Positions 1 to 57,962 are shown, counted from the stretch's first letter. The stretch is DNA of 57,962 nt from Candidatus Brocadiia bacterium (GCA_046538485.1 JBKHIT010000029.1:1-57962), one strand, 5' to 3'. Made by a program: numbers and translations. The notes: a model not told the origin generated them from the sequence alone.

Positions 1-63
1 CCGGGCAGGTATTATCTCCTGCTGAAGTCCTGTGCCTTTCCACGGCACACTGAAAAATGCGGG

Positions 64-2235
64 CTAATCCATCGGCAGATTTAGCCGACGACTGAAAGAC
101 TGGCCCTCGACCACCACAACGACCTCTCCTGCTGGATCGCAACGTTCGACCGAAGCGGAAACCGCTTCCCCTTTCAGCCCAAAACTCCACAGCACGATAA
201 ATACCAGCTCCGTGCCCTCCGCACGTAATATCGTGGCGGAACGCGGACCGGAAGATTCAAGTTCGCCAAGGACCTTCTCATCCGACGGCTCCGGATCGTC
301 GGCGACAATAAGCTCAACGTTCTTCGGGGAGAGAACCGAAAGAAATGCCGCGTCCTCACCCTCTCCCCAACGGAACCGCGGAATCGTCCCGGCTCCCGTC
401 CACTTCGTGGTATTCTCAAAATGCCTGTAGCCCCTTTCGTCACCCAGGTCAATGGATTCTGAAGGTGTAATATCGGGCGCTTCGCCAACGCAATGGACAG
501 CCCAATCGTAACAATGTTCCTCCTCCGAAAGGACCCGATACACATCCAGCACGTAGTCCCGTTCCAGGGCCACAGTTCGATCCAAAAGCACGCCGGGGTA
601 GACCTTTTCGTTGGATGCCCGCACGATTCTGGTCGGTCCATCCGGCAAAAACGCTTCCAGGTGCCCGTCGCTGGTTCGCCCCCGTTCCTCGTCCCGCCAC
701 CACAGGGATTCCTCGTCGCCACGCTCGTAGGGGAACATCGGCCTTCCATCGACGGTGACCGTGTTATGAGCGATGGTCGTCCTCTGCCAGGTGAGGTGCA
801 TCGGATCCGAATACCCTTCGGTGCGTGGAGTATCCGTCACACGTCGTCGCCCGGAGTGGAGATCCAGATGGAGCGCCGCCGGGCTCTGATGCCCGGCGAT
901 ATGGGGTCCCCAGAACAGGAACGCCGCCGGCACGGCTTCATCCGGTGCCGCCCGCAGAACCGCCTGTCCCGACACCGGATAAAACGAACAGCCATTCCGA
1001 AGACGTCCGCTCACGGAAATCGTTCGGTCGTCCGCCATCGAAAACTCCCCTTCTGGATACGTCACGCGTTTCAAGCGGACAAAACCTGCCACTCCGTGCG
1101 ATGCGGAGAGGGACATAGGGAGATCCGGCATGTCGCGGTCTCCATAATCGCGATCGGTCTTATTGAGCAGCCAGGCGTATTTCGGGTCCTGGTAGGCTTC
1201 CCAGGCCAGTTCGTAGATAATTCCCCACACGTACGCCCCCCGGATATTGGCGACCCCCGAATCGTGAAGCATCGTGAAATCGCCTCCGGGAAACATCATG
1301 TAAAACGGCGCGTCGAAAGCTGCTTTCAGACACTTCGTCTCTCCCTCAGGCCCATAAGCCCGGTGGAGGTCTTTCCCGTCCGAAACCATCTGTGCCGGGA
1401 TTTCCGCATGCCAAAGGTCGACCCCCAGGAGTTCCATCTGCCGCGCCACCTCGGTTAATCCCATCAAAGTGTAGAAATGGTACCCGAGAGTTCTTTCCCA
1501 CTGTAGTCCGTCGGATAATATGTCGTGTCTCAAGTGATGAATCAGCCCGTAGCGGAATCGATCGCCTGCCATGTAGCCGTAGAGAGCATCGTGGATAAAC
1601 TGCATATCACCGATCGCAGCCCCGACGATGAGCTGGCCGACATTGAGCCATGTGTTGTGATTCCCGCAGCTGACGTGTCCGTGCGCGTTGGCCGTCTCCC
1701 GGGTAGCCGCCAACATCTTCCCGAACAATTCATCGTCTTCTTCGTCCAGTCCTTCGGTGGCCAGCAGATCGCATGTCCACGCGAGCTTGGAACTGAAACC
1801 ACACTCGGAAAGCCCGTATTTCATGAGCCGTCCGCCTGTGTCCCGAACGGGCGTCTTGAGATAAAGCTCGGCAATGCGCCGGAAAACCGGGAGAGCCTGT
1901 TCACGATACTCGTTTTCTCCGGTGAGTGTCGCCGCCAGCGCGAGATGCAATGCACGCCGTGCCGCGTTTGAACAGAGAGAAGGTTCCGCGCCGGAATCGG
2001 TATCTTCCGGCAGTTCCAGCGGTTCCGATATCGCTTCCAGAAGACGCTCAAGGCCACGCTTCGCCCACCCGTCTTCCTGGATTAACTGCTTGATGCGGTC
2101 GATCTCTTCTCCGGATGCCAGACATCGCGGGCGGGAGGGAAATCGCTCCGGCATCAACCCGAACGGGTCATAGGAAACGTTTTGCAGGCGATTCAACCCG
2201 ACGATATCGGGGTTCGTTGCACCTTCATGTATCAT
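64..2235 (-). CDS. Heparinase II/III-family / oligo-alginate lyase-like protein (723 aa)
   Basis: N-terminal helical region with NHNTW and DGLQWE..GYHFY; C-terminal GHQ..LHLDL and TTIAHNTVTVDG typical of Hepar_II_III; no obvious signal peptide. Confidence 0.75.
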   Translation of the reverse strand: MIHEGATNPDIVGLNRLQNVSYDPFGLMPERFPSRPRCLASGEEIDRIKQLIQEDGWAKRGLERLLEAISEPLELPEDTDSGAEPSLCSNAARRALHLALAATLTGENEYREQALPVFRRIAELYLKTPVRDTGGRLMKYGLSECGFSSKLAWTCDLLATEGLDEEDDELFGKMLAATRETANAHGHVSCGNHNTWLNVGQLIVGAAIGDMQFIHDALYGYMAGDRFRYGLIHHLRHDILSDGLQWERTLGYHFYTLMGLTEVARQMELLGVDLWHAEIPAQMVSDGKDLHRAYGPEGETKCLKAAFDAPFYMMFPGGDFTMLHDSGVANIRGAYVWGIIYELAWEAYQDPKYAWLLNKTDRDYGDRDMPDLPMSLSASHGVAGFVRLKRVTYPEGEFSMADDRTISVSGRLRNGCSFYPVSGQAVLRAAPDEAVPAAFLFWGPHIAGHQSPAALHLDLHSGRRRVTDTPRTEGYSDPMHLTWQRTTIAHNTVTVDGRPMFPYERGDEESLWWRDEERGRTSDGHLEAFLPDGPTRIVRASNEKVYPGVLLDRTVALERDYVLDVYRVLSEEEHCYDWAVHCVGEAPDITPSESIDLGDERGYRHFENTTKWTGAGTIPRFRWGEGEDAAFLSVLSPKNVELIVADDPEPSDEKVLGELESSGPRSATILRAEGTELVFIVLWSFGLKGEAVSASVERCDPAGEVVVVVEGQSFSRRLNLPMD

Positions 2236-2326
2236 GTTTTTCGGTCCCTAGTAGTCCGGTTCTTAAATACGGCAGGATCTGAGGTCTTACGGCAATTCGG
2301 TGTTCCGGGGAAAAAATATTTTCCCG

Positions 2327-3766
2327 CTAAAAAAGCTCTGAAATCGTTTCAACAATTTCTTCGGCCAGTCGTCTTCCACCTTCCGGGCCAACAGGGTTGC
2401 TGGCCGGGATCGAACCGTACCCGCCCCCCGCCACGGACCGTTTGCTCGGCACGTACGTTCCCCGGCCGGTGAGCTGCACAAGGAACGTTTGAAGGGCTTT
2501 GCTACGCGCTTTGATATAAACCCCGAAATCAAGATAATACTCGAATGGAACCGTTCCGAATGCAGCATCACCCAGGCGCAATACGTGCGACTCAACGGGG
2601 AAAGTCTCCCCTTCCTGCTGCGCTTCGAACCGTTCGACCACGCCGCGGAACCAGTTCATACGTCGGTAGGCGCGCGTCACCGTCCGATACCATCGCGGCT
2701 CGTTCTTCAAAGACGGATCAGCCTCCAGCTTTTGTTTCTCCGACTCGTATTGCTCGCGCAGTCGCTCGGCTTTTTCCTCCGCCGTATCACGCTCATCCTC
2801 CGTCAAATTCGTCATCGGCAGGCCAAATTCCAGCACTTCATGTTTCAGAACGGGTTCGTCTTCATACTGTGTTCCGATGCACTCAAGCGTATTCTCCACC
2901 GCATGGGTGATCCGTTCAGCGATAGCTTCGCGTTCGGTCTGCCCCTTCAAATCGAGCATCCGCCGGGCAGACCTCTCTCCGTAGAGCAAATGCGGCGACT
3001 GGTCTCCCGCCGCACTGCACTGCGGGAGAATGAAAAGTTCATCGTCGAGACGATCCCGTATCTCCTTGCGCGTTTCGCACCAGTAGTCAGCACTCAAAAC
3101 AAACTTGTGCTCACTGACCTGCGCCGGACAGGGCACATTGACGATCAGACCGGTCAGCTCCCCGTCGGAGTTCTTAGTAGCGAGCACGCCAACGCTATGG
3201 TCTTCGTAACCCTCAATATGAGAAAATTTGGGCGTGTCGGTGTTGCCGTACATCGTCGAATTGCCCTCTACGTCGACCCATCGCCGATTGCGGCCGACCA
3301 CAGCATAATCCTGTCCAAAAGCAATCGAACCGGGCATGCGGGACTCCCACGCCTGGGCAACGGTTCGTGCAATCCGCTCGACCGCAAATTCAATGTATTC
3401 CTCCACAGGCATAACGTCCAGATCGACTCCTGTGCCTCTGGAACTGTGCCCCGCCCCGGTTTCCGGCACACGTATTTCGGGTCCCGTATGGGTGTGCGTA
3501 CCCGAAATGAAAACTTTCATCGGGTCCACTCCCGGGCATGATTTCGACAGGCGGGAACGCACCGCCTCACGCAGGTGATCCGGGATACCCACCAGATCGC
3601 AGCTGACCAAAATCGCACGGTCGGTCTCGGTTTCAATTGCCAGGGAGGTTGTTGTGATAGGATCCGCGACTCCCTCCGATACGCGCGCGTGGAACTGTCC
3701 TGCTATAAGAACAGGCTGTTCAGGCGTCAGGTCGCCCTCAGACCATCCGATTTGTATTTCCGCCAC
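2327..3766 (-). CDS. Neutral ceramidase-like hydrolase / conserved hypothetical (479 aa)
   Basis: DIT/DLTP start, VSCDL, THTHTGP, AAGDQSP and GYGS motifs of the ceramidase-like family common in PVC genomes. Confidence 0.6.
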   Translation of the reverse strand: MAEIQIGWSEGDLTPEQPVLIAGQFHARVSEGVADPITTTSLAIETETDRAILVSCDLVGIPDHLREAVRSRLSKSCPGVDPMKVFISGTHTHTGPEIRVPETGAGHSSRGTGVDLDVMPVEEYIEFAVERIARTVAQAWESRMPGSIAFGQDYAVVGRNRRWVDVEGNSTMYGNTDTPKFSHIEGYEDHSVGVLATKNSDGELTGLIVNVPCPAQVSEHKFVLSADYWCETRKEIRDRLDDELFILPQCSAAGDQSPHLLYGERSARRMLDLKGQTEREAIAERITHAVENTLECIGTQYEDEPVLKHEVLEFGLPMTNLTEDERDTAEEKAERLREQYESEKQKLEADPSLKNEPRWYRTVTRAYRRMNWFRGVVERFEAQQEGETFPVESHVLRLGDAAFGTVPFEYYLDFGVYIKARSKALQTFLVQLTGRGTYVPSKRSVAGGGYGSIPASNPVGPEGGRRLAEEIVETISELF

Positions 3767-4038
3767 GGTAATATCTCCAATAAAAAGCTTTGCCGAATGG
3801 GCTTTCTCCTTTCAAACACGAAAAAAAAGGAGAAGGTCTTCCCAAAGATATTACCGTGCTCTTTGCCCGGCTTCAAAGTTTTCGGTAACTTCTACCAAAT
3901 CTACCGTTGACAAACGAATCGCGAGACGACATACAATGGTGGTTACGAACACAGGACTTCGTTTTGAAAAAACCGTTTCTAAAATTACGCAGAAGACGGC
4001 AAGACCGGGACGAACTTCCGTCGTGAAAGGAGAAGGTT

Positions 4039-4998
4039 ATGATCGATGCAGGACTGGCTGTCTGGGCACACAGCGTCTATCAGTTTGGCGATGCCGATGA
4101 GATTGCGCGTCACGCCGATCGCCTTGCTCAGGGTGGATTCGACATTCTGATTCCATCAGTGAAAAACCCTCCGGGCTCGGTGGATTTCTTCACGGATGTC
4201 GGCAACGTTAACGAAAAATATCCGGACTGGGACCCACTCCGGGTTATTATTGATGAATGTAACGCCCGGGGAGTGAAGGTGCATCCATGGTTTTGCATTT
4301 TCCCCGAAGGAGAGGAATCCCGTCTCCTGAACGAACATCCCGAGTGCGAAGCCCAATTTGAAAGCCGCTTCCCCTGGGCCTGCGCCTGCAATCCAACGGT
4401 TCAGGATTACCTTTTTGAACTCTATCGCGATCTGGCCCAACGCTACAAACCGGCGGGGCTTCACCTTGATTACATCCGCACAGGTGGCAATTGCACCTGC
4501 GATTACTGCCAGATTGCAATGCAGAAGAGGGATGTGGATATCACCGAGATCGAATACCGCGATCCCGATTTCCAGAAATGGGTCGAGTTCCGGATCTCCA
4601 ACATCACGGGTCTTGTCGAGCGTGTGCATGATTACACCCGCGATCATGATCTGGAACTCTCGGCGGCCGTATTTGCCGACTATCCCCGCTGTAGCGAAAG
4701 CCAGGGACAGGACTGGGTCGATTGGACGCGGCAGGGGTTGGTGGATTATATCTTCCCCATGAATTACACAAATTCCCTGCGCATGGCAGAAGCTCGGGCT
4801 GTCTGCCACAAAACACTGGTGGGCAATCAGGTGCCGCTCTGGGAAGGCCTGGGTAAAGCCAGCAGCTGCTCAGCCCTCAGCACCGCCGACCTGGAACTGC
4901 AGGTGGATAAATGCCTCGATGCGGGCGCCAACGGTATCGTGTTGTTCTCTTATCCCGCGGTCACCGACGAGGATATCCAGATGCTCAATAGTGTCTGA
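4039..4998 (+). CDS. GHL10/DUF187-like glycoside hydrolase (319 aa)
   Basis: DPL..VHPWF, GLHLDYIR, QDWVDW..GLVDYIFPMNY motifs; AAGGAG RBS upstream. Confidence 0.75.
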   Translation: MIDAGLAVWAHSVYQFGDADEIARHADRLAQGGFDILIPSVKNPPGSVDFFTDVGNVNEKYPDWDPLRVIIDECNARGVKVHPWFCIFPEGEESRLLNEHPECEAQFESRFPWACACNPTVQDYLFELYRDLAQRYKPAGLHLDYIRTGGNCTCDYCQIAMQKRDVDITEIEYRDPDFQKWVEFRISNITGLVERVHDYTRDHDLELSAAVFADYPRCSESQGQDWVDWTRQGLVDYIFPMNYTNSLRMAEARAVCHKTLVGNQVPLWEGLGKASSCSALSTADLELQVDKCLDAGANGIVLFSYPAVTDEDIQMLNSV

Positions 4999-5067
4999 GC
5001 TCCATCCTGAAGCCCAGCCTCCCGTTCGCAAAAAAATATCACGCCGAGAAAATTGGAGAGATGTTTC

Positions 5068-7026
5068 GTGTTATTCGATCACCACGAACCCTACGTAACC
5101 GACATTAAAAGCTACACCGGCCCTATGGATCGGGTCAGTCCCTATCACTATTACCAGTTCACATACTGGAACCTTCGTGGCTACTGGCGGAGAGTGCTGT
5201 ATGACTGGACACGTCGCGAGCCATGTAATGCAACGGCCAGGATCGACCCACAGCGGGCTATTGCTGGCGTGCCGACGAGGCTGACGCTCACGGTCGAGGT
5301 CGGCGAGACGCCGATCTCACCCGGAGGACGTATCGCCGTCTATTGCCAGAAAGACTTCGGCGGGACTGCAAACGCAAATGTCGGGCGCCTATTCCAGGGA
5401 CCGGACGGACAGGCGGGCTACGGTTCCCGCATCACGGCCTCGGCCTCCCCCTCTGATGTCGATCTCCGCGTGCGTGTGCACAGCACCGGCTCAGTCTTCA
5501 CCTGCGCCGAGGTCTTTTTAGAATCGGGGGAACTGAAGGAAAAAGACACGCTTACTATCGTCTTCGGAGATGATCCGTGCAAACCTCAAATCGTCTGCGA
5601 AAAAGCCAAAACATTGCCTTTCCGCACTGCCATTGATTACGAAGGCAACAGCGAGTTTCGTCCGATCGCCGACCCGCCGGCCATCGAGGTCGTCGGTAAC
5701 CGGGCCGCCTACCTGCGCTGTTTCGCTCCCGCAACCCCCGAACCGGGAAAACCTGTGGTCGTCCGCGTTGTCGCCGCCGATCTGGAAAACCACAACCCCG
5801 CGTACCACCACCATGGCGAATTGAGCATTCGCACAATTGGAGGCGAAGATAGGCCCGATTACGTCGAGATGCCTGAAGACGCCCACGGATCCCTGCGAGT
5901 CGAAGATGTAGATGTGCCGCCCGAAGGAGTCAGCCGTATCCGAGTTATCGACGAAAAAAACGGACTGATGGGTGAAACCAATCCGATCTGTCCACAAATG
6001 GCACCGTCCGGACTTCAGGTTTATTTCGGTGAAATTCACAGTCACACCGAGATCTCCGACGGAACGGGCACGCCGGAGGATAATTATCGCTGGGGGCGAG
6101 ACGTCGAAGGACTCGATTTCGCCGCGCTCGCCGACCATTTTGAAGACGGCCAGTCGTACAACTATACGCTCGAAGATAAATGGCAAATCACCCGCGACGT
6201 TACGCGTCAATTCCACGATCCCGGCCGTTTCGTAACTCTACTGGGCTACGAAATCGGAACGCTCGAACAGCACAGGAACGTATATTTCCGCGATGACGAA
6301 GGACGCATGATCGTCGAAGGCCCCGATGGCGAAAGAGTGTCCATGGACAACGTTTATCAGAAACTCGAAGGCACCGACTATATTCTGATTCCTCACGCTC
6401 CGAAGTTCCACGGAATCAATTGGAATCGCCCGCACCGGCCCGACCGCCAGCGGCTGGTAGAAATCTGCTCTCACTGGGGCATTTCTGAGAAAGGCGGAAG
6501 CGGACACCACAAATCCGTCCGACACGCGCTTGATATGGGCTATCAGTTCGGGTTTACGGGGGGAACCGACAACCATAATGCCGAACCGGGCAACCCTGAT
6601 CTTGGAGGTATAACCGGCATTTTTGCCCGGGGATTGACGCGCGAGGCGGTCTTCGACGCGCTCATGGCCCGGCATACCTTTGCAACGAGCGGCCCCCGCA
6701 TGGCGCTACGATTCGACTGTGGGAAAGCCATGATGGGAGATGAAATCGGATTGCCCGGTGGGACCCGGCCACGGTTTACGGGCCGCGCTCTCACGTGCGA
6801 TGTCATCGCGCGGCTGGAAATAATCCGTAACGGCAAGATCGTCCATACCGTCGGTGCCGACGATACCGACGACGTCGATTTTGATTGGCAAGACAAAAAA
6901 ACCGTGAATGAGGTGGCGCTGCCGCGAAAACTCTCGGGAAAACCGATTGCCTATTATTATTTGCGTGTTACAACTGTCAACGGCGACTACGGCTGGTCCA
7001 GCCCAATCTGGATCAAACAACGATAG
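5068..7026 (+). CDS. PHP-fold metallohydrolase (DUF3604 / CehA-McbA-like)
   Basis: GEIHSHTEISDG, ADH, GYE, IPH, GGTDNH motifs, C-terminal YYYLRV..WSSPIW; GTG start at 5068 after GGAG chosen over ORF-track 5053. Confidence 0.7.
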   Translation: MLFDHHEPYVTDIKSYTGPMDRVSPYHYYQFTYWNLRGYWRRVLYDWTRREPCNATARIDPQRAIAGVPTRLTLTVEVGETPISPGGRIAVYCQKDFGGTANANVGRLFQGPDGQAGYGSRITASASPSDVDLRVRVHSTGSVFTCAEVFLESGELKEKDTLTIVFGDDPCKPQIVCEKAKTLPFRTAIDYEGNSEFRPIADPPAIEVVGNRAAYLRCFAPATPEPGKPVVVRVVAADLENHNPAYHHHGELSIRTIGGEDRPDYVEMPEDAHGSLRVEDVDVPPEGVSRIRVIDEKNGLMGETNPICPQMAPSGLQVYFGEIHSHTEISDGTGTPEDNYRWGRDVEGLDFAALADHFEDGQSYNYTLEDKWQITRDVTRQFHDPGRFVTLLGYEIGTLEQHRNVYFRDDEGRMIVEGPDGERVSMDNVYQKLEGTDYILIPHAPKFHGINWNRPHRPDRQRLVEICSHWGISEKGGSGHHKSVRHALDMGYQFGFTGGTDNHNAEPGNPDLGGITGIFARGLTREAVFDALMARHTFATSGPRMALRFDCGKAMMGDEIGLPGGTRPRFTGRALTCDVIARLEIIRNGKIVHTVGADDTDDVDFDWQDKKTVNEVALPRKLSGKPIAYYYLRVTTVNGDYGWSSPIWIKQR

Positions 7027-7246
7027 ATAGGTGCTGGCAAACTCAAAGGTCACCTATCTCCTCAGGAACGTGTCTGTACTCCAGGTTTGGTTCAGGCTGG
7101 CGTAGGTCAACTGGAGGGTAAGGTATGAGGTATCTGTGACGTCCGACAGATCCGGCGCGGCAGCATCTTTGACCCAGATGACGGCCCCATGAGGCGGGGG
7201 TTCGCTTTCGCTCAAGCAACCTTCGTGCCTGATGAGAGTTATTTTC

Positions 7247-9538
7247 TCATTCTCCCCGCCCCAGTTCCATCGTATGTGATCCTGGCTCGATATCGCGGGT
7301 ATCCGTCTCCCAACCCTCTGGTGGATCCAAAACGGCCGATGTCTCCGGCGGAACAGTGAGCTCAAGTTTCAGGGTTTCTTCCCCCATGGTCCAAGCAATC
7401 GCCGCCGTGCCATACCGTGTCTCCAACCGGACACCCGCATGCGAAAGACTGCCGCCCGGCCGGGGTCTGAAACGAATGCATTTATAGCCGGGTTCCGCGG
7501 GCTCCAACCCCGCTACGGTGCTCACCATCCAGTCGCACACCGCTCCGTAGGCATAGTGGTTGAACGAATTCATTCCGGGATCCTGAAATCCCTTTTCCGG
7601 AGTCCAGCCGTCCCACCGCTCCCAGATTGTCGTGGCACCGTTCTTAACCGGGAAAAGCCAGGAGGGAAATTCTTCCTGTTCGAGCAGTGCGTAGGCGATA
7701 TCAAGCCGACCCGCCTCTTCCAGGGCATCGAGCAAATAAGAAGCGCCGACAAAACCGGTGCCGATCTTCATTCCGTTCCGCTCGATAAGGTTCACAATTT
7801 GCCCAATCGTTCCAGACCTCTGTTCGTCTGTGACCAGATCAAAATACAGTGCCAGCACGCATGCCGTCTGGGTACCGGCCGCCATCAATCCGTCCGGTGT
7901 CACGAAGCGCTCCCGAAACACCCGGGCCGTCTCGCGCTGCAGGTCGGTCCAACGCCGCACATCTTTTCCCTTCCCTAAAATACCTGCACATTCGGCCAGA
8001 ATCCGGGCGTTATTCGCGTAGAATGCGGTCCCGATCAAATCTTTCGGCGTCCCGCCACTGGTCCTCCCGCTGCCATCGAGAGCCAGCCAGTCGCCGAAAC
8101 CGCCCCAGGAATCCACATCCGGGTGACCTCGCACGCCATCCTTAACTTTGTTCGCCGCCAGATAGTCCATGTAGCCAACCATACAGTCGTAGTGATCGGC
8201 GATAAAATCGATCTCCCCATAAGCCCTGTACATCTCCATTGGACAAATCATCGCGGCATCCGCCCAGGCCGGTCCCCCATCAGAAATCGACCCGAAGGAA
8301 GCCGTGAAAGGGATGTACGGAGGTATTGCGCCGTCCGAAGACTGTGCATCCCGCATATCACGCAGCCATTTGCGGAAGAAATCGGACACATCCATATTAA
8401 ATGCCGCCGTGCGGATGAATACCTGAGCATCCCCGGTCCAGCCCAACCGCTCATCCCGCTGCGGGCAATCGGTCGGCACTTCGAGAAAATTCCCCTTCTG
8501 ACCCCAGACGGTATTCTCATAGAGCTGATTCAGGAGGGAATGAGAACATTCGAATGTGCCGGTGCGAGGCAGATCCGAGTAAAGCGCAATCCCCTCCACC
8601 GATTCGATACTTCCGGGTTCCCGGGGAGGAGTCCAGGAGACTTCCACGTAGCGGAAACCGTGGAAAGTGAACCGCGGTTCCCACGTCTCGAGGCCATCCC
8701 CCTTGAGCGTGTAGTAATCCGTCGCCCGGGCGCTGCGTAGATTTTCCGTATAAATTTGCCCCGAGGAATCCAGCATCTCAGCATGGCGCAGGCGCACGGT
8801 CATGCCACGTTCGCCCTGCACCGTAATACGCACACGCCCGGAGATATTCTGTCCCAGGTCGTAGATAACCAGCCGGGCGTTGCCCTCCCTGGGATTGAGT
8901 TTTTTGGCAGTGATACACTCATGACGCCGCACAAACGGACCATACTGAGGTTCCACTACGATATCCCCGACATCCACCGGGCGGGCGTTTTGCCAATTCG
9001 AATCATCGAATCCGGGTGTATCCCAGCCCTCAAACTCCTTGCGTGCGTCGTACGACTCGCCCATGATAAGATCGTTCTGGAGAATGGGACCGGGAGCCGT
9101 CAGCCATCCTTCATCGCTGCCGATCTTGCCTGTCTGACCTTCGTCTGTGGTCCACTCGATCTGCGCCAGCAATTTGGGGCGATCGCCGTAGTACTGACGG
9201 TCGTTCTTAGCCACATGACCACAATACCATCCATCACCCAGAATGACACCAATAACGTTTTCGCCTTCTTGAATCAGATCGGAGATATCCCAGCATTGAT
9301 AACGCACTCGTTTATCGAAAACCGTCCAACCGGGCGTAAAAACGGTATCATGAGCGGTCTCCCCGTTGACCCTCGCTTCATAGAGGCCGAACGCCGTGAT
9401 ATAGAGGTGTACCTCCCTGGGTTTGCCGGACACAGTGAATTCGTGGCGAAAAAACGGCGCGGGCGCTCCCGTGCGCGGTCCACCGCACAGACTGGACTGA
9501 ATCCACCGGGCAGTCCATTCAACATTCGTTCTATTCAT
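7247..9538 (-). CDS. Alpha-L-rhamnosidase, GH78
   Basis: YDLGQN, FTFHGFRY, PTDCPQRDERLGWTGD, GATTIWERW, NSFNHYAYG; ATG at 9538 preceded by GAGG. Confidence 0.92.
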   Translation of the reverse strand: MNRTNVEWTARWIQSSLCGGPRTGAPAPFFRHEFTVSGKPREVHLYITAFGLYEARVNGETAHDTVFTPGWTVFDKRVRYQCWDISDLIQEGENVIGVILGDGWYCGHVAKNDRQYYGDRPKLLAQIEWTTDEGQTGKIGSDEGWLTAPGPILQNDLIMGESYDARKEFEGWDTPGFDDSNWQNARPVDVGDIVVEPQYGPFVRRHECITAKKLNPREGNARLVIYDLGQNISGRVRITVQGERGMTVRLRHAEMLDSSGQIYTENLRSARATDYYTLKGDGLETWEPRFTFHGFRYVEVSWTPPREPGSIESVEGIALYSDLPRTGTFECSHSLLNQLYENTVWGQKGNFLEVPTDCPQRDERLGWTGDAQVFIRTAAFNMDVSDFFRKWLRDMRDAQSSDGAIPPYIPFTASFGSISDGGPAWADAAMICPMEMYRAYGEIDFIADHYDCMVGYMDYLAANKVKDGVRGHPDVDSWGGFGDWLALDGSGRTSGGTPKDLIGTAFYANNARILAECAGILGKGKDVRRWTDLQRETARVFRERFVTPDGLMAAGTQTACVLALYFDLVTDEQRSGTIGQIVNLIERNGMKIGTGFVGASYLLDALEEAGRLDIAYALLEQEEFPSWLFPVKNGATTIWERWDGWTPEKGFQDPGMNSFNHYAYGAVCDWMVSTVAGLEPAEPGYKCIRFRPRPGGSLSHAGVRLETRYGTAAIAWTMGEETLKLELTVPPETSAVLDPPEGWETDTRDIEPGSHTMELGRGE

Positions 9539-9573
9539 TATTATCCTCGTCTCATGGAAGTATTCCGGTCCAT

Positions 9574-10058
9574 TTACTTCGTGTACAGCCACCAGTATTT
9601 GTCCCGGGCTTTCAACCTCGCCTCCCAGCTGGCAGGTTGCAGAATATCGGGATCGAGATTCTCCACATGCACGTCGTAAAACATAAAATTGCCCCTCTTC
9701 CCGCCCCCATGACGTGCGGGAGCCAACCCTTTCTGGCGATACCCCATTTCTGATCGCGCCCCCATAACTGTAAATTTCCAGGCCTTAGGATAGGCCCAAT
9801 CGGCCGCCTCCAAAGCCCGAAACCATCGCTCGACATTGGTCCTTTTGGCAGGTAGCCCCCCGAGTCGTTGGCATAATATTGCAGCGCAAGCCCCATCTGT
9901 CTCAATTGAGAGGTGCAGGTGGAGCTCATGGCCGCTTCCCGCGCCCGTTCCAACGCCGGCAGCAGCATTGCCGCCAGAATCGCGATGATTGCAATGACAA
10001 CAAGCAGTTCTATTAACGTAAAAGCCGAGCCTTTTTCTATTCTTTTTCCTCTCATCAT
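9574..10058 (-). pseudogene. Prepilin-like (DUF1559/H-X9-DG) gene, frameshifted and probably internally deleted
   Basis: [15 protein letters not shown]-terminus in ORF 9612-10088; C-terminal [17 protein letters not shown] motif in another frame (ORF 9574-10137); switch near 9790. Confidence 0.75.
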
Positions 10059-10290
10059 CCACACCATGATATAAAATAAATCCCGCAAAAGCGAAGTTTT
10101 TTGGCTGAGCTTTCTTCTCTCGGAACCACGGCATCACCGAGCTTGCTCTGCCTTATGATGCTCTCAAAGAGCGCATTACATTATGACAGCCCAGGATGCA
10201 GAGGACTGAAAGTCCTTGAAGCTCTGGGATGAGTGGATAGAACAAAAGTAGTGAGCTGTAGGCCCACCACAAAACCTGGCACTGCCAAAA

Positions 10291-10337
10291 AATCCGGGCC
10301 TAACGACCCGGTTCACAGGCTGGAGAGCCTGTGTCAC
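10291..10337. repeat. REP-like hairpin family E, copy 1 (CACAGGC-TGGAGA-GCCTGTG)
   Basis: Colinear with 55124-55170. Confidence 0.65.
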
Positions 10338-10475
10338 ATGCGTTTCTCAACCGTCCCGCCTGGCTTCCGGGGACGGGATTCGGGCGGATAAAGCGCATGC
10401 CCGATCAAATTCAAATCTCGCGAAAACTTACGACGGCTCAACCCCCTTATCCCGTCACCTGGTGCCCAAAAGAAT

Positions 10476-10619
10476 GAGCGGACTGGACTTCAGCCGTAGG
10501 CTGGAGTTCAGAACGCGGTGCGACTTGCCGGATTCCCGCGCGTGTTGCGGCTTCCCGAAACGTGCCCGTCTCAAGTCCAGTTTCGCCCGCCAGAGGCGGA
10601 CTCAGCTGAACTCGAGTCT
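10476..10619 (+). repeat. Composite palindromic repeat: unit A (10476-10518) + 49-nt spacer + unit B (10568-10619)
   Basis: A = GAGCGGACTGGACTTCAG-loop-CTGGAGTTCAGAACGCGG; B = GTCTCAAGTCCAGTTTCGCCCGC-loop-GCGGRCTCAGCTGAACTCGAGTCT; further copies at 37.1, 45.0, 47.2 and 55.4 kb. Confidence 0.85.
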
Positions 10620-10750
10620 GCCTTCCCGCGAACAGAAAATATCCCGCCCTCGCAGCCGGGGGCCTCACGTTTTTGTGTCGGGTTCCCGAAACAGCACAAA
10701 AAACCTAATAATCGCCAGAGCAAGCCACGGCGCATTTGACGGAGTGGGGG

Positions 10751-12949
10751 TCAACTCCTCTTTAACTCTATGAAATGCGCGCCGGGCGGAAGCGGATCGA
10801 TAACAATATATTTCCCTTTTCGGTAGCAAACCTGTTCTACGCCGTCGATTTCGACCCGACTGATTTCGCCTTGCCCTGCCGGCAATTCGGCGCGCGCGGC
10901 CGTATTAACGGGTATGTGCACTTCCATCTTGAAAACGTCCTCCGCATTTTCCAGGCGTACATCAATCGGTCCCCGGATTGTCGGCACCCTGCACTCCGCC
11001 GAGGTCAGGTCGCCCGGTTGCGGTTGAATCAGAACCTTACCAAAACCCGGTCTCAGGGGACGCACACCCATCAAGCGGCGGGGGATCAGATTGGCCGGCG
11101 CCGCTCCCCAGGGATGGTTCCAGTCCAGATTCTTCTTGTACTTCCAATCCCACGCCTCCCAGGTCATCGTCGCTCCCTCCTCCACCATATGCCCCCAGCT
11201 CCGGTCATCGGTAGACGTCAACAACTCAAGCGCGTAATCTTCCGCCCCTGTTCTGTAAAGAGCATCCAGGAGATGCTGCGCCCCATACACGCTGCATGCC
11301 ATGCCCCGGGATCTGATGTGATCCAATACGCCCGGGATGCGATCTGGCGGGACCAGACCAAAGGCCAGCGGAAAAAGATTCGCGTGCAGCGAGGCATGAT
11401 CGCTCCCCTCACCGTCAACGTATCGGCCGGCCTCGCCATCGAAAAGTTTTTGATCAAAAACCCTCTCGATTCTACTGGCCCGACGGCTGAAAAAGTCGGC
11501 ATCCTCGACATGCTCGGTGGCTTCCGCAAGACGCGACATCAGCACCAGCGCGCGGTAATGAAAAGCGTTCACCACCGTATTGATATCCCGAAAATCAAAT
11601 CCGTCGCGTTCCCCCGGTTCATCGTCCCGAAAACCGCCAGGGGGCCAATCGACGATGTCACGTAGGTCCTCACCCCTCACATGTTCGCCTTCGTAGTAAT
11701 GAAGGCGTTTTCGCAACTCATCCGTCACCAAACCCGTGCGTGTGCTGATCAAACCCTCGGCTCGCGCCAGGTCGACGAGCGTCTTCGCCTTTAAATCGTC
11801 ATACCAGACCTCAACCGAACGCAAATCCCCCGTATACATGTAATCTTCCCAGGCCATAAAAACGCTCTGGAGAATCCATTCGGTCCACTGACTGGTATGC
11901 GTGATCATAAATTCGTGTGTGCGCCGTGCCATGGTGAATTCACGGTCCACGCAGTAATGTCCCAGCTGGTTGATATACGCGTCGCCTTCCCGGGGAAAAC
12001 GCTCGCGATCACCGTCGACATAAAGCCCGCAGAAAGTTGTGGCCTTGATCGTGTGCTTGCACAGGTCCCATATATCATTCAGCAGCTCATTTGAACAGGA
12101 AAACTGCGCCGCATCGTCGTCGAAAGGATAATGCACCGCCACCTGTCGGATCGCACCGGGATTGAACTCGGGCGGGCAGTTCTCGATTTCGCAGTATTGG
12201 AACGGCAGGACCTCGCCCACCTCTTCGGGCATCCGGATTGTCCGGGATCTCGTATTTCGCGAATTCGGAGGTATCTTGACCTCATTATCGTGCGCGCCGG
12301 GACGCAGCGTAAATGGAACGCACCTGTACCGCACATTCCCGGGCGGAGATCGATCAATTTCTTGGGAAGCCTGGAGTTTCTCGCCCAGGTGACAGTCAAT
12401 ATCGCGCTCGGACGAAACAAATTGCGATCCAAGACGGATTCTTCCAAATGCGGCCCGGCCAAAATCAAAAAAATAATGCCCTTCACCTTTGCGTTTGGTA
12501 ACGACAGGGGCAATTTCTTCGGTTTCGAGCGGATAAGCCGGCGTGGTATATTCCCGGCATAAATCGCCGGTGTGAAAGTATTGGAACGAGGACCATTCCG
12601 ATTCATCACCCGCACCGTTCCACGTGCGAACCCGCCACGCACAGGTCGCTTCATCTTCAAGCTCGGACCCACCGTATGCCACGTTCAACAAACGGGCTGA
12701 TTCGAGTTTGCCGCTATCCCACAGGGGTTGGCCATCGGCAATTTCGTCCGCTTGATCGACGCTGAAAACCTGCAGCTGGCAGGCGGTCTGTCCTTCCGAA
12801 GCATTTCCCTCTTCAAAAACCCAACCAAAATACGGGCGCGAGTTGTTCGTTACCGTTTTCTGGGGTTCGGACATCAAATCGCAGATCAGACCGGACGGTG
12901 GTTTCGCAGAACTCACGACGGATCCTCCGGTTTTTCCGTAAGCCATCAC
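10751..12949 (-). CDS. GH78-family alpha-L-rhamnosidase-like protein (732 aa)
   Basis: N-terminal FN3-like region (WDSGK..WRVRTW), FFDFGRAAFG, VDGDRER..GD, GATMTWEAW, NHPWGAAP. Confidence 0.85.
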   Translation of the reverse strand: MMAYGKTGGSVVSSAKPPSGLICDLMSEPQKTVTNNSRPYFGWVFEEGNASEGQTACQLQVFSVDQADEIADGQPLWDSGKLESARLLNVAYGGSELEDEATCAWRVRTWNGAGDESEWSSFQYFHTGDLCREYTTPAYPLETEEIAPVVTKRKGEGHYFFDFGRAAFGRIRLGSQFVSSERDIDCHLGEKLQASQEIDRSPPGNVRYRCVPFTLRPGAHDNEVKIPPNSRNTRSRTIRMPEEVGEVLPFQYCEIENCPPEFNPGAIRQVAVHYPFDDDAAQFSCSNELLNDIWDLCKHTIKATTFCGLYVDGDRERFPREGDAYINQLGHYCVDREFTMARRTHEFMITHTSQWTEWILQSVFMAWEDYMYTGDLRSVEVWYDDLKAKTLVDLARAEGLISTRTGLVTDELRKRLHYYEGEHVRGEDLRDIVDWPPGGFRDDEPGERDGFDFRDINTVVNAFHYRALVLMSRLAEATEHVEDADFFSRRASRIERVFDQKLFDGEAGRYVDGEGSDHASLHANLFPLAFGLVPPDRIPGVLDHIRSRGMACSVYGAQHLLDALYRTGAEDYALELLTSTDDRSWGHMVEEGATMTWEAWDWKYKKNLDWNHPWGAAPANLIPRRLMGVRPLRPGFGKVLIQPQPGDLTSAECRVPTIRGPIDVRLENAEDVFKMEVHIPVNTAARAELPAGQGEISRVEIDGVEQVCYRKGKYIVIDPLPPGAHFIELKRS

Positions 12950-13167
12950 AAAATGCAGATCGAATCAACAGAAAGAGGGACATTTTAACAAATGAAAAAC
13001 TTCTTCAGCAATCGGCCCCGGACTGCACGGAAACCATTGGGGGACAGCTCGTTAAGAATCGGGTGGGAAAACAGGGGCGCGTGGCTTTAAATTCTTGCAA
13101 TACCGCTCAGTCGCAGGTAATATGAGCATGGCAAATGGAAGGATGCATTTTTCTTGTGGAGCGGTCC

Positions 13168-13890
13168 ATGCGAAAGGCATTCACGCTGATAGAACTCCTG
13201 GTCGTGATAGCGATCATCTCTATCCTTGCTGCCATGCTTATGCCGGCCTTAGAGAGCGCAAGGCAAAGCGCTTATAAGGTCCAGTGCAAAAACAGATTGC
13301 GCCAGATGTTCCTCAGTCTCACATACTACGCACAGGATAACGAAACGTGGTATCCCCGAGGCGCATGGAATCTCCATTTCCTGATCCGATATTACGGCGT
13401 GATGGAAGACATCTACGGGGTTACTCAAACAAACGTCACCTGCCCGTCGTCAGGCGATAGGGGTGGGCACTGGCGCTGGGGAAATACGGGCGCAATGTTC
13501 TACTATTACGTCGGTGGTGAAGGCGGAAGAGACAAATCCCAGTGGGGTCACTGGGAGTACGGTTGGGACGTCTGGCATTTCTACGATAACACCCATCCTC
13601 AAGCGAAACAGGATACCGGTGGCACAGATTTCGATGGCGATTACATTGATCCGGCTACGGCTCGGGGCAACCAGGAAAATCCTTTAATGTAGGACATCTC
13701 TTACGATGCAATCGACATCGACAACCACTACAGTCTCAGACCGGTGCGTAGCAATCATGCCTACCCGGATGGAACGGGTCGCGGTATAAACGTGCTCTTC
13801 GCCGATAGTCACGTCCAGTGGCACCCGCTGGACCATGGTAGCGGAATCCGTTTCAACTACGATTACGGCGCGGATACTTCTTACTGGTAA
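13168..13890 (+). pseudogene. Prepilin-like (DUF1559/H-X9-DG) gene with in-frame TAG at 13690-13692
   Basis: [17 protein letters not shown]; the frame continues after TAG as DISYD..NHAYPDGTGRGINVLFADSHVQW..YW-TAA. Confidence 0.85.
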
Positions 13891-14029
13891 CGTCCTTCCT
13901 CAATCCTCCTTTTCGGCCCTCTGCATTCGCGGTACGGCGCGACTATCGCCTCGGAATCTTTCAGGGCTCGCTCGTTCGCCGTTCGATGTTTGCCGTTGCC
14001 GCAATCGTCGCTGACTTCTGCCGTTTTTC

Positions 14030-14082
14030 GGATTGCGGTGGCTTGCCACCGCTTTGCTGTTAGTCGTTTTCCGTTACGCTGT
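14030..14082 (+). repeat. 53-bp direct repeat, copy 1 (palindrome GCGGTGGC-TT-GCCACCGC)
   Basis: 46/53 identical to 18034-18086 by manual alignment. Confidence 0.8.
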
Positions 14083-14126
14083 CCCATGGCTCTTTGTCGT
14101 ACTCCTCGTATCTTCCGTACTGAAAG

Positions 14127-17100
14127 CTATTGCCCCTCAGCAATTGGCACCCGGTACCAAAACTCACCATCGACTTCGATCCGCGCCAGCACGCCCTCCA
14201 ACTGTCGGCCGTTCACAAACACCCGGGGACGTTCACCTTCAGTCTGCACAAGGAGATGCCGTGCTGATGTTTCGCGCGCATGCGTCACCTCAATCCCTTC
14301 CCTGAAAAACTTCTTGAGATAGGGCTCAACTTTATAAACACCGGCATGTTCACCGGCACGGGCCCCGACCTGCAACAATTCAGCCCCCGCATCCCCGCCC
14401 GGCGGCGGAAGTCGATAGTCGATCCACAGCGTATTCTCAGACGGTTGCACCGTTATCCGCCCGCACCCTAAGGAACCCTCGCTGAGAATTTCTATTCCTC
14501 CCGGCACCGTCAACCGAAACGGCGTGGGATCGACCAGTGGGTTCACCGCTTCGTAAATGCCGCTCACTGGCTCAACGCGCAACAAAGCCGGCTGCCCCTC
14601 GGCCGTCTCGAGCACGGCCCCGCCCTTCTCAAGCCGGGTGGCTTTGCCCATCTGCGCGAGAGGACAATCCAGGTCAATACCGGCGGCGGGCCATGGCGAT
14701 TCGCCATTCACTCGCATGTAACTCGCAGTGGCCGACGGGGACAGGTACTGCATCTTCTTCTCCCGTTCCACATCCGTCCGACAACCCATTTCCATGGCCA
14801 CTTCCTCACCCTTCGCTGACACATGGAGAGTTCGGCTTTTCTCATCCCAGCGCGTGGCGATCTGCACTTCCCGGAGACGACGCCGGAATTTCTCAAACGA
14901 ACCGTCTTCCTCCTCGCAGCCGAATTCCACATACCACCCGGCCGTTGCATTCGCCAGCCTTTGCCAGGTTTCCTCATCATTCTGCAAAGGTTCATCGGCA
15001 TCGAGGAGATACGAACGGATCGAAAGCACCGCCCGATCGAATGTCAGGTAAATTTCTCGCTTTCGGCCAAGATCGGTTGCCGGCAGAGGGATGAACCCGA
15101 GGTATGTAACACCATCCCTGAGCGCAATGGGCCCTCCGGCCGATGCCGCCGCGGGGAACTCGGTCACGGCCCGGCCCCCTGCGTAGATCTCACGGTCCGC
15201 CGTATCGCCGTAGGCATATATTCGCCAGCGTGACGACAGGCTTCGCACCTTTTTGCTGCGTACGGTCGGCTCAAGAAATAGACGCTCGGGCGGACGCATC
15301 ACATAGATCATTCGCCGCCCGGACTGCAGCACCGACAGAAGCGGATTGACCGGTTTCCCGGCCTGCTTGTGCTGGCCAATCCAGCAGATCGGGAGGTCGT
15401 TCATATGCGCCCACGGGAACATGACGGACAGATTATCGAACTTTTCGGCGCGTCCTTCATTGCGAGACCAGGCGGCCACGACCGGCCACTCGACGGGCTT
15501 GTTGCCCGTCATCGAACTCAGTCCGTAACTCGGTCCCAGATGAGTGACGTGGTAAATAGGTTCCTTCAGCCAGCCCCGCACGAGACTTGTGGCAATGAAC
15601 GTAAATGGCAGCGGCTTGTCATCGATGGCATGCGACTCCCATTCGCGTCCCCACGGCGCCACAGCGGCGGCCCACGATGGCGGAAGCGAATTGAATGCGA
15701 TACTCGGAATTCCCTGAACCTTCAGTGTATCCGTGTGGAGCAACACGCCGTCCCGTGAAAGCATGTGCAGAGCTGCCCGCGGCACGTCCTGCCCGAGCAG
15801 AAGGTCGTCGACCCTGTAGCGTCGGCTCACGCTCGAAACCCGCCTCCGAAGCGCCGGATGGTACGTGCAAATATCCGCCAGAAGGAGTTTTTCGACCGCC
15901 AGTTCCGCCTTGAGACTCGTCAGGGGATCGGGGCTGTAACGGGCTACCGTCTGAAGAGGCGTGAGCGTGATACCGCGATAGAAGGTATCCCCGTGCTCCT
16001 GGCATGCCCCATCCAGCCAGATCATCTGCCGGTTCATAAGGGACAACCCCCGCTGACCCCGGTGCGTGACGTCCTGCAGACCCAGCATCTCGCCGGCCAG
16101 TATCGCTTCGCTCCTCGCCTGCGACTGATGATTCAGGGTTCCCATGTTGTTGAAATAGCCGACCCGGTGTTGAAACAATTTGGGATTGTAGGGTGGGGTC
16201 CAACGCGCTTCGAAGAACTTCTTGATGTGATAACGCAGCGCACCCGGCAGCAAACGGGGAGATTTGAGCAGAGGCAACATGAAATTGATGTGCTGGTGCC
16301 CCATGAACCAGCCCGGTGGCATGCGGAGCATGGTTCTGACGGCTTTCATGTAGGTTTCGGGATTTCCGCTCTCGAGCTGATTCAAAATAACCCACTCCGG
16401 CGGCGAGTACTGCGCCGGGGGATGCCGCGGCGTATGGAGATCTCGCACCTCCCTGACCCTCTTCCACATCCATTCCGGCATCTCCCGGGGGCGCGCGGTG
16501 GCGTGGCGAGTGAGTTGGTCCAGATTCCGGGGCACCTGCGCCGAAGGCAACCCTTTGCTTTGCGCGAACGCGCGTTCCGCAAAACCTTCCGGAAGCGCGG
16601 CGATATCGGGGGCATCGGACGAACGTTTGAAAGTGATAGTAAGAACCGGATCGGTCACCCAGATTCGTGCCACTCCGGTGCAACTGCCCTTCTGGCCGAT
16701 CTCATAATTTTTGAGCTCTTTCTTCGCGATCAGGAATCCGCACTGCTCCAACCTGGCGAGTCGGGCCGCAAGATCCGCTCCGAACCGGCTGGAGCTAAGG
16801 ATTTCGCTCACGTCAAACTCTCCGTCCGGGCTCTTTTCCGAGAGCAAAACGGTCGACAGAGGCTGAGCAGACCGATCCACACCCGCTGCTCGAGCACCAC
16901 CCTGTCTCCAGTAACCGCTCCCCTTCTTCCAGGCATTCCACGTCGGTCCTTTTTTTGCATCGTCCTGCCAGCAACGGTTCAACAGCCAGGCGCGGGCGTG
17001 CCACTGCGGCAGTTTTTTGTTTTTGACCGCGTAACCTCGCCAGTTGTAATCGGCCACGCGGCGGAACTCCTGGCGCTGCCAGCGGAGCCACAGCCGTGCG

Positions 17101-17387
17101 GACTCGACCCGATATCCCTGAGCGCAGATCGCCTTGACCTGATCCGCGCATCCCGGAAACCGAAGCAGGAGGAACCGATGGACGGCATCGAAGAACAGTT
17201 CTTCGGGTTTTTTCTGCCACTCTTGCCGCGTCTGATCCCACCGGCGGGCATTGAGAATCGAGAAAGAGTATTTTTCCAGACGCAGCACCTTCTTCGCGCC
17301 TTTTTCTCCCGCCGGGATAGCCAACGGACAACACACAACAAGAACAAGCAGGATCGTGGCAACAAATATCTTGGGGCGCGCCATCAT
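14127..17387 (-). CDS. Large secreted hypothetical protein (1086 aa); possible DNRLRE-like N-domain and lyase-like helical core
   Basis: Sec-type signal peptide; ESARLWL..PTWN..W..GA..DR..FDVS pattern; GTLNHQ and QEHGDTFY motifs. Confidence 0.6.
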   Translation of the reverse strand: MMARPKIFVATILLVLVVCCPLAIPAGEKGAKKVLRLEKYSFSILNARRWDQTRQEWQKKPEELFFDAVHRFLLLRFPGCADQVKAICAQGYRVESARLWLRWQRQEFRRVADYNWRGYAVKNKKLPQWHARAWLLNRCWQDDAKKGPTWNAWKKGSGYWRQGGARAAGVDRSAQPLSTVLLSEKSPDGEFDVSEILSSSRFGADLAARLARLEQCGFLIAKKELKNYEIGQKGSCTGVARIWVTDPVLTITFKRSSDAPDIAALPEGFAERAFAQSKGLPSAQVPRNLDQLTRHATARPREMPEWMWKRVREVRDLHTPRHPPAQYSPPEWVILNQLESGNPETYMKAVRTMLRMPPGWFMGHQHINFMLPLLKSPRLLPGALRYHIKKFFEARWTPPYNPKLFQHRVGYFNNMGTLNHQSQARSEAILAGEMLGLQDVTHRGQRGLSLMNRQMIWLDGACQEHGDTFYRGITLTPLQTVARYSPDPLTSLKAELAVEKLLLADICTYHPALRRRVSSVSRRYRVDDLLLGQDVPRAALHMLSRDGVLLHTDTLKVQGIPSIAFNSLPPSWAAAVAPWGREWESHAIDDKPLPFTFIATSLVRGWLKEPIYHVTHLGPSYGLSSMTGNKPVEWPVVAAWSRNEGRAEKFDNLSVMFPWAHMNDLPICWIGQHKQAGKPVNPLLSVLQSGRRMIYVMRPPERLFLEPTVRSKKVRSLSSRWRIYAYGDTADREIYAGGRAVTEFPAAASAGGPIALRDGVTYLGFIPLPATDLGRKREIYLTFDRAVLSIRSYLLDADEPLQNDEETWQRLANATAGWYVEFGCEEEDGSFEKFRRRLREVQIATRWDEKSRTLHVSAKGEEVAMEMGCRTDVEREKKMQYLSPSATASYMRVNGESPWPAAGIDLDCPLAQMGKATRLEKGGAVLETAEGQPALLRVEPVSGIYEAVNPLVDPTPFRLTVPGGIEILSEGSLGCGRITVQPSENTLWIDYRLPPPGGDAGAELLQVGARAGEHAGVYKVEPYLKKFFREGIEVTHARETSARHLLVQTEGERPRVFVNGRQLEGVLARIEVDGEFWYRVPIAEGQ

Positions 17388-17743
17388 AACAAAGACCTCT
17401 CATTTTTCGAGGGGAGATGATTGAGATTTTCACCGGGTCCATTGGAATTCATAACCGACCGACTCAGGACGGGTTCCGGAGCGACTTTGCACCCGGAGCC
17501 CGCTCAAGCCCAATCTCCATTCGGCCCACAGTATCAAAAATTCCCCTCACATAATATCTATTAACCGCCCCGCGCGCAAAAAATGCGGCCAGTCTCAGCT
17601 CGTCAGCTTCCAATCGGGTCACGGAAAGATACCAGCATCCGCGCCTTCCTGACTCCACACCTGGCCTGCATCTTACGGATGCAGGCTATACAAAACGGCT
17701 CATGCCCTTGAGGCGTAAGAAGTTACAACAACAAGTGTTAACG

Positions 17744-17811
17744 ATGTCCGGCCCGTGCTACTGTACCGAAAGATGTCTGTACCTTTCTTGTGAAAAAGCA
17801 GTTAAAGCCAA
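17744..17811 (+). repeat. 68-bp conserved non-coding element, copy 1
   Basis: 60/68 identical, gap-free, to 37298-37365. Confidence 0.8.
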
Positions 17812-18033
17812 TCGTTTCTCAGCGCAGCGTTCGCCTCGTTGCTGATCACTGATTTTAAGTTGTCAGATTTATGCGCCGTTTTTTTAGCCCGGATTTTTGG
17901 CTCAGAAGGGTTATGAAGGGTGTTCAATAAACAACCCGCGTGCAATTTGGCAATAGTCGGTTCAAATTATCCGTAAAATCCGGGCGAGAGCAACCGGCAG
18001 TTGAATGGTACCCTGCAAGCATCAGCTGGCTTT

Positions 18034-18086
18034 GGAATGCGATGGCTTGCCGCCGCTTTGCCGTTCGTCGTTTTCCGTTATGCCGT
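18034..18086 (+). repeat. 53-bp direct repeat, copy 2
   Basis: Matches 14030-14082. Confidence 0.8.
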
Positions 18087-18149
18087 TAGTGTCCTCTGAC
18101 CGTCTGCCCCTGCCACCCTAACTCAATCAGCCCAACACTGTAGCCAGAC

Positions 18150-18947
18150 TCACCATGTCGGCAGCACCGAATATTCTTCCCGGCCCGTAATGCTCCAGCC
18201 AGCGGGCTGCAGGTCTTCAAAGTTATGCCACCGGGCATGGCTATCGTAGAAAAGGATATTGGCGCCGGCCGGCACCGGTCCCCGTAGCAGGACAACAGCG
18301 TGTTGCTGTCCCCAATTCTGTCGCACACCGTTCCCGTGATTAAACTCCACAATGCCCGCGGTTGATGAATCACGACAGCGGTCCTGCAGGGCAACAAAAG
18401 TGCTTGGGTGGGAAGCGGCTTCTGGAGACCGGGGCATTCGTTCGGCAGGATTGCCGAACGTCGGATTCGCCCGGTCCGCTTCGTAAGATACGCTGCCGTA
18501 CGTCCCAAAATATCTCCATGGTCTATCCTCACCGATGCTGATATCGCTGATGGCAGGGCAACGCCAGAGAGTAAGATCTCCCAGAAAAGGTTCGAGCATA
18601 GGTCTCAGATCCCAGTACCCCGGCCATCTGCTGGTCCATTGGCATTTCCAGCAGGTGGAATCGTAACCTTCGTTCATCGGAAACTGACCGTATTCGTTGT
18701 TGTACATCTGGAGTCCCAATCCGCATTGCTGGAATTGTCCCAGGCAACGAATACGCTTTGCCGCCCCCCGAGCCCGTTCCAGCGCCGGCATAAGCATCGC
18801 AGCCAGAATGGCAATAATGGCGACAACAACCAGCAATTCGATAAGCGTGAAGCCTGCGTCTTCACGCTTCCTCATTGTCCTGAGCCTGTCGACGGGCAGC
18901 TCAATCAACGTAAATGCAACATGCGAACGCCATTTTGCCTGATTCAT
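18150..18947 (-). CDS. Prepilin-like (DUF1559/H-X9-DG) protein with duplicated FTLIEL cassette
   Basis: [52 protein letters not shown] at 18947 after GGAGG. Confidence 0.85.
   Translation of the reverse strand: MNQAKWRSHVAFTLIELPVDRLRTMRKREDAGFTLIELLVVVAIIAILAAMLMPALERARGAAKRIRCLGQFQQCGLGLQMYNNEYGQFPMNEGYDSTCWKCQWTSRWPGYWDLRPMLEPFLGDLTLWRCPAISDISIGEDRPWRYFGTYGSVSYEADRANPTFGNPAERMPRSPEAASHPSTFVALQDRCRDSSTAGIVEFNHGNGVRQNWGQQHAVVLLRGPVPAGANILFYDSHARWHNFEDLQPAGWSITGREEYSVLPTW
18834..18896 (-). mobile_element. 63-bp in-frame prepilin-motif cassette, copy 1
   Basis: 1 mismatch to the 4-copy consensus; mobility is inferred. Confidence 0.65.
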
Positions 18948-19354
18948 CGATTGCCTTCCTCCCGATTCTTGCGCTTTTGTCCCTGTGGTATTGGGCAACG
19001 TACACAAGATTTATTTTCCTCAGTCTAACGTCAGAGAAGCCGATTTCAAGGCCCTCGGGACCTGGCCCGGCATGATAGGTTCTTTTCACGGGACGCCTGA
19101 TTCAACCTCATCGGTCATGATATAATAACCTGCAATTCCCCCGGCGCAAAAGCTTCCACCCCGTCCCAGTTCGATGTTGGGTGTTCGTCTGTCGTCGTTT
19201 AATCCGTCGTTCCGCCGGTCCCGTCCTTTGACCTCTGCGCTCTGCATCTCTGCTCGTTAAAAAAGACGGACAGGAGGACAGAATCTGACATCAATCTTTT
19301 CACTTCTGAGCACAACTCTGTGCTCAAAATGTGCCCGAAATGGATTGACAGGCC

Positions 19355-19399
19355 AAAAAATAGGGCCTGCCGCAGACATCTTATCTGCCTGGCAGGCCT
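19355..19399 (-). terminator. Intrinsic terminator downstream of tRNA
   Basis: Minus strand AGGCCTGCC-AG-GCAGA-loop-TCTGC-GGCAGGCCC followed by TATTTTTT. Confidence 0.75.
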
Positions 19400-19410
19400 T
19401 CTGTTACGCA

Positions 19411-19485
19411 TGGTGGGCCCAGAGGGATTCGAACCCCCAACAAACGGATTATGAGTCCGCTGCTCTGCCGTTGAGCTATGGGCCC
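19411..19485 (-). tRNA. tRNA with CAT anticodon, most likely tRNA-Ile2 (lysidine)
   Basis: GGGCCCATAGCTCAACGGCAGAGCAGCGGACTCATAATCCGTTTGTTGGGGGTTCGAATCCCTCTGGGCCCACCA: cloverleaf, TTCGAA T-loop, encoded CCA; Ile2 versus Met judged from the acceptor stem. Confidence 0.93.
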
Positions 19486-19505
19486 AAAATCACGATTCAA
19501 TATTG

Positions 19506-19535
19506 AGTATAGCCTCCGCACCCGGCAGAGGTCAA
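19506..19535 (-). promoter_or_regulatory. Sigma70-type promoter for the tRNA
   Basis: TTGACC-N18-TATACT on minus strand, 20 nt upstream of the tRNA. Confidence 0.55.
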
Positions 19536-19545
19536 GCTTCGGGGT

Positions 19546-21501
19546 TTACTCACCCTTATTGGCTTTGATGAACGCCTGCCTGGATTTACCCTCCCTACCA
19601 AGCTCCTTATAACATTTACCCAGCGCCCGCCATGGTTCACTCGAACGTTTGTTGAGATCCACCGCCAGCGCGGCGGATTTTGCGGCCCGACGCAACCACT
19701 TTTGGCGCTCCTCATCGGTCTCCGCCTCCCGTGCCCGCCGAAGCAACGCCTCCGCCCGGAACGCCCGGGCCGTCCAGCTATCCGGATTTCGCTCCAGAAC
19801 AACGTCCAGTTCCTTCAAAACTTCATCCAGAGGTGCTTCGGGAAGACCTTCCTGAAAACCAACCGGATTGGTAAATTTCAAATGCCGCATATTCGGACGC
19901 CTGGAGATTTGCACTTCTTGAGAGACCGCCACCAATGCCGTATCATCCCAGTGCACGCACCTCCAATCACCCTCTTCGAAGAAATGTGCGCTGTCGCGGG
20001 CCCTGTACCGCACGATGATCCACCTGACTCTTTCCTCTTTCAAAATCTCCTGCCAGCCCGGATTGCCTTCGGCAACATCGATGGCCTGCTGGATCCCCTC
20101 GTTTCCGTACACCAGACAGCGCCCATCGATGAAAACTTTGTGTTCCGGCCAGAACCGATAAATGAGATACCCCCCCCACTCGTAAACATTATAAAGCGGG
20201 CCCGGCAACTCTACCCTGTCCAGATAATTGCACGCTCTGACGGGCAAACGATCTTCTGCGGCTCCCATCTCAAACGACCCCGTTCCAAAATGGCGGCTGA
20301 GAATAGCAACCATCACAATGTAAACAGCGATTCTGTAGAGGAAGTGGCGTTCCCCGGCCTCATCGGGATCGGCTTCTTTCACCCCGGCCAACCGACGCGC
20401 ATAGGTGAAGTGGAAACCGAGAATCGCCGGTGCCAGCAACACGAACCAGGCCAGATTTCGAACCGATTTAACCGCCATCGCCCCGAACCCGACCATAAGC
20501 AAAAGATCCGCACAAAGCTGTGGGAGATCCCGCCTGAATCGTTTCTGCCTGTATGACAACATAGCGGAGCGGAAAAACAGCACCGCGGCAATTCCCAGCA
20601 AAACCCAAAAAGGCGCGAAACCTATCTCTCGGGGCATCGCTTGCCATTCATAAACCCTTTGCACCAGAGAAACGCGGGAGAAAAGGCGAAAAGGATACGT
20701 CAGCGATTCTGCTCCGTAAGGCGTAATCAAGCTGGCCGCCAAACACATCGCACCGGCGGCGAACATCCCCTGAAACCGGCTACCTCTGTGGCGGAACAGC
20801 ACCTCCCGAAACCAGCCTTCCTCGGGGAAACTGAGTGCCACGCGCACGATTTCCGCAACTCCGTACGCCCCCAACAGGAGGAAGCCAATTACAAAACCGC
20901 CATGCACATTTACCCACAGAACCATCAAAACCGGCAAGAGGATCAATCGCCCCCTGCTCCCCCATAAGAACGGCCAGGGCTGGCCGCGCTTCTTTTTCCC
21001 AGCGGAGGGCAATTCTTCTTCAAAAACACCCTGAATCAGTAGATAGAAAATCATCAAAAAAATAAATGAAAGTATGAACGGTCGCATCAGGGCGCGCGTC
21101 AGGAGCTGAAAAGTTACGGCCAGAATAAGAATCCCGGCCAGTTCCGGGCCAACACCCCGTCGGCGAGCAGCCACCCAGGCCAGAACAATACCCGTCGTCA
21201 TCACAACTGCCCGGAAGAAAACCAGCCCATTGAGCCCGGCAACTGAATGCACCAGAAACAGGACAACCCCTGAAAGCCACGAATGATAAGTCCAGGGCCG
21301 GTCGGCCGCAGTGTGAGAAAAAATGTCCTTATCCGGGACTGAATACGTTTTTACAATGTACTCGCCCGCCCGAACGTGCCACCACAAATCGAACGCCTTC
21401 AGATTGCTGACAAACAAAACGAAGACGACAGCAACCAGAAGGACGGTGAGGGAAAGACGCGTTTTGCCAGAATTTTCTTCCTCAAGCATCATTGCACACA
21501 A
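19546..21501 (-). CDS. Polytopic membrane protein with C-terminal TPR-like repeats (possible GT-C-like glycosyltransferase)
   Basis: About 10 or more hydrophobic segments; DLWWH..GE, WVNVHGGF, EWQ, YEWGGYL, VFIDGR; W.ALG..Y..LGR...A...F..A TPR pattern. Confidence 0.6.
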   Translation of the reverse strand: MCAMMLEEENSGKTRLSLTVLLVAVVFVLFVSNLKAFDLWWHVRAGEYIVKTYSVPDKDIFSHTAADRPWTYHSWLSGVVLFLVHSVAGLNGLVFFRAVVMTTGIVLAWVAARRRGVGPELAGILILAVTFQLLTRALMRPFILSFIFLMIFYLLIQGVFEEELPSAGKKKRGQPWPFLWGSRGRLILLPVLMVLWVNVHGGFVIGFLLLGAYGVAEIVRVALSFPEEGWFREVLFRHRGSRFQGMFAAGAMCLAASLITPYGAESLTYPFRLFSRVSLVQRVYEWQAMPREIGFAPFWVLLGIAAVLFFRSAMLSYRQKRFRRDLPQLCADLLLMVGFGAMAVKSVRNLAWFVLLAPAILGFHFTYARRLAGVKEADPDEAGERHFLYRIAVYIVMVAILSRHFGTGSFEMGAAEDRLPVRACNYLDRVELPGPLYNVYEWGGYLIYRFWPEHKVFIDGRCLVYGNEGIQQAIDVAEGNPGWQEILKEERVRWIIVRYRARDSAHFFEEGDWRCVHWDDTALVAVSQEVQISRRPNMRHLKFTNPVGFQEGLPEAPLDEVLKELDVVLERNPDSWTARAFRAEALLRRAREAETDEERQKWLRRAAKSAALAVDLNKRSSEPWRALGKCYKELGREGKSRQAFIKANKGE

Positions 21502-21532
21502 ATTTCAGCTCCAGACGGCGCATATTCCTTGC

Positions 21533-24034
21533 TCAGTTTTCTCGCCGCAGCACAATTTTCCGTTCCGTGCGAAAACTCGTCAAGGTCAACTGCCACGGTG
21601 TTAACTCAAATTGAAGCGCGCCGGCCCTGTAAGTCGTCCATACCGGCACGTCGGCCTCCGCCAAAGCCTGACGGGTTTTGCCGGGAAGTGGATCTCCGCA
21701 ACTCGCGACAGCCAGTTGAGGATTGACCTCCTCCAAAAACTCCACCAATCCGTCGGCCCATCGGCCGTGGTGTGGCAGCACAAGGACATCGGCCTTGAGT
21801 TCACCCGAATGTTCGCGCAACAGGTGATCCATTGCATCGGTTCGGATATCACCTGTTAACAGCATACGCCAGCCAGCATACCGACACAACAAAACGAGGG
21901 ACAGGTCGTTTTCGGACACATTACCCATCGACAAAAAGCGTTCATCCGGATGCAGAGCTGTGAAATGAAGACCATGGCCTCGCACCTCTCCGCCCCGCCA
22001 CAGGGACCTTTTCTCCCGGCATGCATGCTCCAACTTTTCTTCCAGCACACTCCGTGGCACCCCGGGCGGAAGCGGCGGGATGACAAGTTGTTCGATCCGG
22101 AAATGTTCTCCCAATCTCGGCACGAAACTGCAGTGGTCGCAATCCCTGTGCGAGACCGCCAGCAAAGAAACTCTTCTGTGACGATCTCTCCACAAAAATC
22201 GTTCGAGCGAGTTCACACGCCCGGGACTGACAGATCCGGCATCATATATCATAACCGAACGTTCAGGGGCTCGAAACACAATTGACTGCCCGTGGCCTAC
22301 GTCCAGCAGGGTCGCGCAAAGGTTCTCGCCATCCCGAGCGGTGAGGTCGGGGATGATGAAACTGATCGCCAGGATTGTTGCTCCGGCAAGAAAACAAGTG
22401 GATCCCCGCACGAACCGTTTTCTCACAACCCACAACACTAAAATCGCGAAGAATCCCAGGATCCACCAGGTCGGCGGCCCGGGTGTGTGGAACACAAACC
22501 CCGGCAACCGGGACGACAGGTGCAGGATGCCCCTGATCTGTCCGCACAACAGATTTGCCGCTCCCACAAACGGCCCGGCCAGCGGGGGAAAAACCAGGGC
22601 CACCGGGACAAGCAAAAAACAGTCTATGATCAATATCAGCACCACTGGCCACAACATTACGTTAACGAGAGGTGTCAGCAGAGAAAAATGGTTGAAATGA
22701 TGCGCGGACAACGGTGCAATCACCAGCCACACCGACGTGGAAAGAAACAGGTAGTGTCCGCCATAACGTTTCACGTCCTCAAGAATTGTGCGTTCTTCCG
22801 GCTGCTGAATCCGGTCGATAAGATCGCCCCAGGGCCAGACGATGTGTCGTAACTGGCGAAATATGTAAAGAATGGCCCACACGGCAACCAGGGTGAACTG
22901 AAAACCGATCCCAAAAAGTTCCGCCGGATTCCAGACAAGTATCACAAATACCGCGCCCAAAACCGCATTCACCGGATCACCCTCCCTCCTGAATAGCGGC
23001 GCTGCGGAAACGAAAGAAACCATCAGTGCGGCCCGGCGGGCAGAGACCTGGAACCCCGTAAAAACCACGTAGAGCCAGACAAGCAAGATCAGCAACCCGG
23101 ATCGCCAGGACAGGGGAAGGCCGGCAGCGGTAAAAACCGCCCACAAAAACGCGGCCAGCATGCCCACATGAAGACCGCTGATGGCGAGAAAATGCAGCGA
23201 ACCGACTTCGGACAGTAAAGCGTGAGTATCTGTATCCAGCGCGGCCCTCTGGCCGAAAATCAGCGCCCGTACAAGCGGATCGATATCCTGCCGATACTTC
23301 TTGCGTAAAACAGTTTTCAGCCGGCCCCTCAGCCGCCCGACCATTACCATCGGCGAAACGTACCAGCCCGGTCGGTGAACGAGCTCAAGCGCTTCCCCGG
23401 CCTCAACATAGGCGCTTCCGGAAATCCCCCGGCGAGCAGCGGACCGACGGTAATCTCGCTCGCCTGGATTTGTTGGCGGACCGGTTGTTTTCACAAAAGC
23501 CAGCATCCGAACCCTGTCGCCAACACAAACACCCGGAAACTTTCCTTTTCCATAGACTTTCAATCCTCCGCACGCTGGCTGCCACCGCCCGTTATCCGCC
23601 GAGATCTGCTGCGCTTCAAGTCTACATTGCCAGCCGGTATCTGGAGGCCCTTCCGTGTAACATGGGGGCTGAATGCTTCGGAGTTCAGCCTCCCGTTTGA
23701 TTGTGCCTTTGAGATAGCACAAGCGGCTCTGCAGTGGGAGAACTCGGCTCAGATGCGACGGGGGCCGGTATCTTGCCCGCATCAAATGCCAGCCACCACC
23801 GAGGGGAACCACAACCAGCAGGGCGAGTATCCAATTCCCCCAGGGCGCCAATCGGCACCTGGTCGCCCACCCGGAAAACACCATAACAACAAGAGCCAGA
23901 ACAAGCCACTGCCACCAGGCCGGCCTGAGAAACGCATCCAACCAGATCCCTGCCGCCAGTCCGATGACAATCGGAATCAAAGGACGGTGTCGTGGTGAAA
24001 ATTTCCCATGAGTATCAGTAAAAGCGCCTGTCAT
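21533..24034 (-). CDS. comEC: ComEC/Rec2 DNA-uptake protein
   Basis: NPGERDY (DUF4131), HFLAISGLHVG competence domain, LDVGHG and SHRDCDH metallo-beta-lactamase domain, LLTGD, PHHG. Confidence 0.92.
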   Translation of the reverse strand: MTGAFTDTHGKFSPRHRPLIPIVIGLAAGIWLDAFLRPAWWQWLVLALVVMVFSGWATRCRLAPWGNWILALLVVVPLGGGWHLMRARYRPPSHLSRVLPLQSRLCYLKGTIKREAELRSIQPPCYTEGPPDTGWQCRLEAQQISADNGRWQPACGGLKVYGKGKFPGVCVGDRVRMLAFVKTTGPPTNPGERDYRRSAARRGISGSAYVEAGEALELVHRPGWYVSPMVMVGRLRGRLKTVLRKKYRQDIDPLVRALIFGQRAALDTDTHALLSEVGSLHFLAISGLHVGMLAAFLWAVFTAAGLPLSWRSGLLILLVWLYVVFTGFQVSARRAALMVSFVSAAPLFRREGDPVNAVLGAVFVILVWNPAELFGIGFQFTLVAVWAILYIFRQLRHIVWPWGDLIDRIQQPEERTILEDVKRYGGHYLFLSTSVWLVIAPLSAHHFNHFSLLTPLVNVMLWPVVLILIIDCFLLVPVALVFPPLAGPFVGAANLLCGQIRGILHLSSRLPGFVFHTPGPPTWWILGFFAILVLWVVRKRFVRGSTCFLAGATILAISFIIPDLTARDGENLCATLLDVGHGQSIVFRAPERSVMIYDAGSVSPGRVNSLERFLWRDRHRRVSLLAVSHRDCDHCSFVPRLGEHFRIEQLVIPPLPPGVPRSVLEEKLEHACREKRSLWRGGEVRGHGLHFTALHPDERFLSMGNVSENDLSLVLLCRYAGWRMLLTGDIRTDAMDHLLREHSGELKADVLVLPHHGRWADGLVEFLEEVNPQLAVASCGDPLPGKTRQALAEADVPVWTTYRAGALQFELTPWQLTLTSFRTERKIVLRREN

Positions 24035-24179
24035 TATCGCGCATCCCCGGAACGCCGGTAATTTATCGACTGCCAGCTAAAGCATAGCAACTGCGGACCC
24101 TGATTGCAAAAACCCATCCCGCGCCAACCGGCGTTTTATGCTTACCGGCGCTGTGCTATAATCTAATCGGAGGGAGAAG

Positions 24180-25370
24180 ATGGTAGAAAGAAGACCGAAA
24201 CTCGTTTACATTCTCGCCCAATTTCCGTCGCCCACGGAAACATTTATCGCAAACGAAATCAGCGGCGTTATCGAGAACGGGGCTGCGCTGGCGGTTTTCG
24301 CGTTCCGACAGGGGGAAATCGGCGAGATGCCTCCCTGCCGAGTTTTTTATCGCGGGCAAAAAGAGTACGTCCGGATGTCAGGGTTCTGGAAAGATTATTG
24401 GGCTTACACCATCGACGCCTGTCGTCTCGAATGGCGGGCAGCAGTGAATTTCCTTTACACGCTTCGCAATCTGGGAACCGCGCGCGAACTTGCTCAGATT
24501 GTTCAGGAAGAGAACATCACGCACCTGCATGCTCATTTCGCTCATATCCCCGCCGATCTTGCCCTAATGGTTGGCAAAAGGGAAGACCTGACCGTCAGCT
24601 TTTCAGCCCACGCGTGGGACGTTTATTGCCAGGAGAAGACCGTCGCGACAAAGATCCGCCGCTCCAACCTGTGCATAACGTGCACGGAGGCCGCTCGCCG
24701 ACATCTGGAATCGCTGGTTGAGGACGACCAAAAATCAAAAATCCAGACGATTTACCACGGGACAGATCTTGAACGTTTTGAGCAGACCAGGAATGGTGAA
24801 CTGGGTGCCCCCCCTCGTCTTCTGGCCGTGGGCCGCCTGGTACCGAAGAAAGGATTTGATGTTCTGCTCTACGCCTGTCAACGGCTTGCTGCCCGCCGCG
24901 ATTTCCATCTTAAAATCGTCGGAGAAGGCCCTTTCGGTCCGCGCCTCAAGAAATTGACGTCGGATTTCGGGCTATCCGAAAGGGTGACCTTTGCCGGACA
25001 TGTTCCATATGAAAAAATGCCGGAGGTTTACCGCAATGCCGATCTAATTGCGGTACCGAGCGTAATTGGACGGGACGGCAATCGGGATGGTCTGCCCAAC
25101 GTCGTGGTGGAAGCAATGGCCAGCGGTGTTCCGGTCGTTGGGAGTCGTTTGAGCGGGATCCCCGAGGCTATCTATGACCGCGAAACCGGGATTCTCACTG
25201 TCCCTGGCGACAGCGCATCGTTGGCCGACGGGGTCAGTACTCTTTTATCTGATGACAGTTTGAGGGAAAACTGTGTGAAGGCCGCGCGGAATCTGGTTGA
25301 GGAGAAATTTGACTATCGGCAGAACGCCGCTCACGTCCACGAAGCTCTTCAGGGGGCCGGCGCGCCGTAA
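24180..25370 (+). CDS. GT4 glycosyltransferase (WcaL-like)
   Basis: FPSPTETFI, HLHAHF, VGRLVPKKG, DGLPNVVVEAMASG. Confidence 0.9.
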   Translation: MVERRPKLVYILAQFPSPTETFIANEISGVIENGAALAVFAFRQGEIGEMPPCRVFYRGQKEYVRMSGFWKDYWAYTIDACRLEWRAAVNFLYTLRNLGTARELAQIVQEENITHLHAHFAHIPADLALMVGKREDLTVSFSAHAWDVYCQEKTVATKIRRSNLCITCTEAARRHLESLVEDDQKSKIQTIYHGTDLERFEQTRNGELGAPPRLLAVGRLVPKKGFDVLLYACQRLAARRDFHLKIVGEGPFGPRLKKLTSDFGLSERVTFAGHVPYEKMPEVYRNADLIAVPSVIGRDGNRDGLPNVVVEAMASGVPVVGSRLSGIPEAIYDRETGILTVPGDSASLADGVSTLLSDDSLRENCVKAARNLVEEKFDYRQNAAHVHEALQGAGAP

Positions 25371-25417
25371 AAAAGCTTTTCCAGAACCAGGCGACGAATT
25401 TTCCCGGGGACCACGGG

Positions 25418-26392
25418 TCAGGGCTGGACCGGCTGTCCGGATTCCATGGATTCGTTGGCCGCGCAGGTCACCATCTGCGTTTTATGGGCATCCTCGTACG
25501 AACTTTTGATCTCCGAATCGTCGCCGCTTTCGACAGCATCAATGAAAACGCGGTCTTCGATCTCGAAAACGCTGTCTTCTTTGCTGGTCACCGTGCAGGA
25601 TTTTTCAGGCGTTTCAAACTCCAGCCCGAGATCCCATCCGGCGACCTTCACGCGGCACTGGTTGCAGAAAATTTCCAGCGAGACGCCGCCCCCGCACTTA
25701 ACGGCGCAGCTTGAAGAAAGCTCGCAGATCATCCCGTCTTCGAACTCGAGCGTGCAGATACTGGCATCTTCGACGCTGTATTTTTCGACATCTGTAATGA
25801 TTCCCGTGCGGCCGACGCAATAGACGTTCTCGACATCTCCGAGGAGGTAGCGGGCGAGATCGAAGGTATGGGTGGTTTGCTCCATGATTTGTCCGCCGCT
25901 CATATCTTTTTGTCGCCACCAGTAAACTCCCGGCATCCCGCCGATCCAGCCGCCCCGCGCCAGCACCGGTTGATCGTCCTGAATCATCCGACGGGTTTGT
26001 TCGACTGTCTGGCGGTAGCGCGACATATATCCGACGCTTGTGATAAGGCCCTTGTCTTTCACCCCTTCGAGTATTTTTGTCGGCGTCTCGCGGTTATTGC
26101 CGATCGGTTTTTCGACAAAGAATGGTATTTCCATCTCGGTGAGTGCCGCTTCTATTTCTCCGTGCGCATGCGGGGGAACGCAGACGTAGGCGGCTTCTAT
26201 GTCCAACTCATCGAGCATCGTGCTGAGATCGGTAAAGGCGCTGGCGCCTGGAAACCGCGCGGCGGCTTTCACAGCCCTTTCTTCGTCCAGGTCCATGCAT
26301 CCGATCACTTGAGCGTTTTCGACCTTGGTCAGTCCCTCCATATGGCGGCTGGCAATCCCGCCGGTTCCGATGAGTCCTACTTGCACGGCCAT
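25418..26392 (-). CDS. Gfo/Idh/MocA oxidoreductase
   Basis: IGTGGIA Rossmann motif, VEKP, GGQIMEQTTHTFD. Confidence 0.9.
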   Translation of the reverse strand: MAVQVGLIGTGGIASRHMEGLTKVENAQVIGCMDLDEERAVKAAARFPGASAFTDLSTMLDELDIEAAYVCVPPHAHGEIEAALTEMEIPFFVEKPIGNNRETPTKILEGVKDKGLITSVGYMSRYRQTVEQTRRMIQDDQPVLARGGWIGGMPGVYWWRQKDMSGGQIMEQTTHTFDLARYLLGDVENVYCVGRTGIITDVEKYSVEDASICTLEFEDGMICELSSSCAVKCGGGVSLEIFCNQCRVKVAGWDLGLEFETPEKSCTVTSKEDSVFEIEDRVFIDAVESGDDSEIKSSYEDAHKTQMVTCAANESMESGQPVQP

Positions 26393-26417
26393 ACTCTATC
26401 TCCTCAGAAAAAGAATT

Positions 26418-27494
26418 TCAGAATCGCAGATCGCGAATTTTATCGAGGTAATATCTATAATCATCCAGCGGCGTACCGGGTATGATCAGGTGATCGGGCA
26501 GCGGGACAAAACCCCCCTCTTCCATAAGCGGTTTCCGCCTTTCGATTTCGGCGTCGATCGCGTCGCGCCCTTTCACAAATTCTTTCTTGTCAATCCCGCC
26601 GAAAATGCGTATTTCTTCTCCATATTTCTCGCGGAATACCATCGGGTCGGCTTTCCACGTCCCGATCTCGACGGGGAACATAACGTTGACTCCACCCTCC
26701 ACCCAGAGCGGGACGAGATCGTCGATCTTACCGTCACAATCGACGAGATACAGGTCACATCCAGCCTCAAGCAGCGCATTGGCAATCTTTCGGTAACCGG
26801 GGACACAACATTGCTTGAAGATATCGGGGCTCACAAGTGGTCCGCTTTTGAAACAGATATCTTCCCATCCTGTGCCGAGATCAATTTCAATTTTCCCGGC
26901 CACCTGCTCGATGGCCCAACAGACCAAATCTGAAATGGTATCGCAGATCTCGGCGATCAACTGGCGGTCGTCATAACACGCGTAGCACAGATTTTTAACC
27001 CCCATCCAGTCGCGAGTCCATCCCACCATGCTCCCGGCCGAGATACTGACGGGTTTATCGGAATCTTTGAGATCTTCCAATATCTCGTTCAGGTCATCAG
27101 GAATACGATCTTCGTGGGGTTGGAGACGTTTCTTATATTCCTCCCAGCCGGACCGATCTTTCATTGTAAAATCGATGTAATGAGGAATGCAGCTTTTGTG
27201 TTTCCAATCCTGCGCGATCACGCCGTCGCTCTGGCGGAGAATACGATAATCATCGGTTTCTTCAATAACTTCTTCTTCAAAACGCGGGTAGATACCTACG
27301 TTTATGGGAATGCCCGCCCAGGGAGATGGGGCATCGAGAAATTCATTTTCGCTGGCATCTGGCGGCAATCCCTGATCGAGCCACTCTTCATGGGTTTCAG
27401 GCCAGGTCGCCCAGTGGATAGCCGGCACCCGATCGTAATCGCCGTAGTGCATGATCTTGTTAAACAACTCACGATAAGAAACATCGGCCGGCAT
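26418..27494 (-). CDS. Uroporphyrinogen decarboxylase-family protein
   Basis: WEDICFKSGPLVSP, DCDG, FGGIDK, GGFVPLPDH; ATG at 27494 after GGAGG. Confidence 0.8.
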   Translation of the reverse strand: MPADVSYRELFNKIMHYGDYDRVPAIHWATWPETHEEWLDQGLPPDASENEFLDAPSPWAGIPINVGIYPRFEEEVIEETDDYRILRQSDGVIAQDWKHKSCIPHYIDFTMKDRSGWEEYKKRLQPHEDRIPDDLNEILEDLKDSDKPVSISAGSMVGWTRDWMGVKNLCYACYDDRQLIAEICDTISDLVCWAIEQVAGKIEIDLGTGWEDICFKSGPLVSPDIFKQCCVPGYRKIANALLEAGCDLYLVDCDGKIDDLVPLWVEGGVNVMFPVEIGTWKADPMVFREKYGEEIRIFGGIDKKEFVKGRDAIDAEIERRKPLMEEGGFVPLPDHLIIPGTPLDDYRYYLDKIRDLRF

Positions 27495-27712
27495 AGTCTG
27501 AAAAACCTCCGCTGGCCCAACTTTGTCAGAATACCCAGCGCTTTTATCATATCGCCGCCTGACATTCAAGTTCTGGCCCTACAAATCAAAATGATTCTCG
27601 GTTACTAACGGTTTTAAAACACTTTTTATTTGACGCGGCTGCAAAGCGGTGAATAATGTTGGGTGCAGCCATCCCGAAACCCCAATTCTTTGTAGCCGAG
27701 GGTCATGATTTG

Positions 27713-29044
27713 ATGACAACCGACAATTTAACGAGCACAAGCACACTCAAGAAAAAGATTGAAAACCGTGAAGCCCGGGTCGGCGTAGTCGGACTTGGAT
27801 ACGTCGGTCTTCCTCTCCTTGTAGAATTTGCCCACGCGGGATTCAAAGTCGAGGGAATCGATACAGACGCTGCTAAAGCGGAGAGCATCAACGCTGGCAA
27901 ATCATATATCGGCGATATCAACGACGATACAATTGAGGGGTTGGTGGACAAAGGGCAGCTTACTGCCCATTCCGACTACAGCGCGATTGGTGAATGTGAC
28001 GCCGTTGTCATCTGTGTTCCAACGCCGCTGCGAAAAACAAGAGATCCTGATCTTTCTTACGTAGCCGACAGCGTCAAAAATGTCCGCGAAGAAATGAGCG
28101 CGGGCGTCCTTGTCATTCTGGAAAGCACAACTTATCCGGGCACCACTGAAGAAGTTGTCCTTCCCATACTCCAGGGCGGTGAAACGAAACTGGGTCGCGA
28201 TTTTTTCCTCGCTTTCAGTCCAGAAAGAGTGGATCCCGGTCCTTCTCTCACCGAATATAATCTCCGTAACGTTCCGAAAGTCGTGGGCGGGATAAACCAG
28301 GAATCGACCGAGCTCGCCTGCGCGCTATACGGAACTTTCGTAGAAAAAGTGGTCCCCGTCTCGCACAGCCGTGTCGCTGAGATGGTGAAACTCCTCGAGA
28401 ATACCTACCGGAGCGTCAACATCGGGCTTGTGAACGAACTTGCTCTTATGTGTCACGAACTAGGCGTCAACGTGTGGGAAGTGATTAACGCCGCGAAGAC
28501 CAAACCCTACGGGTTCCAGGCCTTTTATCCCGGTCCGGGACTTGGCGGTCATTGCTTGCCAATAGATCCGATCTATCTCGCCTGGAAAGCCAAACTCCTC
28601 GGTTTCGAACCCCGTTTCATCGATCTCGCCGAGCGCGTGAACAGTTCAATGCCACAGCATGTTATAAGGCTCCTGACAGACATCCTGAACGAAATCCGCA
28701 AACCGCTGAACGGCTCCCATATCCACATCCTGGGTGTGGCCTATAAACCCGATGTCTCGGACACTCGTGAATCCCCTGCCATCAGCATCATAGAATTGCT
28801 GCGGGCGCGGGGAGCACATGTTACATACAGCGATCCTCATGTGGGCGTTTTGCCCCTCCCGACAGGCGAAGAGCTGGAAGATCAACCAGTGGAAGAGTTT
28901 CCGCTGGAACAGGTTGATTGCTGCGTCATTGTTACCGATCATAACGCTTTTCCCTGGCATGATGTCGTCGATCGATGTTCTCTGATTTTGGACACCCGCA
29001 ATGCTCTCGAAAAATTTGACGGCTCACACATCAGGCAGCTTTGA
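27713..29044 (+). CDS. Nucleotide-sugar dehydrogenase (UDP-HexNAc 6-dehydrogenase, WbpA/WecC-like)
   Basis: GLGYVGLP, ICVPTP, ESTTYPGTT, FSPERVDP, KLLENTYR, GGHCLPIDP, GVAYKPDVSDTRESP. Confidence 0.92.
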   Translation: MTTDNLTSTSTLKKKIENREARVGVVGLGYVGLPLLVEFAHAGFKVEGIDTDAAKAESINAGKSYIGDINDDTIEGLVDKGQLTAHSDYSAIGECDAVVICVPTPLRKTRDPDLSYVADSVKNVREEMSAGVLVILESTTYPGTTEEVVLPILQGGETKLGRDFFLAFSPERVDPGPSLTEYNLRNVPKVVGGINQESTELACALYGTFVEKVVPVSHSRVAEMVKLLENTYRSVNIGLVNELALMCHELGVNVWEVINAAKTKPYGFQAFYPGPGLGGHCLPIDPIYLAWKAKLLGFEPRFIDLAERVNSSMPQHVIRLLTDILNEIRKPLNGSHIHILGVAYKPDVSDTRESPAISIIELLRARGAHVTYSDPHVGVLPLPTGEELEDQPVEEFPLEQVDCCVIVTDHNAFPWHDVVDRCSLILDTRNALEKFDGSHIRQL

Positions 29045-29162
29045 GTGGAACCGGTAAAGGGCAATTCAAAATCGATCCGGAGGCACCTGTTTTGGCCGAT
29101 GCAGACCCGAGGAGATTCTGGATGATTACCCGGCTCCGGAAAATGTCAGCCCCCCTCGAAAA

Positions 29163-29357
29163 CGACTGGCGGAAGTGCTGAGAATTCTCCCTCATGCCCA
29201 ACGGGAAGTCGTTCTGATGCGGCTTGTCGACGACATGAAACTCAAAGAAATTGTCGCCGCGCTCGATATCCCCACCGGAACCGCGAAACCGCGACTTTAC
29301 AATGCCCTGAAAACCCTGAGAGAAGACGAACGAACGCGTAATTATTTTCAGGAATAA
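29163..29357 (+). pseudogene. ECF sigma factor region-4 remnant
   Basis: LP..QREV..MR....MKLKEI...LDIPTGTAK.RL..A...LR; no region 2 upstream. Confidence 0.7.
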
Positions 29358-29429
29358 ATGATCGCTGAAAACCATAATATTGTGTAGGTCCGCCGGCGCA
29401 ATAGAACCTTTCACGACTCAACCCTGGCT

Positions 29430-30236
29430 TCAGTCCACTTCATCCATTTTGTAGTCAAATACGTAAGCGTAATTGTAGGTATCGCCCTCGGCGTAACCTA
29501 TGCCGTGGTAGGCATAGAGATGTGGTTCCCGGTTGTTGAACCATTTCACCACGCCAGCCGGTGAGAGGACATTAACGCCCTCCGGGGCCGTATTGTAATC
29601 TCCCCGGGCATGGATGGTCACTCGCTCCGGCTCATAGCCTGCGATTCGGAAGTGATCGGCGGCCCAGATCAGACGGGTGATGCCCCGGGCTGTGATGCGA
29701 CGGTATGGCTTCTTGTAAGGATGCCCTGTGCTGACGGAATACCCCGCAGACGAATGACGTTGATCATTTTTTATGCGTTTCAGTTGACGGTCACGGGCAT
29801 ATTTCCCGGCGGTAACCATCGTGGGACAAAATAGAATCTGCGGGTTGCCCAGATAGTCGCCGTAATGAAGCCGACCCAGAGGACCGAGACCATCCCCGCC
29901 CTTAACGGATGGACCACCCCACCAATAGGAAGGACGGCGCGCTGGCAGCCAACCGGCCTCGTCGTTGTAATACATTTGCAGGCCGAGGCCTATCTGGTGA
30001 AGATTGCCGGCGCAAGTTGTCCGGCGAGCCGCCTCGCGTGCCCTCTCCAGCGCAGGCATCAGCATCGCCGCAAGAATGGCGATAATAGCAATGACCACCA
30101 GCAATTCGATAAGCGTGAAGCCTGCGTCTTCACGCTTCCTCATTGTCCTGAGCCTGTCGAAGGGCAGCTCAATCAGGGTAAAAGCTTTGTCCCTATCCCC
30201 GGCCCGGCGTGCGGATACATCGAACTCGTGCTCCAT
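29430..30236 (-). CDS. Prepilin-like (DUF1559-type) protein with duplicated FTLIEL cassette
   Basis: [50 protein letters not shown] at 30236 after AAGGAG. Confidence 0.85.
30102..30164 (-). mobile_element. 63-bp in-frame prepilin-motif cassette, copy 2
   Basis: Matches the consensus CCCTTCGACAGGCTCAGGACAATGAGGAAGCGTGAAGACGCAGGYTTCACGCTTATCGAATTG. Confidence 0.65.
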
Positions 30237-30323
30237 AAGCTCCTTTTTGGCAAACGTTTGTTTGCAGCGCATTTCAGGCTCCTCGGCAAACAGCAGCCAA
30301 TCTGACACCCATTCGTACCATTT

Positions 30324-30383
30324 TAATTTCTTAATTAAGAAATTACTCTAAATTCATCTTACCTAAGACTAATCCTATGTCAA
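30324..30383 (-). promoter_or_regulatory. Promoter TTGACA-N16-TAAGAT plus perfect 22-bp palindromic operator (30324-30345)
   Basis: TAATTTCTTAATTAAGAAATTA starts 10 nt downstream of the -10 box. Confidence 0.75.
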
Positions 30384-30581
30384 GCTTTCTTCGATCGCTG
30401 GCCTGTGCGAAAAGAATGAGCGCGGTCCTTTTTTTCACCGGTTGACGCCTGCCCATGGAATCGCGTATAACTAACTTGGGCTTACGGACCTTATCGTCCG
30501 CTGCCCGGAAGACCTTAACCTGCCTGAAATGATCAAACGCCCCTCGAACGAGAGGATTGTTTCTCTCCCGGGAGTCACAAT

Positions 30582-31838
30582 ATGAGCGAAAGAGGAAAAG
30601 TTGTTCTGGCTTATTCGGGCGGACTGGACACCTCGGTAGCGGTCCGCTGGATTCAGGAGACCTATGACCTTGATGTTGTCACGCTGACGATTGACATGGG
30701 CACCCAGAAAGACCTTGAAGAGGCGCGTCAGCGTGCCCTGCAGGTCGGCGCTGTGGACGCACTCGTGGTCGATGCTGCCGAAGTGTTTGTCGAATATTTT
30801 GTCTGGCCAGCCCTCCAGGCCGGAGCAGTTTACGAAGGGGAATATCCCCTTGCAACCGCACTCGGACGGCCTTTAATCGCCAAGCTACTGGTCGACACGG
30901 CACGACAACACGACGCCGAAGCGATCGCCCACGGATGCACGGGCAAGGGAAACGACCAGGTTCGTTTCGATGTCGCCACCCGGACCCTCGCCCCGGATTT
31001 GCGTGTGATTGCCCCAGCCAGGGAATGGGGTATGACCCGGGAAGAAGAAATTAATTATGCTCGGGAAAGGGACATTAAGGTGGAAGTGACAAAGAAAAGT
31101 CCGTATTCCACGGACGAAAACATCTGGGGGCGCAGCATCGAGTGCGGCGAGCTTGAGGATCCGTGGGTGGAGCCCCCGGAAGATGCTTACAGCTGGACAT
31201 GTAATCCCGCCGATACCCCTGCGAAACCGCGCAACGTAGAAATCGAATTTGAACAGGGTGTACCGGTTGCGATCGATGGAGAAACGATGAGCGGAAAAAC
31301 CCTTATCGAGAAACTGAATCGGATAGCCGGCGAACATGGGGTTGGCCGGATCGATCACGTGGAGAATCGGCTCGTCGGAATCAAAAGCCGGGAGATCTAC
31401 GAAGCCCCCGCCGCCATCGTCCTGCATAAAGCTCATCGCGCCCTCGAAAGCATCGCCCTCACGCGCCCCGCTTTACGATTTAAAGAATCCGTATCCCAAC
31501 AGTATGCCGATATTGTCTACGACGGACTGTGGTTCAGCGCGTTCCATCAGGACCTGCTGGCCTACGTGCTGTCGAGTCAGCGGGCCGTTTCCGGGACCGT
31601 GCGCCTGAGACTTTACCGGGGACAGGCAACAAAAGTGGGACTCAAGAGCCCCTTCTCCCTCTACAGCAAAGCCCTCGCCACCTATGACGAAGGCGATCAG
31701 TTCGCGCACGATGCGGCCGTCGGATTCATCGAACTCCACGGGTTGCCAACCCGCGTTCAAGCACGAGCGCAAATGTCCGCCCTCTCCCCCGAAGAAGTTC
31801 GGGCCCGGATTATGCCACCGGAAATCGAACCGAAATAA
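30582..31838 (+). CDS. argG: Argininosuccinate synthase
   Basis: VLAYSGGLDTS, HGCTGKGNDQVRF, VENRLVGIKSREIYEAP. Confidence 0.98.
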   Translation: MSERGKVVLAYSGGLDTSVAVRWIQETYDLDVVTLTIDMGTQKDLEEARQRALQVGAVDALVVDAAEVFVEYFVWPALQAGAVYEGEYPLATALGRPLIAKLLVDTARQHDAEAIAHGCTGKGNDQVRFDVATRTLAPDLRVIAPAREWGMTREEEINYARERDIKVEVTKKSPYSTDENIWGRSIECGELEDPWVEPPEDAYSWTCNPADTPAKPRNVEIEFEQGVPVAIDGETMSGKTLIEKLNRIAGEHGVGRIDHVENRLVGIKSREIYEAPAAIVLHKAHRALESIALTRPALRFKESVSQQYADIVYDGLWFSAFHQDLLAYVLSSQRAVSGTVRLRLYRGQATKVGLKSPFSLYSKALATYDEGDQFAHDAAVGFIELHGLPTRVQARAQMSALSPEEVRARIMPPEIEPK

Positions 31839-31887
31839 CTCTCTGGCACAATAACCCCTCACAGGCACCAGGAAACGGCCGGAAAAC

Positions 31888-31947
31888 TTGACAAAGCATA
31901 ACTTTCCTCTATAATAAATTAGTAGTAATTTTGTCTATGTAAAATTA
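31888..31947 (+). promoter_or_regulatory. Promoter TTGACA-N16-TATAAT plus operator TAATTT-N10-AAATTA (31926-31947)
   Basis: Consensus hexamers; operator 10 nt downstream of the -10 box. Confidence 0.8.
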
Positions 31948-32001
31948 AACCCGGAATCGTGGTTGGGGCTTTCGGTCAAACTCTCCTGGAGGACCTGGAA
32001 A

Positions 32002-32556
32002 ATGAGACCCTCAGATTCCCAAAAAATACCGGGGGTCACCCTCACTGAGCTGCCCTTCGACAGGCTCAGAACAATGAGGAAGCGTGAAGACGCAGGTTTC
32101 ACGCTTATCGAATTGCTGGTGGTCATCGCAATCATCGCCATCCTGGCCGCTATGCTCATGCCCGCGCTGGAAAACGCACGAGAGCAAGCACGCCGAATCA
32201 AATGTATCGGCCAGCTCCGACAAATGACACAGGGAACAATAATGTTCGCCCTCGATCATGACGATCAGACGCCCGGGCGGAATGGACGCTGGAAAGGCCG
32301 CTGGAATACCGCCGTCGCGAGCGTGCCCAGTATGAATTCGCTCTGGGACGAGGACTACGGGTATCTTGCCGATCGCGAAATGATGCGGTGCCCCAGCCGG
32401 GACACCGCGCGATACACAAATGATAACCGCTACCTCGGCCTCTGCGACCTTCATACCTGCGCCGGACATTACTGGCGGCGCGCTGACAGCACCTGGTACT
32501 ATTTCAAAGACGCCTCCGCCGAAAGCGCCCTGCGCGGCACCGCTATTCCGGATTGA
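32002..32556 (+). pseudogene. Prepilin-like gene with cassette; short, lacks the H-X9-DG C-terminus
   Basis: [36 protein letters not shown]; stops at TGA without the N..ADG motif. Confidence 0.6.
32053..32115 (+). mobile_element. 63-bp in-frame prepilin-motif cassette, copy 3
   Basis: 1 mismatch to consensus. Confidence 0.65.
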
Positions 32557-32642
32557 TACGCCGAAAATTACGGGGGGACCGGTCGTGATTGTCTTCTGAA
32601 AATAGAACTGTCCGTGCTCCTTTCGCGAATGAGGATCAGAAC

Positions 32643-35600
32643 GTGAGAAGTCTCTTCAGCTCTTTCATGACAGCTGTCCAGACCTTTTCGAAAACCACCC
32701 CGCTCGCAAAATCTTCCCTCCTTCCTATCCTTGTCGTCGCAATCGCCCTCCTGCTCTCGGGCGCGGTCCTCGGCGGAGGCGGAATGGGACACAACAAGGA
32801 ACTCTACGTCGTCCCGGCCCCCGAGACGGTAGAAATCGACGGCTCGCTCAAAGACTGGGATTTCTCCGGACACGTCCCCTTATACGTCGCCCCACAGACG
32901 CGCGAAACGCGCAGCGCCGACATCGCCATGATGTACGACGATAAAGCACTGTATATCGGCGGGAGAGTCCGGGACAATTCCCCGATGATGAACCGGCACG
33001 ATCCCCTCACAAAACCATCCCGCGCGTGGGATGCGGATGTCTGCCAGATTTTTTTCAGCCTGGATCCGGACGAGAAGCAGCCGCTTAAATACAGCAGTTT
33101 CAAAAAAGAGCATAAACACACCTCGCCGGTCGCCACGATGATGCTCTGGTATTTCACCGACCGCAAACAGCCCTCCCTGGCGATGTTCCAGGGGATGGGT
33201 TTTGGCAAAGCGCTCCGGCCCGATTTGCATAAAAACGGCCACATTCCCTCCAAACATTTCGATGCAGCTTTCAAAAAGGGCCAGGATGGCCTGAGTTATA
33301 CTTTCGAATATCGTATCCCCTGGAAAACCTTCCAGATGAAACGAATCCCGAAAGCAAAAGACACCCTTGCCGCAGCCATGGCCGTTTTCTGGAGCCGCCC
33401 GGACGGACTGAAGACCGCCGGCGGTTCGGCCTGGGCATGGAACGTAATGTCAAAAGGCGGATTCCCGTACCAATCCACCGCATGCTGGGGCACGCTCCGG
33501 TTCCACCCCGAAGGAAATATCCCCCGCGAATGGGTCGAAGGCGACATCCCTCCGGAACAACCACTCCCACTGACTTTCAAATACGAGCTGCCTCGGGAAG
33601 GTGAGACGACCATTCAGCTTTTCGATGAGAATAATGAATCCGTCCGCATCCTCGTCGCCCAGGAGTATCGCCCGGGAGGTATCAATACCGAAAGCTGGGA
33701 CGGTCTGGATAAGGATGGCAAACCGCTCCCGGCCGGGAAATACGCCTGGCGGGGCGTCGTACACGACAAAATCAAAATGAAATACCGTTTCAGCGTGCAC
33801 AATTCCGGCAATCCCCCCTATCCCACCGACGACAACACGGGAGGATGGGGCGCCGACCACGGACGGCCAACCACCGCTCTCGCGCTGGAAGACGGTATGA
33901 TACTGGCCTGGAGCAGCGCCGAATACGGCTGGGGCATCATCCGGGTCGACCTTGACGGTCAAAAAAAATGGGGTTCCAAGCGAACCGCCCAATATCTCGC
34001 CACCGACGGTGAACGGCTCTTCACGGCGGGCGGACACGGATGGTCCGGCGGAAGCGCCGTTAAAGTGATAAGCGCCGAAAACTCGCGCACGCTCAATTTC
34101 CAACCCGGACAGGAGACGCTTCCCCCACCAAAAGGTGAAGGCGAGAACAAAGTCACCGGACTCGCATGCAACGGGGAACGCATCTACGCCTCCTATGGCA
34201 AACGGAACCTGATTGGCGTGTACGATCTTAAAGGAAACCTGATCGACCAGTGGAAAGTGTCGTCCCCCGGACGCCTCGCCATCCGCCCGGATGGCAGCCT
34301 GGCCGCTTACAGCGGACAGCGCGTCGTGGCCGTTGACGACGGGAAGGTAAGTCCGCTGATCGACCGGAAACTCGAGGCCCCCCGCGGGATCGCGGTTGAC
34401 AGGGATGGCACAATTTACGTCGCTCAGGCGGGTAACCTCCAGCAGGTTCGTGCTTTCAGCCCGAGCGGAAAACTGCTCCGGAGCATTGGTAAAAAGGGCG
34501 GACGTCCCGCTAAAGGCAAGTTCAACCCCAAGGGCATGTACCAGCCGGGCGGTATCGACATTGATGTGCGCAACCGGCTGTGGGTGGCTGAAACCGCCGG
34601 CGGTCCCAAACGCATCAGCGTGTGGGACGGGGGCACCGGGAAATACCTGGATCAATACTTCGGTTCCTCCGGCTACTTTGCCTACGGGCACATCGATCCG
34701 GCCCGACCGGACGAAATCTACGCCAACCACGTGTTGTGGGGCATCAACTGGGACAACTACGAAACTCACCCGAAAACGACCGTCTGGCGCAAGACCAGCC
34801 CCAACATGATGCCACCGGTCAGTCCCAGCGCCTACATCAGTCACCCCCGCATGATCACCGCGGATGACGGGCATCAATACATGTATGGACGCAATCTGCC
34901 CATGAGCATTGTGCTGCGGCGCGACGGCGAGCTGTTCAAACCCTTTGTGGCCACCATCGAGGTGGGCCATGGCGGACGGTTCTCCACCGGATTGCCGCTG
35001 ATCGACGAGAATCCGGACCGGTTCCCCAATGCCACCTATCTGTGGCAGGATGCCAATAACGATCAGTGCGTGCAGGCGGAAGAGCTGGAAAAATTGCCCG
35101 GTAAACGCCGTTTCCGCAAAATTCGGCTTTCGATTGATAAACAGCAAAATCTCTATATGAACAAGGGCTACAAACTTGAGCCGGTCAAGATCACCGATAA
35201 GGGCCAGCCGGTGTATGATTTTGAGCAAGCCGAAAAAATTCCCGTCGGTCACGCCCCCTATTCCGACGGCTACGTCTACCCCGGTTACGGCGCGGGCACC
35301 ATTGCGCGAATTGACCCGGCCAACGGCGACAAACTCTGGCGCTATACCGGAATCACGCGATGGAAAAGCGCGCTCGAAATGGGAACTGTGGGTCCCGGTA
35401 AACTCTGGGGAACCACGGGCCTGATGGGCGTGGCCGGTAATTACGTCGCCTACATGACATATTTCGGTGTCAACCACGTCTTTCTGGCCGACGAGGGGAC
35501 GTATCTCGCCGCGCTGCTCCAGGACGGCCGCACGACGACGGGCCGCGGCCCCTACGAGGGTCAGCCCGAAGGTCAGGGCGGCAGTTTCGTCAAGCTGAAC

Positions 35601-36446
35601 ATCGACGGCAAGGATCGTTACTTCGTGATCCACGGCGGGCAGGACTCGCGCGTGTGGGAGGTACTCGGTCTGGATAGCGTTCAAAAACTCAGAGGTGGTA
35701 CCTACACGCACAAGCCCGAACAGGTGGCAACCGCCCGCAAAGCGCTGGAAAAATGGGAAGCCGCGAAGGCGGGCAAAACACAGATGGTCATCCACAAAGG
35801 ACGCAACGCACTGGATGAAGCTGAGGCCGTCACCGGCAGCGTGGATGACAATCGCCAGTTCGAGGCCAGAATGGCCTACGACGAGGACAATCTCTACGTT
35901 CGTTTCGATGTGAACACAAAGAATGCATTGACAAACTCCATGCCGGAGAAAAACATTCTGTTCCGGGGCGGCAATTGCCTGGATATTCAGATCGCCACTG
36001 ACCCCGAGGCCAACCCGGACCGCGAGGAACCCGCTCCCGGCGACCTCCGGCTGCTGGTGACGCGCCAGGACGGCAAACCCTTCGCCGTCATGTATCGACC
36101 GGAGGTGAAAGGATTTAACGGTGAACCGATCGTGCTGGACTCCCCGACCGGGCAGGAATCCTTTGATTCCGTCGAGGTGGTCAAAAACGTCGGGCTGGAT
36201 TATTCCAGAACGGACGATGGTTTCACCGCCACGGTGACCGTACCGCTGGATCTGATTGGCTTGAAACTCCAGCCAGGCGCCACCGTCACGATGGATCTGG
36301 GCTATGTCTTCGGCAATTCGAAAGGCAGTCGGGCATCAGCGCGGGCTTACCTCAACAACAACAGCTTCAGCGCCAACGTGACCGACGATATCCCGAACGA
36401 AAGCCGACTTGAGCCGGACCAATGGGCGACGGCGACGGTAAAATAG
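32643..36446 (+). CDS. Large secreted protein: CBM9/DOMON-like + FlgD-Ig + NHL/beta-propeller + C-terminal CBM9-like
   Basis: Signal peptide; [52 protein letters not shown] repeats; MAYDEDNLY; start uncertain (32589/32643/32667). Confidence 0.75.
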
Positions 36447-36480
36447 CGGCAAGGATACCCGTTTGAAAGGGGAGATTGTA

Positions 36481-37191
36481 ATGCTTCGCAACAGATACAT
36501 TGAAATGCCCGTAAGACCAAAACGTCGAAACTGCAATCGGGCCCGAAAAATCCGTCGTTGTTCGGGGGTAGCCCCCGCGTTCACACTCATCGAGCTGCCC
36601 TTCGACGGGCTCAGGACAATGAGGAAGCGTGAAGACGCAGGTTTCACGCTTATCGAATTGCTGGTGGTCATCGCGATTATTGCGATCCTGGCCGCGATGT
36701 TGATGCCGGCTCTGGAGAAAGCGCGGGAGGCGGCTTATGCGGCTCAGTGCTCGTCCAATTTCCACGAGATTCTGCTGGGGGTTCATTTGCACGCCAATGA
36801 CAACAATGAGATTTTGCCGAACCTCAACGGTGGTCCGGGCTATGACGGTTCGTATTCGACAATGGGATCGGCCAACGTAAATTCGCATTCAGATTGGTCC
36901 GTCATTCAGCAAAGCGACCATGCACAGTGGGCCAGTCAATATCTGGGACAACCCTGGCGATATGAGGCTTCCACAAAGCGTGTGCTGTGGTTATCGAACT
37001 CCGCATTCGCCGACCCGGCTGCTAAACTCAAATCCGAAATGTTTGTTAATCCGTTGCCTCCACCGGCGCGGGCCCATTGGTTTATGGGCCGCGTTCTGAA
37101 CTCCAGCCTCCGGCTGAAGTCCAGTCCGCTCGCGGGGATTGAGACTCGAGTTCAGCTGAGCCCGCTACTGAGCGGGCGAAACTGGACTTGA
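36481..37191 (+). pseudogene. Prepilin-like gene with cassette, truncated; the ORF runs into repeats A/B
   Basis: Similar to 45475-46572 up to [10 protein letters not shown] (~36985), then unrelated; last codons are repeat A/B DNA. Confidence 0.75.
36598..36660 (+). mobile_element. 63-bp in-frame prepilin-motif cassette, copy 4
   Basis: 1 mismatch to consensus. Confidence 0.65.
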
Positions 37192-37194
37192 GGC
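37089..37194 (-). repeat. Composite repeat B+A (minus orientation)
   Basis: A at 37089-37131, B at 37142-37194. Confidence 0.85.
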
Positions 37195-37297
37195 GGACGA
37201 ACGTTGGGAGATGCGAAGTAGCTGTAGGTCCGCATCGCCGGAGGCGGCCCGGCGTACCGAAGAAAGGTCAACGTGGTTCGCCGAATAATTACTCACA

Positions 37298-37365
37298 ATG
37301 TCCGACCAGTGCTACTGTACCGGAAGATGTCTGTATGTTCCTTGTACAAAAGCAGTTAAAGCCAA
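37298..37365 (+). repeat. 68-bp conserved non-coding element, copy 2
   Basis: 60/68 identical to 17744-17811. Confidence 0.8.
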
Positions 37366-37401
37366 AAGATTCTACCCTGATTTGGCAAGAGAGATTCTGG
37401 G

Positions 37402-40400
37402 ATGAAACCTGAACGCCGGACATACAACCGTTCCCCGCGCGATCCCCTTTTGAACAAGTGGCTGATCGGGGTATTAATCATCGCGGCCGGACTGATTGGA
37501 TGCGTCCTGTACTTTCAAAAAAACAAGAATGAAAAGCTGACCGCTTCCGCCGAACAACCGAAAACTGTCGAAAAACAACAAGCCGGCACCGGCCGCGTTA
37601 AGACGGAAAAAGAACGGACCATTCCAGAACACGGAATAACTTTCACCTACGAGCTTGAAGAACCGGGACAGGTCTCCGCCGGCGTATACAACCACCATGG
37701 CGTGCTCGTGCGAACCCTCCTGAGGGCCCAGCCCCAGGATCCGGGAAAGCACATCCTCCACTGGGATGGTCTTGACCGTCTGGGAAAACCACAACCCCCG
37801 GGCAAGTACACAATTAAACTGCTGCGCAAGCCGCCCTTCAAAAAAGAATTTATTATGCAGGTCGGCGTCAACCCCAGTTCCAAACCCTACCACCGGTGGG
37901 TTGGGGATTTTGGGGGCGGCACGAGCGTCGCCGTCGATGACTCCGGCATGTACATCTCCAGCCGAAACGCGGAAGGCAATTTCATGCTGCTCAAGCAGTC
38001 GGTCGACGGCACCGAGCGCATGTGGGAGCGGGGCGATGTGGATCCGTGGCGCGGCGGTCTGTCGCTGGCCACCGACGGGAAAACCGTGTACGTCCTCCAG
38101 CAGAACGCGTTCATCACCCTCTTCGATGCAGCCACCGGGCAGCACAACGGCCGGTGGGACGTCTTGCCCAAAAACCACAAAGACCGAAACCTCAAAGGCC
38201 GCAAGCGTCGCAAGGTCAAGTACACCGACCACAAACCTATCGCCGCTCTGGACCTGGCCGTGCGAGGCGCTCACCGTGTTCTGACGGACGAAAAGGCGAA
38301 CGCCATCAAGTGGCTTGCGGAGGACGGCTCAGTCGCATCCCGCGCGGAGGTGGATTCACCCCGCGGCGTAGCCATCTCGCCAAATGGAACCGTCTACGCC
38401 ATCTCCGGCGATAAGGTTCTGTCCGTTACTCGACAGGGCAAAACCAGGACCGTCGTCCACGATCTCAAAAACCCCTGGCGGTTGACCTTCGATACGACCA
38501 ACGACGATCTGCTTGTCGTCGAAGGGCGGGACGAATGGCGCGTTAAACGCTTCGATTTGACGGGTGCTCTCAAACAAACCTGCGGCCGAAAAGGCGGACG
38601 CCTCCAGGGTCCCTATAATCCGCGTGATTTCAGAGGGGTTAAGGACATCACGAGCGACGGCAAGGGCGGGTTTTTCGTGGCTGAGCCGCAGATCGCTCCC
38701 CGCCGGATCGCCCACCTGAACATCGAGGGTAAATTGATCCGCGAGTGGTACGGCGGCCTCACGTTCTTCGCTCCACGATCGATCGACCCACGGGATCCCA
38801 CGCAGGTGTGGTATCGGACAGGAGGCGGCTGGGTCCTGGCCAATGTGGATTACGAAAACCAAACCTGGTCCGTGCTGGAAACGCACAGGTTCGGAGACAA
38901 AGCGGGCGGCCTGGGGCGCGATCTCGGGAACCGCCGGCGGTTTGTCGTGCGGTACCATAAGGGAAAACGGTACCTGATCGGCGAATCATTTCCTCCCATG
39001 GTCTTCCGCCATCGTAACGGACACCTGGTCCCGCTGGTAATGGGTAATCGGCGGCACAAGTTTCCGCAGCACAAAACGGTCGCCCGGCTGATGACCCAAT
39101 CGGACAACCCGGAAACGATAAAGACCTGGATCAGGAAACACCTGGGCAAAAAACGCCGTAAGAAGAACACATATTTCTGGACCGACGGAAACGGCGACCA
39201 CGAACCCCAGCCCGATGAGATCACACTGCGCAAATTGGGGAACGTCTACCACGGTCCCGGGATCGGAGCATACATCGCCAACGATTTCTCGGTCATCTGT
39301 CGCGGTGGCGACTACAACCCTCGACGCGGGGAAGAGGGTGAAACGAAGTTTTACACCAGCATCGCCCGCCTCGCGCCCACCGGATGGAGCGGCGGAGTGC
39401 CGCAGTACAATCTGCCCGAACGCGCCGCAGAACTCGATGTAGCCCCCATCTACGTGGAGCCCCAAACCGACGCCTACATCGGCCGGGCCGGCGTCCGCCA
39501 TACCTTCCAGGGCCGCAGCGGCGCCTTCTATGCGTTCTACCACTGGGGCGACCGTGGATTCGGCGGTTTTCCCAATTATCAGGCCGGCCGCTACGCGCGG
39601 CTGACCAAGTGGAGCACGGACGGCCAGCGAGAATGGTCGGTCGGACGGAAGGCTTCCGGAGCCAATAAAGCTGCAATCTACTGGAAACCGACCCGACCGG
39701 GTTCCATCCATTATCCCACCCTCATTGCGGGCGAGGTCCGCGGCACCGTGGTCGTCTGTGACCGCATTGTCAATCCCGGCATGGCATGGACCAAAGACGG
39801 GCTTTTCGCGGGGGCGTTCTTCCCAGGACGGATCGACGATGGACTTCCGGGATGGGTCTACGTTTGGCAGCGAGATATGGAAACGAATACCCACTCGCTG
39901 GTCAATCACGATTCCCTCGAAGGCGGTGCGGTCACCGAATATAAAAACAAAGTCTATTACTATTCGCCCGGCTGCAACTCTCTGGTCCTCTACCAAATTC
40001 ATGGCTACGATCGGGATGAATGGAGGCGTATCAGAGGAAACGTCCGTATCGATAAAATCATGCCGCACGCGCAGCAAAAAGGGACCGGACTGCGCGCCGA
40101 AATCTACAGCGGCACGGACGTCTCCGGTCCGCCGGATGCAACCATAGCGGCCGTTCCCCCGGAGAACCTTAAAATCCCATCATCGGTCGAGACGGCTGAA
40201 GGTGTTGCAATGCGACTGACGGGGATGATCGAAACCCCGCTCTCGGAAAAGTTCAAAATCACCGTCGGGAGCGGAGGCGTACGCCTGTGGATCAATGGCC
40301 GACAGGTGCTCGAACGATGGAATGAAGACCAGCGCTATGGGGCTGGAGGCACTACAAAACCCATCGCACTCCGGGCCGGAGAGCGGGTCCCGATCCAGAT

Positions 40401-40959
40401 CGATTTCTATACAAGCAACCCGGACCGGCTGCAAAATGCCGACAAGAGGTCGATTCCCCTCCGCTGGGAGTCGAAAAATACGGATCCTCACTACATCCCC
40501 GCCCGGTTTCTCTATCCCGCAGAGCTGAAAGCCATCGGGAAGGTTGAACCGAGGCCCGCAACCGAGCAAATTCATGCCCGCTCCCATGACCATACAATCA
40601 GTTCCGATGCCGAAAATCTGTATTTCGACAATTTCCACTGTCGGCACCACATACGAGGCCTTGAAAACGGGAAATATCTGGGGTACCGAAAAATCGATTT
40701 CGGAGAGGGGGTCGACAAATTTATAATCAACCTGCGCAAAGGTAACGCCGCCCCGGTCAAAATCGAGCTGCGACTCGTCGCTCCGGATGGCCCGGTGATG
40801 GAGACCATAACGCTCCCTGAAATCGGTTTCGACTACCGGAAAGATAAGAGCCTGACGTTTGACCTGAACGCCCCACAAATCCGGGGCGTGCATGACCTCT
40901 ATCTGATCGCCGCGGCCGGACGACACGGCCCCAGAATGCGGTGGTTTTCGTTCGAATGA
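37402..40959 (+). CDS. Membrane-anchored/secreted protein: FlgD-Ig + beta-propeller + PA14 + CBM6-like (1185 aa)
   Basis: N-terminal TM helix; YELEEPGQVS..VRTL..WDGLDRLG..PGKY; GTGLRAEIY..GVRLWING (PA14); NGKYLGYRKIDFG..GVHDLYL (CBM6). Confidence 0.75.
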   Translation: MKPERRTYNRSPRDPLLNKWLIGVLIIAAGLIGCVLYFQKNKNEKLTASAEQPKTVEKQQAGTGRVKTEKERTIPEHGITFTYELEEPGQVSAGVYNHHGVLVRTLLRAQPQDPGKHILHWDGLDRLGKPQPPGKYTIKLLRKPPFKKEFIMQVGVNPSSKPYHRWVGDFGGGTSVAVDDSGMYISSRNAEGNFMLLKQSVDGTERMWERGDVDPWRGGLSLATDGKTVYVLQQNAFITLFDAATGQHNGRWDVLPKNHKDRNLKGRKRRKVKYTDHKPIAALDLAVRGAHRVLTDEKANAIKWLAEDGSVASRAEVDSPRGVAISPNGTVYAISGDKVLSVTRQGKTRTVVHDLKNPWRLTFDTTNDDLLVVEGRDEWRVKRFDLTGALKQTCGRKGGRLQGPYNPRDFRGVKDITSDGKGGFFVAEPQIAPRRIAHLNIEGKLIREWYGGLTFFAPRSIDPRDPTQVWYRTGGGWVLANVDYENQTWSVLETHRFGDKAGGLGRDLGNRRRFVVRYHKGKRYLIGESFPPMVFRHRNGHLVPLVMGNRRHKFPQHKTVARLMTQSDNPETIKTWIRKHLGKKRRKKNTYFWTDGNGDHEPQPDEITLRKLGNVYHGPGIGAYIANDFSVICRGGDYNPRRGEEGETKFYTSIARLAPTGWSGGVPQYNLPERAAELDVAPIYVEPQTDAYIGRAGVRHTFQGRSGAFYAFYHWGDRGFGGFPNYQAGRYARLTKWSTDGQREWSVGRKASGANKAAIYWKPTRPGSIHYPTLIAGEVRGTVVVCDRIVNPGMAWTKDGLFAGAFFPGRIDDGLPGWVYVWQRDMETNTHSLVNHDSLEGGAVTEYKNKVYYYSPGCNSLVLYQIHGYDRDEWRRIRGNVRIDKIMPHAQQKGTGLRAEIYSGTDVSGPPDATIAAVPPENLKIPSSVETAEGVAMRLTGMIETPLSEKFKITVGSGGVRLWINGRQVLERWNEDQRYGAGGTTKPIALRAGERVPIQIDFYTSNPDRLQNADKRSIPLRWESKNTDPHYIPARFLYPAELKAIGKVEPRPATEQIHARSHDHTISSDAENLYFDNFHCRHHIRGLENGKYLGYRKIDFGEGVDKFIINLRKGNAAPVKIELRLVAPDGPVMETITLPEIGFDYRKDKSLTFDLNAPQIRGVHDLYLIAAAGRHGPRMRWFSFE

Positions 40960-41099
40960 TCGGCGCGGTCATACCCGTTTAGCCTGAGAATCGCGCTCCA
41001 TCGGTCATTGCTAAAAAATTACTTACGATGAGCGAAACAATCTCAGGTGGGCAAATACGGGACGATGGAATTTCACACCCAAAAAAAGGAAGGAACTTG

Positions 41100-44000
41100 A
41101 TGAACCATAGAAACAGTGTCTCTCACAATTCACTGAAAACTTCTCCCCATGCCGGCCTTCGGCTGATTCAAATCCTGGTGAGTGCCCTGGCGGTAGGAGC
41201 GGTCTGCCTGATGTGCGCACCCGGACCGGCAAGCTTCGCCGGCAGTCAAAAGCCTTCGACCACCAAAATAGCATCCAGGACCGACGCAGATACCATTGTG
41301 GCGGATGCGTTTCCGGTGAGTATCCCGTATGCGCTGAAGAAACCGGGCAAGGTATCCGTGGCGGTGTATGACAAGGATGGCCGACTGCTTCGCACGCTGA
41401 AGCGGGCACAGCCAGAAGCCGCGGGCTCCCACACAATTCAGTGGGACGGACTCGACCGCGAGGGCCGGCCGGCTTCGCCCGGAAAGTACACGTGGAAACT
41501 GCTGCGCACCGACGGTCTGCGATCCGAACTCCTCGCCCAGGTCGGTATCAACCCCGGGCCATTCTGGGAAATCGGGGTGGGTAACCATTCGGCCGCTTCC
41601 GTGCTGGCCGCCGACGGAGACGGTTTCTTTCTCTTCCCCCCGGTTGCCGAGGGCGGTTTCAAGGCCGCCAAGATCCGGCCGGACCGCAGCTATCTCTGGG
41701 GCACCGTCAACTATACGTTCAATTACCTCCGCTCGGGCGCCGCGCCCCGCCTCAAATTCCAGCATAAAATCCGGTGGGGCTACAGGGCGGTGGCTGCGGC
41801 TGCAGCCGAAAACCGGGTCTATATTCTCAGCCGCAATGGCAACGTCTACATGCTGGACGGAAAGACCGGCCGGAAACGCGGCAAGCCGTTTTCCGTAAAA
41901 TGGCCGGAAGATCCCAAGATGGTGCCGGCGCAAACCATGGACATGGACGCAGATGCCAAGCATCTTGTGGTGAGCTATCGGGAACACGACGCGGTGCGTT
42001 GGTACGACCCGGAGTCGGGCGAACTGCGCAGAACCGTCAAAAAGATCAAATCCCCGCTCGGGGTGGCCGTCAGGCCGGACGACACCGCACTTGTCATCAC
42101 CGATGGAGCTGTCAAGAGCGTTGGCCCCAAGACCGGCCAACCGGAGATCGCGATCCCGGCCAGACTTCTGAAAAGCCCGTGGCGCCTGGATGTAGCCCCT
42201 TCCACGAAAGAAATTTTTGTGGCGGAAAACAGCCTGGCCGCGGGCCACAAGGCGGCCCAGCACCGGGTCAAACGGTTCTCTCCTGAAGGCAAAGTCCTCG
42301 GGCGGTTCGGTGAAACTCAAGGCCGACAGGACGGTCCCTACCGTCCTCATAATTTCTGGAACATCTCGGACATCGTCTGCGATGAAACAGGCGGATTTGT
42401 GGTTGCAGAACCCAATTGCCCGCCGCGGCGGGTGGCCCGATTCTCGCGCAAAGGGGAGCTCGTCACGGAGTTTTTCGGCGCACTCCCCTACGGCACGGGC
42501 TGCACGCCCGAACCGGACAATCCACGTATCGTTTGGTACGGCACCGGATCCGGCGCTGTCCGGGCAGAGGTGGATTTCGAGAATCGATCATGGCGGGTGC
42601 TGGAGACCTACTTCCACACGCTCCGGCAAAACGAACTGGTGGGCGGATTCAGCGGCACAAAAATCTACCGGGCCAGAGGCCGGACCTACATCGCAACGTT
42701 CAAAAAAAGCAACAGCCTCCTCCTCTACGACCCGAAGGCCAAAAATCTGCGGCCCGTCTACACATTGGGACACCAGTACCTGGACTACAAGGGCTGGGTG
42801 GTGCCCGAGCGGTTCCGCGACGACAAGCCCAAATTCCGCATCCGCACTGGATACGCCTGGTGCGACGAGGACGCGGACGGCCGGGCTGTCCGGGAGGAAC
42901 TCCGCCTCTTCAATGCCTGGCGCGCCGGCGGACCCGGCGGCCGTATCCTCCACGTGGGCGAAGACCTCACCCTCTACTACGCCAACGGGAAACGTCTGAC
43001 TCCCACTTCGATCTCGGAGGCGGGTGTCCCTCTCTATGCGCCCGAGAACACCGAGACGTTCCTGAACGGATATTTCCGGGGCCTTTTCCAGGATGCCGAA
43101 GGGCATTGGTACAGCACACGCAGCGGAAAACTCCATGGCGAAACTCACGGCGTCTACTGGTATCCGGGTACTAAAGGCACCGATCGACTCATTAAATACA
43201 ACCGCGATTTCAATCGCCAGTGGGCGGTGGGGCGCCACAACGCCCGCTGGGACCATGAACCCGGGTGGTCCCACAGCCTGATCGGGGTCGCGGGCGTGAC
43301 GCACGGATGCGTGGTGGCGGACGGTAATTTCGTGGACACTGAACTCGTAGGCCCGATGGTATGGACCGAAGATGGGCTCTTTGTAGACGAACTTTGCGTG
43401 CATCCGGCGGGCAACCTGCCCGAGTGGATTTACAGGGGCTCTAAACTTGAGAATCCGCGCGGCACGGTCGTGGACGACCCGGAGACGGGCGAGGCGCTCT
43501 TCTACGCCCACGGCAACAGCGCGGCGCCCATCTGGCGGATCCACGGCTGGGACGGTTGGGATCGACAGGAGGGCACGATCCACGTGACCGACCCGCCGCC
43601 ACACGCCGCTGCCGAGGGGAGGGGCCTGCAGGCCCGGTATTTCGCCAACCCCGACTGGGACGGCGAACCGCCCGTGGCTCGGACCGACAAGCGGGTCTAC
43701 TTCAACTGGAAGAAGAAGGCCCCGGCCGAGGGCGTGCCCAAGCGTGGGTTCTCGGCGGAGTGGACCGGCAGCGTGGAGGCGCCCCTGACCGAGGTGTTCG
43801 CGTTCATCGTGCGCACGGGCAGTCGGCAGGGCAGCAAGAAAAAGCCAGCAGTGCGGCTCTGGATCGACGGGACGCTCATCTGCGATTCCACCACCGGTCT
43901 CGGTGTGGATCCCCGCAACTACAGACGCGAGCACTGGAAAGTGCACGTACCCCTGCAGGCCGGGGAGCGTTACAACCTTAAACTTGCCTACGGAGAGCGG

Positions 44001-44777
44001 GGCAGCCGGAAGAACTTCTGCCATCTGCTCTGGGAGAGCCCCAGCCGTGAACGGCAATCGATCGCTTCGAAGTACCTCTATCCAGAACCGGCGGATCCCC
44101 GGCACGTGGATCCTTTGCCCTGCAGCTGGTCGTTCGGCAAGGAGCGCAACCGCGGGCAAAAACGCGGCGGTTTGATCGTCCACTTGCCTTTCAACGAGAA
44201 AAATGGACTCGTAGCCCGTAGCCGGGTTGGACCCGGCCTGTACGGCACGCTCCACGGCAAGACCGACTGGGTGGAAGGCATCCAGGAAGGCGCTCTTGAG
44301 GTTCGAGGTGGCCTCTGCTCGGTGGTCCCTGCCCTGCGGATGCCGCATACGAATTATACCGTCTCGTTCTGGTTCAGAACCCGCGCCACCGATGGCCGAC
44401 TGGTGAGCGTCAACCGCAAACCAACCTTCCACAATAATTTTCAGGATAGCACCATCGCGCTCGAAGATGGGAATGTTACGGTGCAGCTGGCCCGTGAAAA
44501 GAAAAAGACGGCGGGCAAACTCAACGACGGCAAATGGCACCACGTGGCTCTGGTGGTTGCGGCCGAGGAAGGATTTACGCTTTATATCGACGGGAAGAAG
44601 CAACTCGCGGGCGATACAGACCGCATGGGCACGTGGCATCTCTGGCACGTGCCGACCGAGCGGCTCGGCATGCGGATCGGGCCCGCTGACAGGAAATCGA
44701 CGGTAACGATCGATGAACTTCGGGTTTTCAACAGGCCCCTGAACCGAACAGAATTAGAAAGTGTTTTCAAAAACTGA
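41100..44777 (+). CDS. Secreted protein: FlgD-Ig + beta-propeller + PA14 + LamG/concanavalin-like
   Basis: Signal peptide; YALKKPGKVSVAVYD..WDGLDREG; GLQARYF..FSAEWTGSV..VRLWIDG; YTVSFWFRT..DGKWHHVALV..IDELRVFNRPL; start 41028 or 41100. Confidence 0.78.
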   Translation: MNHRNSVSHNSLKTSPHAGLRLIQILVSALAVGAVCLMCAPGPASFAGSQKPSTTKIASRTDADTIVADAFPVSIPYALKKPGKVSVAVYDKDGRLLRTLKRAQPEAAGSHTIQWDGLDREGRPASPGKYTWKLLRTDGLRSELLAQVGINPGPFWEIGVGNHSAASVLAADGDGFFLFPPVAEGGFKAAKIRPDRSYLWGTVNYTFNYLRSGAAPRLKFQHKIRWGYRAVAAAAAENRVYILSRNGNVYMLDGKTGRKRGKPFSVKWPEDPKMVPAQTMDMDADAKHLVVSYREHDAVRWYDPESGELRRTVKKIKSPLGVAVRPDDTALVITDGAVKSVGPKTGQPEIAIPARLLKSPWRLDVAPSTKEIFVAENSLAAGHKAAQHRVKRFSPEGKVLGRFGETQGRQDGPYRPHNFWNISDIVCDETGGFVVAEPNCPPRRVARFSRKGELVTEFFGALPYGTGCTPEPDNPRIVWYGTGSGAVRAEVDFENRSWRVLETYFHTLRQNELVGGFSGTKIYRARGRTYIATFKKSNSLLLYDPKAKNLRPVYTLGHQYLDYKGWVVPERFRDDKPKFRIRTGYAWCDEDADGRAVREELRLFNAWRAGGPGGRILHVGEDLTLYYANGKRLTPTSISEAGVPLYAPENTETFLNGYFRGLFQDAEGHWYSTRSGKLHGETHGVYWYPGTKGTDRLIKYNRDFNRQWAVGRHNARWDHEPGWSHSLIGVAGVTHGCVVADGNFVDTELVGPMVWTEDGLFVDELCVHPAGNLPEWIYRGSKLENPRGTVVDDPETGEALFYAHGNSAAPIWRIHGWDGWDRQEGTIHVTDPPPHAAAEGRGLQARYFANPDWDGEPPVARTDKRVYFNWKKKAPAEGVPKRGFSAEWTGSVEAPLTEVFAFIVRTGSRQGSKKKPAVRLWIDGTLICDSTTGLGVDPRNYRREHWKVHVPLQAGERYNLKLAYGERGSRKNFCHLLWESPSRERQSIASKYLYPEPADPRHVDPLPCSWSFGKERNRGQKRGGLIVHLPFNEKNGLVARSRVGPGLYGTLHGKTDWVEGIQEGALEVRGGLCSVVPALRMPHTNYTVSFWFRTRATDGRLVSVNRKPTFHNNFQDSTIALEDGNVTVQLAREKKKTAGKLNDGKWHHVALVVAAEEGFTLYIDGKKQLAGDTDRMGTWHLWHVPTERLGMRIGPADRKSTVTIDELRVFNRPLNRTELESVFKN

Positions 44778-45019
44778 GGGGCATGCGCATGCTGAACTAT
44801 TTGGAGATGGACATGAGCGATGAAAGGGTGGGCTGAACTTCCGCCGGCAGAACGGCAGAACCGACAAGCCGGCAGGTCTGCGTCCGCGGCCAATTATCGG
44901 GAGCGGATAAGCAAATTGAAACGTCGAAGAGGTTTGGACGGAAGGGGGACTTTCAAATACAGAAATAGTGTCGCTGACCTCTTATCCCATCCTCCGGGTG
45001 CTGCATACTGCGTTTGGCC

Positions 45020-45132
45020 GTCTCAAGTCCAGTTTCGCCCGCCGAGGCGGGCTCAGCTGAACTCGAGTCTCCATTTCCCGTGAGCGGACTGGACTTCAGA
45101 ACCGCCCTGCGGGGCTGGAGTTCAGAACGCGG
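45020..45132 (+). repeat. Composite repeat B+A (plus orientation)
   Basis: B at 45020-45070, A at 45082-45132; inverted relative to 37089-37194. Confidence 0.85.
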
Positions 45133-45328
45133 CCAACAAGCGGGGCTGCGCTTACGCAATCTTTGCCGCTCAATGGTCAGTTGCATAAAGAACTCTAAAG
45201 AGGTTCCCCGGGAAACCTGAGGAATTTGCGCCTGGCTCTGTTCGGGAGTCGGCGGCAACCACAAGCCAGTCCAGCGTTGTCAAACAGAGAAATGACCCAC
45301 AGCGCAAATTCCTCTCGGGAGCAAAAGT

Positions 45329-45388
45329 TTGACAAATCCCGAAGAGAAGGTACAATATAAGAGTAATAATTTCCTCTGTTTAAAATTT
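45329..45388 (+). promoter_or_regulatory. Promoter TTGACA-N16-TACAAT plus operator TAATTT-N10-AAATTT (45367-45388)
   Basis: Same geometry as the promoters at 30.3 and 31.9 kb. Confidence 0.75.
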
Positions 45389-45474
45389 CATACTTGCGAA
45401 GCCACTTTTGCCTTATTGCGAGCGGAAGTCGGCAACATTTTGGATCCGCAGCTGAGAACAAGGAGCCGGAATTG

Positions 45475-46572
45475 ATGGACAGAATCAGAGCGAGCACCAC
45501 CCCACTCACGAAACGCCTTTTTGCTGGTCCTGACAGGTCAGGAAAGCAGAGACTGAATGCTTTCACACTGATTGAACTGCTCGTTGTAATTGCCATTATA
45601 GCCATTCTTGCCGCGATGCTCATGCCGGCACTTCAGAGTGCCCGTGAAGCGGCCTGGCGGGCAGCCTGCGCGTCCAATTTCCACCAGCTGCAGCTCGGTA
45701 TTCATCAGTTTGCCATCGACCACAACGGGGAGGTCCCGATGGTGAACGACGGCTCTTACGCCACGCTCGGCTCGACGGGTCCGGGTATCAAACCCTGGCA
45801 CGACGCCGAGAGCGCTATCGACAACGATCCCCATTGCCAGTGGACCGAACAGTATTTGAACGGCCGATGGCGTTACGACTCATCGGAGGACCGCGTCATC
45901 CTTCCCGACGTAGAAATTTGCCCCGGATTGCCGAGAAACAAAGACCTCTACCTGTACGGCTGGGGCAGCGGGGACCGAGGAATTAAGAAAATCGGGGAGC
46001 GGATCTACCGGATCAACACCGTGGTTGGCTACGGTTCCTGGCTGGGGCTTTTTCACGCGTACTACGAGGATCCCAGTACTGGAAATTCCTTTGGCTCCAA
46101 AAACGGCATACACAACGGTCGTTACAGCTACGTAAATCCCAACGATCCATCAAAAAATCACCCCCTCCGCCTGTCTGATTTCCGCAAACCAACCGACGAT
46201 ATTGTGCTGATCGACTTATTGTTGCAAGAAGGAAACTACACCCAATACGTAGCGGAGACTCGCTGGACAATTGCCCACGGAGATGCTGCTTCTCCCATGG
46301 GAGTAAATCAAGGTTACGCCGATGGATCCGTCAGGTGGCATGCGTTCGCGAAGCTCAACACCGGATACAAACCCGCGTATAGCTGGGGTCGGAAAGTGGT
46401 TCAGCCGTACCACCGGGATCTGAGTGCTTCGGGCGACTACAAAGGGCCGGGCACAATCTTCAATTTCGGTGGTTACCCCGACAAAAAATGGTGGGGAACC
46501 CTCGATTGGAATTGGTACGGCTTCTCAACCCACGGACTCTACCATGTCGTCAACTACGATCCGACCCCTTAA
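45475..46572 (+). CDS. Prepilin-like (DUF1559/H-X9-DG) protein, intact
   Basis: [45 protein letters not shown]. Confidence 0.88.
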
Positions 46573-46626
46573 ACGCAAGAGGATCGAGGACAAAGACCCT
46601 CTTGCGTCGCATGAAAGGACCCGCAG

Positions 46627-47094
46627 ATGCGCATATCACAGCCCCAGCCCCGTGGTCACGCTTTCACGCTCATAGAATTGCTGGTTGTTATTGCCATCAT
46701 TGCCATCATCTCCGATTTGGAACACCCATCGGAGGATATCCTCATCGCTGATCTTATTCTTCAATACGGAACAAGCTACATTCCCTCCCAACTCCAAACG
46801 GTGGCCCACGGCGATCTGGCCTCTCCAAACGGGATGAACCAGAGCTACGCGGATGGATCAGTGCGCTGGCATTCATACGCCGAGTTGAACACAGGATACA
46901 GATGTTCATACAGCTGGGATCGGAACGTTCTGGCGTATTACCACCGCAATGAAAAACTGACAGGAGCAGATCGGGACGGAAAGACGACCTTCAATCACGG
47001 CGGATATCCGCACGAATGCTGGTGGAATCCCGGTGCCTGTGACAGACCGTGGTTTGGATTCATATCCCACAACCTGTGCAACCGGGAGTTTTGA
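46627..47094 (+). pseudogene. Prepilin-like gene with large in-frame internal deletion (155 aa)
   Basis: [15 protein letters not shown] joined directly to [32 protein letters not shown]. Confidence 0.8.
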
Positions 47095-47151
47095 TTCAAG
47101 AGCCCCGCTTCGGCATCCGCGCCACCCACAAGTCCACTCTCCAGGTCCCGC

Positions 47152-47194
47152 GAGCGGACTGGACTTCAGCCGAAGGCTGGAGTTCAGAACGCGG
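47152..47194 (+). repeat. Repeat unit A, solo copy
   Basis: 47147-47204 is 56/58 identical to the reverse complement of 37079-37136. Confidence 0.85.
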
Positions 47195-47473
47195 ACCATA
47201 AACCGAAACCACAAAACTGTGGCCTCTTACGGCACGAGACATTTCCCGCAAACCAGGGATGTTGACCGCACCGGCCCGTGTGGTGTCCCGCGCGCCAACG
47301 GTGCCCCCCGTGGGGGATTCAATGGGACAGAGGGCCTGCCATTTTAAATATCACTTGCATTGGCATACCCCTTTCAGGTAATCCACCGCGACTCGCGCGC
47401 CCCGTGGGGGATTCAATTTCCGGAAATATCAGTTTCACCGGCAGAGCTTACTAAGGACCCTGCAGCACCCCGA

Positions 47474-47588
47474 TGTAGTCTACCGCGACTCGCGGTCGCC
47501 GCATTCGAAAGGCTCAGCGGCAAACCCGAAAAAGGCCAGTGCTTTGTGTGTGTCCCCACGCAACGGACCGCTGAAGCGGTCCACTACA
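47474..47588. repeat. Inverted pair of GTAG-type REP-like palindromes
   Basis: TGTAGTCTACCGCGACTCGCGGT (+, 47474) and TGTAGTGGACCGCTTCAGCGGTCC (-, 47588). Confidence 0.55.
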
Positions 47589-47849
47589 AGCACCTCCCTG
47601 TATTTTGGACGGTCCGAGAGTTATTGCGGACTGCGAAATCATCGTCAGGCTCGTAGTGAGTCTCTGCAGGGGCTCGGTCGTTTGGCTATTTCTTTTGCTT
47701 CAGCTTGTTTCCGGCGAGGAAATGGGCACACTGAAACCTGCGGGATACGCAGTCGAGATACGGGGTCGCAGGCTTACAGAATCATTGACACTAAGTTATC
47801 AAAGAGCAAAACGGCCCCCTGCGCCAAATTCCTTGAGCTGATTAAAAGT

Positions 47850-47883
47850 TTGACAGCGCATTAATTTTGCGTATAATAAATTA
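47850..47883 (+). promoter_or_regulatory. Promoter TTGACA-N16-TATAAT with operator TAATTT-N10-AAATTA (47862-47883) overlapping the -10 box
   Basis: Consensus hexamers 80 nt upstream of the regulator ATG. Confidence 0.8.
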
Positions 47884-47956
47884 TTGGAATTTGGCCCGGT
47901 GGTTCTTCAGATGGTTTCCGCCGCAAAAAGACGTTTGTTTCAGGGAGTATTCCAGG

Positions 47957-49087
47957 ATGAAGGCAGAACAGGTCAGGGATGTCGAGCAGGGTACGAGGGT
48001 TGAAGAGATTGTCTCGGACATCCGCGGGAAGATACTGCGGGGTGATCTGACCCCTGGCGAACAGCTCCCGATCCGGCTCGAGCTCTCCGAACAATACGGT
48101 GCCAGCAGTCGGACTCTCCAGGAAGCTGTGGATCATTTGATGGAACAGGGGTTCCTGAGGGCGAATCGGCGTCACGGCACCTTCGTCGCACCCCACCCGC
48201 CGCACATCTCGCGTTACGGGTTGGTCTTCCCGTTTTCCCGCTCCCGCAGCAATCGTTCTCGCCACTGGCTTGCTTTGAAAAAAGTCGCAGAAGAAATCGA
48301 AGATCCCCCCGAATTCGAAATCCATCGGTACTTCGGAATGGAGAAGCCGTCTGACGCCGAAGATTACCAAACGCTTATCTCGGATATTGAGCAACACCGT
48401 CTGGCGGGTCTTATTTTCTCCAGTCCACCTTATGCTCTCTCCGGCACGCCGGTTTTGGAATGGAAAGGTTTGCCGCGGGTGGAAGTAGCCTCGAAACCCC
48501 AGCGACCTCACGTAAGCTGCGTTAAATACGACAACGAGACATTTCTCAGAAAGGTCCTTGGTTATTTCAAAGAACGAGGTTGCGCTCGACTCGGAATTTT
48601 CGATCTCATCAAAGAGGGCGACGCGCTCACTCCCCGAATGCAAGCAATCTGTCAGGCTGCTCCCGAATACGGACTCCGGGTGAAAGATCCCTGGGTGGTC
48701 GGGGGAGCGGTCGGCGCAAGTCATTTCACAAAGAACACGATCCGATTGCTCATGCACCTCCCGGCCGAGAACCGTCCGGATGCCCTCCTGATCGGTGACG
48801 ACAACCTGGCAAAGGACGTCACCGAAGCCATCGCCGCTTCGCCCGTAAAAGTCCCCGAAGACCTCGATATCGTCTGTCACGCCAATTTCCCCTGTCCTCC
48901 CCCGACAGCCGTGCCGGCCCACAAAGTGGGCTACCGCATGGATGAAGTGATCGATGTGGCGATCCGGCATATAAACGCGCTCCGGCGTGGCGATGAAGAT
49001 GTGCGCACGATCGAAATTCTTGCCAAAACCGAGGGAGAAGTGGAAAACGCCGTGAGGGAATACCACCCGGTTCCTTCAAGCGGATAG
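47957..49087 (+). CDS. GntR wHTH + LacI-type sugar-binding domain transcriptional regulator
   Basis: I..G.L.PGEQLP...EL..QYGAS..T.QEAV..L..QGFL....HGTFV; C-terminal [18 protein letters not shown]. Confidence 0.88.
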
Positions 49088-49098
49088 GAACAGGAAAA

Positions 49099-49968
49099 AT
49101 GAATGAGAATTCGGATCAAATGGGGTTTACGTTAATTGAACTGCTCGTCGTCATCGCCATCATCGCCATCCTCGCCGCGATGCTCATGCCGGCTCTCGAG
49201 CGTGCCCGACACAGCGCGGTAAGAGTTCAGTGCGCCGGCGAACTCCACCAATGCCATACCGCAATCGCCCTCTACCTCCATGACGAAGGCACCGTGCCGT
49301 TTAACCACGGAAGAGGCGGAGCCATGCGTTATGCACTCAAGACGGACAGCTACACAACATTGCTTAACGCTTATCTATCGTCGGATATCGACGGAATCGG
49401 CGGCACCTGCCCGAGTCTCCGCCCCAAGGATATCCGCCACTCAGGCTACAATTATTTCGGCAACTACACTCTGTGGCGTCCTGATCATCCCGACTACTCC
49501 ACGGTTTCACCCCGCCGCTTTGTGGATCTGGAGGAAACCGCCCGACGCGCTCGAGAAGTCAGTCCCGGTCGCTATCTCAATGGACGCTGGATCCTGATGA
49601 CCGATCGAATCCAGATTGACGAAGGAACCACGATTTACGATTTCGAAGACGACAATTCGGCGGATAAACACGACACCGGCGCCGTCGCCCACCCTCTTTC
49701 CCACAAAGTCTTAGGCGGCAACATCTTATGGATTGAAGGAGCCGTCAACTGGCGCACCATGCCCGGTTATCTGCAGGAATTCCCGCTGGCCTCTGGTCAC
49801 ACCGGAACCGAAGAAGGCTGGGCCCGCCACGGCGTCGGAACGCCCCGTGTCGATGCCATGGTACCAATCGAAGTCATCGATATCATGTACACCTCACGAT
49901 GGAACGGAAAGATCCGAATCCGGCCCGGTATCAAGTGGAGTTCGCCCTATATCGCTCTGGAGAACTGA
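49099..49968 (+). CDS. Prepilin-like (DUF1559-type) protein, intact
   Basis: [33 protein letters not shown]. Confidence 0.85.
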
Positions 49969-49969
49969 G

Positions 49970-50881
49970 ATGAAACGTCAGGGCTTCACCCTCATCGAAT
50001 TGCTTGTGGTCATTGCCATCATCGCCATCCTCGCTGCGATGCTCATGCCGGCGCTGCAATCGGCACGGGAAGCGGCCCGCCGGGTCACCTCCCAGAACCA
50101 GCTCCGTCAGGTCAGCCTGGCCAACTTTGCCTACTCCAACGATAACGACGGAAAACTCCCGTATCTGGCCAATGGATGGTACGGTATAGGCGGCGTAGCA
50201 GAAAAATCCGTGGACAACTGGAGCGAATCCTACTACGGAGTCGGCTGGAGACAAGACGGTAGCTGGCATGTGCCCGACCTGTTTGTCTGCCCCGAAATTA
50301 AACGGCAGAAAGATTATTACATCGCTCATATGCCCCGTGGATACGAGTATTTTAAAATCGGAGACGACCATCATCTCCACAACGACCTCGTCATTGGCTA
50401 CGTCACCTGGATCGGCACCGTTGCGACCTGGCAGCATGATACTCACTGCCCTCAGGGGAAATACTGCGACATCAACTGCGTCCAGATACCTGTTTATAAG
50501 CTGCAAAACCCATCTCACGAAGTCCTCGTTGTCGACAGAAATATCCAGGGGACCGCTAATACCAGCACGTATGTCTCAAACGTTCCCTGGACGGTTTCTC
50601 ACGGCGAAGCCAATCGTCCCGATGGCACAAATCAGGCATACGCGGACAGCCACGTCGAATGGGTGGATTTCGACAATACCAACTGGTTCTTCCAGCCCGG
50701 CTCATACTCGAGAGACCGAAAACAACAGGTGCCATACTACGCAAGTGAACACGCGCAACTTAACCGAACCGGTTATCCCGATAACCCGCCGCATGATTGT
50801 GGAGGAGGCATCCCAATCGGGACCGATTGGTTCGGAATGGAAGGAAATAAAGCCGCCGGTTCCTATAATCCTAACCCGTGA
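49970..50881 (+). CDS. Prepilin-like (DUF1559/H-X9-DG) protein, intact
   Basis: [14 protein letters not shown] starts 1 nt after the previous stop; [22 protein letters not shown]. Confidence 0.88.
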
Positions 50882-50969
50882 AAATCTCTAACCTGATTTC
50901 ACGGATGATTGGAATCAGTTCCTGTCAAATTTAACATCGCGTTTTTAGCCTGAAGATCCAGTTGCATGG

Positions 50970-51093
50970 GTCATTGCGAGCCCATCGAAAAATGAACTAA
51001 ATTTATCCGTCCTCTGACGGGCAATCTCGTCGTTCTTTCGGCCCAACACCCAGATTGCCGCGGCGTCCCCCACAACGGAATGCCTCGCAATGA
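50970..51093. repeat. Nested inverted repeat (TCATTGCGAG..GGCAATCT..AGATTGCC..CTCGCAATGA)
   Basis: 10-bp outer and 8-bp inner arms; degenerate relative at 55269-55354. Confidence 0.65.
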
Positions 51094-51241
51094 TACATCA
51101 GCCTTAATAGTTTGTGGCAACGTGTGCTCAACGTGTATGCATCGGTGAGATGCAAACTGAGATAGTCCGGCGTTCAATCATTAACACGGTTCGAAAGAAC
51201 TGCTGTCGTCACATGTTCGTACAACGGAAAGGAAGCGCAAC

Positions 51242-54200
51242 GTGAAGAAATCGGAAAGTACCATTCTCGATCGCAGATCCGCAAAGAAATTCCTCTGGCT
51301 CCTGGTTCTCCTCCTCCTGGCTTTCTCACCGGTGATTGGCCTCTCCGCTGAAAACGGCGGGCCGCGCGGGCGAAACAAACGCCTCTTCGTCGTGCCCAGA
51401 CCCGGGAAAATAGAGATCGACGGACAACTCGATGACTGGGACCGGTCCGGGGGAATCCTCAGCTTCGCCAAAACCGCCATCCGCGACAAACAATACGGTC
51501 GCACCTACGCGATGTACGATAAAAAGGCGCTCTACATCGCCGGAGAAGTGCGCGACGACAGCCCGATGATGAATATGCACGACCCGAAAGCCAACCCGGA
51601 TCGGGCCTGGGACGCCGATTGTTTCCAGTTCCGCATCTACCTGAAACCGCAGTATCCCGGGAACGACTCGAAGTTCAATAACCCTGAAAAACACCGTCGG
51701 CTCGCGCATCTGCTGCTGTGGTATTACACCAAAGACAAACAGCCCAACCTCCAGCTCCGCTACAGCATGGCCTACATCCTCCCTCAAGAAGACTGGTCCG
51801 CCGGAATCGTCCCGCACGATCTGTTCGACGCAGCTTACCGCAAGTGGGAAGACAACAAAGGCTATACCTTCGAATACCGCATTCCCTGGGACGTGCTGAG
51901 CAAAAAATACCGTCCGAAAGCCGGCGACATCACCGCGGCAGCGCTCCAGTACCAGTGGAGCCGCGCCGATGGGCTCAAACAGGTCAGCTCGGCGAAAGAC
52001 CTCGAACGCAAACCCGGGTTCCAATTCCAGACCACCGATGTCTGGGGCAAAGCCATTTTTGCCCAACGCGGCAACCTCCCCGATGTCCCCTTCGCCGCCG
52101 GCGATGTCGAACCTCCCGAGCCGCCTCTTCCGCTCCGGTTCCGCTACAACCTCCCCGAAGATGGCCGTGTCGTCATCGGACTCTGGAACGAAGATAACAT
52201 TTTTCAGGCCCATGTAGTCGTGGACGAACCGCGAAAAGCGGGGAAAGTCGAAGAAAAATGGGACGGTCTCGGCTACCACACGGAAGAACCGCTCCCGGCC
52301 GGAACCTACAAATGGAAAGGACTCTACCGCGACAAACTGACCGAAGAGCATATCCTCTCGGTGCATAATGCGGGCACGCCGCCCTATAAGACCGATGACA
52401 ATACCGGGGGCTGGGGCGCCGACCATGGCGAACCCACTACAGTCGAATCGGTCGGCGATAAAATGCTGCTCGCCTGGCATACCACCGAATCCGGATGGGG
52501 TATCATTCGCACCGACCTGGACGGCGACAAAGAAGGGGGAATTAAACATGTCGCCGAGTATCTCGCCGGCGACGGAAAACGCTACTTCGCCGCAGGCGGG
52601 CACGCCTACCAGGGCAAGGACAAGGTCCGCGTCTACGACCTCGCCGACAGCCGCCCGATGGCCTTCGAAGGCGGCCGGAATTACGTCGAACAACCGCCCC
52701 TTAAGGAAACGAAAAAATCAGAGGAAGAAAACGGCCAGGGCGCCCCTCTGCCCAACCGGGTCACCGGACTCGCCTGGCACGACGGACGTATCTTTGTCAG
52801 CTACGCCAACCGCGATCTCATCGGCGTCAATGACGATGCGACGGGGAAACTTCTCAAAACCCACGAAGTCCCCTCCCCCGGCCGGCTTGCCATCGCACCG
52901 AACGGGTCCCTTCTCGCACTCTCCGCCGGGGAAAAAGCCGTCCGTATCGTCGACGGGAAAGCGAAGACCGTCGTCAGTGGCGGACTCGATGAACCGCAGG
53001 GAATCGCCACAGACGGCGAAGGCAACATTTATGTCAGCAACCAGGGCACGCTCCAGAATGTAAGCGTCTTCGCTCCCGACGGGACACCGAAGACCACGAT
53101 CGGCAAAAAAGGTGGCCGTCCACGCGTCGGGGAGCACGATCCCGAAGGTATGCTCGAACCGGGCGGAATCGCGATCGATGCCAAAAGTCGGCTCTGGGTG
53201 GCCGAAACCCTCGACCGTCCCAAACGGATCAGCGTCTGGGATACTGAAACGGAGAAAAACGTCGCGGAATATTTCGGCGCCAGCTCCTACTTCGGCTGGG
53301 CATACATGGATCCCGAACATCCTGACGAAGTCTACTGCCACGGGTGTCTCTGGAAAGTGGATCTGGACAAAAGGACCAAAAAACTCGTCAGCACCACCTG
53401 GCGTCGGACCTCTCCCAACCAGCCGCCGCCCCCGAATCCCGGCGGGTACGCCGGACATTTCCGCGTCGTCACCGGAAAAAACGGAGCCCAGTTCGGCTGG
53501 GGAATGGCCGGCCGATCCCGCGGTCTCGTGGTTTACATGCGTGAAGGTAACATCTACAAACCCATAGCGGGCATGATCGCCCCGGCGCAGTATCCTGCGC
53601 TTGAGGAACACTGGGCCTCGTTGCAGGAAAAATGGAAGAAGCAACGAATAGCCCGCCACCGCCGGCCGCGATGTCTGCTCTGGCAGGACAAAAACGACGA
53701 CCAGAAAGTTCAGGTCGATGAAACAACCGTCCCCCCGGAGGGCGGCAAGAGAAGTTGGTGCAACTGGATCGGCAAAGACCTTACCCTCTGGCATGAAGCC
53801 GGATACCGTTCAAAACCCGTCAAATTCGACGGCAAACGCCCGGTTTACGACTTCACAAAGATGGAAAAGGCTCCTCTTCGTGGAGGCAATGCCAACTGCG
53901 CCTCGTTCTGGTTCGATCAACCGAAAAAGGACGGGGTTTACTTTTTGAGATCCGGAAAACCTCACAGCCTGATGAAGCGAACTGTCGACGGAAAACTCCT
54001 GTGGTCGTACGGAAAACTCTCCAGCTGGCGCGCCGCTCTCGGCAAACCGGCGATGACCGACGGGGATCTATGGGGTCTCACGATGCCCCTGGGGATGGCC
54101 GGACAGTTCACCGGCGCGAGCAGCTATTTCAACCCGTATCACATCTTCACCCGAGACGGACTGTATGTGGGGATGGTGATGCGGACCACCCGCGACGGGA

Positions 54201-55108
54201 AAGGTCTCGGTCCGTTCGTCACCGCCTCGGAAACCCTGACCGGTCAGCTGGTGAAACCGAAAGGGATGGAACGATGGTTCCTGCTCGCCGGCGATCAGGA
54301 CGGGCGTATCACCGAGATTCACGGACTCGACACTGTCCAACGTCTCCCCGGAGGCACCTACAAAATCACGCCCGACGACGTAAAAAAAGTAACTCAGTCT
54401 CTGCAAAAATACGAGGCGGCCAGAGCCCAGACGCAACCGCTTTTCATCGAGCGTTATCCTGTCAGCCTCGAGAGACCCGGCGGTGGAGTGTTCGTCCGGG
54501 AAGACGAAAACCGTGCTTTCCGCGGCGAGATGGCCTACGACAGCGACAACGTCTATTTTCGATACAAAGTCGAAAGCCCCGCGCCGTTCATCAATGACGC
54601 CCCGGATCCGCAGATTCTTTTCAAAGGCGGGAACCTGATCGACGTGCAGATGGCCACGAATCCCGATGCCGATCCCAAACGCGAGAACCCGGTTCCGGGC
54701 GATGTCCGTCTGCTGATCGGCCGAAGGCCGAAAGGCGACCCCATCGCGGTCCTCTTTCGCCCGAAAGTCAAAGGTTTCAATGGCGATCCCATCGTCCTGG
54801 AATCGCCAACCGGCACGGAATCTTTCGATGAAATACGCGTCGTAAAAAAGGTGAAGCTATCGGTGGAAGAAACCAAAACCGGTTTCATTGCCACCGCGAC
54901 GGTTCCGCGGGAGGTTCTCGGCTGGGAACCGGTGAGCGGATCGATTCTGCGGATGGATCTCGGCTATATCTACGGCAACAAGACCGGGAAAGCCGCTTCG
55001 ATGCGGAGTTACTGGTCCAACGATAGTTTCACAGCCAACGTCACCGACGACATCCCCCACGAAAGCCGGTTGGAACCGGATCAGTGGGGCCGAGCGATTG
55101 TGGAATAG
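51242..55108 (+). CDS. Large secreted protein, full-length paralog of 32643-36446 (1288 aa)
   Basis: Shared blocks such as [23 protein letters not shown] and [19 protein letters not shown]. Confidence 0.8.
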   Translation: MKKSESTILDRRSAKKFLWLLVLLLLAFSPVIGLSAENGGPRGRNKRLFVVPRPGKIEIDGQLDDWDRSGGILSFAKTAIRDKQYGRTYAMYDKKALYIAGEVRDDSPMMNMHDPKANPDRAWDADCFQFRIYLKPQYPGNDSKFNNPEKHRRLAHLLLWYYTKDKQPNLQLRYSMAYILPQEDWSAGIVPHDLFDAAYRKWEDNKGYTFEYRIPWDVLSKKYRPKAGDITAAALQYQWSRADGLKQVSSAKDLERKPGFQFQTTDVWGKAIFAQRGNLPDVPFAAGDVEPPEPPLPLRFRYNLPEDGRVVIGLWNEDNIFQAHVVVDEPRKAGKVEEKWDGLGYHTEEPLPAGTYKWKGLYRDKLTEEHILSVHNAGTPPYKTDDNTGGWGADHGEPTTVESVGDKMLLAWHTTESGWGIIRTDLDGDKEGGIKHVAEYLAGDGKRYFAAGGHAYQGKDKVRVYDLADSRPMAFEGGRNYVEQPPLKETKKSEEENGQGAPLPNRVTGLAWHDGRIFVSYANRDLIGVNDDATGKLLKTHEVPSPGRLAIAPNGSLLALSAGEKAVRIVDGKAKTVVSGGLDEPQGIATDGEGNIYVSNQGTLQNVSVFAPDGTPKTTIGKKGGRPRVGEHDPEGMLEPGGIAIDAKSRLWVAETLDRPKRISVWDTETEKNVAEYFGASSYFGWAYMDPEHPDEVYCHGCLWKVDLDKRTKKLVSTTWRRTSPNQPPPPNPGGYAGHFRVVTGKNGAQFGWGMAGRSRGLVVYMREGNIYKPIAGMIAPAQYPALEEHWASLQEKWKKQRIARHRRPRCLLWQDKNDDQKVQVDETTVPPEGGKRSWCNWIGKDLTLWHEAGYRSKPVKFDGKRPVYDFTKMEKAPLRGGNANCASFWFDQPKKDGVYFLRSGKPHSLMKRTVDGKLLWSYGKLSSWRAALGKPAMTDGDLWGLTMPLGMAGQFTGASSYFNPYHIFTRDGLYVGMVMRTTRDGKGLGPFVTASETLTGQLVKPKGMERWFLLAGDQDGRITEIHGLDTVQRLPGGTYKITPDDVKKVTQSLQKYEAARAQTQPLFIERYPVSLERPGGGVFVREDENRAFRGEMAYDSDNVYFRYKVESPAPFINDAPDPQILFKGGNLIDVQMATNPDADPKRENPVPGDVRLLIGRRPKGDPIAVLFRPKVKGFNGDPIVLESPTGTESFDEIRVVKKVKLSVEETKTGFIATATVPREVLGWEPVSGSILRMDLGYIYGNKTGKAASMRSYWSNDSFTANVTDDIPHESRLEPDQWGRAIVE

Positions 55109-55123
55109 GTGCCTATCGCAGAC

Positions 55124-55170
55124 AGTCCGGATCTTGCGACCCGGTACACAGCCTGGAGAGGCTGTGCCAG
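55124..55170. repeat. REP-like hairpin family E, copy 2 (CACAGCC-TGGAGA-GGCTGTG)
   Basis: Colinear with 10291-10337. Confidence 0.65.
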
Positions 55171-55367
55171 ATGGTTCTGTAGTCTCTTTGGACGAATTTG
55201 AAATAAGCGTGCGCAAACGGCCGCAAGTATTAGTTTACCGGGCGTAACAAGGCCATCTAAGTTTACATGTCATTGCGCGGCAATCCGGCCGTGCTCGGCA
55301 GCCTCGCGCGAAGCAGGATCGTTGTTGAGTCGACAAAACAGCGAGACTGCTTCGCCGGAGTGAATGA

Positions 55368-55523
55368 AGACTCGAGTTCAGCTGAGTCCGCCGCATGGCG
55401 GGCGAAGGGGGACTTGAGGCGAACAAATATCGGAAACATGCAAATAGCACGGAAATTCCAAAAAAGTGAACCGCGTTCTGAACTCCAGACTCCTCTTTGC
55501 GGGGGCTGAAGTCCAGTCCGCTC
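55368..55523 (-). repeat. Composite repeat A + 50-nt spacer + B (minus orientation)
   Basis: B at 55368-55420, A at 55471-55523; same layout as 10476-10619. Confidence 0.8.
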
Positions 55524-55621
55524 GGTCAGATGGCGAATCGAACTGTTCAAGCGCTTCGCGCAAGGGTTTCCTCACACACCCCGACTCATAAAAATTAAAC
55601 CCCAAACCTGAAGGAACGATC

Positions 55622-57100
55622 ATGGCTGAAGGAAGCACAGCCCGCCCGAACATCCTGTTCATTTTCACCGACCAGCACCGTCTCTCCGGCGTCAGTTCCT
55701 ACGGCAACACGCCCTGCCGGACTCCTCACATCGACCGTCTGGCCCGGGAAGGCACGCGCTTTGAGAACGCTTACACCGTCTTCCCCGTCTGCAGTCCGGC
55801 CCGCGGGACCATTCAAACGGGACTCTACCCTCACAGTCATGGCGTGACGGCCAATATCCATGAAGTTGCCTGTTCCGTTCACGAACTCCAGGACACGCCC
55901 GACCGGCTCCCCAGACGCCTTCAGGAAGCCGGATACGGGACGGGTTACACCGGCAAATGGCACCTGGGAACGGAGAAAGAGAGCACGTTTCACGCCCCGA
56001 ATACCCCTTCCCTGCCCTCGGATCTGGGCTACGAAGGGCAGGATTTCCCGGGTCACGGCGGCGCCGGATACGGCTATCAGATCTACAAGGACTGGTTGAA
56101 AGAGAAAGGGCACGAGTTCAGCGTCAGGCCATGGGACGAGAATACGCGGAAAGTACGCCGTTCTATCGGTGTGATTGATCTGCCGCTGGAATGCACCGTG
56201 CCGGCTTTCCTCGTGGACAAAACCTTCGAGCTGATGGGTAATTTCGAAGAATGCGGGCAGCCTTTTTTCATGAGTCTCAACTTCTGGGGACCCCACGGCC
56301 CGTACCACGCGACCGAAGAATTTGTTGATATGTACCGCGACGTTGAAATTCCGCCCTGGCCGAATTTCGAATGGCCTTCCCGCGGCACCGACGGCCCGCA
56401 TCATCTGAAAATCCACTGGGATAAAGAAAAATTGTCCTGGAACGAATGGGAAACCGCCGTCCGATACTACTACGCCCGCTGCAGCATGATCGACAGCCAG
56501 ATCGGGCGGCTCTTAACGAATCTGCAGGAAACCGGACGGATCGAGAACACCTATATCATTTTCACCGCCGACCACGGAGAGACCCTCGGCAGTCACGGTG
56601 GCCTGCTCGACAAAGGCTGGCATCATTTCGAAGAAACCCACCGCGTCCCGATGATCGTTCGACCGCCCGGTGGAAGCGACATAAACGTCCGCGAAGAGTT
56701 TGTATCCCTGGCCGACATCTACCCGACGATACTCGATATCGCCGGCGCCGAACCTCCCGAATACCAGATGCACGGACGTTCCCTGTTGCCGCTTCTTGAA
56801 GACAGGGAGGTCGAGTGGCGAGACGCCGTGGTGACAGAGTTTCTCGGACTCGGCAGTGTCGGCACGTGCATGAAAACCATCCGGGTGGGGAATCTCAAAT
56901 ACGGCTACAACGGCCCGTTCCCCGGTGAACTCTACGATCTTGAGACCGATCCCCATGAAACACGTAACCTGATAGAGGACCCGGGTTACAGCAACGCGGT
57001 GCAACGTCTTCAGCAAAAACTCGATGAATGGATGGCTGAGACAAACGATCCCGCGCTCCGGATGTTCCGCTGGCACCGCCGCATAAGTCCGGAACAGTGA
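55622..57100 (+). CDS. Formylglycine-dependent (S1) sulfatase
   Basis: PNILFIFTDQH, CSPARGTIQTG, GKWH, ADHGE, DKG, ELYDLETDPHE; no signal peptide. Confidence 0.93.
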   Translation: MAEGSTARPNILFIFTDQHRLSGVSSYGNTPCRTPHIDRLAREGTRFENAYTVFPVCSPARGTIQTGLYPHSHGVTANIHEVACSVHELQDTPDRLPRRLQEAGYGTGYTGKWHLGTEKESTFHAPNTPSLPSDLGYEGQDFPGHGGAGYGYQIYKDWLKEKGHEFSVRPWDENTRKVRRSIGVIDLPLECTVPAFLVDKTFELMGNFEECGQPFFMSLNFWGPHGPYHATEEFVDMYRDVEIPPWPNFEWPSRGTDGPHHLKIHWDKEKLSWNEWETAVRYYYARCSMIDSQIGRLLTNLQETGRIENTYIIFTADHGETLGSHGGLLDKGWHHFEETHRVPMIVRPPGGSDINVREEFVSLADIYPTILDIAGAEPPEYQMHGRSLLPLLEDREVEWRDAVVTEFLGLGSVGTCMKTIRVGNLKYGYNGPFPGELYDLETDPHETRNLIEDPGYSNAVQRLQQKLDEWMAETNDPALRMFRWHRRISPEQ

Positions 57101-57410
57101 TGGAACCGCCATGGGTGGCGCCGCTTTCAATTGGTGGCACTAAGATAGATGCTACGACAATCAGACAAGCTCAAAATGAGGAAAAACGTTCATATAATTT
57201 TTTCCCGGACATTTTGTCGGCGTAGATGAAAGCAAAAGCGGTGCTGCGCCCGCCGGATAGCGGGCTTCTCACCGCACTCCTAAAGCGCTTCGCGCAGGAG
57301 TCTCTTACATGCTCCGAAATCTCAAAATCAGCTTTGCATTTCGCACCGACACTTCCACGAAAATACGGCACCTTTTCGCAAACATTAATTTCTGACAAAG
57401 GACAAAAAAC

Positions 57411-57962
57411 ATGTTGATGAATCGAGGGCTTACGATTTTGTTCGCTTTGCTCGCGTTGACCCTTTTCTGTTCTCTCGCCGCCGGGGGCGATCCCAAACGG
57501 GGTATCCATAAACGTCTGTTCATCGTCCCGCGTCCCGGGAAAGTCACAATCGACGGCAAACTCGACGACTGGGACCTCTCCGGCCAGATCCTCAGCTATA
57601 TCTCCGAAGAAACCCGAGAACGCAAAAATGGTCGCATGGCAATGATGTACGACGATAAGGCCCTCTACATCAGCGCCGAAATCCGCGATCCCAACCCGAT
57701 GATGAACCGGCACGACCCCGAAGCCAACCCGGACAAAGTCTGGAACGCCGACTCCGTGCAGGTGCGAATCGTCATCGACCGAACCGAGAAATATCCGGCA
57801 TCCTACACCAAATTCAAGAAAGAACAACACGGTAAAGACGTCCTCCAGCATCTGCTTCTCTGGTATTACACCGACGGCAAAGAACCGGGGCTCCAGCTCC
57901 GCAAAGACATGGCCTACACGGTCCCCGAAAAATGGAAACCGGATGGACTCGTCGATCCGACG
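57411..57962 (+). CDS. 5' part of a third paralog of the CBM9-like/FlgD-Ig/propeller protein (runs off window; absent from the ORF track)
   Basis: Manual translation [62 protein letters not shown]. Confidence 0.85.
   Translation, partial: MLMNRGLTILFALLALTLFCSLAAGGDPKRGIHKRLFIVPRPGKVTIDGKLDDWDLSGQILSYISEETRERKNGRMAMMYDDKALYISAEIRDPNPMMNRHDPEANPDKVWNADSVQVRIVIDRTEKYPASYTKFKKEQHGKDVLQHLLLWYYTDGKEPGLQLRKDMAYTVPEKWKPDGLVDPT

Follow-up and report, generated by a model that had tools for sequence, protein, structure and literature searches.

The window, by which we mean the whole 57,962-nt stretch of a Candidatus Brocadiia bacterium assembly analysed here (GCA_046538485.1, JBKHIT010000029.1:1-57962), contains four prepilin-like genes that each carry a 63-nt cassette. 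Host gene 1, a prepilin-like DUF1559 gene on the minus strand (18150..18947), has its own leader, MNQAKWRSHVA, and a first FTLIEL motif at 18897-18914. Cassette copy 1 (18834..18896, minus strand) comprises a box (18879-18896) and a palindrome (18834-18878) that includes a second FTLIEL (18834-18851). Host gene 2, also a prepilin-like DUF1559 gene on the minus strand (29430..30272, with candidate starts at 30272 or 30236), has its first FTLIEL at 30165-30182 and contains copy 2 (30102..30164, minus strand; box 30147-30164, palindrome 30102-30146, second FTLIEL 30102-30119). On the plus strand, prepilin-like host gene 3 (32002..32556) has a first motif that has decayed to VTLTEL (32035-32052) and contains copy 3 (32053..32115, plus strand; box 32053-32070, palindrome 32071-32115, second FTLIEL 32098-32115). 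Prepilin-like host gene 4 (36481..37191, plus strand) has its own 33-residue leader and a first FTLIEL at 36580-36597, with copy 4 at 36598..36660 (plus strand; box 36598-36615, palindrome 36616-36660, second FTLIEL 36643-36660). The protein order in all four window genes is leader, [AG][FV]TL[IT]EL, P[FV]D[RG]... and FTLIELLVV.

All four cassettes lie in frame within ORFs matching Pfam N_methyl (PF07963) at 35.9-45.6 bits (cut-off 21.2), with individual scores of 35.9, 45.6, 36.5 and 39.6 bits for genes 1 to 4. The hosts also match TIGR02532 at 32.3-38.3 bits (cut-off 16.3), the second motif being the top-scoring stretch. Against DUF1559/SBP_bac_10 (PF07596, threshold 23.3), genes 1 and 2 score above the threshold (25.3 and 34.3 bits) and genes 3 and 4 just below it (22.5 and 21.9 bits), with only profile positions 1 to 30-50 matched. 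The hosts display the hallmarks of class III signal peptides, namely G/A at -1, F at +1 and E at +5 ahead of a hydrophobic helix. The body of gene 3 is shorter than that of the sister-strain protein P0007, with a 100% match over residues 1-121 and no counterpart for P0007 residues 122-228. The four host genes lie within one polysaccharide-utilisation-like region, and two of them are directly upstream of giant CBM/PA14 proteins.

The four copies differ from their consensus by 1, 0, 1 and 1 mismatches, respectively, and the consensus 63-mer found 0 matches in 100 shuffles. A preliminary description of this DNA had reported four such copies with at most one mismatch and six paralogs in the window without the insert. 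Both observations are confirmed, the latter by six other prepilin-like ORFs on the same contig. Its further claims, that flanking codons differ at synonymous sites and that the globular domains are unrelated, are borne out by the comparisons that follow. The window cassettes are 95-98% identical in pairwise comparison, whereas identity among the four genes is 76-80% over the adjoining 66 nt of helix codons, whose amino acids are the same; the family background for those 66 nt is 81.6 +/- 4.4% (71 paralogs). In all four copies identity falls to background within about 6-11 nt of both cassette edges, and the edges are likewise sharp in a second genome. The left flank consists of only 18 nt at 43-86% identity, and across the family the cassette is adjoined by about 75 nt that are roughly 82% identical. 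Beyond residue 30, the globular parts of the four window proteins give only local alignments, with 22-57% identity over 34-119 columns. The second FTLIEL is encoded by the same 18-mer in all four window genes, whereas the first varies from gene to gene. An independent Phycisphaeraceae assembly shows the same contrast, with identities of 87-98% in the cassette versus 65-85% in the flank, and of 94-100% in the second motif versus 78-94% in the first. The two motifs are wholly identical in one case compared by eye (L030).

Box, palindrome and encoded leader

The cassette sits exactly between the host's own FTLIEL codons and its LVV... helix codons and is laid out as 18 + 21 + 3 + 21 bases (the box, then the palindrome). 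The 3' arm of the 45-nt palindrome is a fresh A/G↓F-T-L-I/V-E-L site, whose codons the 5' arm carries in reverse complement. Ala/Gly-Phe-Thr-Leu codons read in antisense as Lys/Gln-Arg/Cys-Glu/Lys-Arg/Gly, and so the palindrome by its nature specifies a short basic peptide, as a prepilin leader needs. The suggestion made earlier that the insert supplies a basic leader and a canonical G↓FTLIEL site is supported from the sequence. Copy 2 contains a perfect 10-bp stem with a loop of 7 nt and 9 nt from stem to cassette end, and copy 1 forms 15 of 16 palindrome pairs.

Across 30 aligned cassettes, 92% of cells are paired versus 80.8% after shuffling, a value that 0 of 500 shuffles reached. The covariation score is 0.351 against 0.160 for shuffled cassettes and at most 0.104 for slid partners, and both sides have changed in 9 of the 22 palindrome pairs. 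The amino acids of the leader track this pairing and not a conserved peptide. G-T mispairs (15) are about as frequent as A-C mispairs (14), so there is no bias toward a sense-RNA structure; a single-sequence RNA fold of the 121 nt around copy 2 was unexceptional (z = -1.03), and it is the covariation that speaks for the hairpin. The hairpin spans the cleavage-site codons, and its foot overlaps an internal ATG/GTG.

The codons of the box are invariant, CCC TTC GAC A[AG]G CTC AGG, in 9/9 loci of five other assemblies, and these loci came from a search permitting every synonymous codon. Of 41 genomes searched, 17 contain the exact 18-mer (16 of 40 relatives and this genome) at 1-9 copies each, with 0 copies in a reversed-sequence control. 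All 31 box contexts viewed in relatives are distant from any prepilin motif, many of them in apparent spacers beside tRNA genes, and about 10 of these 31 run on into a short palindromic unit. In 7 of 28 true matches the box lies 22-33 nt ahead of the codons cleaved in other pilin types, in a different frame and with no first motif. We considered a box plus hairpin as a general unit outside prepilin genes and rejected it, the mean hairpin z being 0.07 downstream versus -0.05 upstream. Since the box outside prepilin genes has no general downstream hairpin, a generic element is ill-defined.

Distribution and age of the cassette

Beyond the window, in a genome that the preliminary description had proposed to search with the 63-mer, there are three older copies and one degraded copy among about 120 paralogs. 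The three diverged copies (C19:4088-4150, C64:17193-17255 and C23:9283-9345) are 81-87% identical to the window copies, and the degraded one lies in a pseudogene at C18:~4727-4765. Young copies retain the whole box, 15/16 pairs and the first motif. In old copies the box has 1-3 mismatches, 12/16 pairs form and the first motif has decayed (FSLLEL, STLVEL or FPLGEL), although the genes are still intact. The upstream frame is open and in phase in every copy. The proposed tree of host genes, built from 116 paralogs and poorly resolved, shows the cassette genes scattered, with 7 cassette label changes versus 6.9 for shuffled labels; the carriers do not form one recent clade with flanks as similar as the cassette itself. 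Separately, five other paralogs, at contig ends, have in common another identical 5' block, which ends in FTLIE(L).

These age series and the covariation bear on whether the cassette is a functional leader module, that is, a selected device acting through mRNA or DNA structure that tunes translation, co-regulates its carriers or alters cutting of the leader. Compensatory changes preserve the hairpin across lineages, the hairpin lies over the cleavage codons with its foot on the internal ATG/GTG, the first motif and box are well conserved in most cassettes, and the shared genomic setting of the window genes, two of them upstream of CBM/PA14 giants, points the same way. We nevertheless consider such a module improbable. 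The near-equal numbers of G-T and A-C mispairs argue against a sense-RNA structure, the leader residues follow pairing with no conserved peptide, and in old copies pairing, box identity and the first motif are gone from genes that remain intact. Carriers amount to only 7-8 of about 120 paralogs in the genome. Moreover, no Rfam family matched the cassettes of other assemblies: a scan of eight such loci (L023-L025 and L027-L031) and three box loci returned only tRNAs and sub-threshold chance matches.

Beyond this genome, the architecture recurs at the FTLIEL/LVV boundary in metagenomes and in assemblies from other Planctomycetota and from Hydrogenedentales. It is found in 40 of the best 150 profile matches and is represented in several orders, and tandem or multiple units occur in L090, L103, P0034 and P0044. 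Most of the cassettes found have a well-preserved first motif, which could reflect selection rather than youth. A degenerate junction pattern matched 0 of 400 other genomes in a phylum sample, which indicates that the cassette is rare, and relatives gave no orthologs. In comparison with 10 relatives, prepilin genes flank argG in this genome alone; the argG regions of these relatives hold no prepilin ORF of at least 150 residues and so provide no orthologous locus for comparison.

A strain of run X2, diverged by about 1-3%, carries the cassette at genes 2, 3 and 4, with a contig spanning 31273-32095 at copy 3 and one extending to 36624 at copy 4. Among the joints listed for four runs, whose short contigs end inside cassettes, there are no contigs that skip the 63 bases as an empty allele would. 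Short public contigs break within every cassette, and the pairing of left with right flanks therefore rests on the original assembly. The sister-strain ortholog P0011 (93% identical) begins MWKREDAG where the gene here has MVHDHGNKRKRLA, a possible presence/absence difference of the cassette between strains. This difference reaches residues 30-31 (EK versus QS), and the tract looks like ordinary homologous 5'-end replacement, not cassette-precise insertion.

Conversion-like tracts of this kind raise the alternative that concerted evolution is sufficient, with an old subfamily of two-motif leaders whose leader block is homogenised by gene conversion within each genome and with nothing mobile. 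The age and breadth of the architecture (those 40 profile matches, and its occurrence in several orders), the presence of three of the insertions in the run X2 strain, the P0011/P0156 difference that runs past the cassette into the end of the helix, the ~75 nt of roughly 82% identical family DNA beside the cassette and the other identical 5' block in five paralogs are all consistent with it. However, the cassette genes form no clade and cluster as shuffled labels do, with the proviso of poor tree resolution. Identity also drops within ~6-11 nt of the edges in two genomes, unlike in ordinary conversion tracts, the left flank offers merely 18 nt at 43-86% identity, and the box is common to repeats outside prepilin genes. 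We therefore regard concerted evolution on its own as unlikely.

Translation start and leader processing

Shine-Dalgarno-like pairing is strong before the upstream ATGs (-7.9 to -10.3 kcal/mol overall) and weak before the internal ATG (-2.5 to -4.0 kcal/mol, spacing 1-8 nt). For gene 1 the values are -10.3 kcal/mol before ATG 18947 versus -4.0 before internal ATG 18875; for gene 2, -8.1 and -7.9 kcal/mol before the two upstream starts versus -4.0 before internal ATG 30143; and for gene 4, -8.3 kcal/mol before ATG 36481 versus -4.0 before internal ATG 36619. Candidate sigma-70-like promoters, recognised by consensus match alone, lie upstream of the long frames of gene 3 (31888..31915, plus strand; 12/12 hexamer matches with a 16-nt spacer) and gene 2 (30356..30383, minus strand; 10/12 hexamer matches).

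Conversely, one might place the start at the cassette ATG, with the box as 5' untranslated sequence and the upstream leader and first FTLIEL as a dead remnant. From that ATG onward the cassette resembles a textbook prepilin start, and the NCBI pipeline annotated the sister-strain orthologs P0007, P0008 and P0011 from it. The position is ATG or GTG in 25 of 30 aligned cassettes, and first motifs have decayed in old copies. Yet it is ATA, GTT, ATT or GCG in the other 5, and the ATG/GTG belongs to the foot of the palindrome and to the sequence of a dispersed repeat, so that it need not be a start. Its Shine-Dalgarno-like site is weak and badly spaced where all the upstream ATGs have strong ones, and the upstream frame stays open and in phase in every copy. 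An internal start thus appears very unlikely. The strong ribosome-binding sites at the upstream ATGs, and not at the internal one, suggest instead that the cassette is probably translated, with cleavage at the second site removing it. Two Peptidase_A24 genes are encoded in the genome, at C20:74082-74468 and C60:26112-26444.

Routes of spread and comparison with known systems

The preliminary description viewed the cassette as a mobile, site-specific micro-element or, alternatively, as a leader module that retunes processing. A discrete, sharp-edged unit, scattered hosts and both young and old copies agree with the first view, whereas a target-site duplication, a parent element and a linked enzyme were all missing from the searches described here. 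No true target-site duplication occurs in the window, where the second FTLIEL is constant and the first varies by gene. When the 5' end, CCCTTCGAC, is compared with the reverse-complemented 3' end as terminal inverted repeats, 6/9 positions (FTLIEL type) or 7/9 (FTLVEL type) agree, and the 3' end is dictated by host codons. BLAST of the genome found no longer autonomous element with cassette ends, and the 63 nt encode just 21 leader and motif residues, with no nuclease or splicing domain of their own.

The proposed search for a nuclease or transposase bounded by the same ends yielded none tied to the cassette, and Pfam detected no recombinase, transposase or nuclease in the window. Of 9 Y1_Tnp matches in the genome and 10 in five relatives, none is beside a box save G002:C265 (~1.4 kb, 25.7 bits), and the relative G011 has five boxes and zero Y1_Tnp matches. 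A link to Y1 transposases found no support: with that one weak exception, their genes are not adjacent to boxes. A link to GIY-YIG/Ssn nucleases was likewise unsupported: the small GIY-YIG gene at C119:58088-58306 has hairpins on either side, but of another sequence.

The 10-bp inverted arms and 7-nt spacer resemble the core of a tyrosine-recombinase site, and copies 2 and 3 lie 1.9 kb apart in inverted orientation, enclosing both promoters. Blocks in both orientations could then be crossover sites at which a recombinase swaps promoters or leaders among pilin bodies, as in a shufflon. With no recombinase in the window by Pfam, housekeeping genes flanked by direct copies, copies on separate contigs in other genomes, and no cassette-to-cassette inversion or deletion among the joints listed (four runs, contigs only, the short contigs ending inside cassettes), we hold this to be very unlikely.

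The explanation toward which we lean, with modest confidence, is that the cassette is a repeat-derived, in-frame palindromic element that has been copied between paralogs and is nearly silent phenotypically, its cleavage being predicted. The 63-mer would be a small palindromic repeat, non-coding by itself, that resides in the cleavable class III leader of prepilin-like genes. The upstream ATG that belongs to the host gene would serve as the start of translation. The first FTLIEL would not be a substrate, as Pro and charged residues follow it instead of a hydrophobic helix, and one of the two genome-encoded prepilin peptidases would cut the second site. Cleavage there would leave the mature protein unchanged and make the insert nearly cost-free. 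Spread would proceed by block copying between paralogs of a very large family, through either a site-specific enzyme or an exchange held in register by the duplicated FTLIEL and LVV codons (short-patch gene conversion or template switching), and old copies would decay afterwards. Such conversion or switching between duplicated FTLIEL codons would yield the same picture as transposition or homing.

If correct, this explanation provides a clear case of repeat DNA surviving in genes within a part of the protein that cells discard, and a simple physical reason for it, namely that the reverse complement of hydrophobic cleavage-site codons specifies charged leader residues. It would also bear on pilin and pseudopilin biology in Planctomycetota, with their unexplained families of >100 DUF1559 genes, and on the exchange of 5' ends within large paralog families. 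For annotation, pipelines disagree on starts, and a doubled motif invites misreading as two genes or as a frameshift.

A broader proposal, which we put forward only tentatively and consider rather doubtful, is that palindromic mini-elements in multiple phyla find a safe harbour in class III signal peptides. Such elements would target the FTLIEL/LVV junction, rebuild the site, encode a ready basic leader from the antisense arm by virtue of codon complementarity, be excised by the peptidase and be moved by a structure-specific enzyme. Excision of the product by the host prepilin peptidase would then be a protein-level counterpart of intron or intein removal. Inteins and homing elements are selfish DNA within genes; their product is taken out at the protein level and the host protein stays intact, a fate that the cassette product would share. 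Unlike inteins, the cassette has no self-splicing domain or nuclease, a host peptidase would remove it, and the target site is regenerated, not destroyed.

Rickettsia palindromic elements (RPE) are numerous short palindromic repeats that lie in frame in unrelated genes, are translated with them and encode no protein of their own. The cassette behaves similarly, as a palindromic repeat in frame in several unrelated coding genes. In contrast to RPE, it always occupies one codon boundary of one protein motif and regenerates that motif; the stretch of protein in which it lies would be cleaved away, its 5' box also occurs in repeats beyond genes, and half of its palindrome is set by host protein codons. 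REP/REPIN sequences with RAYT, and palindromes derived from IS200/IS605, combine a short tag (GTAG) with a hairpin whose structure is kept over its sequence. Within prepilin genes the cassette likewise joins a conserved box to a hairpin; it exists as young identical and decayed copies, and occurs in a genome with Y1 (HUH) homologs. It differs in having no GTAG tag, in numbering few copies and not hundreds, and in lying inside genes; its boxes, one weak exception aside, are not beside Y1 genes, and those outside prepilin genes show no general downstream hairpin.

Ssn GIY-YIG single-strand nucleases are associated with NTS/SRM hairpin repeats that have oriented, non-palindromic flanks and surround genes including Neisseria pilus genes (Chenal et al. 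2025; PMC11893778). The likeness to that system is the small stand-alone GIY-YIG gene flanked by hairpins in this genome. Compared by eye on both strands with the published degenerate SRM pattern (PMC11893778), the cassette does not fit, and the GIY-YIG hairpins differ from it in sequence. A full-text literature search found no description of such an element.

Two consecutive motifs in one leader also invite comparison with other pilins. Type IVb and Flp pilins have long class III signal peptides, beyond the usual 6-8 residues, that are cut at G↓F-like sites, and the leaders here would similarly be 32-54 residues long. Here, in contrast, the extra length is a repeat common to unrelated genes and includes an additional cleavage motif that looks non-functional. 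The two tandem cleavage motifs constitute a testable substrate for prepilin peptidase specificity.

Cassette-bearing prepilin genes and the limits of their identity

All four copies of the 63-mer reported in the preliminary description are present in the window, at 18834-18896 and 30102-30164 on the reverse strand and at 32053-32115 and 36598-36660 on the forward strand (host genes 1 to 4), with zero or one mismatch to the consensus; 0 of 100 shuffled sequences match. Every copy is in frame and close to the 5' end of its ORF. The four proteins share one layout, namely their own leader, a first motif of the type [AG][FV]TL[IT]EL (brackets enclose alternative residues), P[FV]D[RG] with 11 further residues, and a second motif, FTLIELLVV[IV], with 15 more. 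Pfam N_methyl and TIGR02532 match all four ORFs, with the second motif as the top-scoring stretch, and the start of DUF1559/SBP_bac_10 is matched by two hosts over the cut-off and by two slightly under it. The contig encodes ten prepilin-type ORFs, six of them insert-free as previously noted. Across the assembly (5.19 Mb, 143 contigs, 54% G+C, 88% completeness), a six-frame scan yields 136 prepilin-type motifs, 123 with at least 100 residues of open frame past the motif, and the first 25 mature residues of these ORFs are nearly invariant.

Flanking codons had been said to differ at synonymous sites. The cassettes are 95-98% identical pairwise. Over the adjoining 66 nt, where the encoded amino acids do not differ, identity is 76-80%, beside a background of 81.6 +/- 4.4% in 71 paralogs with that exact peptide; the first motifs of the window genes share 62-86% nucleotide identity. 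Identity falls to background by ~6-9 nt to the left and ~5-11 nt to the right of the cassette. The globular domains, described earlier as unrelated, permit only local alignment past residue 30 in the four window genes (22-57% over 34-119 columns). When 116 paralogs are placed on a maximum-likelihood tree, which is poorly resolved with 78 of its 113 branches open, the seven cassette genes of the genome require 7 label changes, compared with 6.9 for shuffled labels. Given these sharp edges, barely alignable hosts and scattered labels, the cassette genes do not form a single recent clade whose flanks are as similar as the cassette. Five cassette genes in an independent Phycisphaeraceae assembly display 87-98% identity in the cassette versus 65-85% in the flank, and 94-100% in the second motif versus 78-94% in the first.

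BLAST and a mismatch-tolerant scan recover three diverged copies elsewhere in the genome (C19:4088-4150, C64:17193-17255 and C23:9283-9345), 81-87% identical to the window copies. Their first motifs have decayed to FSLLEL, STLVEL and FPLGEL, while the second motif and the gene are still intact. A wrecked copy at C18:~4700-5250 (locus L113) retains GFALIEL and most of the box, the cassette's first 18 nt, followed by a deletion; the helix and body are gone, and this degraded prepilin-like gene keeps an H-X9-DG-type C-terminal remnant in a different frame.

A palindrome joined to a dispersed 18-nt box

We aligned 30 cassettes, taken from metagenomes, the five assemblies and the window's genome, without gaps. 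Two stems form, one between columns 38-41 and 78-81 and one between columns 46-57 and 61-72; the figures that follow also include a third, non-covarying candidate stem between first motif and box. Paired cells reach 92%, versus 80.8% after shuffling (0 of 500 shuffles as high). The covariation score is 0.351, while shuffling gives 0.160 and sliding the partners no more than 0.104, and 9 of 22 pairs have changed on both sides. Among covarying Thr codons, ACG pairs with CGT (Arg), ACA with TGT (Cys) and ACT with AG[GT]; for Phe, TTC pairs with GAA (Glu) and TTT with AAA (Lys). The 63 bp comprise the 18-nt box, 21 nt of the reverse complement of A/G-F-T-L-I/V-E-L, a 3-nt loop and the 21-nt site. 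Read in antisense, the cleavage-site codons give the basic leader (K/Q-R-E/K-R...), and this accounts for odd leaders such as RKCKGKA and RRKPEG. Mispairs are few and evenly divided (G-T 15, A-C 14), giving no hint of a sense-RNA structure and fitting a palindrome at the DNA level. The middle of the 5' arm is almost perfect in Planctomycetales copies and has drifted in most lineages; of 16 pairs, young copies keep 15-16 and the three old ones in the window's genome 12.

A pattern search of 185,579 species genomes, permitting any synonymous codon for FTL[IV]EL-PFDxL[R], finds nine loci in five assemblies (five Phycisphaeraceae, one Phycisphaerales, one Hydrogenedentales and two Planctomycetales). 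All nine use CCC TTC GAC A[AG]G CTC AGG while the neighbouring FTLIEL codons vary freely, indicating that these 18 nt are conserved as DNA rather than as peptide. The exact 18-mer occurs in 17 of 41 genomes (the window's and 16 of 40 relatives), in one to nine copies each; the reversed control occurs in none. All 31 box contexts viewed in the relatives lie apart from any prepilin motif: some adjoin tRNA genes, one consists of 35-bp tandem copies, and in ~10 the box runs on into a short palindromic unit. In the window's genome the box is all but confined to prepilin genes, the exception being one degenerate unit at C128.

We extend as well as confirm the original observation, and lean towards reading the cassette as a palindromic mini-element that derives from a repeat and sits in frame in prepilin leaders, copied among paralogs, tolerated, and decaying with age. 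Tolerance would follow from its rebuilding the cleavage site and encoding a leader-like peptide. Rickettsia palindromic elements and REP-like repeats behave most similarly among known systems; membership of either family is not demonstrated. A selected regulatory or processing module seems doubtful.

A 48-residue profile searched against 1.84 billion cluster representatives returns the canonical architecture in 40 of the best 150 matches, three from the window's genome; public records with the cassette are labelled Phycisphaerae or Planctomycetota. A metagenome scan for the box, 21-33 nt and FTL[IV]E gives 30 loci. About 21 hold the canonical in-frame cassette directly against the first motif; in seven, the box lies 22-33 nt 5' of other pilin or pseudopilin cleavage codons, in other frames and without the first motif; two lack a hydrophobic helix and are likely chance. 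Tandem or multiple units occur at loci L090 and L103 and in proteins P0034 and P0044. Among 400 further genomes sampled from the phylum, none has the canonical junction, so the distribution is patchy. Two metagenomic loci (L096, L106) encode a GspG-like pseudopilin with the box (PFDRLRANG...) in its leader and no first motif, conserved across both samples. Other public prepilin-like proteins, including P0005, P0009, P0010, P0012, P0022 and P0030, carry unrelated inserts between two or three FTLIELLVV... copies; several recur across clusters, and at least two motifs occur in 109 of the best 150 profile matches.

Translation and processing of the long leader

In all four long frames the upstream ATG follows a Shine-Dalgarno-like site that scores -7.9 to -10.3 kcal/mol, versus -2.5 to -4.0 kcal/mol and poor spacing at the ATG inside the cassette, both scored with a generic anti-SD sequence, from which the 16S end of the host itself may differ. 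Sigma-70-like promoters match upstream of two long frames at 12/12 and 10/12 hexamer positions. The internal ATG/GTG belongs to the palindrome foot and to the dispersed repeat's sequence, and is a non-start codon in 5 of 30 cassettes. From these features we think that the cassette is translated within a leader of 32-54 residues. A gene start at the internal ATG, which the NCBI pipeline chose for the sister-strain genes, is very improbable. The mature protein is identical whichever start is used.

Prepilin peptidase needs G/A at -1, F at +1 and E at +5, followed by a hydrophobic helix. The helix is missing after the first motif, and cleavage would thus occur at the second; the genome encodes two Peptidase_A24 genes.

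Age and route of copying

At genes 2, 3 and 4, contigs from X2, a public sequencing run of a second study with a strain ~1-3% diverged, span motif 1 and run 27-43 nt into the cassette, so these insertions predate the X2 split. The 1-3 differences per 63 nt among window cassettes are compatible with that age. None of the joints listed skips 63 bases or joins cassette to cassette; the contigs are short and end inside the cassette.

In the sister assembly, a close relative known from its proteins, three proteins begin MRKREDAG or MWKREDAG. P0007 and P0008 are 99-100% identical to window genes 3 and 4 over ~121-123 residues and then diverge (window 32436 and 36987), residues 122-228 of P0007 (~107) having no counterpart in gene 3; the bodies of both genes are thus mosaics when close strains are compared. 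P0011 is a 93% ortholog of C127:100515-101438, whose leader is MVHDHGNKRKRLA and whose DNA lacks the cassette, a likely case of presence in one close strain and absence in another. The divergence reaches residues 30-31 (EK vs QS, the sister side being protein) and looks like replacement of the entire 5' end by homologous exchange.

The preliminary description proposed a search for a nuclease or transposase flanked by the same ends; by Pfam, recombinase, transposase and nuclease are all absent from the window. Y1 (HUH) transposase genes, with nine matches in the genome, are unlinked to box copies there or, one weak case apart, in five relatives, and the cassette copies lack target-site duplications. 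To the cassette as a recombination site we give scarcely any credence. A stand-alone GIY-YIG protein of ~107 residues (C119:58088-58306, L070) has hairpin repeats on both sides, whose arms read CCTGTCATTGCGAGG / CCTCGCAATGACCGG. This gene resembles Ssn/SRM systems, but its hairpins differ from the cassette, to which it is unrelated. Nor, compared by eye, does the cassette fit the published SRM pattern (PMC11893778).

Copying may be passive: a nascent strand would change template, or a short conversion patch would arise, with the FTLIEL codons as left anchor and the shared CTGGTGGTCAT as right anchor. Such a route fits the sharp cassette edges. Five other paralogs at contig ends, where the assembly stops upstream (C99:1-52, C140:1-52, C143:1-56, C118:37830-37878 and C138:7383-7431), share a 100% identical block ending ...MRLWRRG-FTLIE(L); their sequences part company right at the LVV codons. 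The cassette's codon boundary is thus also used by a second, longer repeat, which favours a general process acting at the FTLIEL/LVV site. Concerted evolution alone of an old leader type is an unlikely account.

Giant CBM9, PA14, CBM6, Laminin_G and FlgD-Ig proteins follow prepilin-like genes at 32589-36446, 37402-40959, 41028-44774 and 51242-55105, in a region that also encodes rhamnosidases, a heparinase-like lyase and a sulfatase and looks like a polysaccharide-use neighbourhood. A high-copy repeat family occupies spacers 3' of host genes 4 and 1 (37080-37380; also 17730-17819 and 37284-37373), with 321 BLAST matches in the genome, a contig depth of ~1777 versus ~28 around it, and numerous variable joints in four runs.
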